Source: a virus (taxonomy: Duplodnaviria; Caudoviricetes). From it: 64,000 nucleotides of DNA. Below, piece after piece: positions 1 to 64,000 of the stretch. Every line of letters starts with the position of its first letter. Position 1 is the stretch's first letter. The stretch is taken from positions 32,001-96,000 of IMG/VR virus record IMGVR_UViG_3300013307_000671. One strand, given 5' to 3'. The translations under genes and the position numbers were made by a program. The notes under the pieces were generated by a model, which was not told the origin of the DNA, made no database searches, and saw nothing but the letters and a program-made list of their open reading frames with translations.

Positions 1-102
1 CAATATATTTTGAGAAATTATCTGATCATAACCATCCACTAAAACCTCATGGAAGTCTCTCATTAAAAAATAACCAATATCTTTGTGTATTCTGTTGCTC
101 AT
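1..102 (-). CDS. hypothetical protein (5' part; runs off the window)
   Basis: ATG at 102 with GGTGAG RBS, TATAAT just upstream; MSNRIHKDIGYF... Confidence 0.55.
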   Translation of the reverse strand, partial: MSNRIHKDIGYFLMRDFHEVLVDGYDQIISQNIL

Positions 103-147
103 GGCTCACCTTTTTTAGTGATTATAATATATTCTTATCCACAACGC

Positions 148-171
148 AAAAAAGCCGCTCGTGCGGCTTTT
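148..171 (-). terminator. intrinsic terminator
   Basis: AAAAAAGCCGC-TCGT-GCGGCTTTT hairpin with A/T tracts. Confidence 0.8.
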
Positions 172-176
172 CATGA

Positions 177-785
177 TTATGCTATTTCCTTTACTTGCCG
201 TTTGAAATGCTGATACTTGAAATCATTTTCCATTATCGCTTCAATATCTGCTAGCCTGATTTTCCCTTCACCTTTCACTTTTAGATGGTAAAGCTCAGCC
301 TCACTCAAGATTCCCATATGCTCAATAATCTTTTTCAGAAGTGGCGATATCTCCCGCCGACCTGCTTTTTCATAAAAGAGTTGACCCGCAACATATCTTA
401 ATGAGGATTTCTTTTTGAAATTCTTCATTACGTTGTGCTTGATCCATTTATCACGTAGCCCATACAAACCATTATCGATCAGATGAAGAGCGAAACAGAG
501 AAATGAAACAGACAGCGCCACCATAAAAGAATATTTCCAGAAACTCTCGAAAAGCACGGAAATATTATTGCCCACCATAATAAGGACACCTATAAATGCC
601 AACATAATAAAATGTGGCAGCATATCCGTTGGTCCAGCCACATCAAGCGTTTTAGTGGTCATACCTTCTTTGTCATAAATCTCTTTCTGACGCTCAATAA
701 TATTTTCAGGCGTGCATAATGCATTGGCAACCTCTTGTGTTTCTTCTTTAGCCAGAATAAAAATAAGCTTACGTTCTTCGCTCAT
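177..785 (-). CDS. hypothetical membrane protein
   Basis: 202 aa, two hydrophobic segments, GAGGAAAGGA RBS. Confidence 0.7.
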   Translation of the reverse strand: MSEERKLIFILAKEETQEVANALCTPENIIERQKEIYDKEGMTTKTLDVAGPTDMLPHFIMLAFIGVLIMVGNNISVLFESFWKYSFMVALSVSFLCFALHLIDNGLYGLRDKWIKHNVMKNFKKKSSLRYVAGQLFYEKAGRREISPLLKKIIEHMGILSEAELYHLKVKGEGKIRLADIEAIMENDFKYQHFKRQVKEIA

Positions 786-825
786 ATCCTTTCCTCATAA
801 AAAAAAGCCCCGAAGGGCTTGATTA

Positions 826-1347
826 TTAACAGGCCGTTTCGCCCAGCATGGTCAGCACTTTCTTGTGATGCTCTTCACTCTGAGGAACACCAGTGAAGTT
901 AATGCTCAGGAAAAACTTCAGCTTATCCGCAGTCGTTGCATTGCGCAGTTCGATTTTAGGCAGTGCTACAGAACTAAAGGAGTTTTGCTCGGCACTGTTG
1001 AAATCTTTGTAGTAAACATCCTGCTGATTCAGCCGAACTGCGATCTCATTGTTCAGGAACTTTTTCAGAGTGGTCAGACGCTGCTTGCCGTCTACAATTT
1101 CCAGAATGAAGTTTCCGCGTTCATTGTGAGTTTTTACTACAGAGATGGCACTCAGCGGCGCACCACGAACAACGCTCAGCAAAAACATATTTTGCTCAGT
1201 ATAGCCCCAAACATAATCACGCTGATAAGCGGCATCCAGATTAAGGCGGTCACATTCAATAAAAGAAATCCAGCTATCAATCGTCAGATCAGCTGAGTGA
1301 GTGTCAAAACAACGAGCAGCTTTTACGCGGTTTTCCATTAGATTCAT
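826..1347 (-). CDS. stand-alone DUF262 (ParB/Srx-like, GmrS-type) protein
   Basis: YQRDYVW and IVDGKQRLTT motifs, F..IN..G. Confidence 0.85.
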   Translation of the reverse strand: MNLMENRVKAARCFDTHSADLTIDSWISFIECDRLNLDAAYQRDYVWGYTEQNMFLLSVVRGAPLSAISVVKTHNERGNFILEIVDGKQRLTTLKKFLNNEIAVRLNQQDVYYKDFNSAEQNSFSSVALPKIELRNATTADKLKFFLSINFTGVPQSEEHHKKVLTMLGETAC

Positions 1348-1365
1348 CTCTGTATAGTGAGTTAG

Positions 1366-1442
<77 letters not shown>

Positions 1443-1457
1443 ATTTGATAAAAGGGA

Positions 1458-1486
1458 TTATACATTGCCTTGTTGTCATGTACAAG
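1458..1486 (-). promoter_or_regulatory. sigma70 promoter of tRNA-DUF262 unit with GACAAYA box (1471-1479) in the spacer
   Basis: TTGTAC..TATAAT on minus strand; TGTTGTCAT in spacer. Confidence 0.7.
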
Positions 1487-1514
1487 CCTTTATTCGCATA
1501 AAGGCTATCTTCTT

Positions 1515-2006
1515 TTACTCTTTAGTCGAAAAATCAAACTCACCTAACGACAGGTTTCTTAAAACACTGGTGGTTCTCATGACCGTGCAGTCAAACTCAA
1601 TCAGGCCATCATCAAAAAACATGTTGACCTCATGACATTCCTTATCCTGCAGTTCGGCTTTGCTTTGCTCGATTTTTTCAGTCAAAGCAGCAAGTGAGCT
1701 ATTTACTTTCTCTTTTACCGTATCATCATCACAGACAATAACCGTATTTAACACAACTTTTTTAATATGATCATAAACATCAACATCAGAGCTTACCTTC
1801 TCATTGATATCTACAGCCTTATTATCAATCATATGCGCTTTCTTGTGATCAATGTTCAAATAAAGCACTAAATCGAAGCGAGAAGTTGCTTGCTTATGAC
1901 CTACCTGAGAATCCTGAAGCGATTTCAACAGGGCCTTAGCGCTTTCATTTTCAGGAGCCAACCGACATAAATCGATGAGTTCCTGAACGTTATATCTTGC
2001 TTTCAT
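1515..2006 (-). CDS. hypothetical protein
   Basis: 163 aa, GAGG RBS, operon with upstream ORFs. Confidence 0.7.
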   Translation of the reverse strand: MKARYNVQELIDLCRLAPENESAKALLKSLQDSQVGHKQATSRFDLVLYLNIDHKKAHMIDNKAVDINEKVSSDVDVYDHIKKVVLNTVIVCDDDTVKEKVNSSLAALTEKIEQSKAELQDKECHEVNMFFDDGLIEFDCTVMRTTSVLRNLSLGEFDFSTKE

Positions 2007-2012
2007 GCTTCC

Positions 2013-2423
2013 TCACTTTTTAAACTGAACAATATTGGTGGATAAGTTATTTTCTTTTTCTTGCTGAGCCATTAAAAACCGTGCAGTCTCAAAAATGTCA
2101 TCGCTGATTTCCAAAACGCCATACTTATGCTCAATGCCATCTACTTTAAAAATGTAATGACTAAAACCATTTACATGATAATCACCAGAAGCCAAAACCT
2201 GAGCCACTTTATATTTAAAAACCTCTGTCTTCCGGCGGCTGATTTCAAAATAATAATCAGACTTCTCCAAAAACAGTGCGATTTTCTTTTTAAATAAAAA
2301 TGGAAAATAGCGGTAGACGAAAGAGTATTTTAACATATTCTCGTAATAAAACTCTTTCGCCTCAATAAAGGCACGCTCTTGCTCTACGGTTAGCATGACA
2401 GGTTTAGGCAGAGTTAAAATCAT
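2013..2423 (-). CDS. hypothetical protein
   Basis: 136 aa, tight operon spacing. Confidence 0.65.
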   Translation of the reverse strand: MILTLPKPVMLTVEQERAFIEAKEFYYENMLKYSFVYRYFPFLFKKKIALFLEKSDYYFEISRRKTEVFKYKVAQVLASGDYHVNGFSHYIFKVDGIEHKYGVLEISDDIFETARFLMAQQEKENNLSTNIVQFKK

Positions 2424-2430
2424 TTCTCAA

Positions 2431-2784
2431 TTATCCTTTAAGGTCTTCGATCAATGCTGAAATCCAATTCTGGCATTTTATGACTTTATCCTGGATGGTA
2501 TTCCGGGATTGTTCAAAACGACTGTGATATCCCACATTATTTTTCTGTGATAGGGCCACTTCGGTCAATGCCTTCAACAGATCATCTTTATTGGCGATTT
2601 CAACTGAATCATGAGAAAGCGCTTTAAGCACATCATTCAGTTTTTGAAAGTTTTCCGCAGCCACATCAGAAATATTATATGCGTCGTTTTTCATAGAATA
2701 CATAGGCTCAGAAACTCCGCCCAATCCTTCTTTAACTTCATTTAATACCATATTATTTACTTTGCTCATATTTCCTCCGCTCAA
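2431..2784 (-). CDS. hypothetical helical protein
   Basis: GGAGG RBS suggests start at MSKVNN. Confidence 0.65.
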   Translation of the reverse strand: MSGGNMSKVNNMVLNEVKEGLGGVSEPMYSMKNDAYNISDVAAENFQKLNDVLKALSHDSVEIANKDDLLKALTEVALSQKNNVGYHSRFEQSRNTIQDKVIKCQNWISALIEDLKG

Positions 2785-3449
2785 TAGTTTAGCATTGCGA
2801 TGTGTTTGCCTTCAATGAAGCCTGGTAGCTCACACTCATCAGAAAAATCCTTGATACTACACCATGCCTCATAGTCGTCCTGACGCGTGATAAACGCCAG
2901 ATCAGCATGGATTTGATAACTTCTTGGATAGTTGGCTCTGAAGTTATATCGATCAATACGACACGCCGTGTTTTCCCATTCCTCAAACGCAAAGGTAATC
3001 ACTTCAACTTCAACTTCTGTCCTTACATAATCAGGCGTATATACGATGTCTTGACCTTCAAATGACAACGCATTCCATTTATCAAAAACATCCATTTGAA
3101 GTGAACTTAGATCAAATGATTTTCTATTATACCCGAAAGCCGCAGGTTTTGCCCAAAGCGCATCACCCACATAAACATACTCATCAAAATCTTTAGCGTC
3201 GATTTGCGTCATCAGGTCTTCCTGACACGACCACAGAGGCATAACCACTTTGCGTGAACCATAACGCTCTTTCAGAGCATCAAAGCTCCAGATAGAGTTA
3301 TACAGGTTTACATTGCTCTGACCTTCCGCATAATCCTCCATTAACTCAATAAAGGGATTGTCGTAAAAAGTCAGCACTTTTTTCTTTGTAAACGGCACTA
3401 CACTATCATCTCTGATATAAAGCTTAGTCTCTCCGTTATAACTCATCAT
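2781..3449 (-). CDS. hypothetical protein
   Basis: 222 aa, GAGAGG RBS. Confidence 0.75.
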   Translation of the reverse strand: MMSYNGETKLYIRDDSVVPFTKKKVLTFYDNPFIELMEDYAEGQSNVNLYNSIWSFDALKERYGSRKVVMPLWSCQEDLMTQIDAKDFDEYVYVGDALWAKPAAFGYNRKSFDLSSLQMDVFDKWNALSFEGQDIVYTPDYVRTEVEVEVITFAFEEWENTACRIDRYNFRANYPRSYQIHADLAFITRQDDYEAWCSIKDFSDECELPGFIEGKHIAMLNY

Positions 3450-3533
3450 CGCCTCTCTAACTATTATTTATTGCGACAATATACCATAATCATGTATTAC
3501 AAACAACAAAAAAGCAGCCGAAGCTGCTTTCTT

Positions 3534-4307
3534 TTATTTTCCTAACATCGTTGATAGTAAATACATCACGCTAGCCTTAGCCGAAACCACGTACTCTGGC
3601 TCAAGCTCAATAAAATTCGCATCACATCCCAAAGCAAACACCGAGTGTGTTGCTACGATTATCTGCAGGTCGTGCTCTTTAGCCGCTTTATCGAGCATAG
3701 CAAAAAGACGCTGCTGGACAGGCACTGCCAAACCTGATTCAGGCTCATCCAGTAAAATCGACTTCTGGCCTACTGGAATACGCGCCTCTAATAGTTTCGC
3801 CCTGTCTTCTTCGAGATACTGACGACTTATATTTTTGAACTTTACCTCATCAGCAATCTTATCATTGCCCGTTAAAATATTGACGATCTTACCCATCCGA
3901 TAAAGCGTCGTTTTACCCGTTGACTCGCTCAGCCGCAACTCCGCAATACCTTCTGACATGAAATCATCATCAAATGCCGCTGATCCACCAATCAAGCCAA
4001 CAGCCTCACGAGGATTACAATACATTGCTGGCTGTCCATCATGAAATACCTCAATCCCGTCAAGGTTCTCAAAACCAAACATGCTATTCCATTTATTCGT
4101 AACAACAGATTCGCCTGACTGCTTACAGGCCATAGACAAAGCCATCATCGACAAAATCGTTGATTTCCCCGTGCCGTTCGGAGCATAAATAATATTCAGG
4201 CCGGGTTTAAACTCGATTTTCTTGTTTTTCTTAAAGAAATCAAGTTTCGCAGCATAGCCAAACTCTTTGTTTTTATTCAGGCCTTTAAAAGCAATCTTAG
4301 AAAACAT
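3534..4307 (-). CDS. ABC/AAA-type ATPase
   Basis: Walker A APNGTGKST, Walker B LLDEPE, ATHS H-loop. Confidence 0.9.
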   Translation of the reverse strand: MFSKIAFKGLNKNKEFGYAAKLDFFKKNKKIEFKPGLNIIYAPNGTGKSTILSMMALSMACKQSGESVVTNKWNSMFGFENLDGIEVFHDGQPAMYCNPREAVGLIGGSAAFDDDFMSEGIAELRLSESTGKTTLYRMGKIVNILTGNDKIADEVKFKNISRQYLEEDRAKLLEARIPVGQKSILLDEPESGLAVPVQQRLFAMLDKAAKEHDLQIIVATHSVFALGCDANFIELEPEYVVSAKASVMYLLSTMLGK

Positions 4308-4356
4308 AACGAATCTCTCAGTTAATCAGTCAGCTTTACTATACCAGCATCCCCTA

Positions 4357-4368
4357 TTAAAGACAACA
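4357..4368. promoter_or_regulatory. GACAAYA box overlapping -35 of ATPase promoter
   Basis: TTAAAGACAACA. Confidence 0.7.
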
Positions 4369-4371
4369 TGA

Positions 4372-5160
4372 TTATACTAATGATTCACGATAGTCTGGAA
4401 CGATTAAATCGAGATTAAACTCATTAACAAACCTATCATCGTTATCATTCCAGAACTGGTAATAACCGCCTTCAAATATGCATCTGATCCAGAAACCATC
4501 CTCTGTTCCTTTTTTCTTCACCATGAAGAGGTATTCATTATTGGGTTTATTAGCGATTTCTATACTTACTTCATTTTCCTGAACTCCCTTCTCTTCTAAA
4601 AGCAATAACAAAAACTCATGTGCTAATGCTGAGATAATTTTCCGGTATCCTTCACTTTCATTATAATAATAATCCAGTATTTCCTTTTGAGAATATCTGC
4701 TGTCTTTCAAAAGCTTTGGATCAATCTTTTCTTGAGCAAAGCTTTTAAAAACTAGAGCACCAAAGATATTCATTGGATTAACAACAACTTTGCCAGAAGC
4801 TCTATGATTTTCCATATAGGTATAATCTAGAGAAAGCTCGACAAACCTCCTCTCCAGCTCTGAAAGCTCCAGAGACGCAATCTCAGCCCTTTTTATATTC
4901 TCAACATCTACTTGTAGCACCGCATAAAAGAATGCTGCCTTAGACTTGTCTGAGTGCGTATAAACCAGTAATACTTCTCTATCTTCTGGCTTAACACTTC
5001 GCGGATAGCTTTCTTCGTATTTCTTGTTATATTGCTCAACAAGAGAACCTAAATAACTGTCAATGGTTTTATCATAGCCATTATCAATCTCTTTTTGATA
5101 TCCCGCTATTATTTCTGCGAATATTTTATTCTTATTAACAGCATTACCTGTATTTTCCAT
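4372..5160 (-). CDS. hypothetical protein
   Basis: 262 aa, AGAGGA RBS. Confidence 0.75.
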   Translation of the reverse strand: MENTGNAVNKNKIFAEIIAGYQKEIDNGYDKTIDSYLGSLVEQYNKKYEESYPRSVKPEDREVLLVYTHSDKSKAAFFYAVLQVDVENIKRAEIASLELSELERRFVELSLDYTYMENHRASGKVVVNPMNIFGALVFKSFAQEKIDPKLLKDSRYSQKEILDYYYNESEGYRKIISALAHEFLLLLLEEKGVQENEVSIEIANKPNNEYLFMVKKKGTEDGFWIRCIFEGGYYQFWNDNDDRFVNEFNLDLIVPDYRESLV

Positions 5161-5276
5161 AAATCCTCTCTTTTCTTTTTATTATGCCATTTCCTTATCC
5201 GCATTATCAAAAAAAAGCTTGATTGCCTTTCTCATTTACTCTATAATGACAACTCCAAATCAGAGAGGTTTATATC

Positions 5277-5558
5277 ATGTCTCATAAGTTTACTGAATCA
5301 GAAATGAGCGCTTTAAGCCAGCTTTCTCAGCAGCGATCTATTCTTATCTCTCAGATTCCTGACAAAAACATCAATGACCATCTTGATGGCCTGACAGCAG
5401 GTATGACAACCTATAAAAAGCTGATTAAGAAAGGTCTATGCCTTATTACTGAAGAAGATCCTGTTTTGTTTGATGGTGATGATGAAGAGTTTTATTTCAC
5501 ACCTTCCATTGAACTTACTGAAGAAGGTGAAAGCCTGATTAAAACACTTTCTTTTTAA
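5277..5558 (+). CDS. small winged-helix-like hypothetical protein
   Basis: GAGG RBS; L.KKGL...LTEEG wHTH-like pattern; promoter TATAAT fused to GACAAC box (5244-5253). Confidence 0.6.
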   Translation: MSHKFTESEMSALSQLSQQRSILISQIPDKNINDHLDGLTAGMTTYKKLIKKGLCLITEEDPVLFDGDDEEFYFTPSIELTEEGESLIKTLSF

Positions 5559-5671
5559 GCATTTATCTCTTTAACTTCTTAAAGGTGGCTCTGCACCTTT
5601 TCTTTTTGCAGGACTTTACGACCGACAATAAAAAAGGCGGACTCGCCGCCTTTCTTGCTTATTTTCTCAGG

Positions 5672-7048
5672 TTATTCCGCTCTATTAAAACGTTTATGCC
5701 CGTAATTTCCTTTGATAGTTTTTGTCTCAAAGTCTATCTCAGCATTTTCATAATCACGCAGTTTCTGGATAGCATCTTTCATGATGAGCACCGGGAACAT
5801 ATCTTCACGACCAACAATCACCAGGTGAGATACCGGACCGCCGCGCTCAGTGATTACGACACCTGCTTTTTTCGCCAGCGCCTCATATTTCAGGTTAGCA
5901 TTCGGCAGCACTAAAATATCTTTGTCTGTGATATTCTCACTGTTTTCAAACACAACACGCCCGGAGAACTTCGTCATTTTCGCATCATTCAGCACTGAGA
6001 AATCGCCCGCATCTTGATAGAAAAACCGCATACTATCAATCATATCATAGAAACGGCTTGTCTCTGGATTATCATAGTTATACTCTTCACCATTCAGGCC
6101 ATTTCCCATTGCCAGCCATAAATCTGAGTGGAAGCTGGAGTCGCCTTCCATTTTCAGACCACTTTCACAAACTGGCTTCCAGATACTTGAATCACGGGTG
6201 ATATAAGCCATAACCAGTTCAACAGGAACTTCCTGAGTGATTTCCTCACCGTTATGCTTGAACTGAACTTCTTTCCATGAAACATTTCGCTCATTACACG
6301 CAGCCAATACCTTTCCACGCATTGTATCCGCCATGATATCTACGCTTGGGTAGCTATATTGCTGAGCGATACTTTCAAGATACGCCATACGCGCATTTTT
6401 AAAATACGCATTTGACCGCTCACGCTTTTGTTCTTCTTTGACCGGATCGGGCTGTGGCTCTGGCTTAGGCGCTTCTTTTTTAACCTCAATACCATTCATG
6501 ATGTTATAACACTCCATCGCTGAACGAGCGAAGTCAGACTTTTTTAGCCACATTGGTGATGTGTTAGGATCTTTTTTCTCTGCAACCATAAACCACGTTG
6601 AGCCAAAACGGAAAAGACGTTCTGTATTTTTATTGCTCATATATTTTACAGCCGCATCAAACATTTTATCGTGATCAAAATGGGAGCCATGCTGTAAACC
6701 ATAATTCTCCATCATGCGCTCAAAGTCTTTTGGCTCAATCATATGGGAATATTGGAAAAACTCACCATTGCTATAGAAACAGTCTTCTGCGTAAACCTCA
6801 CGAACTGTCTGCTTGTAGTCCTCAGAGTCATTATCTTCGACAACTTGAATATCATCATTTGCGCCTGTCAGCGTTTTATCGCCACGCAGAATCGCCATAG
6901 ATAGCTCCATAGGGAAATCTTCAAAATATTCGTTAAAATACGCCCATGCTTTAGCCCATTCTCCACTTAAAACCATATCACGCGCAGTTTCAACAATAGC
7001 AGAACCATGAACAGTAAAACGTGCCATAGAGATAGAAGATATGGTCAT
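5672..7048 (-). CDS. protein with C-terminal PEP-utiliser mobile (swivelling phospho-His) domain
   Basis: VITERGGPVSHLVIVGRE motif; N-terminal ~360 aa unrecognised. Confidence 0.75.
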   Translation of the reverse strand: MTISSISMARFTVHGSAIVETARDMVLSGEWAKAWAYFNEYFEDFPMELSMAILRGDKTLTGANDDIQVVEDNDSEDYKQTVREVYAEDCFYSNGEFFQYSHMIEPKDFERMMENYGLQHGSHFDHDKMFDAAVKYMSNKNTERLFRFGSTWFMVAEKKDPNTSPMWLKKSDFARSAMECYNIMNGIEVKKEAPKPEPQPDPVKEEQKRERSNAYFKNARMAYLESIAQQYSYPSVDIMADTMRGKVLAACNERNVSWKEVQFKHNGEEITQEVPVELVMAYITRDSSIWKPVCESGLKMEGDSSFHSDLWLAMGNGLNGEEYNYDNPETSRFYDMIDSMRFFYQDAGDFSVLNDAKMTKFSGRVVFENSENITDKDILVLPNANLKYEALAKKAGVVITERGGPVSHLVIVGREDMFPVLIMKDAIQKLRDYENAEIDFETKTIKGNYGHKRFNRAE

Positions 7049-7215
7049 GTGATGCCCTTAGAAAGTTAGTTAGTCTTCGTATTAGGTTCATTATAACAAC
7101 AAGCACCAACATGCACAAGGCTTTATTGTCATTATTTATCTTATAAAGAGGCCTAGATGGATTGCGATGCTCTTATAAAGAAAAAAGAGCCAGTGATGGC
7201 TCTTTAATCGTTGTG

Positions 7216-7401
7216 TCATGCGTAATGGATATGGGAGTAAAGCATAATACCGCCCATTATTGCTATCATCATGTAGATCTTGGCAGCATTCTTAAACTCG
7301 CTGGACTTAACGGGATTTGACTCACAAACCATCCGAAATTGTCTGACGTTTAATACCGTCATCAGCAAACCGAATACAATAAATACAAAATATTGAATCA
7401 T
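7216..7401 (-). CDS. small membrane protein
   Basis: two hydrophobic segments, GAGG RBS. Confidence 0.6.
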   Translation of the reverse strand: MIQYFVFIVFGLLMTVLNVRQFRMVCESNPVKSSEFKNAAKIYMMIAIMGGIMLYSHIHYA

Positions 7402-7420
7402 GCCTCACCTTTATCCAGCA

Positions 7421-7657
7421 TTACAGGCTTACACCATCAATACTGATTTCCAGATCAAACTCATCACTCAGAGCCTTGAGTGTTTCAGAAGCTGAGAGGT
7501 CAGAGCGATAAATATCATCAGGATCACCACCAAATGTGACTAACACCTCCTTACCATCGATTTCGCCTTGATAAGTGAAGCTATATTTGTAGTAGTTGCT
7601 GAAGAAAACTTCCGCATCGCAATGCTGCTCAATAAAAGCTGATTTACTCATTGACAT
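7421..7657 (-). CDS. small acidic hypothetical protein
   Basis: GAGGAG RBS; YYKYSF..G motif typical of phage small proteins. Confidence 0.65.
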   Translation of the reverse strand: MSMSKSAFIEQHCDAEVFFSNYYKYSFTYQGEIDGKEVLVTFGGDPDDIYRSDLSASETLKALSDEFDLEISIDGVSL

Positions 7658-7661
7658 CTCC

Positions 7662-7862
7662 TCATTTAGTTAATGATACAACACCGATTATAAAAATAAA
7701 ACAGATTACAGCAAATACTGAAAATTGGGAAGCTTCTTTTCTCAGATCCTTCGATGTTACAGGATGACTGTCTTTAAACATTTTTGACTGTTTAAATGCT
7801 AACAGCGCCATAAAAATACACACCAAAAGCACTACGCCCAACATCACTGTAAGAATATTCAT
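7662..7862 (-). CDS. small membrane protein
   Basis: two TM-like segments. Confidence 0.55.
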   Translation of the reverse strand: MNILTVMLGVVLLVCIFMALLAFKQSKMFKDSHPVTSKDLRKEASQFSVFAVICFIFIIGVVSLTK

Positions 7863-7872
7863 ATAGAACGCC

Positions 7873-8130
7873 TTATTTGATTAAATCAACGTAGTCGCCA
7901 AACTCACGGTCAAATGTTTCGATAGCATTTTGATAATTGCCAGACATCATTTCTTTACGCAAAGCATCAGCTTTCCCTGCAGAAAAACCAAGCTGCTTAC
8001 CAAGCTTACGAGCATGTCCCATCAAAGCAAATACATTACCATCCGGCCCATGAAGGTCAATCGTTGGTTTTTCATTAGTGCGGGATTTGATAGCCATTGT
8101 ATTCTCCAGTAATTGTCTCAGTTCAGTCAA
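7873..8130 (-). CDS. phage-type hypothetical protein (IDLxGPDGN family)
   Basis: IDLHGPDGNVFALMG; probable start MAIKS after GGAG. Confidence 0.75.
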   Translation of the reverse strand: MTELRQLLENTMAIKSRTNEKPTIDLHGPDGNVFALMGHARKLGKQLGFSAGKADALRKEMMSGNYQNAIETFDREFGDYVDLIK

Positions 8131-8168
8131 AAGAGTATAGCAAGTTATGACAACAAATACAAGCTTTT

Positions 8169-8396
8169 TTAATGCCCGTAGTTACATCCAATCATATACT
8201 CAACACCACCAATTATCAGCTTTTGATTGAATGATCCACAGCAACCATTTTCAATAGCGAGGTTAAAGGCAAACTCTTCATCTTCATTACCAACACGAGC
8301 AAAACGGAAGTTGTCCGCACACTCAAGATCTTCTCGCTCTATTGCCTCATTTAGCGCCTCACGGCAGGCACTCAACTCTTGCTCAGTCATAGACAC
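8169..8396 (-). CDS. small Cys-containing hypothetical protein
   Basis: CADNFRFA..GCCGSF..GCNYGH; AGGAG RBS. Confidence 0.7.
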   Translation of the reverse strand: MSMTEQELSACREALNEAIEREDLECADNFRFARVGNEDEEFAFNLAIENGCCGSFNQKLIIGGVEYMIGCNYGH

Positions 8397-8471
8397 TCCT
8401 TTTAAGTAAGGGTTTATTTTATCAAAATGTCAGATCAAAGACAACAAAAAAGAGCCGAAGCTCTTTTTATT

Positions 8472-10316
8472 TTAGTGAGGCCTTGGGCCAGATGATTTTA
8501 GCCTCAGTGCGTTTTTAGCCGCTTTATTAACACACGCAACATTGAACTCACTCTTGTATTGGTATGTTCTTTTTTCGAAATCAACATGCCTTAAGGCATT
8601 GTCGTCAATCAAAGCAAACACATCCTTTACGCCTAAAGTATGTAAAGAAGCTGATTCATAGTTCATTGCTGAACGAGGATAGTTATGCTCATTTTTCAAT
8701 GCGCTATCAACCAACATTCTTTTTATCTTATCAGTATCTGCTGCTATCTCATCAGTACTGATAGCCTTTAGCATATTAGGATCATAAGCTTGACCTTTTT
8801 CATTGTCAAAGCCATAGATATTCATCTCCGGGAAGTTAGAAGCATCAAAGCCGACCATTGAGTTAAACTTTCGACTTAACGCATCGGTATGACCATTAGG
8901 AATATAGTCAAAATCAAACTTCATGCTCACCAAAACGTGATCATTTCCCAAGGCTTTAAGTTTATCTAGGGTAGCATTCAGCTCATTATTTCCTCTCTCC
9001 TTCATATCACTGATATTTACCATATATGCTTCGCCTAATACTACATCGCCCTGAGCATTCTCAGTTAATACGTGTGCTTCATTCTTTATCGCGTAATAGG
9101 GATGCTTAATCTCTTCTGAGCGAGTAAATCCCATACCTGCCCGAACTCCACAAAGAATCTCGTTAAGCTCATGCTTCATTAAAGAACGTTGTTGAATCAA
9201 ATTGCCTTCTTTATTTCTCATGCTCAACTGAATATCACAGTAGCGATCATCTCGCTCAAGCTGAACAATGTTTACCACTGCGCTATCCACATCATTGATT
9301 AAGCCATATTTCTCTCTCACAGGCTCACTAAGCTCTTTAACAATCAAACTGTATTCATCACCTGCCTGCGCTGTTATCTTGAAACCATAAACTTTTGACA
9401 CAACATTATGGATGTCAGCAATAGAAGTAAAAGCATATTCATTATTATGAACATTACCAATAAGACGGGCGCGGTTATAAATATTATCGTCATTTAACAA
9501 AAGCTCCATACTTTTAGGCTCAAGCACCATGTAGGAATTGCTAAACACTTTACTTTCTTCGATTCTACTCCAATCAGTTTCAATCGCGTGATTTAAGCGA
9601 CTCGCCATAACAGATTCAGCAATCAACGGCCTTCTCTCTTCAGCCGTTTTACACGCAACAATATTGCTATCAACACCTTCAAAAAAGAATGTGCCATACT
9701 CATCTGTCGCAAATAACTCAAGACTTGGGCTGTAATAAGGATCAAGGAAATATTTTTGATTTTTCACATTATTCGGTGAAAAGTTTTTGAGAGAACTCAT
9801 TTTTCTATCATCAGGATAACGCATAACCATGAGAATATGTTTAATGCCATACTCTTTCATTAGTTCTGCGTTCTTAAGGTAATCAGGATGCGCATTCTGA
9901 GACAGATTTAACAGGTAATCTTTTAAGGGAATACGATACACATCCCCATCCTTCATAGCAAAAAACCCCATCACTGCAGGCGAGCTAACGTCTCTTTTTG
10001 GGGCCTGCTCTCCTTTTGCTCTCACAACGCCTTCAACATTACTGATCAGATACAGCATATCTCTTTCATTAAACTTTAAGCCAGTACCATCAATAGGTTT
10101 ACCACTTTCGTTTAAAACGGTAGAAACTGGCTCAATAAAGTCGTTTTTCCTGTTGTATTTTTCGCCTTGTTTAAAATCAATACGCACTGTTTTAGCTTCA
10201 GGCACAGCATCAATTTCATCAATCCAGCCTTGATTCTCCGCAGCTTTCATCAGATCCCTCAGCTTAGCAATCCCGAATGAAAAACTATCGTTTGGACCTA
10301 TCATTTCTTTAGTCAT
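8472..10316 (-). CDS. large hypothetical protein, paralog A; C-terminal ..SSGPRPH tail
   Basis: 614 aa, colinear similarity to 10413..12242. Confidence 0.85.
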   Translation of the reverse strand: MTKEMIGPNDSFSFGIAKLRDLMKAAENQGWIDEIDAVPEAKTVRIDFKQGEKYNRKNDFIEPVSTVLNESGKPIDGTGLKFNERDMLYLISNVEGVVRAKGEQAPKRDVSSPAVMGFFAMKDGDVYRIPLKDYLLNLSQNAHPDYLKNAELMKEYGIKHILMVMRYPDDRKMSSLKNFSPNNVKNQKYFLDPYYSPSLELFATDEYGTFFFEGVDSNIVACKTAEERRPLIAESVMASRLNHAIETDWSRIEESKVFSNSYMVLEPKSMELLLNDDNIYNRARLIGNVHNNEYAFTSIADIHNVVSKVYGFKITAQAGDEYSLIVKELSEPVREKYGLINDVDSAVVNIVQLERDDRYCDIQLSMRNKEGNLIQQRSLMKHELNEILCGVRAGMGFTRSEEIKHPYYAIKNEAHVLTENAQGDVVLGEAYMVNISDMKERGNNELNATLDKLKALGNDHVLVSMKFDFDYIPNGHTDALSRKFNSMVGFDASNFPEMNIYGFDNEKGQAYDPNMLKAISTDEIAADTDKIKRMLVDSALKNEHNYPRSAMNYESASLHTLGVKDVFALIDDNALRHVDFEKRTYQYKSEFNVACVNKAAKNALRLKSSGPRPH

Positions 10317-10412
10317 TTTGCTTCCTTAATGTATTCTTTGATTTTAACATTATAACTGATTAGCTTAATCCTGTATACAAAAAAGCCACTGGTTAAAGTG
10401 GCTTTTTCTTTC

Positions 10413-12242
10413 TTAACGCATTCTTGGCCTAGAAGAAACCTCTTGATTTTCATTTAAATCTTGAGACAGTTCCTTTACACGTTCTTTACCGATGGCGCTT
10501 ACCATGTAAAGGTTAAACTCTGTCTTTTCACTGAAAAAACCAGTCCTGAAGCTTGATTTCATAAGCGGAGACTTATCTTTTAACAGCGTGAAGATATCAT
10601 TAGCGCCTAATGAATAAATACTGGCACTTTTCAGGCTTCTGTCATTAGTCGGGAAAACACTATCATCAGATTTTTCAGTCAGCGCCTGATTAGCCGCATC
10701 CTGATCTTTTAAAATAGATTCAACTGTCATAGATTTAAGAACAGCAGGATCATAGCCTTTACCTGTCTGATTATTAAACACATAAACATCCAGCTCAGGG
10801 AACTGCTCAAGGTTGAAATCCACTTCTTTGTTATACTTATGCGTTAAAATATCTGTCCTTCCATTAAGCTTGTAAGGCAAATCTTTTTTGATAGCCACTA
10901 ATACTTCGGTATTACCTAACGCTTTCACTTTTTCAAGCTGCTTATTGAGTCCAGCATTATTTAAAGCCTCAAGATCTGCCACATTGATTAAGTAGGGCTT
11001 GTCAAGGCTCACACCTGGAATCTGAGCGGAGAGTTTTTTATCCTGATTTTCTCTTCTTGAGATTAATATCTCAGGATTTTTCCTGTTGATTAAAACCTGA
11101 CCTTGACTTTGATCAGAAGAAGAAAGGATTTCATCAAATTCTCGAACCAGTAATGACGGCCCTTTCACTGATTTAACTCCACTCACAAAGCTCGTCTCAA
11201 TATTAAGGTATTTTGACTCTACACTATTAGCTTTTACGTCAACCAAAAGAATATTTACAGTATCATCAATATCGTATTTTTTCTTTATCTCATTACTCAG
11301 GCTAGATGCTAGAATATGATAACTATCCCCATCCTGAACAGTATATTTTCTACCTACAACTTTATTCACTAATGGGATAATTTCAGATGGGGAAGCATAG
11401 GCTCTTTCATCATTACTTACATTACCGACATGACTTAGATTACGTGCTAAATCATAATCATTAAAGAAACGGTCTATATTTAAATGACCCATACGAGAAT
11501 GGTTAAAACTAATGTCTTTATTATCCATTGCTTCAATATAATCACGATTCATTGTTTTAAGGCTATTAATGGTCTCAAACTCTCTTTGGCTTTCATCTTT
11601 AATTTTACTGTAGCCTTCATAAAAATAGCGACCCTGAGCACCTACTGCCCAAATATCAAACTCCATTGTGTAATACGGATTAATTTGGGACACCTTTTCT
11701 TCTTCAAATAAACCATATAACTTATTACCTGCATTCTTACGCCCATCATGGTAATGAAAGCTAAATAAGATATGCTCAACACCATATTCTTTCATACGTT
11801 CATATTTGGGAAGATAATGCTCATGTGAAATTCTTCTCATCGCCTCAATAAAATCATTATAAGGAATATGAAAAACATCTCCATCATGGAAAACGTCATA
11901 ATCTGTTTTCACAGCAGAATTTCTTGTTCTAAGCTTTTCACCATTATTAGGCAAGCCTTTAATATGCTCAACATTATTGAATTTGCCAATAAAACTGAGC
12001 ATATCATCAGGGCTGAGAGGCATCTCAGCATTTTCAATCTTGTTTTTATTTTGATCGAGAAACTCGTGACGCGGCTCGATAAAGCCTTTCTCAGTTTCTT
12101 CAAAGATAAGCTTAACGAACGTTGAGCCAGTCTCATCCAGCATTTCTACAGCGCGAGTAACTCCATTCTTCTCAGCCATTTCTCTGATTTCTGCAGTTTC
12201 AACCACAAACACATCATTAGGCCCAATAATCAACTTAGACAT
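10413..12242 (-). CDS. large hypothetical protein, paralog B; C-terminal ..VSSRPRMR tail
   Basis: 609 aa, shares IGPND, PYY, GNV.N.E, G.TD.L, FPE..Y.F.N..G..YDP, SAS...LG, K.EFN with paralog A. Confidence 0.85.
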   Translation of the reverse strand: MSKLIIGPNDVFVVETAEIREMAEKNGVTRAVEMLDETGSTFVKLIFEETEKGFIEPRHEFLDQNKNKIENAEMPLSPDDMLSFIGKFNNVEHIKGLPNNGEKLRTRNSAVKTDYDVFHDGDVFHIPYNDFIEAMRRISHEHYLPKYERMKEYGVEHILFSFHYHDGRKNAGNKLYGLFEEEKVSQINPYYTMEFDIWAVGAQGRYFYEGYSKIKDESQREFETINSLKTMNRDYIEAMDNKDISFNHSRMGHLNIDRFFNDYDLARNLSHVGNVSNDERAYASPSEIIPLVNKVVGRKYTVQDGDSYHILASSLSNEIKKKYDIDDTVNILLVDVKANSVESKYLNIETSFVSGVKSVKGPSLLVREFDEILSSSDQSQGQVLINRKNPEILISRRENQDKKLSAQIPGVSLDKPYLINVADLEALNNAGLNKQLEKVKALGNTEVLVAIKKDLPYKLNGRTDILTHKYNKEVDFNLEQFPELDVYVFNNQTGKGYDPAVLKSMTVESILKDQDAANQALTEKSDDSVFPTNDRSLKSASIYSLGANDIFTLLKDKSPLMKSSFRTGFFSEKTEFNLYMVSAIGKERVKELSQDLNENQEVSSRPRMR

Positions 12243-12414
12243 TCCATCCCCTTAAAAGCATTTAGTATTTTCTTAGTATAGACGATTCTCCAAACATTGT
12301 ATACAAAAAGCTACCTTAAGGTAACTTTTTTGTCATCGCAACTATCTAATAACGTTTTTCTTTTCTCAATATAAACAATCCTTACCAATACAACATTTAT
12401 CTTTAACTGTATAT

Positions 12415-13620
12415 TTAAAGATCTTCTTTATCTATACCTTCAAGTATTATCCTGAAACTAGTTTCATTTAAAATTATTGAGCAATACGCATATCTTCTAT
12501 TATAACCATTTTTTAAATCGCATATTTTCAACTTAACATGCCTATATTCTTTACTTAATATCGAATTACCATTCGAATACAAATTTAAATTATACGATAA
12601 CTCGTCATTAAATATTCTATTAAATAACAGGTAAGCATCAGTATAACCTTTATCGCTGATGCTTATACTCATAGCTTCCTGATTTATTTTGCCATACGTT
12701 ATCTTTTTATCAAAAAAAACAATATCTTTGATTGTATTTTCAAACATCCATAAAGCTATCTTTTTTAAAACAGTATAAAACTCCCGCTCATTTACACTCA
12801 ATGTAAAATTATCCAGATTTATTTTATTAGCTTCCTTGATAACATCTATCAGGATGCTGTTATTAATATTATCGTTATTAGACAATAGCTTATTATGAAC
12901 ACTCCATCCTTTTAAACCAGCGCATTTTGAAATCTCATTCAGAATAGCATTATGCTTTAATGTTGGATTTTTTTCTTTTATTTTAAAACTTAACTCTTTA
13001 ATGCTATCTTTATTAATAAATAAATCATCGTTAAAATCATGTAATGATTTTATTTGCTTATGTAATATGAAAAACTCTGACAAATATTGAGGATGTTTTT
13101 TATTATCCGAATAACATTGCATTATATTAAAATAGATAGAGTAAATATTTTTATTAATGGTTATACTGAAAGAATAACGAATAAGATCGGTAAGGCATTT
13201 ATCTTGCTTTAAGTTATTAATACCTGTCATTCTTTCAGCATGAAATCCCACAGCAGAGAGGCTTATCGCAGCATGATTGTTCTTTACATTTACCGCTCTA
13301 CCTCTGGATATCATTATTAGTTCTTTGGGCTTGCTCTCATAGTCGCAGATTCCGTTCACTTCCATCTTATCCATTTCCATTATCAAAGAAACAAGAGAAA
13401 TGTAATCACACTTAGAGAGGAATTTGTTATATTTTAAGCATAATGAATCATTCTTCTTATGCGATATTTTTTGCATAAGCTCATTAAAATCAGAATAGCC
13501 TTTTATTTGTGAAACAATATTTTTTATATGATAGGAATCGACACCTGTTTTGATGGCAATATTTTCAGCAAAAGTTGAAATATCTTGAGGGATGTTCTTT
13601 AGTGTTTTATTTAATAGCAT
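12415..13620 (-). CDS. AT-rich hypothetical protein with glyoxalase-superfamily-N-terminal-like helical repeats
   Basis: LKHNAILNEISKCAGLKGW and IKNIVSQIKGYSDF motifs; much lower GC than neighbours. Confidence 0.6.
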   Translation of the reverse strand: MLLNKTLKNIPQDISTFAENIAIKTGVDSYHIKNIVSQIKGYSDFNELMQKISHKKNDSLCLKYNKFLSKCDYISLVSLIMEMDKMEVNGICDYESKPKELIMISRGRAVNVKNNHAAISLSAVGFHAERMTGINNLKQDKCLTDLIRYSFSITINKNIYSIYFNIMQCYSDNKKHPQYLSEFFILHKQIKSLHDFNDDLFINKDSIKELSFKIKEKNPTLKHNAILNEISKCAGLKGWSVHNKLLSNNDNINNSILIDVIKEANKINLDNFTLSVNEREFYTVLKKIALWMFENTIKDIVFFDKKITYGKINQEAMSISISDKGYTDAYLLFNRIFNDELSYNLNLYSNGNSILSKEYRHVKLKICDLKNGYNRRYAYCSIILNETSFRIILEGIDKEDL

Positions 13621-13797
13621 AGCTTATCCTTATTATATTTATAATGAGTCCTCTCGTTGTCAAAAATACAATATGAATATTAAGTTTATGAAAGACGCTT
13701 AATCGCTATTAACCATAAATGAGAAGGGAAGGTTGCGAACCTTTCCAAATATAATCGACATATTTTATTTTGTCAAAAATAACTGATGCTGCCATAT

Positions 13798-14100
13798 TTA
13801 CTCACTAGGAAGAGAGCCATGCTCAGCGAAGTGTTCAAGCAGAGGCAACAGCTTCTTCACCATTGATTGAGAGAGCATCATACGTGTATTTGACGCAATT
13901 TCCCCATCGCCTAACAGCTTTTTCAGATCAATATCTTTCCAACCTTCCTCGCCCAAATGCTTAATGCTAACATCATCACAGCCAAGCCAAATCAGCCCAC
14001 CATTATCCATAATGCTGCTTTCTTGAATGCTGCATTTCTCTCCCATCTTATCTTTAAACTCACTCAGTCGAAATCCTCTTTGCGATACTTTGCGTTTCAT
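13798..14100 (-). CDS. phage-type hypothetical protein
   Basis: RGF..EFKD..G..CSIQESS...IWLG...TRM.L motif pattern. Confidence 0.75.
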   Translation of the reverse strand: MKRKVSQRGFRLSEFKDKMGEKCSIQESSIMDNGGLIWLGCDDVSIKHLGEEGWKDIDLKKLLGDGEIASNTRMMLSQSMVKKLLPLLEHFAEHGSLPSE

Positions 14101-14172
14101 ATTTTACCTTTTTTATTATTTAATAAAATCTCTCTTAAAAAAGAAAAGCTCCACCGAAGTGAGGCTCTTATA

Positions 14173-14724
14173 TTACGATGCCAGAGGCATGAATGCGATT
14201 TTTGAAATAACCGCAATCTCATCGTCAGTCAAAACAAATGGCTCTTTATAAGCATCCACATGTTCAACAAGAACGCCTTTAAGACTTTCTACCACATTCG
14301 CCGGAGTCAAACGATTGTTTCGAACATGGTTATTACCTGAAACAATACGCTCATCTGCAACGAAAGTCACTACCGTACAGGTTCCGCGCAGACCCGGCTC
14401 GTTAAACTTCGCAGAAGGCAGATGCTTAATCATATCCAGTTCAGCAAACAGTTTTTCCATAGCCTCATCATTGCCGCCCTGAAGAACAACTTCTGTTTCA
14501 GCTTTGAATGCCCAATTATCAAAAAGCTCATTCGCCTGCTGGCAAAATTCCTTACTGACAAACTTTTTCCACAGATTACTCCCGCCATGATTAGACTGTG
14601 GGATCTGACTGCTACCGCGAATGTAAAAGTTTAATACTGTATAACGCTTAGAAGATTGCATAAATTTGCTCCTGTTTTTTCGATTTAAAAGATTATACAG
14701 CAACTTACTGATAAAAGACAACAA
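14173..14724 (-). CDS. putative type-2 peptidyl-tRNA hydrolase-like protein
   Basis: N.Y....Q..Q..H, W....T.VVLQGG, F.EPGL....T.V pattern; probable start MQSSK (14661). Confidence 0.5.
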   Translation of the reverse strand: MLSFISKLLYNLLNRKNRSKFMQSSKRYTVLNFYIRGSSQIPQSNHGGSNLWKKFVSKEFCQQANELFDNWAFKAETEVVLQGGNDEAMEKLFAELDMIKHLPSAKFNEPGLRGTCTVVTFVADERIVSGNNHVRNNRLTPANVVESLKGVLVEHVDAYKEPFVLTDDEIAVISKIAFMPLAS

Positions 14725-14800
14725 CTATTTTTAGGCATATCTTTATTTTTGACATATCCGTCATCTCAACGTAAAATATCCTAAACAACAAGAGGGAAAA

Positions 14801-15211
14801 ATGAGTATTAACACAGACTATTATCGTATGATTGGCGTTTATATTTCTGGCGAAACATCTGACCTCTTCAAATTCTTATCTAAAAGAGGCATCACCTTTA
14901 CTGAAGAAGAAATGTATGAGATTGAAGACGGCTCTTTACACGAGGTTGTATCAAACAAACTTAGTCTTCATGATGACGTTTCGCTTGTAGATGTCGATGA
15001 CTACGCTGACTTTGTTATTGGTATCATTATCGAAGAGCGTTATATCTCCCGTGACGAGTTTGACGAAGATGGTTCTTTGTCTATATATTCTCAGACGATC
15101 ACATATTTTGATGAAGGTGAATATCTGGAAGAAAAAGCCAACATGGAAAAGTTATTTCCTAACGATCCAATAAATCACATAGAGTTCGTTTGCAATAGCG
15201 ACTTCTTTTAA
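14801..15211 (+). CDS. highly acidic hypothetical protein
   Basis: 136 aa, D/E-rich; GAGGG RBS. Confidence 0.7.
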   Translation: MSINTDYYRMIGVYISGETSDLFKFLSKRGITFTEEEMYEIEDGSLHEVVSNKLSLHDDVSLVDVDDYADFVIGIIIEERYISRDEFDEDGSLSIYSQTITYFDEGEYLEEKANMEKLFPNDPINHIEFVCNSDFF

Positions 15212-15246
15212 ACAAAAAGCATAGCTTTGAGGCTATGCTTTATCTT

Positions 15247-15525
15247 TTATGATCGTATAACACCTGATATCAGTGAAATAACTTTGGTTAACAAATAAAT
15301 CACTAACCAAAAAACCATCATGCCACTTGTTATGAAGAGAAACGCACCTGATACAAAACCAAATACGCCTGAGTGAACATAGTCGTTCAATCCAACGCCA
15401 AGCTTATAAATCAATATTACTATCAGCAAGTCTATAAACAATGCTATCTGAACGTATCTTTTGAAGTATTTTCTCATCGCGCCTCCTTTTGTATTAAACA
15501 TACCAAGAGAAGGCGCATTGATCAA
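15247..15525 (-). CDS. small membrane protein
   Basis: GGAGG before MRKYF; two TM-like segments. Confidence 0.6.
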   Translation of the reverse strand: MINAPSLGMFNTKGGAMRKYFKRYVQIALFIDLLIVILIYKLGVGLNDYVHSGVFGFVSGAFLFITSGMMVFWLVIYLLTKVISLISGVIRS

Positions 15526-15528
15526 GTT

Positions 15529-15738
15529 TTATTTCCCCTGCTCTTCATATTTTAACTTTTTGGCATAACGCTCAGTCTTAATCTTTACACGCACCAGAGC
15601 ATTAAGGTTGGCCTGCGCTTCAATTACTGAGATATCGTAATCAGAAAACTCTTTCTTTACAGAATCCAGTTCTTTTTTGGCCTTGCGGACTTCTTTTTTT
15701 AACCATACCACTACGTCCATTACGCCTTCAGATTTCAT
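15529..15738 (-). CDS. small coiled-coil protein
   Basis: GAGG RBS; box-bearing promoter (15788-15799). Confidence 0.6.
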   Translation of the reverse strand: MKSEGVMDVVVWLKKEVRKAKKELDSVKKEFSDYDISVIEAQANLNALVRVKIKTERYAKKLKYEEQGK

Positions 15739-15800
15739 TGCTATAGCCTCTTTGTTAAAGTAGGCCTATTATATAATAGGCCTACTTTAAATGACAACAT

Positions 15801-16250
15801 TTATTTAATTTCTTCGTAGGAGTCAACCTGAAGATGTTCGCTGTAATCATGCTCCAGATAGCAACTATATGTGATCTCAAACAGCCGCCCATCGGTATCA
15901 CGAAACACCACTTTACGCACTTCTTCAACTTCCATGTCATAGCGTGTGCCTAACTCATAGATTTCATCAGTGAGTCGGGTTTCCAAATCTTCTTCAGAAA
16001 AACCAGCAAAAGCAAAATCTACATTTCTGACATCGCTCTCGATACGCAGTTTTTTAGCCTCAATCATGACGCTATTTACTACATTAGCTATTTCCACGCA
16101 GCTATCCAGATCTTTCGGGAATCCTTCTTTGAAATCTACCGTCCATTCACCGCCAGGCTTGCCTGAAGCTACAACAAATTCTTTTCCAAGAGCAATACCT
16201 TTCACCTGGATTTCTTGACCTTCTTTTTCTACGTTAACATAATAAGACAT
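15801..16250 (-). CDS. acidic hypothetical protein
   Basis: 149 aa, GAGG RBS. Confidence 0.7.
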   Translation of the reverse strand: MSYYVNVEKEGQEIQVKGIALGKEFVVASGKPGGEWTVDFKEGFPKDLDSCVEIANVVNSVMIEAKKLRIESDVRNVDFAFAGFSEEDLETRLTDEIYELGTRYDMEVEEVRKVVFRDTDGRLFEITYSCYLEHDYSEHLQVDSYEEIK

Positions 16251-16267
16251 TTATTTTTCCTCTTTGC

Positions 16268-16978
16268 TTAAATAAAACCTAAGAACATAGGATGTTCCAT
16301 CATTTTCTTATGATCGGCACTCAACTCAGACTCATCCATAATACTTTCCTTAGAAATATTAATGAAGAAGCCCTTCGCTTTAGAAACTGGCAGGTTCTTG
16401 CCATGAGGATTACAAAAATCACGCATGAAGTTGGTTTTATCCATTTCTGCTTCAACCTCAGCTAAACTCAGACGCGCAGCATCTTTCTGATCAAGTGTCT
16501 TTTCTTTTGAATAGATAATATTTTCCAGTGAATCAAGCTCTTTCTCCAGCTCAGCATAACGCTGCTCATAGCTGTTTTTAGAGTTAACCACACCACCACT
16601 TAACACGAAATCTTCTTTCTCGCGCTTATGGCTAAATGAGTTTCTCATACTAAAGCCCCAGCAGTAAGGCTTAACCTTAAATTGCTTCTGGATTTCGACT
16701 TTTTCAAATACAAACAGAATATCACCAAAACCACGAGAAACAGTCAGATCACGACTCATTGACCAGCCATACATCCACTTAGAATCTTCATAGGCAGCAT
16801 CGTTGTCTTTACGACGAATGCCATCAGCCCAAAAACGATGAGACGTGTGTGGCTCAAAATATCCCTGCTTAAGAATATCCAGAACGTGATGACCATTAAC
16901 ACCATGCCATAACACACCCTGACTATTCAGTTTCAGCAACTCAGCAGCAGAAATCTTTTTCATCATCTTTACTCTCAT
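16268..16978 (-). CDS. putative ADP-ribosyltransferase-fold protein (paralog of 28877..29554)
   Basis: LWHG, WSMSRD, EKED motifs in ART order. Confidence 0.5.
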   Translation of the reverse strand: MRVKMMKKISAAELLKLNSQGVLWHGVNGHHVLDILKQGYFEPHTSHRFWADGIRRKDNDAAYEDSKWMYGWSMSRDLTVSRGFGDILFVFEKVEIQKQFKVKPYCWGFSMRNSFSHKREKEDFVLSGGVVNSKNSYEQRYAELEKELDSLENIIYSKEKTLDQKDAARLSLAEVEAEMDKTNFMRDFCNPHGKNLPVSKAKGFFINISKESIMDESELSADHKKMMEHPMFLGFI

Positions 16979-16986
16979 CGTTTAAG

Positions 16987-16997
16987 TGTTGTCATTA
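16987..16997. promoter_or_regulatory. GACAAYA box overlapping -10/+1
   Basis: TGTTGTCATTA abutting minus-strand TATAAT. Confidence 0.7.
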
Positions 16998-17048
16998 TAT
17001 CAAAACGAGGAGTCATACACAACAAAAAAGACGCCTAAGCATCTCTTT

Positions 17049-17345
17049 TTATTCATCAAGAAGAGCAACTCGCTCCTCCACTGTGAGTTTCATCCAAGGC
17101 TCAACGCCTATCAATGCCCAGCCCAAAAAACTAAAATGCTTATTTGCTCTTGATAAAGACGTAGAGTAGGTTTCATCAAGTTTTAAATACCTTTTACTTA
17201 GTCCAAAAAAAGGAGCACGAATAGTTTTATTTGTGCGTGGGAACTCTTGATCTTGAACAAGAAAGTATTTTCTACGAAACTTTAACATAAGCAACTCTCT
17301 TTGAAAAGGAATAACTATCATATCAGACATTCCATTTAAAGACAA
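17049..17345 (-). CDS. hypothetical protein (start uncertain)
   Basis: ORF between two terminators; probable start downstream of the box at 17337. Confidence 0.45.
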   Translation of the reverse strand: MSLNGMSDMIVIPFQRELLMLKFRRKYFLVQDQEFPRTNKTIRAPFFGLSKRYLKLDETYSTSLSRANKHFSFLGWALIGVEPWMKLTVEERVALLDE

Positions 17346-17390
17346 TAAAAAAGACGCCGCAGCGTCTCTTTATGTTTGTTTTTCTTTTGA

Positions 17391-17735
17391 TCAGAACAAA
17401 AACTCAACCGTCAACACGGTTGCAGTCAGGCTCAGTTGATTTGCTGCCTGAAGCTCACGCATCACACGCATAGCTTCTTTATTATCATCAAACATCGCAA
17501 CACTTATATCTTCAGTTGCGCCACTTTTAAAACACGCATAGTGCTCTTTTAGTGTTTTAGAAGCAACGGTACCGCCCTCAGCTACAGCCTCAATAAAAGC
17601 CGGGTTCCACGCATCACGACACAACACACCTTCTTTCGCTTTAATCATCGCCGTCATTTGACTATCCCCATCCACTCGTTTCAACATGTTTATCATATCA
17701 CTTTGAGCTTTCTGGATACAACCAAAATTGCTCAT
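17391..17735 (-). CDS. hypothetical protein
   Basis: 114 aa between terminators. Confidence 0.6.
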   Translation of the reverse strand: MSNFGCIQKAQSDMINMLKRVDGDSQMTAMIKAKEGVLCRDAWNPAFIEAVAEGGTVASKTLKEHYACFKSGATEDISVAMFDDNKEAMRVMRELQAANQLSLTATVLTVEFLF

Positions 17736-17817
17736 TAGTAGATTTTTTCCTAAAGCGACCCGGCAAATATTTTTTCTTATAATGTTAAAGAAGGCGCTTA
17801 GCGCCTTCTTTTTTAAC

Positions 17818-18291
17818 TTATATACGTGGTCTTTTCGGAGCCGGAGCCTCTACATCAAAATCTTCAGCTAACTGCAGATGCCTTTCTCTTGCCAGATCTT
17901 CCGTTACAAAACCTTCCATGCTCTCCACACCATCTTTTTTGATTTTGATGACAAAACCAGCATCTGTTGTTTCTATATTCCCTGAAATCATTCTTTCCAT
18001 GAGATCTATTTCACGCATCTTGTATAAAACAGCTTTATCACCTGAATGAGATTCCACATTTTCAAGCTCATCAAGCACTACAAGGTCCTTTAAAATATTA
18101 TCTTTATGCTCAAATGGCAGATCTTTCCAGACTTTATCCATTCTTACTTCACCGCTTCCATCTTTTACCACATCATTCCATAAATAGAGATAAGTGGATT
18201 TCTCAAGAGTGTCAGAAGTCTCAGCAACACCATCCGCCGTGCGACCAATTAATAGCTCTTCAAATACATTACGCTCTTCTTTCATAATCAA
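17818..18291 (-). CDS. acidic hypothetical protein with C-terminal ..APAPKRPRI tail
   Basis: 157 aa, AAGGA RBS, own promoter and terminator. Confidence 0.75.
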   Translation of the reverse strand: MIMKEERNVFEELLIGRTADGVAETSDTLEKSTYLYLWNDVVKDGSGEVRMDKVWKDLPFEHKDNILKDLVVLDELENVESHSGDKAVLYKMREIDLMERMISGNIETTDAGFVIKIKKDGVESMEGFVTEDLARERHLQLAEDFDVEAPAPKRPRI

Positions 18292-18469
18292 TCCTTTTGT
18301 TAAGTTTATTTAATTATATCAAATGCTTACTTTTGTGCAATAAAAAACCACCCGAAGGTGGTTATTTAAATATTAATCCATTTTTCAACACAGAGCAAGC
18401 TTTTATAAAAAATAAACTTAAATGAATATCTCTCAAAAATTTCAACTTCCATGCTTCGTGATTTGAGTA

Positions 18470-18715
18470 TTAGGCTTGTTCTGCTTTTTTCAGCTCATCA
18501 CGAACCGCATTGAAGCGAGAAACCGTTTTATAGATATACTGGCGAGAAACGTCGTATTTCTTAGCAGTTTCCACTACGTTACGTTGCTTCAGTAAAATGT
18601 CTTCCAGAATGTCATGCGTTCGAACAGCCCAACCCTCAAGCTTTGCGGTTACTTTCGCAAACTCTTCAGTGGTGATATTCGCAATGCTATTTGTGTCTTT
18701 TACAGGTTTTGCCAT
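18470..18715 (-). CDS. KorA/TrfB/ArdK-like HTH transcriptional repressor
   Basis: ITTEEF...T.DI....L......ETAKKYDVSRQYIYKTVSRF matches the KorA N-terminal HTH pattern. Confidence 0.7.
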   Translation of the reverse strand: MAKPVKDTNSIANITTEEFAKVTAKLEGWAVRTHDILEDILLKQRNVVETAKKYDVSRQYIYKTVSRFNAVRDELKKAEQA

Positions 18716-18794
18716 GATATTTACTCCAAGTCTTGTTATTAATGATTTAGTTTAACCAAAGGCCAGCACATGCTGACCTAATAGTGTTCAGTTA

Positions 18795-19313
18795 TCAGAA
18801 TGGGATATCGTCGTCGAAATCCATCGGTGCATTTGCGGTTGACTGCGCCTGTTGAGGCTGACCAGAGAACTGCTGTTGCTGTTGCGGCGCTTGCTGCTGT
18901 TGATCCTGACGATTTTGATTTTGGTTGCGTTGTGGCTGACCGCTTTGCTGATTGCCTGAAGCATTACCCAGCATCTGCATAGTGCCTTTATTGCCAGACA
19001 CGACCACTTCAGTAGTATAACGATCATTACCTTTATCGTCTTTCCACTTCTGAGTGCGCAGAGCACCTTCAATATAAACTTTCGAACCTTTACGCAGGTA
19101 TTCAGCGGCTACTTCAGCGACTTTACCCCACAGCACCACGCGATGCCATTCAGTCAGCTCTTTGTTTTCACCAGTCTGCTTATCACGCCATGTTTCACTT
19201 GTCGCCAGAGACAGTTGGCATACAGCCGTACCATTAGGGATATAACGGATTTCAGGATCTTGACCCAGATTACCAACCAGAATAACCTTATTAATACCGC
19301 TCATACACATCAC
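18795..19313 (-). CDS. ssb: single-stranded DNA-binding protein
   Basis: [24 protein letters not shown]-rich linker, DFDDDIPF terminus. Confidence 0.98.
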
Positions 19314-19442
19314 CTCAAAGTTTAAGTTTACGTTTCAGGTCTCTATCAACCTATGAAGCTATTCTACGCGCTCATCAGGTTAAAGTCAACAAAATATTTA
19401 CTCTAACCATGATTTTTTACAGCAAAGAAGCTAGGCTTCTTA

Positions 19443-19652
19443 TTAAAAACTTACTTTTTTCCATTCACAGGCATTGCAATAATCAAAAACCCAAAACTCA
19501 CCTTTAAGATTGACCACTGCGCCTTCATTTATAGCAAATACTTGTCCTGAGATTGTTTTGCCTTCTTCACGTAAAGTTACTGAACCTAACGTGGACTCAA
19601 TCAGGGATTGCTCAATTTTCACATCAGGTGTAGCCAGGATAATCAGGGACAT
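19443..19652 (-). CDS. hypothetical protein
   Basis: 69 aa, GAGG RBS. Confidence 0.55.
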   Translation of the reverse strand: MSLIILATPDVKIEQSLIESTLGSVTLREEGKTISGQVFAINEGAVVNLKGEFWVFDYCNACEWKKVSF

Positions 19653-19765
19653 TTTTAGCCTCGTTTGGTTTGTTAAAACTTATTATGACATCATACCAAA
19701 AACATCAATCCAAATCATTAAAAATATGATGAGAAAAACAAAAAAGCCGCCCGGAGGCGACTTAA

Positions 19766-20335
19766 TTAGGTGCGTTTTTTAGCTGAAGGCACAGAAAAAC
19801 TGACATACGCAAGCTCTTCTGGTGTAAGCTTGCCTTTAATAACTTCCATCATTTTCAGCAAATCTTTTTGTTCCTGTTCTCGCTTTAGCGCTTCTTCCTG
19901 ACTTTTGCGCAGCTTTTCATCTTCCTCTCTTTTCAGAGAAGCGTGAATATCTTCGAGATCCTTTTTGATTTTCTCTTCCGCATCGCACCATAACACTTCA
20001 ACCGGAAGTCCTTCTCTGAAATACATTTCGAGAAGAGGCGGCTCTGGCAAATACTCATCCTCACTATAGGTAGCACCCACCACCTTAATGACCTTCTTGT
20101 ATTCTTCATAATCAAAATGACCATTACTCTCGCTTTCGCTATCACCATTACCATAGTCAAACCAAGAAATCTCAGCATCTGACATCTGCGCAGCTAAGGA
20201 TAAAAAATAAAACAGTCGATTATCTATTTCCTCTTTAAAATAATTAAACTCATGCAGCGTCATCTCACCTGAAAACAGACGCTTTAGTCTACTCTTATCC
20301 AGCGGCTCGACTACTTCAATGATTTTTTTTGTCAT
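19766..20335 (-). CDS. hypothetical protein with C-terminal coiled coil
   Basis: 189 aa, GAGGA RBS. Confidence 0.75.
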   Translation of the reverse strand: MTKKIIEVVEPLDKSRLKRLFSGEMTLHEFNYFKEEIDNRLFYFLSLAAQMSDAEISWFDYGNGDSESESNGHFDYEEYKKVIKVVGATYSEDEYLPEPPLLEMYFREGLPVEVLWCDAEEKIKKDLEDIHASLKREEDEKLRKSQEEALKREQEQKDLLKMMEVIKGKLTPEELAYVSFSVPSAKKRT

Positions 20336-20414
20336 ATTATCCTCTGTATTCGTTAATATTTTTCTTTTTTATATGCAAAAGAGCCTTGCTGAGCAAGACT
20401 CTTTTATTGTTTAG

Positions 20415-20876
20415 TTATCGTTTCTGCACTTTTCTAAAAAGCAAGATTAAGTCTTTTTCGATTGTCTCTGCTTCTTTTTCATTTTCTTCAAGCCATTCAC
20501 TTCTGATATTTAAACCTTTTGCACTACCCTTGCTCACACGATTGATAGCATAATCTCTCAATAAGCGTTTAAATTCAGCATCAGCAGTTTCAATATCGCA
20601 CAGAGAAATATCTTGCCAGTTATTTACAGTGATTGGAGTGTTCCATGCCTCATCATAATCCCAAATACATTTACTTGGGTCTACGCCTTGTGGTACGGAC
20701 ATTACTTTACCATAAACAGAAAAGCTCTTAGATCCAACCAGCTTTGTCCAAACACCATCTTTGAAGAAAGGGCGTTTATCAAAAGATTTGACTGTGCCGT
20801 CAGCATCCATAACCACATAAAACACACCGCCATCATGTTCACGGCAACGGAGTCCAAAAACAGTAACTCTTTTCAT
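20415..20876 (-). CDS. phage-type hypothetical protein
   Basis: YVVMDADG.V..F..RP....W motif. Confidence 0.7.
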   Translation of the reverse strand: MKRVTVFGLRCREHDGGVFYVVMDADGTVKSFDKRPFFKDGVWTKLVGSKSFSVYGKVMSVPQGVDPSKCIWDYDEAWNTPITVNNWQDISLCDIETADAEFKRLLRDYAINRVSKGSAKGLNIRSEWLEENEKEAETIEKDLILLFRKVQKR

Positions 20877-20885
20877 GATTACTCC

Positions 20886-21179
20886 TTATTTACCATCAAT
20901 GATGAGGTAGATACGTTCAACAAGAGACTGATGCATAGCAAAACCTTTATCATCAAGAGTTGTTTTATAACAACCGCTATGCCAGTCAGAATGAACACGC
21001 AGAGGCTTCTCTCCGTTCTCAAGCTGTCCAGCGGCTGACGCCATCATAGCAGAATCGGGGCCGTTGAAACGGTCTTCCTCATCATCCCATTCAGGATCAA
21101 AATCAGCACGAATCTTCGCATATTTCTCAATAAATGTCTTGATTTCTTTCGCCAGCTGCAGCTTTTCAGTTTTCATCAC
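20886..21179 (-). CDS. hypothetical protein
   Basis: 97 aa; box-bearing promoter (21222-21232). Confidence 0.7.
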   Translation of the reverse strand: MMKTEKLQLAKEIKTFIEKYAKIRADFDPEWDDEEDRFNGPDSAMMASAAGQLENGEKPLRVHSDWHSGCYKTTLDDKGFAMHQSLVERIYLIIDGK

Positions 21180-21246
21180 AAAATCTCTTTCTCGTTAAGT
21201 TGAAATCAGTATAGCTTTTCGTGTTGTCTTAATCAAGCTTTATTTA

Positions 21247-21567
21247 CTACCACATGATTTTTATCACCTGCCGGGCCAGTGGCTCATTGAAGCACACTAT
21301 ACTCTCATGAAGAATATAAAGAAGGTCATCAATCGCTTCCTGCTTTTGTTCAGGCAACAACTTTTCGGACATAGAGGCAATATAGTTTTGATACACTGTC
21401 TTTTCATTTTCAGTGAACATGCTTAAATCGCAGCCACTAAAGATTTCCGATATATCCTCCTGAACTGAATCATGATTACCATTCTCGTTTTCGGCACGAA
21501 GGTTATCAATGATTTCACATGCTTCAGTTATCCAAACCATATCATGATCACTAACAGAAGTTTTCAT
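21247..21567 (-). CDS. acidic hypothetical protein
   Basis: GAGG RBS; box-bearing promoter (21606-21616). Confidence 0.7.
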   Translation of the reverse strand: MKTSVSDHDMVWITEACEIIDNLRAENENGNHDSVQEDISEIFSGCDLSMFTENEKTVYQNYIASMSEKLLPEQKQEAIDDLLYILHESIVCFNEPLARQVIKIMW

Positions 21568-21678
21568 ACATTACCTCAGTATATTTAATAACGCATTATC
21601 TTTCTTGTTGTCATAAATGCAACAAAAAAGACGCCTGAGCGTCTCTTTTAAATCTTATGCTATACACAAAACTTAGAT

Positions 21679-22275
21679 TTACAGCGTTGGTTCGTTTTTA
21701 ATGATATGATTACACAATGTGTAATCTTCATCAACAATCTGATCACGCAGGAAATCGATAAAGCTTTTGTTTTCCTCAAGCACCTCATGAACAAACTCTC
21801 TTGAATAAACAACATCAATAAACTGCTGAAAACGCGCTTTAACCAAATCAGAATCGGGATCGGTGTATTTTCCCATCATGTCTTTGAGGATATTTGCAAC
21901 CTTATAGGTTTCCTCATAACTTACATTTCGGTAATTTAGATTATACAAAACATTTAATATCTCACCCGCATCAAGGATAGCATCTTCATTATATTCCATG
22001 CCATCATCCACTACAGGCTTAACTTTTACATCAAACGCAGCAATAGCCTTGCCCAGCGCTTCAAAAGGCGTAGAACCTTCCCACACAGATTCTCCATTTA
22101 GTGCGCTGAATGGAGGCTCAGTTTTACGCACAACCCATTGCGCTGCTTCACGCGCCTTTTTAGTCATAAAGCTTGGGCCAGAGTTATACGATAAAGACCA
22201 GCCAAAAAACATAGAAGCTACGATTTTATCTAACGCTTTATCATTCAGCCTATCAATCATAATCTTATCTCTCAC
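21679..22275 (-). CDS. hypothetical protein
   Basis: 198 aa, divergent from 22429. Confidence 0.7.
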   Translation of the reverse strand: MRDKIMIDRLNDKALDKIVASMFFGWSLSYNSGPSFMTKKAREAAQWVVRKTEPPFSALNGESVWEGSTPFEALGKAIAAFDVKVKPVVDDGMEYNEDAILDAGEILNVLYNLNYRNVSYEETYKVANILKDMMGKYTDPDSDLVKARFQQFIDVVYSREFVHEVLEENKSFIDFLRDQIVDEDYTLCNHIIKNEPTL

Positions 22276-22428
22276 TTAGTTAATTTACATTATTATACCT
22301 ACTTATGTTGTCGCATTCAATCTAAATTTATTTTATTTATTAAAAAATAGTTTATATAAAGACATTAAAAAGTTGACTTTAACCCGTTCTTTAGCTATAA
22401 TGGTTTCAACTTAACAGGAGATACGACG

Positions 22429-23274
22429 ATGAAATATGATTTTTTCCTAAGTGGCCTGGATGAGCCTTTCAAGCAAAAAACCATTGAGGCTATTAAGGTT
22501 ATTGAAGATGCCAGCGCTTCGGGATCTATTCGCAATGTGGTATACAACGATGCTAAAGATACTCTAAATCGCGCCTGTTATCGTGCTGATAAAAAACTCA
22601 AGCCAGATTATAACTACGAAGAATGCTCTTACGACCTGCGTGCTTTTATTGACAATACTGGCTACATTGACAGTCTCCATAACATTATCTCTCTTCGCAA
22701 GAAAGTTGAAAAAACGAAAGAGCGTGCGCCTCTGGTTGTCTATTATGATCGTATCTCTGCAGAGCTTTTCGATTTAGCTCTCACAATGAAAGACTTAAAA
22801 TCTAAAGTCGTAAAAGGCCGTGATCCTAACAAAAAACCCGCGCCTCCGGCAAACCCTAATAAAATCGTGAAAACTTGCGGGTGCTGCCTGCGTCAGATTG
22901 CCATTAGCAAAGATAAAAAAATGGTTCATCACGGCTTTGAACGTCCCGGCGATGGATATCAGACAGATTCTTGCGCAGGCATCAACTTTAAATACCTGGA
23001 AATCTCTGATGATGGCCCTCGCCATATGGTTAAAACTATCAGTGAGATGATTGAAAAAGAAAAGCAGAATCTGGAAAACTTCAAAGCTGCTAAAACGTTT
23101 AGCTTTCTGAACTACAATAAGAAATGGACCACAATCAATGAAGGCGATAATGGCTTTAATTCTTATAAAGAGAATATGATTTCTCGCCAAACCTATCACA
23201 TCAAAGCTCTTGAGCGTGATCTTGAAACGTTTAACAAGATTGTCAAAGAATGGAAGCCTACAGAAAACGAATAA
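22429..23274 (+). CDS. putative Zn-binding hypothetical protein
   Basis: TCGCC.R...HHGFERPG.GYQT.SC.G; TTGACT-17-TATAAT promoter, AGGAG RBS. Confidence 0.8.
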   Translation: MKYDFFLSGLDEPFKQKTIEAIKVIEDASASGSIRNVVYNDAKDTLNRACYRADKKLKPDYNYEECSYDLRAFIDNTGYIDSLHNIISLRKKVEKTKERAPLVVYYDRISAELFDLALTMKDLKSKVVKGRDPNKKPAPPANPNKIVKTCGCCLRQIAISKDKKMVHHGFERPGDGYQTDSCAGINFKYLEISDDGPRHMVKTISEMIEKEKQNLENFKAAKTFSFLNYNKKWTTINEGDNGFNSYKENMISRQTYHIKALERDLETFNKIVKEWKPTENE

Positions 23275-23363
23275 AGGAAAGCCACCATGAGGTGGCTTTT
23301 TATTTTACTCTCGTTCAGGCTGATATTTTCAGATAAAACAAAAGCTCCAGAGGGCTTTCAATT

Positions 23364-23603
23364 TTAAGTCTCATCATCACCTTTTAAAACAAGTTTCCGC
23401 GTGGCGGCTTTTGCGTTAGCACGAATACGTGTTCTTACAAACTTCTTCGCTCCACGTTTAGACTTCGCAATCATGCGGCTGTTTCCATCGCAGTCGATAG
23501 AGGCGTGGGCCACAACCGATTCTCCACCTACGCTTACTTTTGTCAAATATCCCTGACGCCATTTCTTACGGATTTTGTCATCACGGGCATTCTGCTTATT
23601 CAT
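23364..23603 (-). CDS. small basic protein, paralog of 23596..23976
   Basis: MNKQNARDDK...KRGAKKFVRTRIRANAKAAT. Confidence 0.7.
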   Translation of the reverse strand: MNKQNARDDKIRKKWRQGYLTKVSVGGESVVAHASIDCDGNSRMIAKSKRGAKKFVRTRIRANAKAATRKLVLKGDDET

Positions 23604-23976
23604 TTTCAACACCTTTTTTAGCAAGACGTTGAGTTGCTGCATTCGCATTTGCACGAATACGCGTTCTTACGAACTTCTTGGCTCCACGCACAGACTTTGC
23701 CATACCGCGATGACCATTACAGTAATCATTACCAATCCATGCTCTAGCAGTGATGATTTCATCACCTACTTTCGCACGATCTCCCCAGCCATGCATAGAT
23801 TTATCAAGCTGATCCGTATTACCCACCCGCTGAATATTACCTCGCACTGGCTTATTCGCATCTTCACGACCGCGCTGTTCAGGCTCGTCAGGCCAACAAC
23901 CAAATCCGTTATTATATCGCACGTGACGCTGGTTTTTAGGCGCTTTATTCTTACGCCTGTGATTAATGTCAGTCAT
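23596..23976 (-). CDS. small basic protein
   Basis: ...VRGAKKFVRTRIRANANAAT; GAGGA RBS. Confidence 0.7.
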   Translation of the reverse strand: MTDINHRRKNKAPKNQRHVRYNNGFGCWPDEPEQRGREDANKPVRGNIQRVGNTDQLDKSMHGWGDRAKVGDEIITARAWIGNDYCNGHRGMAKSVRGAKKFVRTRIRANANAATQRLAKKGVENE

Positions 23977-23978
23977 TA

Positions 23979-24100
23979 CTATCCTCGCTTTAAAACGCTT
24001 TTCCGGCGCTTCTGTTTGATTTTAGATTTCGGCTTACTGCGACCCGCTTCAACATCAGAAAGCTTTTTAGGCTGACCAATTTTCTTCGCAAAAGCCTTAC
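23979..24100 (-). pseudogene. orphaned 3' end of the cREC gene 25829..26173, cut off by IscB element
   Basis: start-less frame KAFAKKIGQPKK...VLKRG* rejoins in frame with ..DAPYR when 24101-25836 is removed. Confidence 0.7.
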
Positions 24101-24143
24101 CGAAATATCGAAGCCTCGCTCCTTGGAGCAGTGTCTATACATC

Positions 24144-25442
24144 TTAATCATACGCATAACTATATCCGTCAAAACGATACAGCATTACGCAGTTCTTCCA
24201 GCCTATTCCTTCCACTCTCCCCTGTTTTACTTTTATATTGAAGATTCCTCTCGATCTTACCGATACCTTTCCTTTATATACTCCTTTTTTCTTCCCTTTC
24301 AATACTACTGCCTTAACCATGTCTCCCGTTTTAAATCCTCTCACTATCTTAGGGCCTTTCGCTTTTCCTCGCGGAAAACCATATTTATCAACTAAACACA
24401 TTTGCCTGCTATTTCTTCTTTCCTTCTTAATCAGCAATGGCCTTAACTTAGATGAAATATATACCTTCGCTCCCGTTGTGCCTGCGCATAATGCATCGAC
24501 ATAATGCTCCTTAGCGTAGCCCTGAGACACCCGGTTATACTTAGTCTCTGCGCCCGTTCCCGTCAGAACAGGCACCTTTAAACCTGACAGCTCTTTGATG
24601 ATTTGTTTGCGACTTATATTGACCGCTGCAGCATCTTTTAACGGAGTCTTTAACTGTGCCTTTATCTTTTTTAATAAAGGCTGGTTATCCTTCAGAAACT
24701 CCTCAATGGACATATTATCTTTCTTCTCATTACACACCCTGCAGGATAACACCAGATTGCTTATTCTGTTGCTTCCGCCTCTGCTACGTGGGATAACATG
24801 CTCTTTTTCAAATGGCACATTCTTGGCCTCACAATAGACGCAGCTATAGTGATATTTCTCAAGCAAATATGCTTTCACTTCGTAATCAAACAGCGTGCCA
24901 CGCTGATACTCAATTCCTTCAACTGCAGCGCTTTCCATCTTCTGCATATCAAACTTAACCGATTCTACCGTGATAAAACCCACAGGAGCCAGTCTAATGA
25001 AACGCTTAGACCATTCAGTTATGTTATCTACACGACTTTGAACGGATGGCGCTAACCATCCTTTATGCTTACTTCTTACGCGGTTAAGAAAACGTGGTGA
25101 TCTGTAGCGGGTTTTACGGTTTCTCCTCGACCTTCTCACCATACGACGACTATCTAAGTTGCCTTTTATTTCCTGCCCACGGTGAGTTAACACTGCCCCG
25201 AATATCGCAGACAGCCTGTTTTTACCATGTAAAACTAATCCTATTCCTGTTTGCTTTGAACCCGGATCAAACTTGAGTTCAACAGGCTGTTTGTATCCAT
25301 CTGAACGCTGAGTTAACTGTATAGTAAAAGGGTAGAAGCGTTTAACGACAGCTTTTTTGCTATGCAATAGCTGTCTTGCCCTTGCCGGATGGCAGGGCAT
25401 CAACGTCTTACCTGTTTGACTTAATACAAAAACTCTATTCAA
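24144..25442 (-). CDS. iscB: RNA-guided endonuclease IscB
   Basis: PLMP domain (TLMPCHPARAR), RuvC-I FDPGSK, Arg-rich bridge helix, RuvC-II VESVKFD, HNH CVYC..EHVIPRSRGGSN..NLVLSC..CN, RuvC-III HYVDALC. Confidence 0.95.
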   Translation of the reverse strand: MNRVFVLSQTGKTLMPCHPARARQLLHSKKAVVKRFYPFTIQLTQRSDGYKQPVELKFDPGSKQTGIGLVLHGKNRLSAIFGAVLTHRGQEIKGNLDSRRMVRRSRRNRKTRYRSPRFLNRVRSKHKGWLAPSVQSRVDNITEWSKRFIRLAPVGFITVESVKFDMQKMESAAVEGIEYQRGTLFDYEVKAYLLEKYHYSCVYCEAKNVPFEKEHVIPRSRGGSNRISNLVLSCRVCNEKKDNMSIEEFLKDNQPLLKKIKAQLKTPLKDAAAVNISRKQIIKELSGLKVPVLTGTGAETKYNRVSQGYAKEHYVDALCAGTTGAKVYISSKLRPLLIKKERRNSRQMCLVDKYGFPRGKAKGPKIVRGFKTGDMVKAVVLKGKKKGVYKGKVSVRSRGIFNIKVKQGRVEGIGWKNCVMLYRFDGYSYAYD

Positions 25443-25499
25443 TTGTACTGTTCCTTTATTACTTCATTATTATTTATAAATAAGTTACCTTATTATCTT

Positions 25500-25836
25500 T
25501 TATGAAAAACGATGTTTTTCATAAAGTAAGCTCTCCTCGCCAAAGTTAAAAAACATTTCATGTAATACACACTGTTTTCTCCCCGTGAAAACTGTTTAAT
25601 GTATTACGACAGTAATGAAAATGGGTTTATCATTTTCGATGCGTAGAACTGGAGAAGCATCCTACGGTGTCATCTGTTTTTTAACGTAGCCTGTAAAACC
25701 AAAGTTCTACAGGCTGAGGCTGGTCAGTTAATCCAAGTCGGAGACTTGCTCAGAAAAACCAGATGGTTTTTCTGTTTCGAAAACGATGAATCCGTTTTCA
25801 TTAACAAGCCTCGCCCGACAGGGCGGGGTTACTGAC
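25500..25836 (-). ncRNA. omegaRNA (HEARO-type) scaffold of IscB
   Basis: multi-hairpin region with GACCAGCCTCAG, CTACGTT, ACACCGTAGGATGCTTCTCCAGT, TTAAACAG, TTGGCGAGGAGA; 3' boundary approximate. Confidence 0.85.
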
Positions 25837-26173
25837 GGTAAGGAGCATCAATAACGTCAATGCCATGTGCTTTAAAATTTTCTTTATGACGTTCAAGCGT
25901 CCGAGCTACCACTTTATCATCACTGGAGTGAAGATAAATCTTTTTCAGGTTTTTGAACTTATCAAGACGATAGTTAATCCGACCCATAATGTGCTCACCT
26001 GTAATCGAAGGATGCCCTAAGAAGTTATCCAGGTAAATAATCTCAACGGTATCCTCGTTCTCAATAACCAGCTTACGCGCAAGACGCGCATCAGACTCAC
26101 TCACCACACCATCGACATTATCCAGATAATGCTCAGCTTTACGCATATCATCAATCCAAAGACGCTTAATCAT
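25829..26173 (-). CDS. cyclic-phosphate-processing receiver (cREC)-like protein, 3'-truncated by IscB element
   Basis: LWIDDMR, IYLDNFLG, IYLHSS. Confidence 0.75.
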   Translation of the reverse strand: MIKRLWIDDMRKAEHYLDNVDGVVSESDARLARKLVIENEDTVEIIYLDNFLGHPSITGEHIMGRINYRLDKFKNLKKIYLHSSDDKVVARTLERHKENFKAHGIDVIDAPYRQ

Positions 26174-26230
26174 TTTCTATCCTTTCTTCAAAATAGTGAA
26201 AGCCCTACAGTGATATAGGGCTGCAGTAGC

Positions 26231-26596
26231 TTACAGACAACGTGAGCGGTAAGGCGCTACATCCAATCCCACATTTCGCTTATCAAAATGAGATTTGTAG
26301 CTCAACATACGTTCAATTGCCACATCATCACTTGAGTGCAGATATACCTGCTTCAGATTCGGATAACGCTCAAGACGAAACGCAACAAAGCTCAGCAAAT
26401 CCTCGCCTGATACATCAGCATCACCTAAATTATTATCCAGATACAAAACCTCCAGCGTAGGCGCAGCATCGCGGAAAAGATAGTTCCGTGCCTCCCATGC
26501 TTCTTTTTTCCAGACTACCTTATCAGAGAAATCAGGCAGGATTTTAGACGGATCACGTAAATCATCAATCCAAAGCTCAGTAGCAACTTGTTCCAT
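26231..26596 (-). CDS. cREC-like receiver protein (tandem paralog)
   Basis: LWIDDLR, LYLDNNLG, VYLHSS, APYR. Confidence 0.75.
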   Translation of the reverse strand: MEQVATELWIDDLRDPSKILPDFSDKVVWKKEAWEARNYLFRDAAPTLEVLYLDNNLGDADVSGEDLLSFVAFRLERYPNLKQVYLHSSDDVAIERMLSYKSHFDKRNVGLDVAPYRSRCL

Positions 26597-26691
26597 TTTC
26601 TTTTATCTCGACTGTATATTAGATTACGATGATTATACGACAACATTAAATCAAACACAATAAAAAAGAGAGGAAGCCTCTCTTTAGTTTA

Positions 26692-26892
26692 TTATTCGAT
26701 AGTTTGCTTTTTCCACCAGCCACGGAAGTAAAAATCTTCTCCGTCATCTCCTTCAAACTCGCTGATCAGTTCGCCTTGATTACAGCCATTTTCAATATCT
26801 GACTGGATTTTACTCATCACATCTGCCATCACGATATCTTTATATTGCTCTGGCACATCATCATTGATTCGAATATTGATATTTACTTCCAT
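26692..26892 (-). CDS. small acidic protein
   Basis: GAGG RBS, D/E-rich. Confidence 0.65.
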   Translation of the reverse strand: MEVNINIRINDDVPEQYKDIVMADVMSKIQSDIENGCNQGELISEFEGDDGEDFYFRGWWKKQTIE

Positions 26893-26903
26893 TACGTGCC
26901 TCT

Positions 26904-27071
26904 TTATTTAGCGTGTTCCAGTAAGCCCAGAACGAAAGCTTTGATTTCATGCAGATCTTCTTCATCAATACCCATTGTATAAGCACAGCTCTCACCTAAG
27001 TCTTCTGAAGAAGTCATCTCAGACATCAACTCACGAACCGCTTCAATCTTTTCTTTTAATGTTAAGCTCAT
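26904..27071 (-). CDS. small acidic protein (55 aa, not in ORF track)
   Basis: MSLTLKEKIEAVRELMSEM...; GAGGAG RBS. Confidence 0.6.
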   Translation of the reverse strand: MSLTLKEKIEAVRELMSEMTSSEDLGESCAYTMGIDEEDLHEIKAFVLGLLEHAK

Positions 27072-27185
27072 ATTATCTCCTCGTTTAAGCGCTTATTATA
27101 CCTTAAAACAACAACTAAATACAACAAAAATCCTTTCTGAAATGCTCTCTCAAAAGACAAAAAGAGCCTTTCGACCCTTTCTGAT

Positions 27186-27515
27186 TTATTCATCCATATC
27201 GGTTTTATACAGATCGTAATGTGTAATCAGTGATTCTGTATTCGCTTTGAGCCAAGCCTTCACCTCTTCAAGCGTTGTAGCGCGATACTGCAGGAGAACA
27301 TTTTCAAACGGACAGGCATATCCAGGTGTTGGCTCGCGCTTAACTGCCAGATAAACTGAAAACTCACGTTTTTCATCTCGCGCTTTTGGCGGCTGAATCC
27401 AGCCAACTTTCTTGCCTTCATGTTTGATGTAGGTTTGTGGAATATGATTACCAACAGCCATCAAACCTGTCAGCTTTTTACCATTCTTAAACGTGAAAGC
27501 CTTCACCTTAGCCAT
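27186..27515 (-). CDS. hypothetical protein
   Basis: 109 aa, GAGAGG RBS. Confidence 0.7.
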   Translation of the reverse strand: MAKVKAFTFKNGKKLTGLMAVGNHIPQTYIKHEGKKVGWIQPPKARDEKREFSVYLAVKREPTPGYACPFENVLLQYRATTLEEVKAWLKANTESLITHYDLYKTDMDE

Positions 27516-27532
27516 TTCATTGCCTCTCAGGA

Positions 27533-27781
27533 TTATTTAAAAAGATTGCCTGTGTAAACGTTCTGAAGATAGTTCCCACCAATATACGGAGAACGCGCCC
27601 GCTTCACATTGACATAACCACGCTTTTCCAGCTTGCTCACCAGAGAAGCTACGCGCTGACGACTCATACCGAGCTTTTCGCCCATATCACGCAAAGACAT
27701 CTCTTTTTTCGTCAGCAGGTTATACAAGTTAGCTTTCATCAGAACATCCTCATTGCTGTTTATGTTGTCATAATACATCAA
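27533..27781 (-). CDS. winged helix-turn-helix DNA-binding protein
   Basis: MSLRDMGEKLGMSRQRVASLVSKLEKRGYV; probable start MKANL (27739) after GAGGA; box at its -10 (27763-27773). Confidence 0.8.
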   Translation of the reverse strand: MMYYDNINSNEDVLMKANLYNLLTKKEMSLRDMGEKLGMSRQRVASLVSKLEKRGYVNVKRARSPYIGGNYLQNVYTGNLFK

Positions 27782-27941
27782 CCTACAGTCTTTAGCAACA
27801 AAAACTATTTCTTTTGCGTAGATTTTCTCTTTAAATAATACGAGACCGCTTTAAATCCAATGAAAATGCCTAATGCATAAAATAAAATAGGCCAAAACAC
27901 TTGATGAATCTCCTATGAAAAAACCGCCCGAAGGCGGCATA

Positions 27942-28166
27942 TTATTTAGCAAAATACTTCAAGTATAAATCAGCAAGCCAAAAGAAGAGGATTGCGCCAC
28001 CAGCCAAACCAAAAAAGATGATAGCAACCCAGCCATTAGAAGCGCCTCCACCACTATAACCACCATGATAGTTATAGCCACGATTATAACCGCGAGAAGA
28101 ACGGTAGCCGCGATTACGCTTAGTCACCCATTTTCCAGTCTTTCGATTATAATACATGTTGCTCAT
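27942..28166 (-). CDS. small R/G/Y-rich membrane protein
   Basis: RGY repeats followed by one TM segment. Confidence 0.6.
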   Translation of the reverse strand: MSNMYYNRKTGKWVTKRNRGYRSSRGYNRGYNYHGGYSGGGASNGWVAIIFFGLAGGAILFFWLADLYLKYFAK

Positions 28167-28385
28167 CTTTATCGCCTCTCAGCCTGTTTCGATAAAAAGA
28201 GTATAGCAATAAACCCGCTCAGTAACAACTCTTTTGTTGTCATTTACATGGCTTTACTTAAAAACGCCCATGCAGTGTCCCAAGCTCAACAAAATAGCCA
28301 GCTCTACAGCGTGAACTGCTATAATTTTAATATACATACTCATGATACGTCCTCAAAAAAAATACCGCCCGAAGGCGGCATTAGG

Positions 28386-28805
28386 TTAAGCCTCTGATTC
28401 AGCAACCATCAGATCTTCTAACAGTTTAGCTCGCTCAAGGAAGACACCAAAAGCCAAGCTTTCTTCGTTTTCATTGCCTTCGGTAATAGCCAGATCATAA
28501 CCTTTTTTCGCCATCAGGCTTGCAAAGAAATACTGCGTATTCTGGCGATAAGCGCGCTTCGACGGCTTACAAGTTCCAGTATAAACTTCTTCACCAGAGG
28601 AATGATTCACCAGCTTACCGTCAAAGTTATACGTTACCGCGTGAATCTGACCTGCTTTCGCATACACATGCACGGTATTACGATCACAGTCATAACCGTA
28701 TACCAGCGTGCCTTCATAACCTGCAGGCAGCTCAGAAACACTCACAGTTACGGAGTTGTTCACTTCAGTTTTCAGCAGCGCCAGTTCATCTTTAGTCATG
28801 TTCAT
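28386..28805 (-). CDS. hypothetical protein
   Basis: TLVYGYDCDRNTVHVY...PSKR.Y motif; GAGG RBS. Confidence 0.75.
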   Translation of the reverse strand: MNMTKDELALLKTEVNNSVTVSVSELPAGYEGTLVYGYDCDRNTVHVYAKAGQIHAVTYNFDGKLVNHSSGEEVYTGTCKPSKRAYRQNTQYFFASLMAKKGYDLAITEGNENEESLAFGVFLERAKLLEDLMVAESEA

Positions 28806-28826
28806 TTCCTCAAGGATTAATGTGTC

Positions 28827-28870
28827 GTTTCAATAAAAGAAGTATACGTTTTACTGACAACAATAGCAAG
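28827..28870 (-). promoter_or_regulatory. promoter with TATACT -10, ATTGAAAC +1 leader and GACAAYA box
   Basis: gtttcaat-aaaaga-agtata...tactgacaaca..agcaag. Confidence 0.7.
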
Positions 28871-28876
28871 TCTTTT

Positions 28877-29554
28877 TTACAGATAACCTAAAAATAATGG
28901 ATGCTTCTCAAGTTCGGCGCAAACATCATCATTTGGACGTTTCTCAGTGATAAAGAAGCCAAAAGCATTTGCTAAAGACATATTCCTGCCATGTGGTTGA
29001 TAGAAATGATGATTGAATGTGCTTACCTTAGCCAGAGCCTCAAGTTCAGCTACGCGCTTTTTCTTCTCAGCCAGGCTTATCTCTTTTACTTTGCGTTGAG
29101 CATTGACCTGCGCTATCTGAGCTTGTATCTCATCTGATCTCGCCTGATAAAAGGCTTCTGACTCACAGATCCCGCCACTTAACACATACTCTTCACGTTC
29201 GCTTTTGCGCGTCTGTGCTGTTGAGCGAGGAATAGCGCCTGCCCATGAGTAAGGAACGACCTTAAATGTCTCTTTGATGGCTTGCGCATCAAACGCGAAC
29301 AATACACCACGAGCCGCAAACTTTTCAGCAACAAGCTTATCCCGGCTCATGCACCAGCCATTTGCCCAATAGGATGAATCATACTCAGGCTGATCGTCAC
29401 TGTAAAACATCCCATCAGACCAAAAACGCTGCACCGAGTGAGGCTTAATAAAGCCGTTTTTAAGCGCCTCTAACGCTCTCTCAGAAGATAAACCATGCCA
29501 AAGCACACCAGCACGGTTTAATCCATAAATCGCCTTATATGTCTTCAGGTTCAT
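28877..29554 (-). CDS. putative ADP-ribosyltransferase-fold protein (paralog of 16268..16978)
   Basis: GVLWHG, GWCMSRD, EREEYVLSGG, HPLFLG. Confidence 0.5.
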   Translation of the reverse strand: MNLKTYKAIYGLNRAGVLWHGLSSERALEALKNGFIKPHSVQRFWSDGMFYSDDQPEYDSSYWANGWCMSRDKLVAEKFAARGVLFAFDAQAIKETFKVVPYSWAGAIPRSTAQTRKSEREEYVLSGGICESEAFYQARSDEIQAQIAQVNAQRKVKEISLAEKKKRVAELEALAKVSTFNHHFYQPHGRNMSLANAFGFFITEKRPNDDVCAELEKHPLFLGYL

Positions 29555-29614
29555 TTTAAAGCCCTAATGGTTTCTATAGTGTCATTATAGCAAAACTCTA
29601 TCATAATGACAACA

Positions 29615-29986
29615 TTAAGGCTTCCAATCTTTTAGCGTAAATGCGAACATCATTAGTCCTTGAAGCATTATCAGTGCCGGGAGAACCTGATTATGTGTTG
29701 CCTCTCTCAGGCTTGCGCTCAATATAAACAACAAAAACGGGAATACACTTGCTGTCAGAATGAACTCTTTTAAACTCAAGACATAATCTTTCTTCTCAAC
29801 AAATACTCGATACAGCAAAGCGCCATACTTAATGATGCCAAATACGACACACGCCCATGCCGCCGCAACGCTAAAACCCATTACCAGCTCACTTTGAAAA
29901 AGTGAAGCCAGCAGGAAAAACGCCAGTGACGCATAGAGGTAAACTTTAAAGTTAAACGTCTGATCAGCTGAAATATTTTTAGACAT
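29615..29986 (-). CDS. membrane protein
   Basis: four TM-like segments, GGAGG RBS. Confidence 0.7.
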   Translation of the reverse strand: MSKNISADQTFNFKVYLYASLAFFLLASLFQSELVMGFSVAAAWACVVFGIIKYGALLYRVFVEKKDYVLSLKEFILTASVFPFLLFILSASLREATHNQVLPALIMLQGLMMFAFTLKDWKP

Positions 29987-30065
29987 AACGCCTCCTGTTT
30001 ATGAATGATGATTATATCAGTTTTACACTTAATGCACAACAAAAAACCGCCCAGAGGCGGCTTTG

Positions 30066-30290
30066 TTATTCCAGTGTTGATACAATCATACCAGCGGCAA
30101 TCGCAGCAACAATCACATCACTATTATTGTCAGGCTCACTCTTTGAGTCTTTTTTTCGCTTACTCTTTTTCCGCTTTTCATCTGAATCACTGGAAAAGCT
30201 GTCGCCAGAGTAGCCGCAAATAGCGCCAAATAAGTCTTTTTCCTGATAAATCGCCTTTAGTTTAAACATAACGCCTCTCTTTTTATTCAA
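30066..30290 (-). CDS. small hypothetical protein
   Basis: GAGG before MFKLK. Confidence 0.45.
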   Translation of the reverse strand: MNKKRGVMFKLKAIYQEKDLFGAICGYSGDSFSSDSDEKRKKSKRKKDSKSEPDNNSDVIVAAIAAGMIVSTLE

Positions 30291-30292
30291 CC

Positions 30293-30919
30293 TTAGCAGT
30301 ATGCTACCATAAAATGCTTATAGGCTTCACCTGATTTTGCCATTTCGCTCACCTTGCGACTTGGAATCTCAATGTCTTTGGCGCAGGCATTAACGCTATC
30401 ATAATACGCATAGAAACGGCCTTTTTGCAGCACTTTAACCGCCTTCTTAACAGCCACTGTGCCAATACCTTTTTTCTCAACAATAAGATTTTCTAAAGCG
30501 CACATGTTTTTAGATTTCTTAGCGTTTTTAAAAGAAATCTCAAAAGCCCCAATAGGTGCGCCTTCTAAAAGAAAATGTTCTGCCATGATATCGGCAAGCG
30601 ATACGCTTGATTGAAGATCTCCCTTCTTCCCATGAAGAACCACATATTTACATTCAGCTTTATCCCATTTGATCAAGCCTGGAGCGGTTTTAATCTTATC
30701 TTCTTTTAAAATTTCACCGCCAGCCGTCAGCCAAAAACGTGTCATTTTACCGTTAAGAAAAAGACGACGCATATCAACCTTAGCGTTCTTAAGCCAAGCA
30801 GATGACTCACGCGTGAAAGCTATGTCATATTCATGCTCAACATGAGACAAGACGTTTACAACATCAATAGCATTCAGGTTGTTATCATTAAGACTCGCTG
30901 TATAAAACATGGTTTTCAC
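30293..30919 (-). CDS. degenerate HNH/NUMOD1-like DNA-binding protein
   Basis: LADIMAEHFL..ISFKN.....N..ENL followed by YYDSVNACAKDIEIPSRKVSE. Confidence 0.45.
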   Translation of the reverse strand: MKTMFYTASLNDNNLNAIDVVNVLSHVEHEYDIAFTRESSAWLKNAKVDMRRLFLNGKMTRFWLTAGGEILKEDKIKTAPGLIKWDKAECKYVVLHGKKGDLQSSVSLADIMAEHFLLEGAPIGAFEISFKNAKKSKNMCALENLIVEKKGIGTVAVKKAVKVLQKGRFYAYYDSVNACAKDIEIPSRKVSEMAKSGEAYKHFMVAYC

Positions 30920-30991
30920 CTTAAAAAGATATGCGTCGATTTGATAAAGCGAGTATACGCCTTAATGACAATATTGGCAAGATTTTTATGT

Positions 30992-31018
30992 AAAAAAACC
31001 GCCCGGAGGCGGCCTTTT
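30992..31018 (-). terminator. CCGCC-CGGA-GGCGG family terminator
   Basis: AAAAAAACCGCCCGGAGGCGGCC. Confidence 0.85.
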
Positions 31019-31022
31019 CATT

Positions 31023-31409
31023 TTACATACAGTAAGAATCTTCTGCAGGCATATACTCTTCCGGGAAATCTTCTGGCTTCACCTCAAGAAATACAGATTT
31101 CGATTCGTCATTACTTTCTGTAATCACTTCAAAAACAACTTTATCGGCTTTCTGGATTATCGCTTTAAGTGTCAGATCACGAGACTTATATGCCTCCAGA
31201 TCTTCATTAGAGACAGGCACGGTGTAGTAATGATAGGTGCTCACAGCAGCAACCTCATCAACGTCCTTATCACACCATGACTCGATGACTTTCTGACCAT
31301 CCTCTTTCTGATAAACGCCTAACAGCAGTGCGCCATCATAACGGAAGAGGTCTTCAACTAATTTTAATGGAGTCTCCTCCACTTTTACTGCGTTTTTAAT
31401 CTCAACCAC
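31023..31409 (-). CDS. acidic hypothetical protein (DUF6575-like)
   Basis: YDG.LL...WCD.D motif, terminal YMP..DSY. Confidence 0.6.
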   Translation of the reverse strand: MVEIKNAVKVEETPLKLVEDLFRYDGALLLGVYQKEDGQKVIESWCDKDVDEVAAVSTYHYYTVPVSNEDLEAYKSRDLTLKAIIQKADKVVFEVITESNDESKSVFLEVKPEDFPEEYMPAEDSYCM

Positions 31410-31416
31410 ATTGGCC

Positions 31417-31758
31417 TCACTTAAGTTTTTTGATCATAAAATAGCTTTTCCCAATCTGGTCAAAGCCATACTTTTCATACCATTCTTTTAACGTGAAGCC
31501 CCGCGCCTGACGCTCAGAAACGTCATAGCACAATACAATCGCATCAGCCCCCATCATACGGCATTTTGCGATAAAAGCTTCCAGAGCACGATTACCATCG
31601 CCATTACCACGACGAGTTGCACCTACATAACGCAGACATGCGACGTTCTCTAACCCTGTTTTGTCAAAGCCATACACATCAAAGCTTTTATCATTAACGT
31701 CAGCAATATAGCCCGTTGCCTCTGCGAAAGGAAAGATTACGTCGATTTTCTTTTTCAT
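31417..31758 (-). CDS. GNAT-family acetyltransferase
   Basis: RRGNGDG motif A, WYEKYGF motif B. Confidence 0.75.
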   Translation of the reverse strand: MKKKIDVIFPFAEATGYIADVNDKSFDVYGFDKTGLENVACLRYVGATRRGNGDGNRALEAFIAKCRMMGADAIVLCYDVSERQARGFTLKEWYEKYGFDQIGKSYFMIKKLK

Positions 31759-31825
31759 TACAGCTTCTCTGTGGTTTGCATGTTGTCATGATAACATAAT
31801 CAGCCGAAAAAGCAAAGATGATTTA

Positions 31826-32203
31826 TTACAAAACACTATACATCTTATAATTATCCTTTAAAACACTGTTAATATAATCCACCAAACCTTCTCGCTCAGC
31901 ATTATACTGTGATTGCTTAAAATCGGAATGAAAGCTATCAATAGCGTCTTCATCGAATGAAACACGAATGATGACATGCTTTTCATCTTTTTCTTTAAGC
32001 TTTACAATCAACTCAATACTTAAATCATCTTTTTTGTTCAAGATGCTGAACGTATGCTCATAAAATCCTTCAAAAGCTTCTTTCGCCTGTTCCAGGTGAT
32101 ACATGACAAAAGCCTCATTATTTTCCAGTCGCTTGAGGGCTGCCAGACCTCTTTCTATGGACTCTTTAAAAATATCCATGTGGTTATCTTGCTTGTCTTC
32201 CAT
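31826..32203 (-). CDS. hypothetical protein
   Basis: GGAG RBS. Confidence 0.65.
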   Translation of the reverse strand: MEDKQDNHMDIFKESIERGLAALKRLENNEAFVMYHLEQAKEAFEGFYEHTFSILNKKDDLSIELIVKLKEKDEKHVIIRVSFDEDAIDSFHSDFKQSQYNAEREGLVDYINSVLKDNYKMYSVL

Positions 32204-32255
32204 ATATTCTCCGTTAAGAAAAAAGACGCCGGAGCGCCCTTTAGTTATGGTAATG

Positions 32256-32597
32256 TTAAACGAATGCCTGTGCTTTAGCTACAGAAAACTCAGGATTTTT
32301 CGATTCAAACCATGCCCACACATCTGAGCGATCCGTGCCAGCTTCAAAATGAAGGAATGCATCTTCAAGCTCATCATCTTCATTTACAGGCACATCGCCC
32401 AGCAGACGCCACGCAATAATCAAATCTGAAAGCTGATAACCCGCAGCACGCTGAGCAGCACACGCTTGCTCTTCGGTGTCATACTCTGCCGTTTCACCTT
32501 CGCAGTTTTGCGTCAGCCACGGTTTAGTAAAACGCTTAGCGTATGCCTCATTAAGGCTCGCCACTTCCACCACATCTAAAATATTTTCAAATTGCAT
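32256..32597 (-). CDS. acidic phage-type hypothetical protein
   Basis: W..LGDVPVN.D..L...FLHF.AGT....VW.WFE motif. Confidence 0.7.
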   Translation of the reverse strand: MQFENILDVVEVASLNEAYAKRFTKPWLTQNCEGETAEYDTEEQACAAQRAAGYQLSDLIIAWRLLGDVPVNEDDELEDAFLHFEAGTDRSDVWAWFESKNPEFSVAKAQAFV

Positions 32598-32611
32598 ACA
32601 AACCTCTTTGG

Positions 32612-32968
32612 TTAGTTAAAATCAGAATCAGATGGCAGCTTTCCACTAAGATATACGTAAAAAGCCACACAAGCAAGAAGCAAGCCATCTGAGGGACTCC
32701 ATCCTATAAAATGACAAATAACCGCACTTAAGAATATTAAGCCACAATCCATTGTCACAAACATGAAGTTTCGACCGAAGCTGAACGGTATTGGATTAGA
32801 GAAAAAATAATATACTGCTCCAACACCCATTATACCCGCATAGATATAAGATAATACCATCATGGTAATGCGCACACCTTCGCCAACTGAATGACCTACA
32901 ACACCTTTGTCAGCAAGCCCGCCTACTACCGCAATCAAAAATAAAAGCAGAACACCTCTTACACGCAT
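32612..32968 (-). CDS. membrane protein
   Basis: GGAGG RBS; 4 hydrophobic segments. Confidence 0.65.
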   Translation of the reverse strand: MRVRGVLLLFLIAVVGGLADKGVVGHSVGEGVRITMMVLSYIYAGIMGVGAVYYFFSNPIPFSFGRNFMFVTMDCGLIFLSAVICHFIGWSPSDGLLLACVAFYVYLSGKLPSDSDFN

Positions 32969-33014
32969 AATCCCTCCAAAACAAAATGCCGCCCTAGAGC
33001 GGCTTAGCTGTCAG

Positions 33015-33677
33015 TTAATGTGAGCCTGCGAAATGCTCAACCAGTCGTGAAGTGACATCATATTCTTCAACTACGATGGTGCCAATCACGTTCCGATCAT
33101 TTACGATGTCCTCTACCAGCTCGTAAATCTGATGCGACGTTTTTCGCTCATCACGCTCACTTGCCAGCATAGCAAACATCTTACCTGCGTAATACGGATT
33201 TGCAGAGGTAACAATACCCAAAGATGCAAAACGCTCAGCCACAGCTTCCTGCTTTTTAGGCGTAAGAGCATAGGTATTCATTCGGAAAAGAATCAGATCA
33301 TCAACATTTACGAAAGCCTCAAAATCAGCACGGACTTTTTTCAGTACGTTGCCAATCTGTTTTGAAGTATCCAGCCCTTTCTGAGCAAGCAAAGCATTAC
33401 GGCTTTCAATTTTATCTTTAACGATATTCAGAATAGCCAGTGCTTGCGCCATTTCTTCTTTCATGACAGCATTGAAACTCATGCCATTTAACTCATTAAC
33501 AACAGTAGTCAAAGAAACAGAGGTTTCCTCATAACCACCAAAAACGTCAATCGATTGATCTTCATAGTCAGTCTTACGCTTTTCAGCAGCTAATGACTCG
33601 CGCAGGTTCTGCATTTTAGTCGCAGCAGCAACACAAATAGCTGTTAAGGCAGGCACATTCATAGTCAGCGTTTTCAT
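33015..33677 (-). CDS. hypothetical protein (family with 49908 and 54870)
   Basis: 220 aa; helical N-terminus, C-terminal R..T..L....Q.AV...FA..G. Confidence 0.75.
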   Translation of the reverse strand: MKTLTMNVPALTAICVAAATKMQNLRESLAAEKRKTDYEDQSIDVFGGYEETSVSLTTVVNELNGMSFNAVMKEEMAQALAILNIVKDKIESRNALLAQKGLDTSKQIGNVLKKVRADFEAFVNVDDLILFRMNTYALTPKKQEAVAERFASLGIVTSANPYYAGKMFAMLASERDERKTSHQIYELVEDIVNDRNVIGTIVVEEYDVTSRLVEHFAGSH

Positions 33678-33695
33678 TCGGTTTATCTCTCAGTG

Positions 33696-33740
33696 GTTTC
33701 AATAAAAGAAGTATACCCATTAATGACAACACAAGCAAGC
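33696..33740 (-). promoter_or_regulatory. promoter with ATTGAAAC leader and consensus box TAATGACAACA (33721-33731)
   Basis: gtttcaat-aaaaga-agtata-cccat-taatgacaaca-caagcaag. Confidence 0.75.
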
Positions 33741-33758
33741 CTTTTCTTTTCCAAAAAC

Positions 33759-33781
33759 AAAAACCGCCCGGAGGCGGCTTT
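33759..33781 (-). terminator. CCGCC-CGGA-GGCGG family terminator
   Basis: AAAAACCGCCCGGAGGCGGCTTT. Confidence 0.85.
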
Positions 33782-33798
33782 ATTTTATGATCTGCTTA

Positions 33799-34665
33799 TC
33801 AGACTGCTTCTAACTGCGACCGCATTTCATCCAGACGTTTCTGCTCGTCTTCAATCAGCATACGCGCCACATTGTAAGCATCCTGCTTTTCAAAAAACAG
33901 CACGCCGTCATCAAACACAAACTTGCCATCTTTGAGCGTAAAGGTATGGAAGTTGAAGCCACAACCTTCTGGCGTCTCAAACTTCATGTTTAACACCTCT
34001 GCGCGGGCATCAAAACGCACACTATGAAGATAAGTCTGAACAGGAAGCATCTTATCTTTATAGATGACGTAAGCATCAACCATTGCAGCATTAGCAAAAC
34101 GCTCAAAACCAGCAGGAACAATAACCGCTGTATTATCCGAACTATACTCAGCCGTCAGTCTTACCTTAACCAGATCATCACAGGTTTTACCTTTTAACGC
34201 CTCGCGTTGCGTAATTAGGAAGTTAACCTTCTGACCAATATCTGTTTTAAGCAGCAGATTTTTACGCCATCCTTCTTTTTTCAGGGTTCTGAAAATAAAA
34301 AAGTTCTCATTTTGCTTCATGAAATGCTCGAAGATGCCCTGATATTCATTAAATACAGACAGCTTTAAATCATCCAGCGTGTTGCAGTAGCGCTCATTAT
34401 CATCGTGCCACTGCGCATATTGGTTATAGAGCCGCTCAGTTGCCTTGACGTAGCCGCCTTTTTGTTTAAACTGTCCTGTCAAAACCTGATAGTGGAAGTT
34501 AACCTTTTCATCAAAGGTTAAAAGAAAATCAGTATACAGAATACGCCTAAAGTCTACTGATGTTTGTCGCGCTTTTTCACCCAAAAAACCATCATTAGCT
34601 TCAAGAGCGTAGAATACGCCGAACACTTTTTTTACTTCGCCAATCGTAGTTTCTGTCGCTTTCAT
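33799..34665 (-). CDS. hypothetical protein
   Basis: 288 aa, GAGG RBS. Confidence 0.75.
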   Translation of the reverse strand: MKATETTIGEVKKVFGVFYALEANDGFLGEKARQTSVDFRRILYTDFLLTFDEKVNFHYQVLTGQFKQKGGYVKATERLYNQYAQWHDDNERYCNTLDDLKLSVFNEYQGIFEHFMKQNENFFIFRTLKKEGWRKNLLLKTDIGQKVNFLITQREALKGKTCDDLVKVRLTAEYSSDNTAVIVPAGFERFANAAMVDAYVIYKDKMLPVQTYLHSVRFDARAEVLNMKFETPEGCGFNFHTFTLKDGKFVFDDGVLFFEKQDAYNVARMLIEDEQKRLDEMRSQLEAV

Positions 34666-34762
34666 TTTTTCAACCTCATCACGTTTCGATTATTGACATT
34701 ATATCCATTTATCCCGTCATAATCAACCAAATAAAAAAGGCGATACAATCGCCTTTTCTTCA

Positions 34763-35083
34763 TTACGCATTCGTGGGATACATGACAACCTGACATCTTG
34801 TTTGTAATACAAGGGCATCTCTTCCCGCAATATGGTCCATCCAGATACAATCATGAAAGAACAGAGACACTGAATCATTACACCAGTTCACTGTATAGAT
34901 ACGGCCTTTTAGCATCTCACGCGTAACATGTTTAGCTCCGGCAACATCATTCCCGCCACGTATATCTTTATAGCAGTGCCATACGTGGGCGCTTTTCCGA
35001 TAAGATCTTTCTCCTTCATCCAGCAAATGCTCTAACGCTTTTTCAGGCGTGCCAAACTTATCAAGCAAAGCATAAAAACTCAT
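34763..35083 (-). CDS. hypothetical protein
   Basis: 106 aa, GAGGA RBS. Confidence 0.6.
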   Translation of the reverse strand: MSFYALLDKFGTPEKALEHLLDEGERSYRKSAHVWHCYKDIRGGNDVAGAKHVTREMLKGRIYTVNWCNDSVSLFFHDCIWMDHIAGRDALVLQTRCQVVMYPTNA

Positions 35084-35129
35084 TTGAAAAATCCTCTCTT
35101 AAAAACATTTTCAGAGCCAGAATGTTTTA

Positions 35130-35444
35130 TCAGACCTGCTCAAAGATAAAGTTAAAATCAGAGCCTGCGCTGAGATCCTGAAAACTTACGCCATCAGCAC
35201 CGAAGTAGAAACGACCGCGATCAACAGATAGACTTACGCCTTTATGGTTTACGCTATAATCTCCAGCACCTAAATCATCAAGTACAGTTTCATCACCAAT
35301 ATAAACCGCACCGCGACCACCATCATACGACGCTTCTACGCGCTTAACACCTTCGGGCAGATTGCCTTCAATCAGCTTCTCATACTTATCATAACTATAG
35401 TAATCGACGTAATTGACCTTGATCATCGCACTTTCCTTATTCAT
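35130..35444 (-). CDS. hypothetical protein
   Basis: AAGGA before MIKVN. Confidence 0.65.
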   Translation of the reverse strand: MNKESAMIKVNYVDYYSYDKYEKLIEGNLPEGVKRVEASYDGGRGAVYIGDETVLDDLGAGDYSVNHKGVSLSVDRGRFYFGADGVSFQDLSAGSDFNFIFEQV

Positions 35445-35471
35445 AAGGCCGCATAAGCGGCCCTTTGTTTG

Positions 35472-35810
35472 TTATACCGCGAAGAAATCCACTGGCTTCA
35501 TTTTGCTACGATGTTTCTCAAGAAACGCCTGAACAGCCGGATTAGCATTCGGTTTAAAATACTTATCTGCGAAACGATGCGCCTCGCTTTCAGTCAGCTC
35601 TGCATCATCACCAAAATACATGCCACTACCCGTCATACCGCGAGACAGATGATGAATAGCAAACTGGCGACCGCCAATCGTATCCATATAACGAATCATA
35701 AAAGCACTCATATAACCACCCGGCTCACCTTCAACACCCAGCTCAATCGCTTTGATTTCGCCAGCTTTCAGTTGCGCCAGACCTGCTTTCATATCAAATT
35801 TCGTTTCCAT
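35472..35810 (-). CDS. hypothetical protein
   Basis: 112 aa; box-bearing promoter (35843-35853). Confidence 0.7.
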   Translation of the reverse strand: METKFDMKAGLAQLKAGEIKAIELGVEGEPGGYMSAFMIRYMDTIGGRQFAIHHLSRGMTGSGMYFGDDAELTESEAHRFADKYFKPNANPAVQAFLEKHRSKMKPVDFFAV

Positions 35811-35962
35811 TTTTTACCCTTAAGAGTGAATAACTGTTTGCATGTTGTCATTATACGGATTTCTGACTTCTATGCAAGCATTTTATTTCTTTTGATTGCT
35901 CTTTTATCTTAAAATGAATATCTCTCATCAAAAGAAAAGCCGCCCGGAGGCGGCCTGTAGAC

Positions 35963-36625
35963 TTAGGCTTCTTCTGCCACCATCTTTTCGATGCCAATGC
36001 CTGAATCAGGCAGAGCAAAACCTTTGATATCTTTGTAGCGCCAGCGATACAGCGTCTCTGAATCATCTCGGTTCAGGCGATAACCCGTAAAGCAGGTTTT
36101 GCTATAACTAGGGTTAGCCACACGGATAGAATCACCATAAACCATTTCCACCACTGCGCCACGCGGCATTTTCTTAAAGATATCGTCAATATCTTTCTTG
36201 TGCTTAGCAACCGCTTTACGATAACCACGGCAACGCTCACGCCATGCAACCGCATATTCACCCTGACAGGTTGACGCGTTCAGGAACTTGACCGGACAAT
36301 CATGCGTTGTTGGCCCCATTGACTCATCAACATATTTATAGCAGATTTCCGCACTACGGTCAGCATTGCCACGGTAACGGCTAATCAGGATTGTGCTGAT
36401 AAAGACTTCCTTCTCACCGTCTTTATCGGTTTTCTCAATCAGCTCATAAATAGTTTTTCCAACTACAGCATAATCAATAACTTTACAGTTAGCATTCCAG
36501 TTATTAATCAGCTCCGCCTCATAAAAACCCTGATTCGTTTTAAAACGAGGATCATTATTACGCATGCAAGTTGTACCCATTTTCATCACCTTTAAGCAGT
36601 TATTTTGTTGTCTTAATAATAGCAA
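35963..36625 (-). CDS. DUF6927-like protein
   Basis: YKYVDESMGP...DCP..FL......AWRERC; probable start MGTT/MKMG. Confidence 0.7.
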   Translation of the reverse strand: MLLLRQQNNCLKVMKMGTTCMRNNDPRFKTNQGFYEAELINNWNANCKVIDYAVVGKTIYELIEKTDKDGEKEVFISTILISRYRGNADRSAEICYKYVDESMGPTTHDCPVKFLNASTCQGEYAVAWRERCRGYRKAVAKHKKDIDDIFKKMPRGAVVEMVYGDSIRVANPSYSKTCFTGYRLNRDDSETLYRWRYKDIKGFALPDSGIGIEKMVAEEA

Positions 36626-36658
36626 ACGTTGCTGTCTGCTGCAAGAAAAATCTATAGA

Positions 36659-37177
36659 TTATCGAAACTTTACACTGCGCATAATCCGCTCAGCAATCTC
36701 TGCCTGTTTTTTATGACCATAGCGGTGATCACGCATAATATCAGCAAAGATTTCTTTTGCTTTTGCCACTGTAGGTAAGTCAATTTCTTTGTAAAAGAAA
36801 GACTCTTTTGATAAAACCAGATGCTCATATTCGTCTTCAAAGTAATAAGATACACCATGCGCATCATAAATTTGATTGCCAGCAACCAGCGCCACATGAG
36901 CGACACCTATCCAGCGCACTGCATCAAGAAAATCACTATCTGACATTTTCTTTAAAGATCTTGCATTAAAGTTATACTCTTCTTTCTCAACAAAACAGAG
37001 CAACTTAAAGCTGTTCTCACGCTTGCTAATGAAGTGATCATAGATGATTTTCGCTAACTGACTGCACGCCCCACGCATGAAAAATCCTTTCAGATCTGAA
37101 ACCATCTTTATATACTCAACCAGACCATTCGGCGTAGAGAAATGATTTTTCAGTAATGTGATATTTCGACTCATCAT
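36659..37177 (-). CDS. putative Cys-His-Asp (papain/transglutaminase-like) protein
   Basis: FF.RGAC..LA ... HV ... IYDAHG. Confidence 0.55.
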   Translation of the reverse strand: MMSRNITLLKNHFSTPNGLVEYIKMVSDLKGFFMRGACSQLAKIIYDHFISKRENSFKLLCFVEKEEYNFNARSLKKMSDSDFLDAVRWIGVAHVALVAGNQIYDAHGVSYYFEDEYEHLVLSKESFFYKEIDLPTVAKAKEIFADIMRDHRYGHKKQAEIAERIMRSVKFR

Positions 37178-37262
37178 AGCACCTGTAAGAAGCTTTTCAG
37201 AATGCCATTATTTTACCAAAATGCTCTATTAATGACAATAAAAAAGAGGCCGAAGCCTCCTT

Positions 37263-38252
37263 TTATTTATTCATTGCTTTTTTAAGAATCTCCTGCATAC
37301 GCAGTGCAGCGTCTGCCTTCCGTTGCCGCTTTTCGTTTTCAGGCAAGGCCAGATACTCTTCTCTCTGAATGACTCGTTCTTTAAAATCTTCTTCGGTAAG
37401 AAAATCATCCGCCGCCTTTTCTAAAGCCCGGACTAAAATCTTGTTATCCGTTACATTCTCAAAGGATACTGAAAAAGGCATAGGCGAAACGTCTTTCAAA
37501 CTTAAAAAATAAGCTTCTACTTTTTCCATCTCTTCCAGGAAGTTGAGCGCATTGTTGTGGCTAATACATTTACGCGCATGATCAGCTACCGCCATCATCA
37601 GAACTACAATAGCCTTATTTCCCTGACAAACATCATCATACATCACTTGAGGCAATGAGATTTTTAGAACAAAAGAGCGATCATCTGGTTCGATGTCAGT
37701 TCCATTGAAAACAGCTTTATCCTCTTTCTCATTGTATTCGTCCATACCCGCATAATCAGTATAGTTTTTCTTGAATGCAGACCATCCTTTAGGCTTTGCC
37801 TGCTTGCACTCAGGATACTCAGCCAGCAAGCCTTTCATGATAAGCTCAATATCGTAATAACGTAGGCCATCAGGTTGCTTAAGCAACCCGGAACAACTTA
37901 ATGTAAACAAAGCGCGTGAAAAGATAATATAAGGATGCGAACGAGAAGCAACAGACTCCTCTGCTTCCGTCAGAGAACTATTGATATAGTTATCCTCACT
38001 ATCGATAAGCTTCATGATCTTATTGCTTACACGATACTCGCTTTCCGCCGTATCAGCATACAGCTCAAGGCCTTTAGACCACACCTTTTCCAACAGTTCG
38101 CGAAGCCCTGGCTTAGTCACCCAACGCAACTCAACAAACTCAAATAATGCCTCGAACTCTTGCTGCAGATTGATCTGACCATCAAGCTTTTTCATGTTTA
38201 ACTCCATACGTTTATTTAATGACAATATAACATGGTCAGCCATTTCATGCAA
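37263..38252 (-). CDS. hypothetical protein
   Basis: probable start MKKLDG after GGAG; box 38217-38227. Confidence 0.75.
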   Translation of the reverse strand: MHEMADHVILSLNKRMELNMKKLDGQINLQQEFEALFEFVELRWVTKPGLRELLEKVWSKGLELYADTAESEYRVSNKIMKLIDSEDNYINSSLTEAEESVASRSHPYIIFSRALFTLSCSGLLKQPDGLRYYDIELIMKGLLAEYPECKQAKPKGWSAFKKNYTDYAGMDEYNEKEDKAVFNGTDIEPDDRSFVLKISLPQVMYDDVCQGNKAIVVLMMAVADHARKCISHNNALNFLEEMEKVEAYFLSLKDVSPMPFSVSFENVTDNKILVRALEKAADDFLTEEDFKERVIQREEYLALPENEKRQRKADAALRMQEILKKAMNK

Positions 38253-38310
38253 TCTTTTTTTGATTGCACCTAATTAAATATGATATTGTTATACAAAAGG
38301 AGATTAAATC

Positions 38311-38724
38311 ATGAGCAAAAAACAGAAGTTATTTACAAAGCCGTTTCACTATTTCACATTTTACGATGCGGAGTTTCTTTCGTCATCCACTCAGATATCT
38401 AAGCCACTAACCTCACTGAGTCCTTATTTTGGTAAAAATGCCAATGTAATCGCCTCAGTTGAGGTGCCTTGCGGCCCTCAAAGTCTACACATTCACTATG
38501 TGTCAGAAGACAAGGAAATCATTGATTTTAGCAGTCGGCCTTTTCACTGTTTTTTTCTCGACAAAGAAAACAATATCATTTTTTATGGTCAGAAAAACTC
38601 ACCACAATCTCTACATTCGCAGACATCAAATGCAAAAATTATTGGACAAGCCTCTGTAATGATCAACAATACCAAAGTCTTTATCTACTACATTAAAAAT
38701 GATCAAATGAGCCACTTTAAATAA
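38311..38724 (+). CDS. hypothetical protein
   Basis: AAGGAG RBS, divergent promoter. Confidence 0.7.
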   Translation: MSKKQKLFTKPFHYFTFYDAEFLSSSTQISKPLTSLSPYFGKNANVIASVEVPCGPQSLHIHYVSEDKEIIDFSSRPFHCFFLDKENNIIFYGQKNSPQSLHSQTSNAKIIGQASVMINNTKVFIYYIKNDQMSHFK

Positions 38725-38778
38725 AATAAAAGCCACCCGAAGGCGGCTTTATAATTTTATCTTTCTTGCCTTAGCAAA

Positions 38779-39333
38779 TTAACAGTGCCAATCTTGCTCT
38801 TCACAAACATAGCAATCTTTTTCTGTATTAGTTGCTTCTACGATTTTTAAAATCTCAGCATGAGAACGGTTCGTTTCAAAGGTGATTGAACACATATCTT
38901 CATCAAAATACAGGGCTGAAGGGTTCGTTGCAACCACTTTATCGCCTGTATTGAGTATAATACTATCCACTACACTCAGTAGATCCATAGCTGATACGGA
39001 ATATACAGTAATATAGTTAGGCGTTTTATTATCCACCAGGCTAAAATCAGTCTCGGTGATTTCACCATGATAGGTGTCCAGCTTATTTACCAGACCTACT
39101 ACTTTTGGATTTTCATCATCGATTGTCTCTGCCAGCACAATAAACTCATGATCCATCAGAGCAAACTTTTTGCTACCGAGTCCTGCCAGAATGCTTTCTA
39201 CCGTCTGCTCGTTCAATGGCGTAATCAGCATTTTAGCACGACGCGTCTCAGTGAAGAAAACCGGAGTCGCTTCCTGCAGGTTTACTTTTTTGGCACGCGC
39301 TGATTTAATTGTCTCAGTTTTCATGATAGGCAT
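38779..39333 (-). CDS. hypothetical protein
   Basis: 184 aa. Confidence 0.7.
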   Translation of the reverse strand: MPIMKTETIKSARAKKVNLQEATPVFFTETRRAKMLITPLNEQTVESILAGLGSKKFALMDHEFIVLAETIDDENPKVVGLVNKLDTYHGEITETDFSLVDNKTPNYITVYSVSAMDLLSVVDSIILNTGDKVVATNPSALYFDEDMCSITFETNRSHAEILKIVEATNTEKDCYVCEEQDWHC

Positions 39334-39345
39334 CTTATTAAAAAA

Positions 39346-39528
39346 TTATAATAAAGTAAGAATAGTGTCGGAAAAGCCGTCAGGCAGCTCAATATCTAAC
39401 TCAGAGCCTTGGCTTGAGAACTCAGGATCATCCCACTCATGAGCATAAACAAGACAGTCAGCACGATCAGGATGTGCTTCCAGATAGGCATTCATGCGCT
39501 CAACGGCTTCTCTTAACGTTAATGACAT
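39346..39528 (-). CDS. small acidic protein
   Basis: GAGG RBS, first gene after double-box promoter. Confidence 0.6.
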   Translation of the reverse strand: MSLTLREAVERMNAYLEAHPDRADCLVYAHEWDDPEFSSQGSELDIELPDGFSDTILTLL

Positions 39529-39566
39529 TGGCTTTTCCTCATATTTTCAATAAAGAGAGTATACAT

Positions 39567-39588
39567 TATTGTCATATTAAAGACAACA
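39567..39588. promoter_or_regulatory. inverted pair of GACAAYA boxes
   Basis: TATTGTCATAT-TAAAGACAACA. Confidence 0.7.
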
Positions 39589-39596
39589 ATTTCCTT

Positions 39597-40124
39597 TTAA
39601 AACCAGCAAAAAATACAAGAAAGCTCTTTGTGAAATCGTTTTACGGAGGCTGCCATGTTATTCCTTTTTGCCAATACATGATAAAAATATTTAGCTCGCA
39701 TCTCGCATTGATTAATAGTGTTTTTCTCAAAGTAATCTGGAATAGAAGCTTCATCATCGAAACGCCATACATCCACCGCAACAAACTCTTCTAACCCCTT
39801 ACGCTTTTCCTCCCAATGATAGAAAACACCATCATCCGCAATATATTTTACCAGTCTGACCTTACCAAGATTAAGCAACACTTCCATGCTTATATCTCGA
39901 ATGTCCGTTGCTGTTAGGCATTTTTTAATGTAATCTTCTGCCCAACTCTTATGATGAAAATTCATTTTTACATCAACAAGCTCAAGAGTATCATCCAGGC
40001 TTTTTGTGAACTCATAACGCGTTCTCTTTATCGCCTTCCAGCGTTTAAACAAAGAGCCTGTCATATATTCAATATGATAACCATCATTATTTTTTGCTAC
40101 GCGAAGCTGATTGAATAATGCCAT
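39597..40124 (-). CDS. hypothetical protein, tandem paralog of 40208..40693
   Basis: L.N.LR....GY.I.Y....FKRWK, RLV.Y...DGVFYH.EEK. Confidence 0.75.
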   Translation of the reverse strand: MALFNQLRVAKNNDGYHIEYMTGSLFKRWKAIKRTRYEFTKSLDDTLELVDVKMNFHHKSWAEDYIKKCLTATDIRDISMEVLLNLGKVRLVKYIADDGVFYHWEEKRKGLEEFVAVDVWRFDDEASIPDYFEKNTINQCEMRAKYFYHVLAKRNNMAASVKRFHKELSCIFCWF

Positions 40125-40207
40125 AATATTCGCCTCTATTATTTTGTGCGCTATAATATCAAAATATGGTTAAATATACAACGAAAAAGAGGCCGGAGCC
40201 TCTTTAT

Positions 40208-40693
40208 TTAACATGGCATACTTTCATGGACTGAAGCACGTTGGGCTTCGTATCTCAAAATCATTCTAATGTATACTTCAGCCTTATTTAACACTTTATC
40301 TCGGATATCTACACATTCATTCTCTTCATGAGTCAGACGCCATGCCTCAGCCGTCAACCACTTCTCACAAAAAGATGTCTCTTTTTCTTCAACATGATAA
40401 AACACGCCATCATTCGTAGTGTATCTGACGAGGCGAATGTTTTGGCGAGACTGTAAGACCTGAACGGATACGCTTTGCAGATCCATCATAGTAACACGCG
40501 TTCTTACGTATTCCTCCGCATCTTCTTGTGTATCAAGAATGACTCGCAGAGGCAACACATCAAACCCATAAATACACGGATCGCCGTATTGATTCTTACT
40601 CAGCGTCTTCCAGCGTTTAAACCATCCACCAAAATACTGTATTTTATAGCCATGCTTACATTCTCTTGCGCGAAGTTCATTATATAATGGCAT
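40208..40693 (-). CDS. hypothetical protein, tandem paralog of 39597..40124
   Basis: same motifs. Confidence 0.75.
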   Translation of the reverse strand: MPLYNELRARECKHGYKIQYFGGWFKRWKTLSKNQYGDPCIYGFDVLPLRVILDTQEDAEEYVRTRVTMMDLQSVSVQVLQSRQNIRLVRYTTNDGVFYHVEEKETSFCEKWLTAEAWRLTHEENECVDIRDKVLNKAEVYIRMILRYEAQRASVHESMPC

Positions 40694-40732
40694 GTTTTCA
40701 CCTTAAAGAGGCCTCCCAAAAGAGGCTATTGA

Positions 40733-41098
40733 TTAGACGTTTTCCAGATACACCAAGCGGTCTTCTTTCGGCGTTTCAAGCACAGGAATAACCGTCAGAA
40801 TCTCAGTAAGACGTTCCGCATGTTCTTTAAAGAAACGCATCTTACCATTAGGATAACGCAGGACATCTTTACCTTCAATTTGAAAAGCAACAACACTGTC
40901 ATCCGCATAAAAAAACGAAACACAGATACTCACTGAATGCCTGATAGCGTCTGTCTCAAAACCATGCTTCAGTAAGCTATAAAATACGGGCGCATAATCT
41001 TTCCCCACCAGAAAATATTTCTGGCTAGGCTTAAGCTTAGCCATCTCACGCAAAAACTCAGCTAACACGCCCTGATTCGTATACTCAATCATAATCAT
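40733..41098 (-). CDS. hypothetical protein
   Basis: GAGG RBS; box 41140-41150. Confidence 0.7.
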   Translation of the reverse strand: MIMIEYTNQGVLAEFLREMAKLKPSQKYFLVGKDYAPVFYSLLKHGFETDAIRHSVSICVSFFYADDSVVAFQIEGKDVLRYPNGKMRFFKEHAERLTEILTVIPVLETPKEDRLVYLENV

Positions 41099-41185
41099 TC
41101 CTCTCTACAAGATAAAAAGAGTATAGCATTTCTCCATATTAATGACAACAAAAAAGAGGCGCTAGCCTCTTTTTCTCCAGTCAGG

Positions 41186-41668
41186 TTAATCTACTTTGCG
41201 GATTGGAATCGCCGGTTTGGGCATTATGAAATCTTCCAAGACCTCATACAATTCGACTTCTTCAACAACACGGCAGAACTCGCCTTCATATTCTACGGGA
41301 TAATGTAGAATATTTTCGGTGAGCCAGTCATAAAAATCACCTCCATCCATATCTTCCCATACATCCTGGATATAACCGCTTAGAGCAACCTTCTGATCTT
41401 CATCAGTAATCTTCTCTTCCAAAGCCTCAATAATCAACTCTTTTAACTCTTCTGAATCCTCATACTCTTTGTTCCCAAAGCCAGGATTAGGTCGGTCGTT
41501 TTTTGATCGGAACATTTTACCAATAGTCATCAACACCAACGCTTCAGCTTTGGTCTTAACATTCGTCTGAACACTACGATAGTTGTCCGCATCATTCTCC
41601 CAAGACGTGAACACAACCAGATAACCTTTATCAAGCTTTTCCCCTGGATTTAACTTTACATCGTTCAT
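41186..41668 (-). CDS. acidic phage-type hypothetical protein
   Basis: GY.V..TSWENDADNY motif. Confidence 0.75.
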   Translation of the reverse strand: MNDVKLNPGEKLDKGYLVVFTSWENDADNYRSVQTNVKTKAEALVLMTIGKMFRSKNDRPNPGFGNKEYEDSEELKELIIEALEEKITDEDQKVALSGYIQDVWEDMDGGDFYDWLTENILHYPVEYEGEFCRVVEEVELYEVLEDFIMPKPAIPIRKVD

Positions 41669-41688
41669 TTTATTTCCTTTATTGTTTG

Positions 41689-42378
41689 TTAAAAAATATC
41701 GTCTTTATTCCAACCCAGCAATGCTGCCAGAAATGACCGTGTTTTTTCGGAGTATTTCTGATCGCTATTATCACCATGAATGATGTAATACACTTTGCGG
41801 GCAATCACCACATAAACAAACAGGAACGGCACGAACCACAGACGGTTGAAACGCTGCAGCTTGCTGGCATCGTCTGCCTGATTATTACTTTTTACGATGT
41901 AATACTTCGCATAGCGATCATCGTATTCATTTGGGAACAGAAAATCGTATAAATCATACAGCGTCTTAACGTTGTTCTCGCTCAGAACAAACAAGAACTC
42001 TTCACGGCTAAGAGTTTTCTGCCAACCACCTTTGTAGCCACTCGCCTTAGCCACAAACTCTTCACCGATAAGACGTGCCACCCACTGACCTGCAGGCGTT
42101 CTTTCATCAAAGCCCGTATATCCCGTCATCACATAACGCACGGGCGCAATGAAAATCCAGAAGACTAACGTGAACCAGATGCGATTAAGACGTTGTTGAA
42201 GCGTTGTAGGGGCATTGCCACGAGTTTTATCTACAATGTTATATGAACTACTGATTTTATCATCACCGTCATACAAGGCGTTTACAGCATCATCCAGCGT
42301 TTCTGCTTTTTCCTTTTTCAAAAGCGCATCCAAACCATAACGAGACAGCTCATGTTGCCATTTTTGAACAAAAAACAT
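41689..42378 (-). CDS. membrane-associated protein with internal tandem duplication
   Basis: two copies of WQ..LSR...Y.IV...LQ.R.NR.WF...Y...G. Confidence 0.75.
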   Translation of the reverse strand: MFFVQKWQHELSRYGLDALLKKEKAETLDDAVNALYDGDDKISSSYNIVDKTRGNAPTTLQQRLNRIWFTLVFWIFIAPVRYVMTGYTGFDERTPAGQWVARLIGEEFVAKASGYKGGWQKTLSREEFLFVLSENNVKTLYDLYDFLFPNEYDDRYAKYYIVKSNNQADDASKLQRFNRLWFVPFLFVYVVIARKVYYIIHGDNSDQKYSEKTRSFLAALLGWNKDDIF

Positions 42379-42461
42379 AACGATTTCCTCTCAGGATTAA
42401 AGCGTTATTTTACCATAATGTCTTAATGCAAACAACAAAAAACCGCCCGAAGGCGGCTTTA

Positions 42462-43148
42462 TTATTTGTGAAGTTTAACTTGATCGGTGATGCCTTTCAC
42501 CGCCTCAGCAAAGGCAAGCATCCACTGAATATCATGGTTTTCCTGCTTACCTACGATGAATGTCCATTTGCCTTCAAACAACTCCGCAGTGTAGACAGCC
42601 TTATTGTTGATGTAGGCTTTAAACACCTTTTTCATTGCCCCGCCGTAAGCCGATTCCATATAATCATTCAGCTTAACAACATACTCAGGCATCTTCGCTT
42701 TTTCATCTTGCTCGTGTTTTGCTTTTTTATCGCTTGCCAACGCATAGGCTTCAACCATTGCCCGGACGTAAGCCTTTGCTTTACCAATATTAGTTGGAAG
42801 CGCAGAAGACGATCCTACCATCCATAAATCCAGCATCATCGGATTGAACATGAACTTAATCACTTCATATCCATCTACCAGACCCACAACACCCGATAAC
42901 ACTTCTTTTACCTCAACAACACCATCAACATCGCCTTCTAAAGGATGCAAAGCCTTCGCAAACTCCGCAATGTGCGCACCTGCTTTGTTGAAGTCAGAAG
43001 ATAATAACGTTGAGCTACCGACAATATGCCCGCCCATCAGATCAGAAATAGTGATGACATTCAGATTTTGCTCAGCGACGTTGTTCATGTGTTTACCTAT
43101 AGTGTGAAGTAACTGTTTTGTTTCGATAGAAAGATTATATGACAACAT
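42462..43148 (-). CDS. hypothetical protein
   Basis: probable start MNNVA (43088); upstream part of ORF is the promoter (box 43137-43147). Confidence 0.7.
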   Translation of the reverse strand: MLSYNLSIETKQLLHTIGKHMNNVAEQNLNVITISDLMGGHIVGSSTLLSSDFNKAGAHIAEFAKALHPLEGDVDGVVEVKEVLSGVVGLVDGYEVIKFMFNPMMLDLWMVGSSSALPTNIGKAKAYVRAMVEAYALASDKKAKHEQDEKAKMPEYVVKLNDYMESAYGGAMKKVFKAYINNKAVYTAELFEGKWTFIVGKQENHDIQWMLAFAEAVKGITDQVKLHK

Positions 43149-43186
43149 TAAGTGAACCGCAAGAGAAATCTTGCGGTTTTTATAGA

Positions 43187-43624
43187 TTAAGCGGAGATAC
43201 TCAGAGAAGCCTTATGCTCTTTTTCCAGATCAAGCATTTCTTCGCATGGCGCATCACGCAAAGCCTCAGTCCAAATCTCAACAGTTTTCTTGAGATCCAC
43301 ATCCTGATATTTATACACGCCAACATCATCGATATCACACAGAAGGTTACCTTCAAAACTTGATGGTGAGAATGGCAGAGAATAAACCACGAAATCACCG
43401 TTTTTCATAACCACCGTGCGCCCGTGAAAACCTTCGATTTCCGCTTTAACTGCAACGATTTCATGCAGCTTGTAGTAAGAAACAATCTCAAGAGCAATAT
43501 CGATTGCCTCTTCCTTTTCAGCAAAAACACTTTCTTTATGCATGGCATAACCATTTTCGGTGCGACCATAACTTTCATCGCCAAAAGTGGCACCATCTTT
43601 ATTAACTTCTACTGATGCAGACAT
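43187..43624 (-). CDS. acidic hypothetical protein
   Basis: AGGAG RBS. Confidence 0.7.
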   Translation of the reverse strand: MSASVEVNKDGATFGDESYGRTENGYAMHKESVFAEKEEAIDIALEIVSYYKLHEIVAVKAEIEGFHGRTVVMKNGDFVVYSLPFSPSSFEGNLLCDIDDVGVYKYQDVDLKKTVEIWTEALRDAPCEEMLDLEKEHKASLSISA

Positions 43625-43658
43625 AAACTCTCCTGAATATGAAATGATTTGGCGCTAC

Positions 43659-43973
43659 TTACGCCACAATAGACCAGTCATTCAACTTCGTGATCTTCTG
43701 CAGAGCCGCTAAGACTTGCTTCGCATTTTTATCGCTGTAATCCGTGATCGCATCACGTAAAGCTGCCCTCAGTGCATCACCTTCACCCTGATAGCCTCTT
43801 TTCAGGCCTGCGTTAAACATGACATTGGATAAGCCCATGACAACGCCAAACTGATTTACCATAACAATACGACCATTCTCAAAGCAAGTCAGCGTATCAG
43901 TATTCCCCGAACTATCTTTACGCGCAAACTTCATTTTCTTTACAACTACTTTTTCAGTCGTCGCCATTTTCAT
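43659..43973 (-). CDS. hypothetical protein
   Basis: GAGGA RBS; box 43986-43996. Confidence 0.7.
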   Translation of the reverse strand: MKMATTEKVVVKKMKFARKDSSGNTDTLTCFENGRIVMVNQFGVVMGLSNVMFNAGLKRGYQGEGDALRAALRDAITDYSDKNAKQVLAALQKITKLNDWSIVA

Positions 43974-44038
43974 ATCCTCTCAGATTAATGACAATATGAT
44001 ATCACACGACATTATGAAATAAAAGCATTATCTGCGCA

Positions 44039-44545
44039 TTACTTCATTAAATCATAGATATTTTTAAGCTCGTCCGGCTTAACACCTTTTCTTCCTCGTG
44101 GATTCCAGTTTACGTCATACTGGTTATCCACGCCGCTGTTTACCTGAATACCTATGAAATCAAACTGAGACAGATCTTTAGCTTTCAAATACACTGCTAA
44201 ATCTGGCACATGATTAACATAGCCATCAATAAAACCGCTCATATCCGCATCCCATGCTTCAAGGTCAGCAACAAAAGAAGGCAGCATTTCTACCGGGATG
44301 ACCGTATAGTCATATGTGGCTAACAACACTGTTTTGTGATGATGTGGCAGTCTGCTATCCTTATACAGAGGCCAAAGCTTATCGTAATCGCTATCTTCAG
44401 GCATACGCTCAAAATAGTCCAGACCAAGATATTGCTTGAAATAAGCCGCCCATACCATCAGGCTTAAACCACGACCATTTTTAAAACTGGTTAACCACTG
44501 CGTTTTTTGACCCTCTTTGATGCCATAAATAACCGATTCACTCAT
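44039..44545 (-). CDS. hypothetical protein
   Basis: 168 aa. Confidence 0.7.
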   Translation of the reverse strand: MSESVIYGIKEGQKTQWLTSFKNGRGLSLMVWAAYFKQYLGLDYFERMPEDSDYDKLWPLYKDSRLPHHHKTVLLATYDYTVIPVEMLPSFVADLEAWDADMSGFIDGYVNHVPDLAVYLKAKDLSQFDFIGIQVNSGVDNQYDVNWNPRGRKGVKPDELKNIYDLMK

Positions 44546-44612
44546 AAAAACCCCTTAAAATGATAATCTTCTCCAAAAGAAAAAGAGAGCCTAAGCCCTC
44601 TCTTTTATTCTA

Positions 44613-44987
44613 TCATGCAGCTTTCGTAGAAACAAATGGACTGCTGTGATCACCAAAGCTTAAGCGCGTATAGTAGGAAGGGACACTGCCATAATCACCA
44701 TCTTCAGCGATAATATGATTTTTACTATCCAGTGCATCCAGAATAGCTTCAATGGCCTGACCCACTTCAACATTAACAAAGTCCTTAGCGCGTGAGAAAG
44801 TGTTCACATCAACATGAGGACGCTGAGTTTCTGGCTTAACATCCGTCAGCTCAATCGGCGCAGACTTGATCATCACGCGAAGCGTCGAATAGTTGTAAAC
44901 TTTAAAAGATGCTTTCCAGCCTTTCGGTAAAACAGCCTTAACACGTTTTACCAGCTCTGCTTTCAGTTCTTTGCTTACGTAGCCCAT
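44613..44987 (-). CDS. MGE-type hypothetical protein (possibly polyvalent-protein-associated domain)
   Basis: MGYVSKE.K......K..LP..WK.S..V.NYSTL...I ; D.DY....YY..L. Confidence 0.65.
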   Translation of the reverse strand: MGYVSKELKAELVKRVKAVLPKGWKASFKVYNYSTLRVMIKSAPIELTDVKPETQRPHVDVNTFSRAKDFVNVEVGQAIEAILDALDSKNHIIAEDGDYGSVPSYYTRLSFGDHSSPFVSTKAA

Positions 44988-45068
44988 TTTGACAATCCCA
45001 TTCTCGTTTCGATAAAAACAGTATAGGCTTTAATGACAACAACGTCAATCTTTTTTTACCGCGATATG

Positions 45069-45091
45069 AAAAAACCGCCCGGAGGCGGCTT
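45069..45091 (-). terminator. CCGCC-CGGA-GGCGG family terminator
   Basis: AAAAAACCGCCCGGAGGCGGCTT. Confidence 0.85.
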
Positions 45092-45097
45092 GTTAGT

Positions 45098-45592
45098 TTA
45101 GGGCATCTTTACTTCGTCATCTTTGACTTTCTCAACTGTTTTCCCGTCCGGCTTCACTTCTATCACACGTTCTGAGGGAAACTTGAATGAAGCGTATCGG
45201 AGCAGCCATAAAGAACCACATAATACCAGAATGCCTACGCAGTAAAACACAATAACTCTGAAATCTTCGCCATGATCGGTAATCAGGCCAATCAGATGAC
45301 GCGTCATAGCCGTTATAGCAATGTAAATGATAAAACGGATAGGTAGATGGTTTGTCTTGAAGTAAACACCTACCATTGCGCCTAACTCAAGATAAATGAA
45401 CAGCGTTAGCACGTTTTCAATGCCCGGCTTGCCCATATCCAAAACATGACACAACTCAATGATAGACGCCCAAATAACGACACCACCAATCATGAACAAG
45501 CCGAGATAATGGAATGTTCCGATCAGCGCATTTCCAGAAAAGTCTACCCACTCCTTAATCTGACTACCCTTAGCCTTCAAGTTTTCCATCAT
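45098..45592 (-). CDS. PsiE-family (phosphate-starvation-inducible) membrane protein
   Basis: LFIYLELGAMVGVYFKTNHLPIRFIIYIAITAMTR. Confidence 0.85.
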   Translation of the reverse strand: MMENLKAKGSQIKEWVDFSGNALIGTFHYLGLFMIGGVVIWASIIELCHVLDMGKPGIENVLTLFIYLELGAMVGVYFKTNHLPIRFIIYIAITAMTRHLIGLITDHGEDFRVIVFYCVGILVLCGSLWLLRYASFKFPSERVIEVKPDGKTVEKVKDDEVKMP

Positions 45593-45678
45593 TACACCTC
45601 TTAAATCAATAGTATGCTGTCATTATAGTGTGATTTGTATCACAAAAGCAATAGGACGTTTCGTAAAGATTTAAAAAG

Positions 45679-45700
45679 AAAAACCGCCCGGAGGCGGCTT
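45679..45700 (-). terminator. CCGCC-CGGA-GGCGG family terminator
   Basis: AAAAACCGCCCGGAGGCGGCTT. Confidence 0.85.
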
Positions 45701-45704
45701 AATG

Positions 45705-46286
45705 TTATGGCGTGATCTTACCTATACAAACAGCTCCAGTGTTTTCCAGGCTTTTCAAATCATCCACAGAGAAGAGGTCATCTTTAAGCTTATACTTACT
45801 GCCTTCATTAATCTCTACATACCAAATCTGTCTTTTCTCCAGATTAGAGACGTTATCAATATCAAGGATGTAGCCGAACACACCGTTTCCTAAAACAATA
45901 ACCTGATCGCATTTAAACTCATTGCTATTTGCCGTGAACTTTTCAGCATCTAATGCTGAGAAGGTAACGCCTTCATCTTTCACCATAAAAGAAAAATCTT
46001 TTTGGCATTCAAGCATACGGCTAACATCAATATCTTTATCAGACATACGCTTACCAGAGACACCATACACTTTCTCCAGATCGCCTGCGCCTTTTACCAC
46101 GAAAACGCCCACTTCGGCATCAGATTGCAGCAAACCGCTTTTCCAGTCAGCATAACACGTCAGTTCTCGCATATCTTTTTCAGCTTCTGTCGCATTGGCA
46201 TTGTAAAGACGCACAGCCTCAACTGATTCAAGCATCCACTCGCCATTCAGATTAACCATGACCATTGCAAAAGGTTTAATATTCAT
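45705..46286 (-). CDS. hypothetical protein
   Basis: 193 aa single-gene cassette. Confidence 0.7.
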   Translation of the reverse strand: MNIKPFAMVMVNLNGEWMLESVEAVRLYNANATEAEKDMRELTCYADWKSGLLQSDAEVGVFVVKGAGDLEKVYGVSGKRMSDKDIDVSRMLECQKDFSFMVKDEGVTFSALDAEKFTANSNEFKCDQVIVLGNGVFGYILDIDNVSNLEKRQIWYVEINEGSKYKLKDDLFSVDDLKSLENTGAVCIGKITP

Positions 46287-46347
46287 TTCATTTTCTCATT
46301 AAGTAATGCATGTTGACATTATACCTGCATCTTTTATCTTGTGCAAC

Positions 46348-46370
46348 AAAAAACCGCCCGGAGGCGGCTT
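46348..46370 (-). terminator. CCGCC-CGGA-GGCGG family terminator, U-tract fused to next -35
   Basis: gtgcaac-AAAAAACCGCCCGGAGGCGGCTT. Confidence 0.85.
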
Positions 46371-46373
46371 CTT

Positions 46374-46607
46374 TTAACGCTTAAACAAATCTTTCAGGGC
46401 TGGCATAATGTAAGGATGCACAATAAAATGGCAAATAGCTGCAACAATAATCGTGGTAATAGCCGCACCGAAAAATGCACTTACAACGCCATCATGTCCG
46501 ACATTATCAAGGAAATTCCAGCCAAAAATAACACCATTGATGACAAGATTTGCGCCTTTACTTTCTTCCTTCACAAACTCACGCAATTTTTCTTTAGCTT
46601 CACTCAT
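46374..46607 (-). CDS. small membrane protein
   Basis: AGGAG RBS, hydrophobic. Confidence 0.6.
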   Translation of the reverse strand: MSEAKEKLREFVKEESKGANLVINGVIFGWNFLDNVGHDGVVSAFFGAAITTIIVAAICHFIVHPYIMPALKDLFKR

Positions 46608-46721
46608 CTAACTCTCTCCTGTATTTTTTACGATTATCTTTGATTGCCATACTAAAAGCAACAAAATTTTCAATGATTTACTTTTCTGAACAAAGACTTT
46701 TTTTGAAGGCTGTTTTTATCT

Positions 46722-46913
46722 TTACCGCTGAAACACGCGCAGACGAGGAATAACAAAGAACGTCATTACAACCATCACGAAAGCCACAACAGCCGATGAC
46801 TGAGCAAAAGCTTCAGCAAAGCCCGCGTTTTTATACGCTATAAGGAATGATGTGATAAAACTCAGAATATAACCTACTATCATGATCGGATTAAAACCTT
46901 CTTTACAGTTCAT
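46722..46913 (-). CDS. small membrane protein
   Basis: two TM-like segments; box 46951-46961. Confidence 0.6.
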   Translation of the reverse strand: MNCKEGFNPIMIVGYILSFITSFLIAYKNAGFAEAFAQSSAVVAFVMVVMTFFVIPRLRVFQR

Positions 46914-46976
46914 ATTCCTGCCTCTCTTTCAATACAAACATTATCACCTATAATGACAATAAAAAGCAACTGCTTT

Positions 46977-47186
46977 CTACTCTTTTTTAGGATTAACCTT
47001 ATCCAAAAGATAGCTTCCAGTCATAATGAAAAGCGTCATTACAAACGAGATAGCAAACGATGTTAGCATAGGTAGTTTACCCAGCAGTGCCGCCGTGATA
47101 AACATCATCACAAAACAAAACAGATTCCAGCGGAAGTTTACACCTTTTAACTCGCTTTCACAGATCTTAATCAGCATTGCTTTCAT
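46977..47186 (-). CDS. small membrane protein
   Basis: two TM-like segments; box 47212-47222. Confidence 0.6.
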   Translation of the reverse strand: MKAMLIKICESELKGVNFRWNLFCFVMMFITAALLGKLPMLTSFAISFVMTLFIMTGSYLLDKVNPKKE

Positions 47187-47446
47187 ATCGAAACTTCCCG
47201 TATCGTTGATTTAATGACAATATATCAGTTGTTAGCGTTCTATGCAAGGTTTTTTACTTCCGGGACGGACGACCTTATTGATTTCTCAGCGAAGTCATCA
47301 TCATTTCTAAAATCTCAACTGCAGAATAACCTGGCTGCCCCATGCTTTTCTTGAAATCGCCCATCTCACGCAAAAAACTTCGGGAAGTGCCGTGCATGAA
47401 CTTCTTATCCAGACCTTTCATCAAACAACATTTTCTGATAACCATT

Positions 47447-47935
47447 TTAATCTCTCAGATCAACCGTAATGCCTTCAAACTCAAAATCATGGCTACACGC
47501 TGACACCTGCGCATTGATCGTCTGATTCCCACCCGCAGACAGCCATCCTGTCATGTTAATACAATCGCGTGAATCTTCAGACTTCACCATATCCATAAAA
47601 TGCTGCGCCTTGTAATTGATACGGTCTTCATCACCTCCGTATTTATCTTCCATATTAATGCCCATGCTTTCTACACCACGAACCAAAGCCTCATGATAGC
47701 TTTCGCCATTTTGAATAGCCACAGAAATACTGTAAGTTCCAAGCAGTGGCTTAACATTCGCTATCGCAAAGTCATCATCGGTATCAACCTCAATAAATAG
47801 CACCTCTTTATTATTCGAAGCATCATATTCCGCTTTTTTCTTCTCCAGCGCATCGAGAAATAAAGAAGCATTGCCTTTCAGCTTAGCACCTTTCAATGAT
47901 GAAATAATATCTTTGATTTTTACCACTTTATTCAT
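47447..47935 (-). CDS. hypothetical protein (family with 49315 and 57308)
   Basis: ISSLKG..L.G.A..FL..L, GESY...LVR. Confidence 0.75.
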   Translation of the reverse strand: MNKVVKIKDIISSLKGAKLKGNASLFLDALEKKKAEYDASNNKEVLFIEVDTDDDFAIANVKPLLGTYSISVAIQNGESYHEALVRGVESMGINMEDKYGGDEDRINYKAQHFMDMVKSEDSRDCINMTGWLSAGGNQTINAQVSACSHDFEFEGITVDLRD

Positions 47936-47950
47936 TTTCTTTCCTTTTAG

Positions 47951-48670
47951 TTAAAGATAAACCATTTTTTTTGTTACTACATCGAAATGCAGGAGCGTCA
48001 ACTCACTTTTACTTCCGTAAGTATCAATATAATACCGATTCTGGAAACGTAGCGGCTCAGGAAGCGTTGTATGACCATGAATCAGATAATCTACACCAGA
48101 TACACTAGGAAGCTCATCCGCGTCCTCTACAAGCACTCTGCGAATCACAGTCCGGTCCCACATAAGATTAGCCCGGTAGCCTTTATTTCGCTTAGCCTTC
48201 CTGATAATCTTATGCCATTGCTGAGGCTTATCATTATCAAATGGCACACCACCATGAATCACACCAAAGCTCACTCCTGCCTGTTCAACTTCTAAAAGCA
48301 ACGAGAAATGACTCAGGAGCAGTTTTTTATATTTCTTAAGGTTAGACTCGCCTAACTGCTTAACGGTCGCCTCAGAGCCATTGCGAGCGTCATTAAACCA
48401 TTTCTCAGGCTTAGTGTCATGCTCAAGCAGAAAGTTATCATGATTGCCTATTACACCATAACAGTTCGGCGTTTCCATGAAGAAGTTTATCACCTCCGCA
48501 ATCTTCGGACCACGATCAACCAGATCACCTTCAGAAATAAGATAATCCCGACCAAACTGAAAGCCGACTTCTTTCAACTTTCGAAGTAGTTCATGATATT
48601 GCCCATGAATATCACCGACAAAAAATAAACGGCTATCTGTGGGGATGGCTACTTTTTTATATATTTTCAT
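47951..48670 (-). CDS. PphA/NinI-like Ser/Thr metallophosphoesterase
   Basis: GDIHG, GDLVDRG, GNHD, HGG, WDR, HGHT, IDT. Confidence 0.9.
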   Translation of the reverse strand: MKIYKKVAIPTDSRLFFVGDIHGQYHELLRKLKEVGFQFGRDYLISEGDLVDRGPKIAEVINFFMETPNCYGVIGNHDNFLLEHDTKPEKWFNDARNGSEATVKQLGESNLKKYKKLLLSHFSLLLEVEQAGVSFGVIHGGVPFDNDKPQQWHKIIRKAKRNKGYRANLMWDRTVIRRVLVEDADELPSVSGVDYLIHGHTTLPEPLRFQNRYYIDTYGSKSELTLLHFDVVTKKMVYL

Positions 48671-49305
48671 TTGACTTCCTTATATGACCACTCGCTCACT
48701 TTTGATGGGAAAATACAATACAGTGGCAAACTCAGCGCATTGATATTATCATTATACGCCCAATAGATTCCGTCTACATCAGTATGGCGCTTTATCAGCT
48801 CAATAAAGGCATACTCTTCACCACTTAACCGGACATTTTCCTCAGAAATACCTAAAGCCTCACAAAGCTCAGGCGTTCCAACATAGCAAAACTCATCCTT
48901 AATCTGATCTTCGCTTTCGCACTCGTTCAGCGCCTCAGCATAGCCAGAGAATGTCATGAAACATAACTCTTCAGTTTCAGCATCCTCAAACTCAACACGA
49001 TAGATCAGTTCTTTTTTCAGTAAACCTTCATCTACAGCAAGCTCTAAAAGCTTGAAGCGTGTCTCTGCATAACGCTCTGATTTCATTAAAGGTAAAATAC
49101 TAATGAACTCGCTCTTCTCTTTAGAAAAAGAAAACAGCTTATCAGACGGTTTCAAGTTAAGTAGTTTTGCCCATTTCTCAGGACAAACTGAAAGAGACAG
49201 GTTATTGCCCTCATAAGAGCTTGTTTTCTTGCTAACATTTTCACTGTTCATCGTTCCCCAATGAAACAAAGAAGCAGCAGAAACTTTCGGGAAATAACCT
49301 ATCAT
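48667..49305 (-). CDS. hypothetical protein, possible ART-like fold
   Basis: LFHWGT...SYEG..LSLS..P..W...DGIYW. Confidence 0.6.
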   Translation of the reverse strand: MIGYFPKVSAASLFHWGTMNSENVSKKTSSYEGNNLSLSVCPEKWAKLLNLKPSDKLFSFSKEKSEFISILPLMKSERYAETRFKLLELAVDEGLLKKELIYRVEFEDAETEELCFMTFSGYAEALNECESEDQIKDEFCYVGTPELCEALGISEENVRLSGEEYAFIELIKRHTDVDGIYWAYNDNINALSLPLYCIFPSKVSEWSYKEVK

Positions 49306-49314
49306 GATGACCTC

Positions 49315-49776
49315 TTAGCGTGTCAGATCGATTTTGATTAATGTTGCGGTAGGCGTATTAACTTTACTGATAAAGATATCCATCTCTCCAGTAAAAATTT
49401 GATCCTCACCTAACGCCTCAATAGCAGAGTTAAGCCCTTTATAGCTTTCAATCTCAGCTATAACGCCTTTAACAGCGCTTTCCTCATTAGATGTAAACGG
49501 GATAGTTTTCAGATGGCGAAGAACTGTATCAAAATAGGTCTCCCCTTCCAGCATTTCAACCTCTTCCTTGCTGAAATATTTATCACGCTCAATCAGCACA
49601 ACAGCGCACTCACTGATCTCAATATCAATCATCAGGCGAGGACGCATCTCCAACTGAGCACGACGACCTTCACTGTCTTTAACAAGCTTATCAAAGAATG
49701 CTTTTGCTTCTCCGGTAAGATTATGACCTTTCAGAGATTCAATCAGATTGCTGGCACTAAACGTTTTTTCGCACAT
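49315..49776 (-). CDS. hypothetical protein (family with 47447 and 57308)
   Basis: IESLKG..LTG.A, GETYFDTVLR. Confidence 0.75.
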   Translation of the reverse strand: MCEKTFSASNLIESLKGHNLTGEAKAFFDKLVKDSEGRRAQLEMRPRLMIDIEISECAVVLIERDKYFSKEEVEMLEGETYFDTVLRHLKTIPFTSNEESAVKGVIAEIESYKGLNSAIEALGEDQIFTGEMDIFISKVNTPTATLIKIDLTR

Positions 49777-49907
49777 AAAGAGTTTTCCTTTTAAGTAAGT
49801 GATTCATTATAGCAGAAAGGCATCATTAATGACAATAATTATCTTCATTAAAACAAAAAAGCCACCCTGCTGGATGGCCTTTTAATTCTTATTTATAATC
49901 CTGAGTA

Positions 49908-50582
49908 TTAATATCCTACGATATCGCGAACCTCAGCATGGAAGCTATTAGCTAAATCATACTGTGAAACTTTCACTTTTTTGCCAATGAAGTTTTTCGT
50001 GGTGTTAGGCACTGCTGCTACAACCTCAGCATACAGATCATCAGCAGAGCACTCTGTCAAGCCAGTAAAATTACTCCAGTTAGTTCCCTGAACTACACCA
50101 CCAACAAAACCTTTTTCAGCAAACAGCGTATTTACTGCTTTCACTTGATCTTCTGACAACTTACCGGTTTTCACTCGAACGTTCAACAACACCTGATTAC
50201 CAACCAGCTCAGCAATCTCCGCATCACGCTCTAGCTTGATTTCAGCCACAGCACGACCACGAACAGTCAGCGCATCACCATTAACTGATTTAATGCGATC
50301 TTCATCAGCTTTCAGTTTCGCAAGGAATGATTCGATATTTTTCATGTCTGTCTGATAATCAGAATGGATTAAACCTTTGTTGTTTTTTTCAACAATATCT
50401 TCCAGTGCATCAATCATGCTGACCGAGCAACCACAATAATCCTCATCAATCACATCCAGATCGAGATTTCGAGGCTCTTGAGTCTCACAATCCAGTTCAG
50501 CAACACGAGCGCGAATAGCAAGCTCAGCTTTAGCTAAAATAGAAATAATTTCAGAACGCAGAGCAGTATAAGACTTGGACAT
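49908..50582 (-). CDS. hypothetical protein (family with 33015 and 54870)
   Basis: NLDL....SVSMIDAL; VKTGKLSEDQ.K....FAEKGF. Confidence 0.75.
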   Translation of the reverse strand: MSKSYTALRSEIISILAKAELAIRARVAELDCETQEPRNLDLDVIDEDYCGCSVSMIDALEDIVEKNNKGLIHSDYQTDMKNIESFLAKLKADEDRIKSVNGDALTVRGRAVAEIKLERDAEIAELVGNQVLLNVRVKTGKLSEDQVKAVNTLFAEKGFVGGVVQGTNWSNFTGLTECSADDLYAEVVAAVPNTTKNFIGKKVKVSQYDLANSFHAEVRDIVGY

Positions 50583-50725
50583 GTTTTTTACCTTTTAGAG
50601 ATAGTGTTGAGAAACATCGTTTCAATAAGAAGCATCTTACCTAATGTTGACATTAAACGCAAGCTTTTTTCTTCATTACTGATAAACATGCTTAAAAAAA
50701 GCCGCCTCCCAGGACGGCTTTATCT

Positions 50726-50935
50726 TTAGGCTTTAACCTGTTCCGATTTGACCAACCATTCGCAAATCGTATAGTAGCCCGAAACTTCCTGACCTGATGG
50801 CGTGGTTAGTTTCATTTGACCTACCAGCTCAGGATCAACCTTGTCACAAAGGTAATCCAGCGCATCGTTAGCACTGCCCAAAATCTCTTCAATCTCACCA
50901 TCGTCAACCGTTACAATGCTCAACTTAAAGCCCAT
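50726..50935 (-). CDS. small acidic protein
   Basis: GAGGAG RBS; ATTGAAAC leader promoter. Confidence 0.65.
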   Translation of the reverse strand: MGFKLSIVTVDDGEIEEILGSANDALDYLCDKVDPELVGQMKLTTPSGQEVSGYYTICEWLVKSEQVKA

Positions 50936-51042
50936 TTTGATCTCCTCTTTTTAAGATAATCATGTCGTTTCAATAAAGTAAGTATAGCAAAAACCTTGAT
51001 CATGCACAAGTTTTCGATTACTTTTTTTAAATAGGAGCGCAC

Positions 51043-51218
51043 ATGAACTGGAAACAAATCAAAGAACAACAACTTAGCATAACACTCCCACTTTATGATA
51101 TTGAATGGTTAAAAAATATTTAAAAGACAATGATATAGACCAAGATGAATATGAAATTGAAACCCGTTAAACCATTGCTGATTATGAAGGTGGAATAATA
51201 TTCTGCTATCCATTTTAA
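51043..51218 (+). pseudogene. probable decayed small gene
   Basis: AGGAG RBS + MNWKQIKEQ...; frameshift in an A-run and an in-frame TAA. Confidence 0.4.
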
Positions 51219-51278
51219 ATAATTCTTTATTTTAAAAGGCTCCTTTGATATAATAATATCACTAAAACGGGAGGCTCT

Positions 51279-51638
51279 ATGGATATTCAATCTTTTTTAG
51301 ACAAAGCAAATACAACTTTCGACCCTTTTATTTTTGAATCCGGCCAATGTCATACTTTTGCCTTAGCTTTTAAAAAGCGTTTTGGCGGACAACTTTTTGC
51401 CCTTATGCGTCGAGATGCTGAAGACGGCCTCGAATGGTATTCTCATATGATTGTTTTCTTGGATAATGAATGCTTCGATATTCATGGCAAAGATGCCGAT
51501 GAGTTATGGTGTGAGAACTTTCCTGAAGATGATGAGTTTGATGATATCCTTATCGAAGAAGATGGCCTTGATGATTTTCTTGCAAATTTCGAGTGCTCTA
51601 TTAATAAAAACATTTTAGAACAACTTTTAAACCTTTAA
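51279..51638 (+). CDS. acidic putative Cys-His-Asp protein (related to 36659)
   Basis: FESGQCHTFA ... HM ... FDIHG; GGAGG RBS. Confidence 0.6.
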   Translation: MDIQSFLDKANTTFDPFIFESGQCHTFALAFKKRFGGQLFALMRRDAEDGLEWYSHMIVFLDNECFDIHGKDADELWCENFPEDDEFDDILIEEDGLDDFLANFECSINKNILEQLLNL

Positions 51639-51670
51639 TAAAAAAGCCTCTCTTGAGGCTTTTTTATTGC

Positions 51671-52138
51671 TTAACGCATTCTTGGGCGACTAGCCGAAAC
51701 CTGCTCAGCATTGTCCAAATCCATTAGCTTACTGAAATATTCTACCATATTTTTATTTTTGAAATCAGGATGCTGAGAAATATAGTTAAACGCATTCAGT
51801 AATATTGAAAACTCAACAAAATTCTTTGATTCTGAACGCACAATACCTTCCGAGCGATAAGCGCCATAGAAACCAGCAAGCGGATCATGCACGGCTTTGG
51901 CTCGGCTTACCACAACCGTAGCATCTTTCTCAGTTTTACCTTTATAGTTAACAGAGATCGCAAGACTATCACGACTACCATCCTGCAGGTTCAGGATAAG
52001 CACGTAATCATCTTTCTCGCTTTTGTTCTCATGACGAGCCGCTGAGGTATTGAACTCCTTGAACTTGAACAACGGATTATGCTTTAACACGCGCAGCTTA
52101 CCGTTGAGCTTTTTCATCACATCTGACTTTTGTTCCAT
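51671..52138 (-). CDS. hypothetical protein with C-terminal ..VSASRPRMR tail
   Basis: 155 aa, AAGGA RBS. Confidence 0.75.
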   Translation of the reverse strand: MEQKSDVMKKLNGKLRVLKHNPLFKFKEFNTSAARHENKSEKDDYVLILNLQDGSRDSLAISVNYKGKTEKDATVVVSRAKAVHDPLAGFYGAYRSEGIVRSESKNFVEFSILLNAFNYISQHPDFKNKNMVEYFSKLMDLDNAEQVSASRPRMR

Positions 52139-52227
52139 TTTACTTTCCTTTTAGCAGTTAATAATCCATTATAACGCCAATAAATGGAATGCACAATCTT
52201 TTTATAAAAAAAAGGCCCTGAAAGGCC

Positions 52228-52668
52228 TTATCTGATTTTGATGAGTATATTCATATTCTCAAAATCCTGAGAATATGTCTTCTCTGGCACCATGACGAAT
52301 CTCTGCATGATATTACGCCTACTGATTTCAGGAACTTCAATAATATCATAACCACCTTTAAATGTCTGATACTTTATTTTTTCATATGACATTATGAGAG
52401 ACATAAATACTTTATCAGGACTTTTAAAATCTTTTACACCTTGATAATCAAATGAAAACTCGCCTCCTTGCGAATCTGTTAATTCTATGACAAAGTGGTC
52501 TGAACATTTCTCAACACGTCTAACAACAACCTTTTTCCCATCTTTAATCAAAACATCTACAAAACAGCTTTTTGATTGCGCTTCTAACTTATCTCGTGTC
52601 TGGATTTCGGCTTTTTGAGCGCAGGCCGATAGAAAAAAGGCTATGCACAGTAATAATACTTTTTTCAC
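52228..52668 (-). CDS. putative lipoprotein
   Basis: MKK + hydrophobic + LSAC lipobox. Confidence 0.65.
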   Translation of the reverse strand: MKKVLLLCIAFFLSACAQKAEIQTRDKLEAQSKSCFVDVLIKDGKKVVVRRVEKCSDHFVIELTDSQGGEFSFDYQGVKDFKSPDKVFMSLIMSYEKIKYQTFKGGYDIIEVPEISRRNIMQRFVMVPEKTYSQDFENMNILIKIR

Positions 52669-52675
52669 AAATGCC

Positions 52676-53176
52676 TCATTTTGTTAAGTAGTTAACATCG
52701 ATTTTTTCTGAACCGATAATTGATTTTACTTGCTCAAACATCGCCTTAGCCGGAGCCAAAATCTCAGAAGCCTCTTTTGAATCACTCCGCTCACCAAAGT
52801 TCACGCATAAACGCAGATGAGAAAGAATCATGTATAACACTTCCGTCATCTGAGTGTCCGGCGTATTTCCAATATATTCAATGATCGCAGGATAGCCATC
52901 GATATTCCGCTCTTTGCTATCAGGCAAGCCATATTCGACCAATAACTCCTGAAGCTCAAGACCATAAAAATAGCCCAACCCCATAGCATCAAAAACCATA
53001 CTCATGGAGTTATCATTCATTGATTTAAAACTTTTCGCACTGCTAAGAAGAAGCATAGAAATATCCCGCTCAACTTTTGTGCCGCCCGCCAGTTTTTCAA
53101 GCCATGCTTTTTTTTCAATCAGCGCTGCCCTCTGAGCATCATTTAAAAAAGCAAGCCTTTCTTCTTTTGTATACAT
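52676..53176 (-). CDS. hypothetical protein
   Basis: AAGGAG RBS. Confidence 0.7.
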   Translation of the reverse strand: MYTKEERLAFLNDAQRAALIEKKAWLEKLAGGTKVERDISMLLLSSAKSFKSMNDNSMSMVFDAMGLGYFYGLELQELLVEYGLPDSKERNIDGYPAIIEYIGNTPDTQMTEVLYMILSHLRLCVNFGERSDSKEASEILAPAKAMFEQVKSIIGSEKIDVNYLTK

Positions 53177-53215
53177 TTACACTCCTTTAAATAGAAACAG
53201 CCACCTACTGGTGGC

Positions 53216-53776
53216 TTATTGAGGTATAGCTGTCAAATGCGGATAAAACACTGTCAGCTTATTTCTCTCGAACTCACAAACATCATCCATGCTGAAATAG
53301 AGATCGTAAAACTCAACATGGATTTCTCCACGACGTGCATACTTTTCACACGCTTGCTTGAACTCTTCCTCAAATGTCTTTTGACTGTCAATCTCAACAG
53401 GGATAAAACGGATATTAAAATCGTCCTCAGTATCCGGCAAATACTCCCGCTTTTCCATCATAAAGAGATTGCCACCGCGCTCACCAATCTTAATCGGCTC
53501 TACCGAATCCAAATCAATAATGTCAGGCTCTTTGATTTTATAGTTAAACTGGCCCCAGCCTTGCTCTAAAACATCCTCAAGACGAACGCTAACACCACAC
53601 ACATCAATGAAATCATTGCTCTCAATATCCTTACCTGTTGCCATGAAAGCATACAGCTTTTCATAAAGCTCAAGAATAAAGGTATCAGGATCTACAGCCA
53701 ACAATACGACATGCGGCGAGTAAAGCAGCATCTCACCTTCTAATCGATATTCCTGAACAAAATATGAACGCGACAT
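53216..53776 (-). CDS. acidic hypothetical protein
   Basis: GAGG RBS. Confidence 0.7.
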   Translation of the reverse strand: MSRSYFVQEYRLEGEMLLYSPHVVLLAVDPDTFILELYEKLYAFMATGKDIESNDFIDVCGVSVRLEDVLEQGWGQFNYKIKEPDIIDLDSVEPIKIGERGGNLFMMEKREYLPDTEDDFNIRFIPVEIDSQKTFEEEFKQACEKYARRGEIHVEFYDLYFSMDDVCEFERNKLTVFYPHLTAIPQ

Positions 53777-53863
53777 TTTTAGACCTCATGGTTTATTTGT
53801 TGCCATTATACAGAAACTCTTTATGATATACAATAAAAAGCCACCCGAAGGTGGCTTTCTGTA

Positions 53864-54748
53864 TTAATGAGCTTTTCGCCCCATCATTTTTAGCACCAGA
53901 TCATGAATCAACACAACTACAATACCCACTACCAAAGCCACTACCGCATTTCCGCCCATTGAGACCAAAGAACCCGCCCAGCCTGCCGGAGAAATATGCG
54001 TGATAAACTCAGCAACCGGATGAAGGCCATGAACAATGATGCCACCACCCACCAAAAACATCGCCACCAGACCAATCAGCGACAGGGCTTTCATCAACCA
54101 CGGCACCACGTTAATAAAACCACGACCAACCAGCTTTGCCACCGCTGATTTTTTAGCATCCAGCCAGAAACCAATATCATCCAGTTTTACGATCAGAGCC
54201 ACAATACCATACACAAATACGGTAAAGCCTACGCCTAAAATACTCAGTGCGATGATCTTCTGCAGCAGCGGATAAGCGCTAATTGCACTTAAGGAAATCA
54301 CAATAATCTCAGCCGAAAGAATAAAGTCAGTTCTGACCGCGCCTTTAATCTTTTTCTTCTCTTGCTTGAGCATCTCTTCTTTAGAAAGCTCCAGGTTTGC
54401 AAGATGTTGCTCCTGATGCGCCTGAACCTTTTCTTTATGGAAAAACTTCTCTTTGAGGTTTTCCACACCTTCAAAACATAAGAAGGCACCACCTACCATC
54501 AGCAGAGGGATCATTAACCACGGCGCAAATACGCTAATCAGCAGTGCAGCAGGCACCAGAATCAGCTTGTTAATCAGCGATCCCTTAAATACACCCCACA
54601 CCACAGGAAGCTCACGATTGGGCTTGACGCCAGAGACCTGCTCAGCATTTAACGCAAGGTCATCACCTAACACACCGACCGTCTTACTCGCCGCCGTCTT
54701 AGTCATCGTCAGAATGTCATCCAGAACCATTAACAGTCCACCAACCAT
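53864..54748 (-). CDS. DUF808 (YedI-like) inner-membrane protein
   Basis: LDDI..MTK.A..KT.GVLGDDLALNAEQV.G....RELPVVW; GA.RTDFILSAEII. Confidence 0.9.
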   Translation of the reverse strand: MVGGLLMVLDDILTMTKTAASKTVGVLGDDLALNAEQVSGVKPNRELPVVWGVFKGSLINKLILVPAALLISVFAPWLMIPLLMVGGAFLCFEGVENLKEKFFHKEKVQAHQEQHLANLELSKEEMLKQEKKKIKGAVRTDFILSAEIIVISLSAISAYPLLQKIIALSILGVGFTVFVYGIVALIVKLDDIGFWLDAKKSAVAKLVGRGFINVVPWLMKALSLIGLVAMFLVGGGIIVHGLHPVAEFITHISPAGWAGSLVSMGGNAVVALVVGIVVVLIHDLVLKMMGRKAH

Positions 54749-54869
54749 TTGCTTTTCCTCAGTTATTTAAGTCCAGTGATTATAGCGAAACTTAAACGAA
54801 AAGACAACAAGATTTACGTTTCTACAAATAAAAAAGACCGCAGAGCGGTCTTTTCTTTATTAACGTGTT

Positions 54870-55535
54870 TTACAGGAAATAATGCTTCCCTTCGAGGAAA
54901 GTTTTCACGCCCACGGTTGATGTGGAGATGTTAGAGATAAAATTGCGATCATCAGTAACCTTACCTTCCAGTTTACTGAACACCACATGAGACAAGCTCT
55001 TAAGACCACGCTTATCATGCAGGCGACCCACAAAACGATAAAACTGACCTTCATGTGATTCCGTCATCGGGAAGCCTTCATCCGCCATCACTTTAAGCAG
55101 TTTCTTTTCCTGCTCTTTGTCCAGCTTGCCAACTTTGATAGCGACAATGCGCAGTTCGTTGAAATCAACCGCATCACCTAACTCTTTTGCAGTTTTCTGA
55201 GTCAGCTTGTCGATTTTCACGTTCAGATCTTTCAGTGCTTCGCGGCGGTCATCTTCACCTACACGAACACGCACTTCCAGCGAAGACAGAACTTTATCCA
55301 GCGACTCAAAATCCTGCTTCATTGAAACTGGCACCACGACGCGCTTACGCAATACATTCAGAATATCCAGCAAAGAAGTAGACTCACCTTCTTCCGCATC
55401 AGAATCAGTCATGTAAATATCCAGATTCTTAGCCAGCTTTTGATCCATTTCCTTATCAAGTGATTTTCTCATTTCGTTCACTTGTGAGTGATACTCAGAA
55501 CGTTTTTCACGCATAAAAGCCAGAAGTGATTGCAT
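54870..55535 (-). CDS. hypothetical protein (family with 33015 and 49908)
   Basis: KNLDI....STSLLDIL; IKVGKLDKEQ.K....MADEGF. Confidence 0.75.
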   Translation of the reverse strand: MQSLLAFMREKRSEYHSQVNEMRKSLDKEMDQKLAKNLDIYMTDSDAEEGESTSLLDILNVLRKRVVVPVSMKQDFESLDKVLSSLEVRVRVGEDDRREALKDLNVKIDKLTQKTAKELGDAVDFNELRIVAIKVGKLDKEQEKKLLKVMADEGFPMTESHEGQFYRFVGRLHDKRGLKSLSHVVFSKLEGKVTDDRNFISNISTSTVGVKTFLEGKHYFL

Positions 55536-55591
55536 TTTATTTTACCTTGTTTGTTAAATTGAAAGCATTATAGCAACAACGTATTTTCACA

Positions 55592-55897
55592 TCAAGCGAT
55601 TTTATCGCCCCACTCGTTAAATGTTATCTCCATCTTACTCTCCCGGCTTATCTGAACACCTGAAAGATAATCACTTAAAGTTGAAAGCCCTTTGTCAAAA
55701 AGCTCCTGACCGCTTAGTAAAACATGCGTCTTTTTCAGCTTTTTTTCACGACGATTAAGCTTAATAGACATCTTTTTGACCAGTTCTTTCTTTATGAGAT
55801 CGTAGTGCTCATTTTGCGAGGAATCCAGAACCTGATAAAGCACATTTGCCCAACCACCACACTCTTGCTGCAGCAAAACACTAATGGACAGTTTCAT
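55592..55897 (-). CDS. hypothetical protein
   Basis: GAGG RBS. Confidence 0.6.
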   Translation of the reverse strand: MKLSISVLLQQECGGWANVLYQVLDSSQNEHYDLIKKELVKKMSIKLNRREKKLKKTHVLLSGQELFDKGLSTLSDYLSGVQISRESKMEITFNEWGDKIA

Positions 55898-55991
55898 GAT
55901 TCTACCTCTCTGATTTCGATACCTTCATTATACAAAATCAGGCTATCGCCACAAATAGGATTTATTTATATCTTATGCCGATTTATACATT

Positions 55992-56013
55992 AAAAAACCG
56001 CCCGGAGGCGGCT
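55992..56013 (-). terminator. CCGCC-CGGA-GGCGG family terminator
   Basis: AAAAAACCGCCCGGAGGCGGCT. Confidence 0.85.
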
Positions 56014-56311
56014 ATTTCATTAATGTTTTAAGACTCTCAAACAGCGATTTTGCTTCCTTTTCATAATTAACTGAATCCGCAAGCAGCAGAGAGTTGGCGG
56101 TTTTACCTTTATATCCTAACTCTTTACGTAAAATATGCTCACTGATCCAATCAAGATGAATAGTGTCTTCATGACGCAACTTATCAAATCTTCCAAACCA
56201 AAACATCTTTACATTATAAGTAAAGCTTGCTTCTCCGCGAATAAGATTTTCACTGATATATTGCGCTACATTTGAAGGTAAATCATTTTTATTCAACATA
56301 TTTCCTCTCAT
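56012..56311 (-). CDS. hypothetical protein
   Basis: GAGG before MLNKN. Confidence 0.6.
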   Translation of the reverse strand: MRGNMLNKNDLPSNVAQYISENLIRGEASFTYNVKMFWFGRFDKLRHEDTIHLDWISEHILRKELGYKGKTANSLLLADSVNYEKEAKSLFESLKTLMK

Positions 56312-56352
56312 TTATGCTTATGACCATTTAAAAGCTGCCTTTGGGCAGCTTC

Positions 56353-56685
56353 TTAGAGAAATACAAGGTGAGAGTTTGCCTGAATATTGAGGCATGACTC
56401 CCAATCAGCAATATTCCCACGGATACCCGCAGCAACCTTATTAACGCCAGCAGGCTTGAAGATATCACCATTTTCATCAATAAACATCACGATGGATTTA
56501 TTCTCGTTAGTGCTATACCAGATCTTGAGATACTTCCGGCCCATCTCAATCTCATAGCGCTTGTTGAGCCACTTCTTGTACTCATCCAGACTCACACCAT
56601 GCTTATCCGCCTGCTTCTGAAGGTAAGCATCCGTCTTTTGATTTAAAGACTCAACCATCTCTGACGCCATTTTTAAGATCTGCAT
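56353..56685 (-). CDS. phage-type hypothetical protein
   Basis: GRKYLKI......S...FID..GDI.KPA......GIRGNI. Confidence 0.7.
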   Translation of the reverse strand: MQILKMASEMVESLNQKTDAYLQKQADKHGVSLDEYKKWLNKRYEIEMGRKYLKIWYSTNENKSIVMFIDENGDIFKPAGVNKVAAGIRGNIADWESCLNIQANSHLVFL

Positions 56686-56756
56686 ATCCGTTCTCTTAGT
56701 GATTTATCTTGTGATATGAGCCTATTATATCTCAAGCCCACAATAAAGACAACAAT

Positions 56757-56999
56757 TTAAGGCAGGTAATAACCGTGTTCTTGCGAATAGTGTGCACCTA
56801 ACGCTTTAGGAGATTCCCAAGGCAGTACGACATTTTGACCTGTTTCTGAGTTAACACCATGACTCACGATCTCCTCAACACGTCCGGTTTTCTCATTTTT
56901 TTCTTTAACAACATACAGGAATATCATAGCGACCTCAGTAGTTTTACAAGATAACGCATTATAACTGACAATAAAGTAATGTGCTATAAAAATATCCAA
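56757..56999 (-). CDS. hypothetical protein
   Basis: probable start MIFLY after GAGG. Confidence 0.55.
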   Translation of the reverse strand: MDIFIAHYFIVSYNALSCKTTEVAMIFLYVVKEKNEKTGRVEEIVSHGVNSETGQNVVLPWESPKALGAHYSQEHGYYLP

Positions 57000-57055
57000 A
57001 CTTTACAGAGCCTGAATCTGCATGATAGACTGACTTTAAGGCACAAGGAGAAACC

Positions 57056-57298
57056 ATGAACGCATCAGATAGCAAACAACTTAACATCGCTATAGACATC
57101 TTCAGGCGCGATCCTGAGAGGCTTAAAGACTTGTTTATGACCGGACGACTGAGATTATCCTCAGAGCCAATGTATGTGCTTTATCTTCACTATATAGCAA
57201 ACATCAGCTTTAAAGATATTGCCTATGATGAGCGTGCTGATGAAATAATAAAGAACATTGCCAAACGGTTTTTAGCCATTAAAAAAGCCACTTTATAG
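57056..57298 (+). CDS. hypothetical protein
   Basis: AAGGAG RBS, bidirectional terminator downstream. Confidence 0.65.
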   Translation: MNASDSKQLNIAIDIFRRDPERLKDLFMTGRLRLSSEPMYVLYLHYIANISFKDIAYDERADEIIKNIAKRFLAIKKATL

Positions 57299-57307
57299 TG
57301 GCTTCCT

Positions 57308-57757
57308 TTATTTTAAAATTAATTTTACATTGAAGCTGTCAAGAGGAATATCTTCATTAACTGATAGCTCACCACCGGGCAAAGATACATATTTTTCCTT
57401 GCTCAGGCGTTCTTTAAAATTCTCGTCTGATTTAATATTCGCAATTAACTCATCCAAAGGATAATCATTTTTTAACACTGCCCGATCAATTCCTTCCAGA
57501 TAACGCAACACAGTATCAACTTTAGTCTCCCCATCAAAAATCTCAACAGTCGCCCCAAACATATTAAAGCCGGACTCTTTATGTTTATCAAAATCCCTGA
57601 TATAGGAATCAATCACAATATAGAGAGTGCGAGGCTGAGCTAAAGCATTCTGATAGACACTCTTTTTCTCAATCAGCTCAGCAAGCAAGTTCTCTGCTGA
57701 TCCTGTTATTTTTCCTGTTTTTAATGAGGAAATCAAATCATCAATATCATAACTCAT
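57308..57757 (-). CDS. hypothetical protein (family with 47447 and 49315)
   Basis: ISSLK.GKITG.A, GETKVDTVLR. Confidence 0.75.
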   Translation of the reverse strand: MSYDIDDLISSLKTGKITGSAENLLAELIEKKSVYQNALAQPRTLYIVIDSYIRDFDKHKESGFNMFGATVEIFDGETKVDTVLRYLEGIDRAVLKNDYPLDELIANIKSDENFKERLSKEKYVSLPGGELSVNEDIPLDSFNVKLILK

Positions 57758-57960
57758 TTAGCACCTTCCTCTGTTTCTTTAGAGTAAGATTTCGCCTTGT
57801 ATCGCTCTTTTCCTGTTCCATTACAGGAGCCACAGGCAGGCGACCCATTCGCATCATAACGACCGCTTCCCGCACAAGCACCACACTTACGCAGCTTATA
57901 ACCATAAACAAAGCGATGATATTCATCTGTACGACGTTGTTTGCGCTCATGGAAGTTCAT
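57754..57960 (-). CDS. DnaJ-type zinc-finger mini-protein
   Basis: CGACAGSG ... CGSCNGTG. Confidence 0.75.
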   Translation of the reverse strand: MNFHERKQRRTDEYHRFVYGYKLRKCGACAGSGRYDANGSPACGSCNGTGKERYKAKSYSKETEEGAK

Positions 57961-57968
57961 AGCAGCCC

Positions 57969-58172
57969 TTAAATGATAAACTTAACAAACTCAGGCTTTT
58001 TCTCATTGGCTTCAAAAACTTCCGCCGAGTATTCCTGAATGGTCTTACGCGCATCTTTCACGCAGTTTTTACCTGTAGCCTTGTGCTCATTCTCAGAACG
58101 ACCGCAATGCTTACACTTATAGCCAACAAAGTAGCCGCGACCTTCAACCTTCTCATACATCTTATATGTCAT
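57969..58172 (-). CDS. small Cys/His protein
   Basis: CKHCGR...EH....C. Confidence 0.65.
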   Translation of the reverse strand: MTYKMYEKVEGRGYFVGYKCKHCGRSENEHKATGKNCVKDARKTIQEYSAEVFEANEKKPEFVKFII

Positions 58173-58270
58173 TTTGATTTATCCTTTGTAAGCAGTGAAT
58201 CTATTATATGACAACAATACCTCGCACGCAACAAAAAAGCCACCCGAAGGCAGCTTTTTATTGTTTTCTG

Positions 58271-58423
58271 TTATGTGCCGCTTATGTCGTAATACTCGGT
58301 TCGACCATCAAAAAAACCTTTATCGTATTCTTCCTGATCAAAGGCATTATCAAACATCTGCTTTTCTTTGAAGCTGAATCCATCGCGAAAGCCTTTATGC
58401 CAATGAGATTCTTGCGTTTTCAT
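58271..58423 (-). CDS. small protein (50 aa, not in ORF track)
   Basis: MKTQESHWHKGFRDG...YDKGFFDG; GAGGA RBS. Confidence 0.5.
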   Translation of the reverse strand: MKTQESHWHKGFRDGFSFKEKQMFDNAFDQEEYDKGFFDGRTEYYDISGT

Positions 58424-58475
58424 GCTTTTATCCTCTTACAGCCTGAGCGCGTATTAAAAAGTAATCTTGACGTTT

Positions 58476-58880
58476 TTAAATCAGTTCTTCTTCCAGTGCT
58501 GCCTTAAGAGGCACATCTTCATAATCGCGACCGCTTACCAGCCACTGCTCGCCATCCCATACATAAAGATACTCCTGCTCGTCAATGACTTCATCAGAAA
58601 CACGCATCTTAATGCTTTCTTCATCCATCAGGCGATCACGCGCATAATATACACTGTAGCCCTTAACTGGAGTGTCAAAGCTATGATTGCTTCCCGGCGT
58701 ATCACAGCTCTTATCGATATAAGACAGAGCACCACCAGAAACCAGCTTCTCAGCAAGCTCCTGTGAGTTGTAATGCTCCAAAAGCATCTTGCCGTTAGCA
58801 CTCAAATAACCGTTATTGTGGCAATACACCACATGATACTTATCACCTACTTTAACATTGATGTTTGAACGCGTTGCCAT
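58476..58880 (-). CDS. widespread MGE hypothetical protein (TRS..YCH..GY family)
   Basis: MATRSNI...VYCHNNGY....G..L.EHYN...EYLYVW. Confidence 0.75.
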   Translation of the reverse strand: MATRSNINVKVGDKYHVVYCHNNGYLSANGKMLLEHYNSQELAEKLVSGGALSYIDKSCDTPGSNHSFDTPVKGYSVYYARDRLMDEESIKMRVSDEVIDEQEYLYVWDGEQWLVSGRDYEDVPLKAALEEELI

Positions 58881-58942
58881 GATGCTTCCTCGTCAGAATG
58901 TAAAATGCATGATAACAGATCTCGCTATCATGCACCAGATAA

Positions 58943-59269
58943 TTATAGCTTAGTTGCTAATGTATCATACTGGAGGTATTCACCCGGCAAAGCTGGACGA
59001 TAACAGACATTCCCCCGCATTTTATATCCCTGAGTCACATTATTATCACAAACTTCCTGATTGGATTGCCGAGAATGCTCAGAATAGATCCAGGTTCCAA
59101 CGTGAGTCAAAACAGTAATAAAAATTAGAAGAGCAATACTTAGACGAAAATCCTTCTTATTCTCACGAGCCTTTTTCGAAAAAGCACCCGTTAACAAGCC
59201 ATAAAAAGAAAAAAGTGCGACATAAACAAGAAAGTAATACAGACTATGAAGAGTAAAAAGATTATACAT
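58943..59269 (-). CDS. membrane protein
   Basis: two TM-like segments, AAGGA RBS. Confidence 0.6.
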   Translation of the reverse strand: MYNLFTLHSLYYFLVYVALFSFYGLLTGAFSKKARENKKDFRLSIALLIFITVLTHVGTWIYSEHSRQSNQEVCDNNVTQGYKMRGNVCYRPALPGEYLQYDTLATKL

Positions 59270-59289
59270 TTTTTATCCTTGATTAAGAG

Positions 59290-59676
59290 TTAAACGGCAT
59301 CAATACACTTGAAACGCTTGAAATAAGCAGAAAGTTCTTTGGCATAACGCTCAAGCTCTTCTTTGTCAGAAGAGAAAAACTGATAACCATGACTCTGAGT
59401 GCAATATCTGTTATCATTGACTACCGATGGATATTTCTTCTGCAGTTCAGCAATCTTGGCATCCATTTTGTCAGACACTTCCCAGCGACTATCCTTGTCA
59501 TATTTACCGCGACCAAATAAAATTTCTTCCGAGAAGAAAAACTCAACACGCGCATAGTGCAGTGTCTCAAAATCCACCGAGCAACGCTCATTGCTTAAAT
59601 CCTGACGTTCTTCAATCATCCGATACACCCTCATTAAGTGAAGCACTATTATAAATATTGTTGTCTTTAAGTGCAA
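59290..59676 (-). CDS. hypothetical protein
   Basis: probable start MIEER after GAGG; box 59659-59669. Confidence 0.65.
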   Translation of the reverse strand: MHLKTTIFIIVLHLMRVYRMIEERQDLSNERCSVDFETLHYARVEFFFSEEILFGRGKYDKDSRWEVSDKMDAKIAELQKKYPSVVNDNRYCTQSHGYQFFSSDKEELERYAKELSAYFKRFKCIDAV

Positions 59677-59679
59677 GCA

Positions 59680-60708
59680 CTAAGCAGCTAAAGAAGCCCA
59701 TTTTTCATGAATAATCTCTTTGCCATAAAACACACATCCATAGCCATTTTCTTCAATGACTTCCAGCATGTGATCAATAGCTTTCTCTATATCTTCATTA
59801 AACTTTATCCTAAGCAAACTAATGCCACGAGACTCACAATAACGGTTTTTTATCTCGTCGTTTCTCTTCTGACTCAGAAACCCTTCAGTTCCACCAAAAG
59901 CATCAACTTTAGTAAAATGCTGCTTACCATCAAACTCAATCAACAGGTTTAATGATTCAATATAGAAATCAAACTTGAGCCTAACGCCGTTTTTACTGCG
60001 ACATCCAATGAACTTCGCTTGCTCTTTAAACGATAAACCGTAGCCATTCAAAGCATTTGCTACAGCCGTTTCACCTTTCGAGGCGCGGCATTTAGGGCAA
60101 CCATCACCACAAAGATGATTTCCCGCCTTCTGAGAAAACTCTCCGTGAATACCACAGATAATCAATACTTTTTGGTGCGAAGATGTATACACAACTTTGC
60201 TGTAATCATATTTACCATGATGCACATCTATCGCTTTTTCGATGAAGGCCTCTGCGTCAGATCTGATAGCATCATATTGACAAGCCCGGCAACCTTTTCC
60301 ATTCAAATGCTCTCCGGCACGCTGCTCAAAATCCCCATGTTTCTCACATGTGATTGTAACCTTCTTTTTATTATTCACGTAAACTACTTTTTCATAAGAA
60401 TAACGTGAACCATGAACAGCAATAGCTCTACTCACGAAATCTGATTCTACTCTTTTCTCTCTCGAACATGCATAGCAAGACCTGCCTGCTAAATGCTCGT
60501 TAGCACGCTGCTCAAACAAGCCATGCTTTTCACACTTAATCTTAACTTTCGTGCCGCTGTTTACATAAACAGTCTCTTCATAGCCATACAGGTCGCCATG
60601 AATGGCAACCGCTCGCCTAATAAATTTTTCTGTTTTCTCACACATAAGCCACCAAAGCCACCTCATTTTAACTTCCTTCATTATAGCAATATAATATTGT
60701 CTTTTCAA
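59680..60708 (-). CDS. DUF723-repeat, Vsr/PD-(D/E)XK-type (homing-like) endonuclease
   Basis: three FI..A..VHG..Y.Y...V.I.C..HG.F.Q....HL.G..C..C repeats; SKGE, FDFY, IEFDGKQH. Confidence 0.85.
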   Translation of the reverse strand: MKRQYYIAIMKEVKMRWLWWLMCEKTEKFIRRAVAIHGDLYGYEETVYVNSGTKVKIKCEKHGLFEQRANEHLAGRSCYACSREKRVESDFVSRAIAVHGSRYSYEKVVYVNNKKKVTITCEKHGDFEQRAGEHLNGKGCRACQYDAIRSDAEAFIEKAIDVHHGKYDYSKVVYTSSHQKVLIICGIHGEFSQKAGNHLCGDGCPKCRASKGETAVANALNGYGLSFKEQAKFIGCRSKNGVRLKFDFYIESLNLLIEFDGKQHFTKVDAFGGTEGFLSQKRNDEIKNRYCESRGISLLRIKFNEDIEKAIDHMLEVIEENGYGCVFYGKEIIHEKWASLAA

Positions 60709-60783
60709 GCTTTATTTGCCGACCTTGTTGATTTATTGCCCAAAAAAGATATAACTTAGCTATTAAACTTCAAGGAGAATACT

Positions 60784-61335
60784 ATGAACTTACTTATCTG
60801 GTTTTTGATCATCATGGCAGTTGTCGCTGTCTTTTATTTTATCTCTGTTTACCGCACTAAAAATCTAATCAAGCAAGGGATTGTCATCAGTAAAGAATAT
60901 CTTGCCAGTGTCCGCAACGATTCCTCTACGCTTGCTCCTGAAGATATAGTTGCCTATGAGATGTCTGTTATTGGTGAGCGCATCGCCGAACTTAGAACCA
61001 GCAATATTGTTGCCAAATCTTTAGCAATCACCCACGACATTCCTAACAATAAAATCAAGCCTATCCATAATCAACGCATTATCGATACAACTCAGGCGCT
61101 TGCTTACAATATCTATCTTGAGAATGTGCTTAATGAACGCCCGGAAGCTGCTACGATTAATGATATCAACACCCTTTCTGTTAAAGATGTGCTGATGTTT
61201 GAGTTCGAAGAATACGGCGAACAGATCACAGAATGCACCAAGATTATTGAGCGAAGCAAAAAAAGAGAACTCGATAGTTATGAGCAGGAAGTTATGGATA
61301 TGATTAATACGGAAAGAAATAGAATATTCCCTTAA
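60784..61335 (+). CDS. membrane-anchored hypothetical protein
   Basis: N-terminal TM segment, AAGGAG RBS. Confidence 0.7.
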   Translation: MNLLIWFLIIMAVVAVFYFISVYRTKNLIKQGIVISKEYLASVRNDSSTLAPEDIVAYEMSVIGERIAELRTSNIVAKSLAITHDIPNNKIKPIHNQRIIDTTQALAYNIYLENVLNERPEAATINDINTLSVKDVLMFEFEEYGEQITECTKIIERSKKRELDSYEQEVMDMINTERNRIFP

Positions 61336-61424
61336 TCATATTCACTTATATTGTTTGATAAAAAACATCTGGTATAATAAAAGCAAACGTATATTTATTT
61401 TTATCATTTTAAAAGGAATCAACT

Positions 61425-62135
61425 ATGGATATGGCAGCAGCTCGTAATAACCTTTCCGAACTTCTTACGGATAACACATTTAAAGATAAGTTATTTAACA
61501 CTCTTGATAAACTTCATACCAGCGCAACTCTTGCTGATTATGGCTATGAAGCAAGTAAAAATAAAGCAACAAATGAAGGCATTAAAAGCTTCTTTAAAAA
61601 AGCAGGCGGCTTTCTTGCTGGCACAGGCTTTACTGTAGGCGCTGCTGTTGTTGCCCAAGCAACCATTGCTACTGCCTTAGCCGTTACCGCCGCACCCGCT
61701 TTACTTGCCACAGGCGCTGTAGTAGGTGGAGCCTTAGCTATAGGGGCTGCGGTATCATTTAAAAATAGTATTCCTCTTTCCCCAAATGCCGCAAGAGAAC
61801 TTGCTAAAAATGGCGCAGCGTTTTCAAAAGAAGAATCCGAACGCGCTAAAACCGTTTTCAGTCAGCTTAATGAAATGACCCTTGACATGCTTAAAGCTAA
61901 AGACAGCAACTCGCCTGATTATGGTGCTAAGTTTGTTGCTGTATTAACAAAAATAAAATCAGTTGAAATGGCATCTGAGCACATTGAAGCAGCTAACAAA
62001 CGCAGTATTAATCAAATCAGAGAAGGTGGAACAAGCTTTAAAGACAGACTTCTTCACTTTAAAGATAAACTCACACACAGAGAGCCGGATATTTCTGTAG
62101 AAAATAAAAATAACAATGGATTTAAATTTAAATAA
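61425..62135 (+). CDS. protein with Ala/Gly-rich hydrophobic hairpin and basic ..NNNGFKFK tail
   Basis: 236 aa, AAGGA RBS, own promoter. Confidence 0.75.
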   Translation: MDMAAARNNLSELLTDNTFKDKLFNTLDKLHTSATLADYGYEASKNKATNEGIKSFFKKAGGFLAGTGFTVGAAVVAQATIATALAVTAAPALLATGAVVGGALAIGAAVSFKNSIPLSPNAARELAKNGAAFSKEESERAKTVFSQLNEMTLDMLKAKDSNSPDYGAKFVAVLTKIKSVEMASEHIEAANKRSINQIREGGTSFKDRLLHFKDKLTHREPDISVENKNNNGFKFK

Positions 62136-62152
62136 TATAATAAAGGCATAAT

Positions 62153-62425
62153 ATGAAAAATAATACTTATCTCATCTGTAATAATAACGAGTTTAACCAT
62201 ATTTTAATACCTAATATGCTTTTACTGGTGAATGATATCAATCAAAGCCAAATAAATAATGTGGTTTTTGATAAAGCTTCTAAGCGTATTAATATTGAAG
62301 GCTTCTATATTGATATTGAAGATGAACATGTAGATATCGTTGAGGAATGCGTCAGACTAGAAAATATCACGCTATCTGTTATGTCTAACGATGGCAATAT
62401 TTTAGCAATGTATCAGATTCATTAA
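62153..62425 (+). CDS. hypothetical protein
   Basis: directly downstream of 61425; AT-rich. Confidence 0.55.
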   Translation: MKNNTYLICNNNEFNHILIPNMLLLVNDINQSQINNVVFDKASKRINIEGFYIDIEDEHVDIVEECVRLENITLSVMSNDGNILAMYQIH

Positions 62426-62464
62426 AACTTAAGCATTAAAAAAGCAGCCTCGGCTGCTTTTTAT

Positions 62465-62653
62465 TTATTCTTCGATTGGCTTCCACTTCAAAATAACATC
62501 GTTATCTGAAAAAGGCCGACACCCACCAAACCAATGACCACGCTTAAATAAACGCACGGCCTCCAGCTCGCGATCACCGCGCTCAATCAAACACTGATAC
62601 TTGCCATCCTCTTCAGGAAGACGCTCACTTACAATAATCCAATCCTGACTCAT
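62465..62653 (-). CDS. DUF551-like protein
   Basis: WIIVSERLPE...W.P. Confidence 0.7.
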   Translation of the reverse strand: MSQDWIIVSERLPEEDGKYQCLIERGDRELEAVRLFKRGHWFGGCRPFSDNDVILKWKPIEE

Positions 62654-62862
62654 TTGGACTCACCTGTCATCAGAACACCATAGTCGGCATTTAGCCCTGA
62701 CTCGCCCATCAAGGCTATTTCGCGCTTCCAGTAAGCCACAATGGTGCGAGAATCTAACTGATTAATGTGAGGCACTACATTCGCCAGAGCTTCTGTATTT
62801 AAACTCTGATACCAGCGCATTGCCTGACCTATTTCTGACTCAACTTTGATTTCCGCTTCCAT
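62650..62862 (-). CDS. hypothetical protein
   Basis: GAGG RBS, ATGA overlap. Confidence 0.6.
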   Translation of the reverse strand: MEAEIKVESEIGQAMRWYQSLNTEALANVVPHINQLDSRTIVAYWKREIALMGESGLNADYGVLMTGESK

Positions 62863-62950
62863 TATGTCTACCTCATTTGTTTATTCGTGCTCATTATAAC
62901 CAACAAATGACAATGAAGCAACAAAAAAGCCGCCCGAAGGCAGCTTCTTT

Positions 62951-63304
62951 TTATTTGATAACTTTGAGCGATCCGGCACTGTAGTTGAACAGAATGCTGC
63001 CTTGTGCCATATAATAGAACATCTTCGCAATTTGATAATCCTGACCATCAGGCAGAGTCGCAACCTGTTTCTGACGCTTATCCATTTCTTCTTTGGCATC
63101 TTTCTTTAAAGACAGACCATACAGTGGCGTTCCATCACAATCACGCCCATGATGAACAACAAAAAGACGCAGACCTGTATCATCATCATTTTCATCACCC
63201 AAAATCTCTACCAGTGAACCGAGTGGAATGGTATGGCTCTGTTCCATTTTGTTTTGCTTCACAGTTTTACCATTTGACTCAACAATATCGGATACATTGA
63301 TCAT
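62951..63304 (-). CDS. phage-type hypothetical protein
   Basis: H.IPLGSLVE...RLFVV.H.RDCDGTPLY. Confidence 0.75.
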   Translation of the reverse strand: MINVSDIVESNGKTVKQNKMEQSHTIPLGSLVEILGDENDDDTGLRLFVVHHGRDCDGTPLYGLSLKKDAKEEMDKRQKQVATLPDGQDYQIAKMFYYMAQGSILFNYSAGSLKVIK

Positions 63305-63350
63305 TTCTAAAGCCTCTTATTTGAAAGGAGTTTCTGGTTAAAACACATGT

Positions 63351-63593
63351 TCAGCGATTATGATTAGCAATCAGCACCTGATCCATTGTTTCCAGATTCG
63401 TGTAAAGCACGTCTTTATTCGCCTTAACATCTTTCATCAGGCAAATATGACTTTCGTCTTCATAGGGTTTGCAACGCTGAAGCAATACGTTTAAAGAAGA
63501 TTCTTCACCTTTAAACACTTTCTGCTCTACCGGATTGCCATTGCTCAGCACATATAACAACGCAATTTCAATAATCATACTTGCTTGCCTCAA
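63351..63593 (-). CDS. hypothetical protein
   Basis: box-bearing promoter (63634-63644). Confidence 0.5.
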   Translation of the reverse strand: MRQASMIIEIALLYVLSNGNPVEQKVFKGEESSLNVLLQRCKPYEDESHICLMKDVKANKDVLYTNLETMDQVLIANHNR

Positions 63594-63669
63594 CGCCCTA
63601 TCAGGAATGACTCATTATAACTTTATTCCTCATTAAAGACAACAAAAAACCACCCGAAGGTGGCCTTTT

Positions 63670-63945
63670 TTAGCTATTAAAGTATTTACGCTCTTCGCCC
63701 AGCACCTCAGCCAGAATACCGCGATATGCTTTATCTTCTGTCTGGAAAGGATTTGGCAACCAGCCACCATCGACATAGGCAACAAAGTAGTTCGGCCCCT
63801 CTTTGACCACCTCAAACTCATCCGCAAGTTCGATAACCTTATCCATCACTTCGTTTTCATCTAAGTCAGCAAACAGAGTCGTCATTTTCTTCACCTTAGT
63901 TCGTTTCAATAAAGCTATTATAAAGACAACACATATCCAAATCAA
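63670..63945 (-). CDS. acidic hypothetical protein
   Basis: probable start MTTLF; ATTGAAAC leader and box 63921-63931. Confidence 0.65.
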   Translation of the reverse strand: MIWICVVFIIALLKRTKVKKMTTLFADLDENEVMDKVIELADEFEVVKEGPNYFVAYVDGGWLPNPFQTEDKAYRGILAEVLGEERKYFNS

Positions 63946-64000
63946 GCTTTATCTTAAAAAAAGAGGCCGGAGCCTCGTTTTTATTGATATAGTTCCCTGA

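Follow-up and report, generated by a model that had tools for sequence, protein, structure and literature searches.

The DNA analysed here is a stretch of 64,000 nucleotides (the window) on a 134,908-bp contig (G000; 39.8% G+C), which is itself one piece of a giant phage-like virus record in IMG/VR. The contig encodes homing endonucleases, a NinI-like phosphatase, SSB, a PsiE-family protein (Pfam) and PHROG families common to large myoviruses; any Pfam match at all was obtained for 15 of the 105 window ORFs. The original prediction had viewed the element in a plasmid frame (IncN/IncP-like), which does not hold, as the contig is a virus record with phage genes and with terminator-promoter cassettes like those of T4-type phages. 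The promoters, predicted from sequence, are otherwise ordinary host-type ones, and many of them come straight after an intrinsic terminator. For comparison, a relative was used, G001 (341 kb, 30.6% G+C, about 50% amino-acid identity).

Many of these promoters share a short box. Read in the direction of the gene, it is a single asymmetric motif of about 12 bp, TRTTGTCWTWAA, carried by about 45 window promoters and by about 80 on the whole 135-kb contig. The information content around all TTGTC sites is limited to positions -2 to +9 in both G000 and G001, and no second half-site was found there at any fixed distance. In a literature search on the motif words, the 25 matches listed out of 5,555 were primer noise and gave no description of the motif, in agreement with the earlier remark that it is not recognised as a described operator.

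The recurrence of the box noted earlier is confirmed, and it is far more frequent than expected by chance. WAWGACAAYA (TRTTGTCWTW on the other strand) has 35 matches in the window versus 1.89 expected (shuffle maximum 6), and TAATGACAACA with at most one mismatch has 33 versus 1.85 (maximum over 100 shuffles, 5). Contig-wide, 79 WAWGACAAYA ten-mers were counted, compared with a mean of 6.2 (maximum 15) for 30 permuted-box controls. Intergenic DNA makes up 14.5% of the contig, and 69 of the 79 boxes lie outside crude ORFs; 64 are forward and 15 reverse. When a weight matrix was built from 83 G001 sites alone, it gave 53, 45 and 35 window sites at 10, 12 and 14 bits, respectively, while five dinucleotide shuffles of the window gave 5-13, 0-5 and 0-1, so the earlier estimate of about 45-50 sites was right. 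All 42 positions first listed as close copies have a box within 1 nt (mismatches to the 11-mer: none in 6, one in 22, two in 9 and three in 5), and the eight listed as variants have one mismatch in 4, two in 2 and four in 2. The 45 sites at 12 bits, 18 of which are reverse, are given below with the bit score of each site and with promoters assigned by a sigma70 scan; class A denotes a forward box in the spacer (-28) and class B a forward box abutting the -10 (-20).

4357..4368, minus: box TGTTGTCTTTAA, forward, is the -35 (T1 at -37), TTGTCT-N17-TATAGT; 17.4 bits
5243..5254, minus: box AGTTGTCATTAT, reverse to plus-strand gene 5277-5558, over its -10/+1; 13.0 bits; TATAATGACAACT
7124..7135, plus: box TATTGTCATTAT, reverse, immediately upstream of a TTGTGC -35; 17.0 bits
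8144..8155, minus: box TGTTGTCATAAC, forward, spacer (-28), TTGTAT-N17-TATACT; 15.8 bits
8435..8446, minus: box, forward, is the -35, adjoining a terminator T-run upstream; 12.6 bits
14712..14723, minus: box, forward, is the -35; 13.8 bits
15788..15799, minus: box TGTTGTCATTTA, forward, is the -35; 18.7 bits
16987..16998, plus: box, reverse, covers the -10/+1 (TATAATGACAACA) of gene 16268-16978; 19.4 bits; G001 orthologue arranged alike
17336..17347, minus: box, forward, is the -35, terminator before; 15.8 bits
19682..19693, minus: weak variant TGATGTCATAAT, without assigned promoter; 13.0 bits
21222..21233, plus: box, reverse, spacer beside the -35 (TTGATTAAGACAACA); 14.5 bits; kept at G001 orthologue
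21606..21617, plus: box, reverse, terminator before, no promoter from the scan; 17.4 bits
22646..22657, minus: weak match within ORF 22429-23274, probably chance; 12.1 bits
27763..27774, plus: box, reverse, covers the -10/+1 of the winged-helix gene; 19.3 bits; kept in 6/6 relatives
28235..28246, plus: box, reverse, precedes a -10 by about 50 nt; 16.4 bits
28851..28862, minus: variant TGTTGTCAGTAA, forward, spacer (-28); 13.8 bits
29577..29588, plus: weak variant, reverse, over the -10 of the promoter using box 29603 as -35; 13.6 bits
29603..29614, minus: box, forward, is the -35; 17.7 bits; kept at G001 orthologue
30962..30973, minus: box, forward, spacer (-28), class A; 16.9 bits
31781..31792, plus: box, reverse, covers the -10/+1 of gene 31417-31758; 15.3 bits; kept at G001 orthologue
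33720..33731, minus: box, forward, spacer (-28), class A; 18.8 bits
35843..35854, plus: box, reverse, over the -10/+1; 20.6 bits
36606..36617, plus: box, reverse, over the -10; 15.4 bits
37229..37240, minus: box, forward, is the -35, terminator before; 17.4 bits
38216..38227, minus: box, forward, overlaps the -10 (T1 at -10); 19.8 bits
39567..39578, plus: box, reverse, spacer of the promoter using box 39577 as -35; 14.5 bits
39577..39588, minus: box, forward, is the -35; 16.1 bits
41139..41150, minus: box, forward, is the -35, terminator before; 18.7 bits
43136..43147, minus: box, forward, abuts the -10 (-20), class B; 17.5 bits
43985..43996, minus: box, forward, near the start codon, promoter assignment doubtful; 18.8 bits
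45030..45041, minus: box, forward, spacer (-28), class A; 19.6 bits; kept at G001 orthologue
45615..45626, plus: variant, reverse, over the -10/+1; 14.8 bits
46311..46322, plus: variant TGTTGACATTAT, reverse, over the -10/+1; 14.2 bits
46950..46961, minus: box, forward, no promoter from the scan; 18.0 bits
47211..47222, minus: box, forward, overlaps the -10; 19.8 bits
48744..48755, plus: weak match within an ORF, probably chance; 12.4 bits
49826..49837, minus: box, forward, is the -35, terminator before; 17.4 bits
50645..50656, plus: variant, reverse, spacer; 14.6 bits
53798..53809, plus: variant, reverse, over the -10/+1; 13.4 bits
56743..56754, minus: box, forward, is the -35; 15.7 bits
58205..58216, minus: box, forward, abuts the -10 (-20), class B; 16.1 bits
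59659..59670, plus: box, reverse, spacer; 14.1 bits
60695..60706, plus: box, reverse, spacer beside the -35; 13.2 bits
63633..63644, minus: box, forward, is the -35, terminator before; 16.1 bits
63920..63931, minus: box, forward, abuts the -10 (-21); 16.8 bits

The sigma70 scan placed 54 of the 79 contig boxes within -45..+5 of a promoter-like site, versus 14% of control matches; the remaining boxes (27 listed) belong by eye mostly to identical promoter types with a -35 under the scan threshold. In both orientations, the box occupies the -35 hexamer itself or the spacer, abuts the -10, or covers the -10/+1. The placements first proposed were borne out on the -35 (4357, 41140), in the spacer (33721, 45031), on the -10/+1 (16987, 27763, 35843) and, in forward orientation, on the -10 at 38217. 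Relative to the -10, the registers are the same in G000 and G001: -37/-38 (where the TTGTCA of the box is the -35), -28, -20/-21 and -7 for forward boxes, and about -30 and -9 for reverse ones. All the main registers fall within the polymerase footprint, and nearly all boxes lie inside core promoters, from about -38 to +3. The registers -20, -7 and -9 are incompatible with activation, and the pattern fits steric repression rather than an activator site or a core promoter element, as the original prediction had argued. The registers are few and discrete, whereas one might expect a more even spread from an operator that works by steric hindrance alone; this discreteness may reflect common descent of promoter families and sequence compatibility with the hexamers.

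Could the box be an intrinsic promoter element, that is, a lineage-specific extended -35/spacer signal for RNA polymerase or a polymerase-bound phage factor, which strengthens or marks its own promoters with no repressor involved? The largest class does use the box as its -35 (boxes at -36 to -38 in 19 of the 54 promoter-overlapping cases in G000 and 20 of 72 in the right part of G001). Part of the box signal could thus be promoter sequence, since the box of this commonest class is a -35-like hexamer, TTGTCA. The canonical TTGACA is rare as a -35 in this element, and in the SSB promoter the box takes the variant form TGTTGACTTTAA, with a -35 close to consensus. However, the same 12-mer also occurs at -28, -20 and -7, and reversed at -30 and -9, and no polymerase contact is known to read one sequence at six registers on both strands. 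Classes A and B, by reading of their sequences, have no -10-like hexamer 16-18 bp downstream of the box. Of the sites of the commonest promoter type, TTGTGC-N16-18-TAnnMT, the box is carried by 1/33 in the left 190 kb of G001, 10/27 in its right part and 4/19 in G000. Since some 30 similar promoters of the left part lack it, the box is dispensable for promoter function; it is supported as a mark on a subset of promoters. An intrinsic element is thus an unlikely explanation. T4 MotA offers a partial parallel, as it recognises a 9-bp phage-specific box in otherwise sigma70-dependent middle promoters. The Mot box (TGCTT in PMC4122927), however, keeps a constant spacing to the -10 and stands in for the -35 in activation, whereas the present box uses at least six registers in two orientations.

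The box is conserved in the relative and confined to one region of its genome. In G001, it is restricted to the 150 kb syntenic with G000; in the left 190 kb, where similar promoters are present, it is unenriched (13 versus 13.0 for permuted controls). Among 154 reciprocal-best-hit pairs, 26 have the box in both genomes, 22 in G000 alone, 22 in G001 alone and 84 in neither. Sharing by orthologous promoters exceeds chance (odds ratio 4.5, p = 6e-5), with identical orientation in 23 of the 26 shared pairs, while turnover is high because 44 of the 70 pairs with a box have it in one genome alone. A conserved host transcription factor, tying element genes to host physiology, would allow the box to be kept across elements of 39.8% and 30.6% G+C. 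Winged-helix regulators of the OmpR/PhoB type would be the likeliest family: their 11-bp unit, CTGTCAT followed by an A/T tail, resembles the box, TTGTCATTAA nearly matches a single Pho-box unit, and G000 carries the PsiE-family gene. But PhoB-type sites are tandem repeats and no second unit was found, whether at a distance of 11 bp or at another fixed spacing, the reverse and -10/+1 boxes misfit PhoB-type activation, and three other large enterobacterial phages, GAP32, CBB and fHe-Yen9-04, show no enrichment (9, 8 and 16 matches versus 19, 18 and 21 for the reversed control). We regard a host-factor site as quite improbable.

The setting of the boxes also recalls the PeSLs of T4-type phages, in which an intrinsic-terminator hairpin and then a sigma70-type early promoter precede many small ORFs in plastic regions (PMC4122927), and at which related genomes differ (PMC4122927, PMC2839356); the likeness is one of cassettes, not of lineage placement. 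In its available text, PMC4122927 presents PeSLs as mediating modular shuffling and as terminator plus promoter alone, with no extra multi-register box. Contigs of related strains likewise break or join at the terminator-promoter cassettes here (e.g., near 28870, 30992-31018, 33753-33760 and 38728). The box could then be a DNA-level signal apart from promoter control, for cassette recombination, for nicking or priming, or for a genome-organising protein, found in promoters as they are the sole non-coding DNA; the hairpin/T-run/promoter arrangement and the 64:15 orientation bias suit this idea. Recombination, however, requires shared length rather than a 12-mer, and the flanks are near random: within a promoter class, pairwise identity is 0.86-0.87 for the box and 0.84-0.91 for the -10, compared with 0.29-0.36 at neighbouring positions and 0.26 for random pairs. 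Because conservation is limited to box and hexamers, cassette duplication is disfavoured and selection on the box itself is indicated. A promoter-independent signal would not require exact core-promoter registers conserved across genomes, and the left 190 kb of G001 has like intergenic DNA with no enrichment. We consider this reading very unlikely.

The reading that we hold to be probable, if only just, is that TRTTGTCWTWAA is the operator of a sequence-specific repressor which occludes core promoters, is most likely encoded by the element and binds as a monomer. The box, its enrichment, its registers, its regional confinement and its conservation at about 50% amino-acid identity are direct observations, from which we infer binding by a protein, repression through that binding, and a candidate for the binder. 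Because the boxes sit within the stretch that RNA polymerase must occupy, the bound protein would exclude the sigma70 holoenzyme or prevent open complexes from forming. This would apply to about 45 window promoters, to about 80 across G000 and to a comparable number in G001.

Two recognisable HTH proteins were found among 261 crude ORFs scanned:

27533..27739, minus: 68-aa winged-helix protein with a MarR-like core (Pfam MarR_2, 4.2e-7)
18470..18715, minus: 81-aa HTH protein, second candidate, with weak KorA/HTH_28 likeness (Pfam matches all under cut-off)

The winged-helix protein is the leading candidate for the box binder, judging from its gene and sequence. It is 68-71% identical in relatives, with helix 3 (recognition) and the wing invariant, and a reverse box covers the -10/+1 of its own gene in 6/6 relatives, as expected under autoregulation. 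An AF2 model has moderate confidence (pLDDT 67.6). The link to the box is weakened by several further genes that also have a reverse box over the -10, by the very small size of the protein, and by the normal habit of the MarR type to bind palindromes as dimers. In the 81-aa protein, the stretch VSRQYIYKTV is identical in G001. No homologue of either protein was found in the phage collection searched, which, like the lack of box enrichment in GAP32, CBB and fHe-Yen9-04, counts in favour of the repressor reading; both are equally lineage-restricted, which does not discriminate between them. A KorA-like regulator is not supported, its sole match scoring 20.0 bits against a Pfam cut-off of 26.7. 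An identical winged-helix protein is present on a 368,640-bp contig, and the binder may instead be encoded in a part of the genome absent from G000.

The logic of such a network would resemble that of the operator networks of P1 C1 and L5, at three to four times the size. P1 is a plasmid-prophage. Its C1 repressor acts at 22 operators, whose asymmetric consensus is 17 bp long (PMC8546580); as here, asymmetric operators are scattered over a large phage genome and control separate transcription units, but they differ in sequence, length and number (three to four times more sites here). Kor operators are palindromes, unlike the present box. ArdK/CUP (IncN) and KorA/KorB (IncP), the precedents named in the original prediction, share the logic of one repressor acting on several early or establishment promoters and its own gene, but with a handful of sites and on conjugative plasmids rather than a phage-like element. 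ArdK is described as binding CUP elements, one of which overlaps its own promoter (PMC6289460).

The L5 comparison raises a further possibility, namely that the bound protein, in the manner of an L5 'stoperator', mainly halts elongating polymerase in one orientation of the site, insulating small genes from read-through instead of blocking initiation. L5-type sites are described as present in more than 20 copies over the genome, some in promoters, biased in orientation with transcription and halting elongation in an orientation-dependent manner (PMC9283540). The gp71 site of mycobacteriophage L5 is likewise asymmetric and monomer-sized (13 bp versus about 12 bp here), and many boxes here directly follow a terminator, with the same bias towards transcription (64:15). 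Here, however, there are about 80 sites in 135 kb, nearly all of them in core promoters and few in promoter-less gaps, 15/79 on the contig and 18/45 in the window are reversed, and strong intrinsic terminators already precede many of them. The host-type promoters here have a proteobacterial style, this element showed no recognisable two-domain repressor of the L5 kind, and the element is a giant from an apparently separate phage lineage. A mainly roadblock role is quite unlikely, and would be compatible with the operator-repressor reading.

Under the repressor reading, the winged-helix protein, if it is the binder, would contact TTGTC through the major groove while its wing contacts the A/T tail, and it would be autorepressing. 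The right-hand block of small unknown genes, 135-150 kb in length and in the original prediction a putative establishment/anti-host programme, would fire upon entry of the DNA into a cell without the protein. It would then be shut down jointly as the protein builds up, or, should the element be able to persist in cells, would stay silent. If this is true, one switch would turn off a very large block of unknown genes together.

The recurrent promoter motif (hereafter the box) is real and stands well above chance, as the original prediction had it. In the window, TAATGACAACA with at most one mismatch is found 33 times versus 1.85 expected, and WAWGACAAYA 35 times versus 1.89. A weight matrix trained solely on 83 sites of the relative genome G001 recovers 45 window sites at 12 bits, versus 0-5 in five dinucleotide shuffles; these 45 make up the window parts list with promoter context. 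All 42 coordinates that had been named as close matches carry the box: 6 match it exactly, 22 differ at one base, 9 at two and 5 at three. Six of the eight named variants carry it too, at up to two mismatches. No description of the motif appeared among the literature matches listed, which were primer or barcode noise.

The window comprises bases 32,001-96,000 of one 134,908-bp contig (G000; 39.8% G+C), whose G-C skew is constant at about -0.2 and whose minus strand carries 228 of the 261 ORFs obtained by crude ORF calling, most of them encoding 60-250 aa. Pfam matches at E <= 0.001 were obtained for 15 of 105 window ORFs, and PHROG matches for 17 of 68 larger ORFs. The phage-like genes include homing endonucleases (RRXRR/HNH at 24144-25442 and phrog_559-type at 59680-60708), a NinI-like phosphatase and SSB, and the contig has families in common with GAP32, CBB, and Aeromonas and Serratia phages at 27-36% identity. 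Because the recognisable genes are phage-like and the record is an IMG/VR virus (classed "provirus", CheckV completeness estimate 64%), the plasmid frame in which the box had been placed is not supported. A terminase search with PF03237 found nothing in the G000 and G001 records, which are fragments or trimmed, but did detect the family in 5 of 14 control genomes; gp23 PF07068 matched neither record nor any control genome and is uninformative. An identical copy of a winged-helix protein discussed below sits on a 368,640-bp contig, so the G000 contig is a fragment. Pieces of the window gave no near-identity DNA match in phage and plasmid collections, from which records close to it may be missing, and a 613-aa protein likewise gave none.

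Read in gene direction, the box is TRTTGTCWTWAA. When all TTGTC occurrences are pooled from both strands (n = 282 in G000; n = 258 in the right part of G001, the 150 kb syntenic with G000), information is confined to positions -2 to +9, and no second half-site is seen at any distance in either. The box is therefore a single asymmetric site, about 12 bp long, which occurs 79 times in G000 and 83 times in the G001 right part. Although intergenic DNA is just 14.5% of the contig, 69 of the 79 ten-mers lie outside the crude ORFs, and the top intergenic 8-mers include the box words TGTTGTCA and TTGTCATT, words of GC-rich terminator hairpins (CCTTCGGG, CCTCCGGG and GGCTTTTT) and words of their T-runs. 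The ratio of forward to reverse copies relative to the genes is 64:15 in G000 and 27:18 in the window.

Intergenic regions consist of an intrinsic terminator followed by a sigma70-type promoter, and the box occupies a small set of registers within the latter.

Registers of the box within promoters (relative to the -10)
Class C: terminator T-run, TGTTGTC(A/T)TTAA, ~13 nt, TATAAT; the TTGTCA of the box is the -35 hexamer (T1 at -37/-38), with N17 to TATAAT
Class A: AAAAAGCTTGC...TGTTGTCATTAA....TATACT, 6 nt, ATTGAAAC; the spacer is taken up by the box (T1 at -28)
Class B: CTTGTGCA, 8 nt, TGTTGTCATATAAT; the box adjoins the -10 and reaches into it (T1 at -20/-21)
Class D: TATAATGTTGTCAT; the box extends over -7 to +3
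Reverse copies, -35 type: TTGATTAAGACAACA; the box adjoins the -35 (~-30)
Reverse copies, -10 type: TATAATGACAACA; the box lies over the -10 and start site (~-9)

By a simple promoter scan, 54 of the 79 G000 boxes lie within -45 to +5 of a promoter-like site, versus 14% of the matches of 30 permuted-box controls. Among 27 unassigned boxes, most belong by eye to class A, B or D, with a -35 (TTGCAC, TTGCGC and similar) under the scan threshold, and a few boxes lie just 5' of a -35. The plus-strand gene starting at 5277 is also preceded by a box, at 5243-5254, in matching orientation.

The commonest promoter -35 is TTGTGC(A) in G000 and in both parts of G001, canonical TTGACA being rare, and in both genomes the -10 often has a C before it (gCTATACT, gcTATAAT). 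Among sites of the form TTGTGC-N16-18-TAnnMT, a box accompanies 1 of 33 in the left 190 kb of G001, 10 of 27 in its right part and, by the strict 9-mer, 4 of 19 in G000. Since most TTGTGC-type sites have no box, host-type promoters in this lineage work without it. The box marks a subset of promoters, a putative regulon tied to one genome region.

Two further readings of the arrangement were considered and rejected. In classes A and B, the box might be the -35 of a second, tandem promoter; 17 bp downstream there is either TTTATT/TTTATC, which lacks the essential A at position 2, or nothing resembling a -10, and the reading fails. The boxes might also descend from simple duplication of one cassette. 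However, pairwise identity in class C is 0.86 for the box and 0.84 for the -10 versus 0.36 for the rest of the spacer and 0.32-0.34 for the flanks, and in class A it is 0.87 (box) and 0.91 (-10) versus 0.29 at neighbouring positions, random pairs giving 0.26. The box and hexamers are thus conserved between near-random flanks, and copying of one cassette is impossible because the same 12-mer occurs at six registers and on both strands.

Two further features of the cassettes were observed. A conserved ATTGAAAC/ATCGAAAC element lies 6 nt past the -10, near the expected start, in class A and B promoters such as 33690-33705 (minus strand) and 45000-45015 (minus strand); it is common to G000 and G001, and may act as a second control site or belong to the initial transcribed sequence. 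Many promoters immediately follow a GC-rich hairpin with a CTTCGG/CTCCGG-type loop and a T-run, for example at 33740-33790 and 41150-41185, in a PeSL-like terminator-promoter arrangement.

Every box register falls inside the RNA polymerase footprint. A MotA-type activator box sits at a fixed distance to the -10 and replaces the -35, whereas the present box takes six or more registers and occurs in both orientations. Its registers at -20, -7 and -9, and its presence in either orientation, are irreconcilable with a MotA-type box, with a classical activator or with contact by the polymerase. The Pho box of PhoB consists of two 11-bp direct-repeat units at the -35. The box differs from it in carrying no information 11 bp to either side and in having several registers and reverse copies. 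We lean, by a modest degree, towards the box being the operator of a putative repressor, which would occlude the core promoter. This steric repressor operator, as in the original prediction, is the simplest reading and the best explanation. The site, being single, asymmetric and 12 bp long, suggests a protein that binds as a monomer, which would set one reading head on TTGTC and make a second contact on the A/T tail. Winged-helix domains of the PhoB/OmpR type have such a reading head and second contact, and we infer a like arrangement here. The few discrete registers may arise in part from compatibility of the box sequence with the hexamers: TTGTCA could serve as a -35, and the A/T tail could blend into TATAAT or into the last part of a -35.

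Conservation of the box was followed in relatives. G001, an IMG/VR record of 341,648 bp (30.6% G+C; CheckV estimate 97%), was found by searching with the class A promoter pattern. Its right 150 kb gives a blastp match for 161 of the 261 G000 ORFs, mostly at 30-70% identity, with 154 reciprocal best hits. The whole of G001 has 96 ten-mers versus 24 for a reversed-pattern control; the right part has 83, where permuted controls give 10.2, and the registers there match those of G000, while the left 190 kb shows no enrichment (13 versus 13.0). Across the 154 orthologue pairs, the box lies upstream in both genomes in 26, in G000 only in 22, in G001 only in 22 and in neither in 84 (odds ratio 4.5, p = 6e-5), and its orientation is the same in 23 of the 26 pairs that have it in both. 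Two metagenome contigs near G001 (L031, L032) carry 14 boxes each in 16.7 kb, and two near G000 (L029, L030) also have boxes. No enrichment was found in GAP32, CBB and fHe-Yen9-04 (9, 8 and 16 matches versus 19, 18 and 21 in controls).

Besides G001, the class A pattern matched two short viral contigs. One of them, G002 (6.1 kb, 27.8% GC), has no protein in common with G000 or G001 and was set aside as a chance match. An apparent second motif in the left half of G001, TTAGTGTTA, reduces to (GTTAGT)n, a hexanucleotide repeated in a long tandem array near 57.1 kb (~57,080-57,190). Among 121 ORFs scanned in the left 190 kb, no capsid, terminase or polymerase family was recognised. This region (L009-L018) encodes five type IVb pilin (PilS/bundlin-like) paralogues, a full-length MutS, an MCP-signalling-domain protein, a cation efflux protein, a Ro/TROVE-like protein, an RNA ligase, a PcfJ-like protein and a DNA methylase.

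The closest known systems in logic are the L5-type repressor and P1 C1 networks. The L5-type repressor is a monomer whose asymmetric 13-mer sites, over twenty in number, lie both in promoters and in gaps between genes, in an orientation tied to transcription (PMC9283540). The box is likewise a single asymmetric signal of about 12 bp in many copies. Its orientation is less strict than that of L5 sites, and 54 of 79 boxes overlap a predicted core promoter, with most others doing so by eye, whereas many L5 sites lie in promoter-less gaps. The gp71-like L5 repressor has an HTH and a "stoperator" domain in about 183 aa. P1 C1 has 22 dispersed asymmetric 17-bp operators (PMC8546580); these are of the ATTGCTCTAATAAATTT type, and the box is shorter and unrelated in sequence. 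The box system differs from both networks in sequence, in site number (~80 on a 135-kb fragment) and in element, and its sites are nearly all built into core promoters and include reverse copies. PeSL cassettes of T4-type phages also place a terminator stem-loop directly before a sigma70-type early promoter, repeated ahead of small ORFs; the accessible text describes no extra box in them (PMC4122927). The plasmid regulons ArdK/CUP and Kor, which had been offered as precedents, fit less well: ArdK/CUP has a handful of sites (PMC6289460), and KorA PF16509 scores 20.0 bits on the 80-aa protein at 18470-18712, under the cut-off of 26.7.

Pfam and PHROGs scans of the 261 crude ORFs recognised only two HTH proteins, both small; a third lead lies outside the window.

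Candidate binding proteins
27533-27739, minus strand: 68-aa winged-helix protein, Pfam MarR_2 at 4.2e-7 over residues 18-60
18470-18715, minus strand: 80-81-aa HTH protein downstream of ssb, weak KorA and HTH_28 matches, all below cut-off
Contig 12571-13173, minus strand: 200-aa conserved protein, 80% identical to its G001 orthologue

Four relatives have the 68-aa protein at 68-71% identity, and neither helix 3 nor the wing varies. Its AF2 model (pLDDT 67.6) has three helices (H5-9, H16-23, H27-39) and a hairpin; in fold it weakly resembles the DNA-binding domains of MarR, ArsR and BirA (E from 0.018, TMq 0.5-0.6). In six of six relatives, a reverse box covers the -10/+1 of the gene's promoter, as autoregulation would predict. 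MarR-family repressors combine a winged helix with N- and C-terminal dimerisation helices and bind a palindromic operator; the 68-aa protein is a winged-helix core without dimerisation helices, and the box is not palindromic. We regard it as a possible but rather unlikely binder of the box. Its distant matches (L033-L049) are ordinary full-length MarR genes or unrelated, show no box enrichment and are useless for covariation.

In the 80-81-aa HTH protein, the second helix is identical in G001, and a PDB profile search returned nothing below E = 0.2. Neither HTH protein has a homologue in the phage collection, so distribution cannot discriminate between them. The 200-aa protein is among the best conserved between G000 and G001 and has no family match. 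Its AF2 model shows two helix-helix-helix-hairpin repeats at a pLDDT of 53.7, too poor for searching; Atlas matches were all below 0.9 and the PDB profile search was empty. Judging from this model, a two-domain DNA-binding protein is possible, and its likeness to the two-domain L5 repressor is by analogy only.

Sequencing runs that contain at least half of the sampled words of 27000-36900 are plant-associated and food metagenomes, plus one coded organism. RNA-library contigs of one study (runs X10, X16, X11) match 29, 28 and 30 of 30 bins over 22000-41900 at ~90-99% identity, these being multi-kb contigs that cannot show starts, strand, transcription or even RNA material. Contigs from one run of "organism A" cover the same interval at 90-99% identity. 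In related strains, contigs end or are joined at promoter cassettes, near 28870, 30992-31018, 33753-33760 and 38728, in agreement with cassette-mediated shuffling, and the genes between cassettes appear to vary from strain to strain. Over 22000-41900, word depth in run X2 (151 million letters, coded organism name) is flat at ~47-63, apart from one bin at 32, by which the element would be a minor part of the run; it could persist in a cultured host.

Several individual loci deserve mention. The RRXRR/HNH gene (24144-25442, minus strand) is a mobile insertion: it is 89% identical to a non-syntenic G001 copy at 88391-89686, G001 has at least two such genes, and the related strains of X10, X16 and X11 skip from 24097 to 25835 with 118 other letters instead. 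Adjacent small cREC_REC (cyclic-phosphate processing receiver) proteins at 25829-26170 and 26231-26593 (minus strand) are conserved in G001. Contig 29966-32102 (window up to 102) is a local gene triplication, with three tandem paralogues of 230-241 aa that all match the G001 gene 225101-225838. A GmrSD_N-like domain protein (826-1344, minus strand) and an AAA_23/AAA_21 ATPase (3534-4304, minus strand) are defence or anti-defence-like genes among the predicted box-controlled set. A tRNA-Arg(TCT) gene lies at 1366-1442 (minus strand), and by eye a near-identical tRNA-like sequence occurs at contig ~3.1 kb, upstream of ORF 2916-3077.

What would be new here is the design of many asymmetric operators on a much larger scale, in an undescribed lineage of giant phage-like elements. 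Tentatively, and with considerable doubt, we propose that ~80-100 separate host-type promoters on a phage-like element of 368 kb or more are silenced by one 68-aa monomeric winged-helix protein, or another element-encoded protein, acting at an asymmetric 12-bp operator, which would be built into the -35, spacer, -10 or start site. The switch would be either early-gene shut-off in a giant lytic phage or the silencing of a giant element that persists in plant-associated bacteria; if true, this would be a single-operator regulon larger than any known for a mobile element.

Giant phages have small genes by the hundred whose functions are unknown, and how these are scheduled is poorly understood where the host polymerase is used. 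From sequence alone, the motif partitions the genome into ~150 kb with a common control site and, in the relative, another half without it, and supplies a defined set of genes, a sequence for probing and two or three proteins named as candidates. It is also a practical marker for spotting fragments of the lineage in metagenomes. If one small protein closes ~80-100 promoters, it would be a compact, portable global switch, and the P1/L5 style of many asymmetric operators would reach a far larger scale and take in proteobacterial giant phages.
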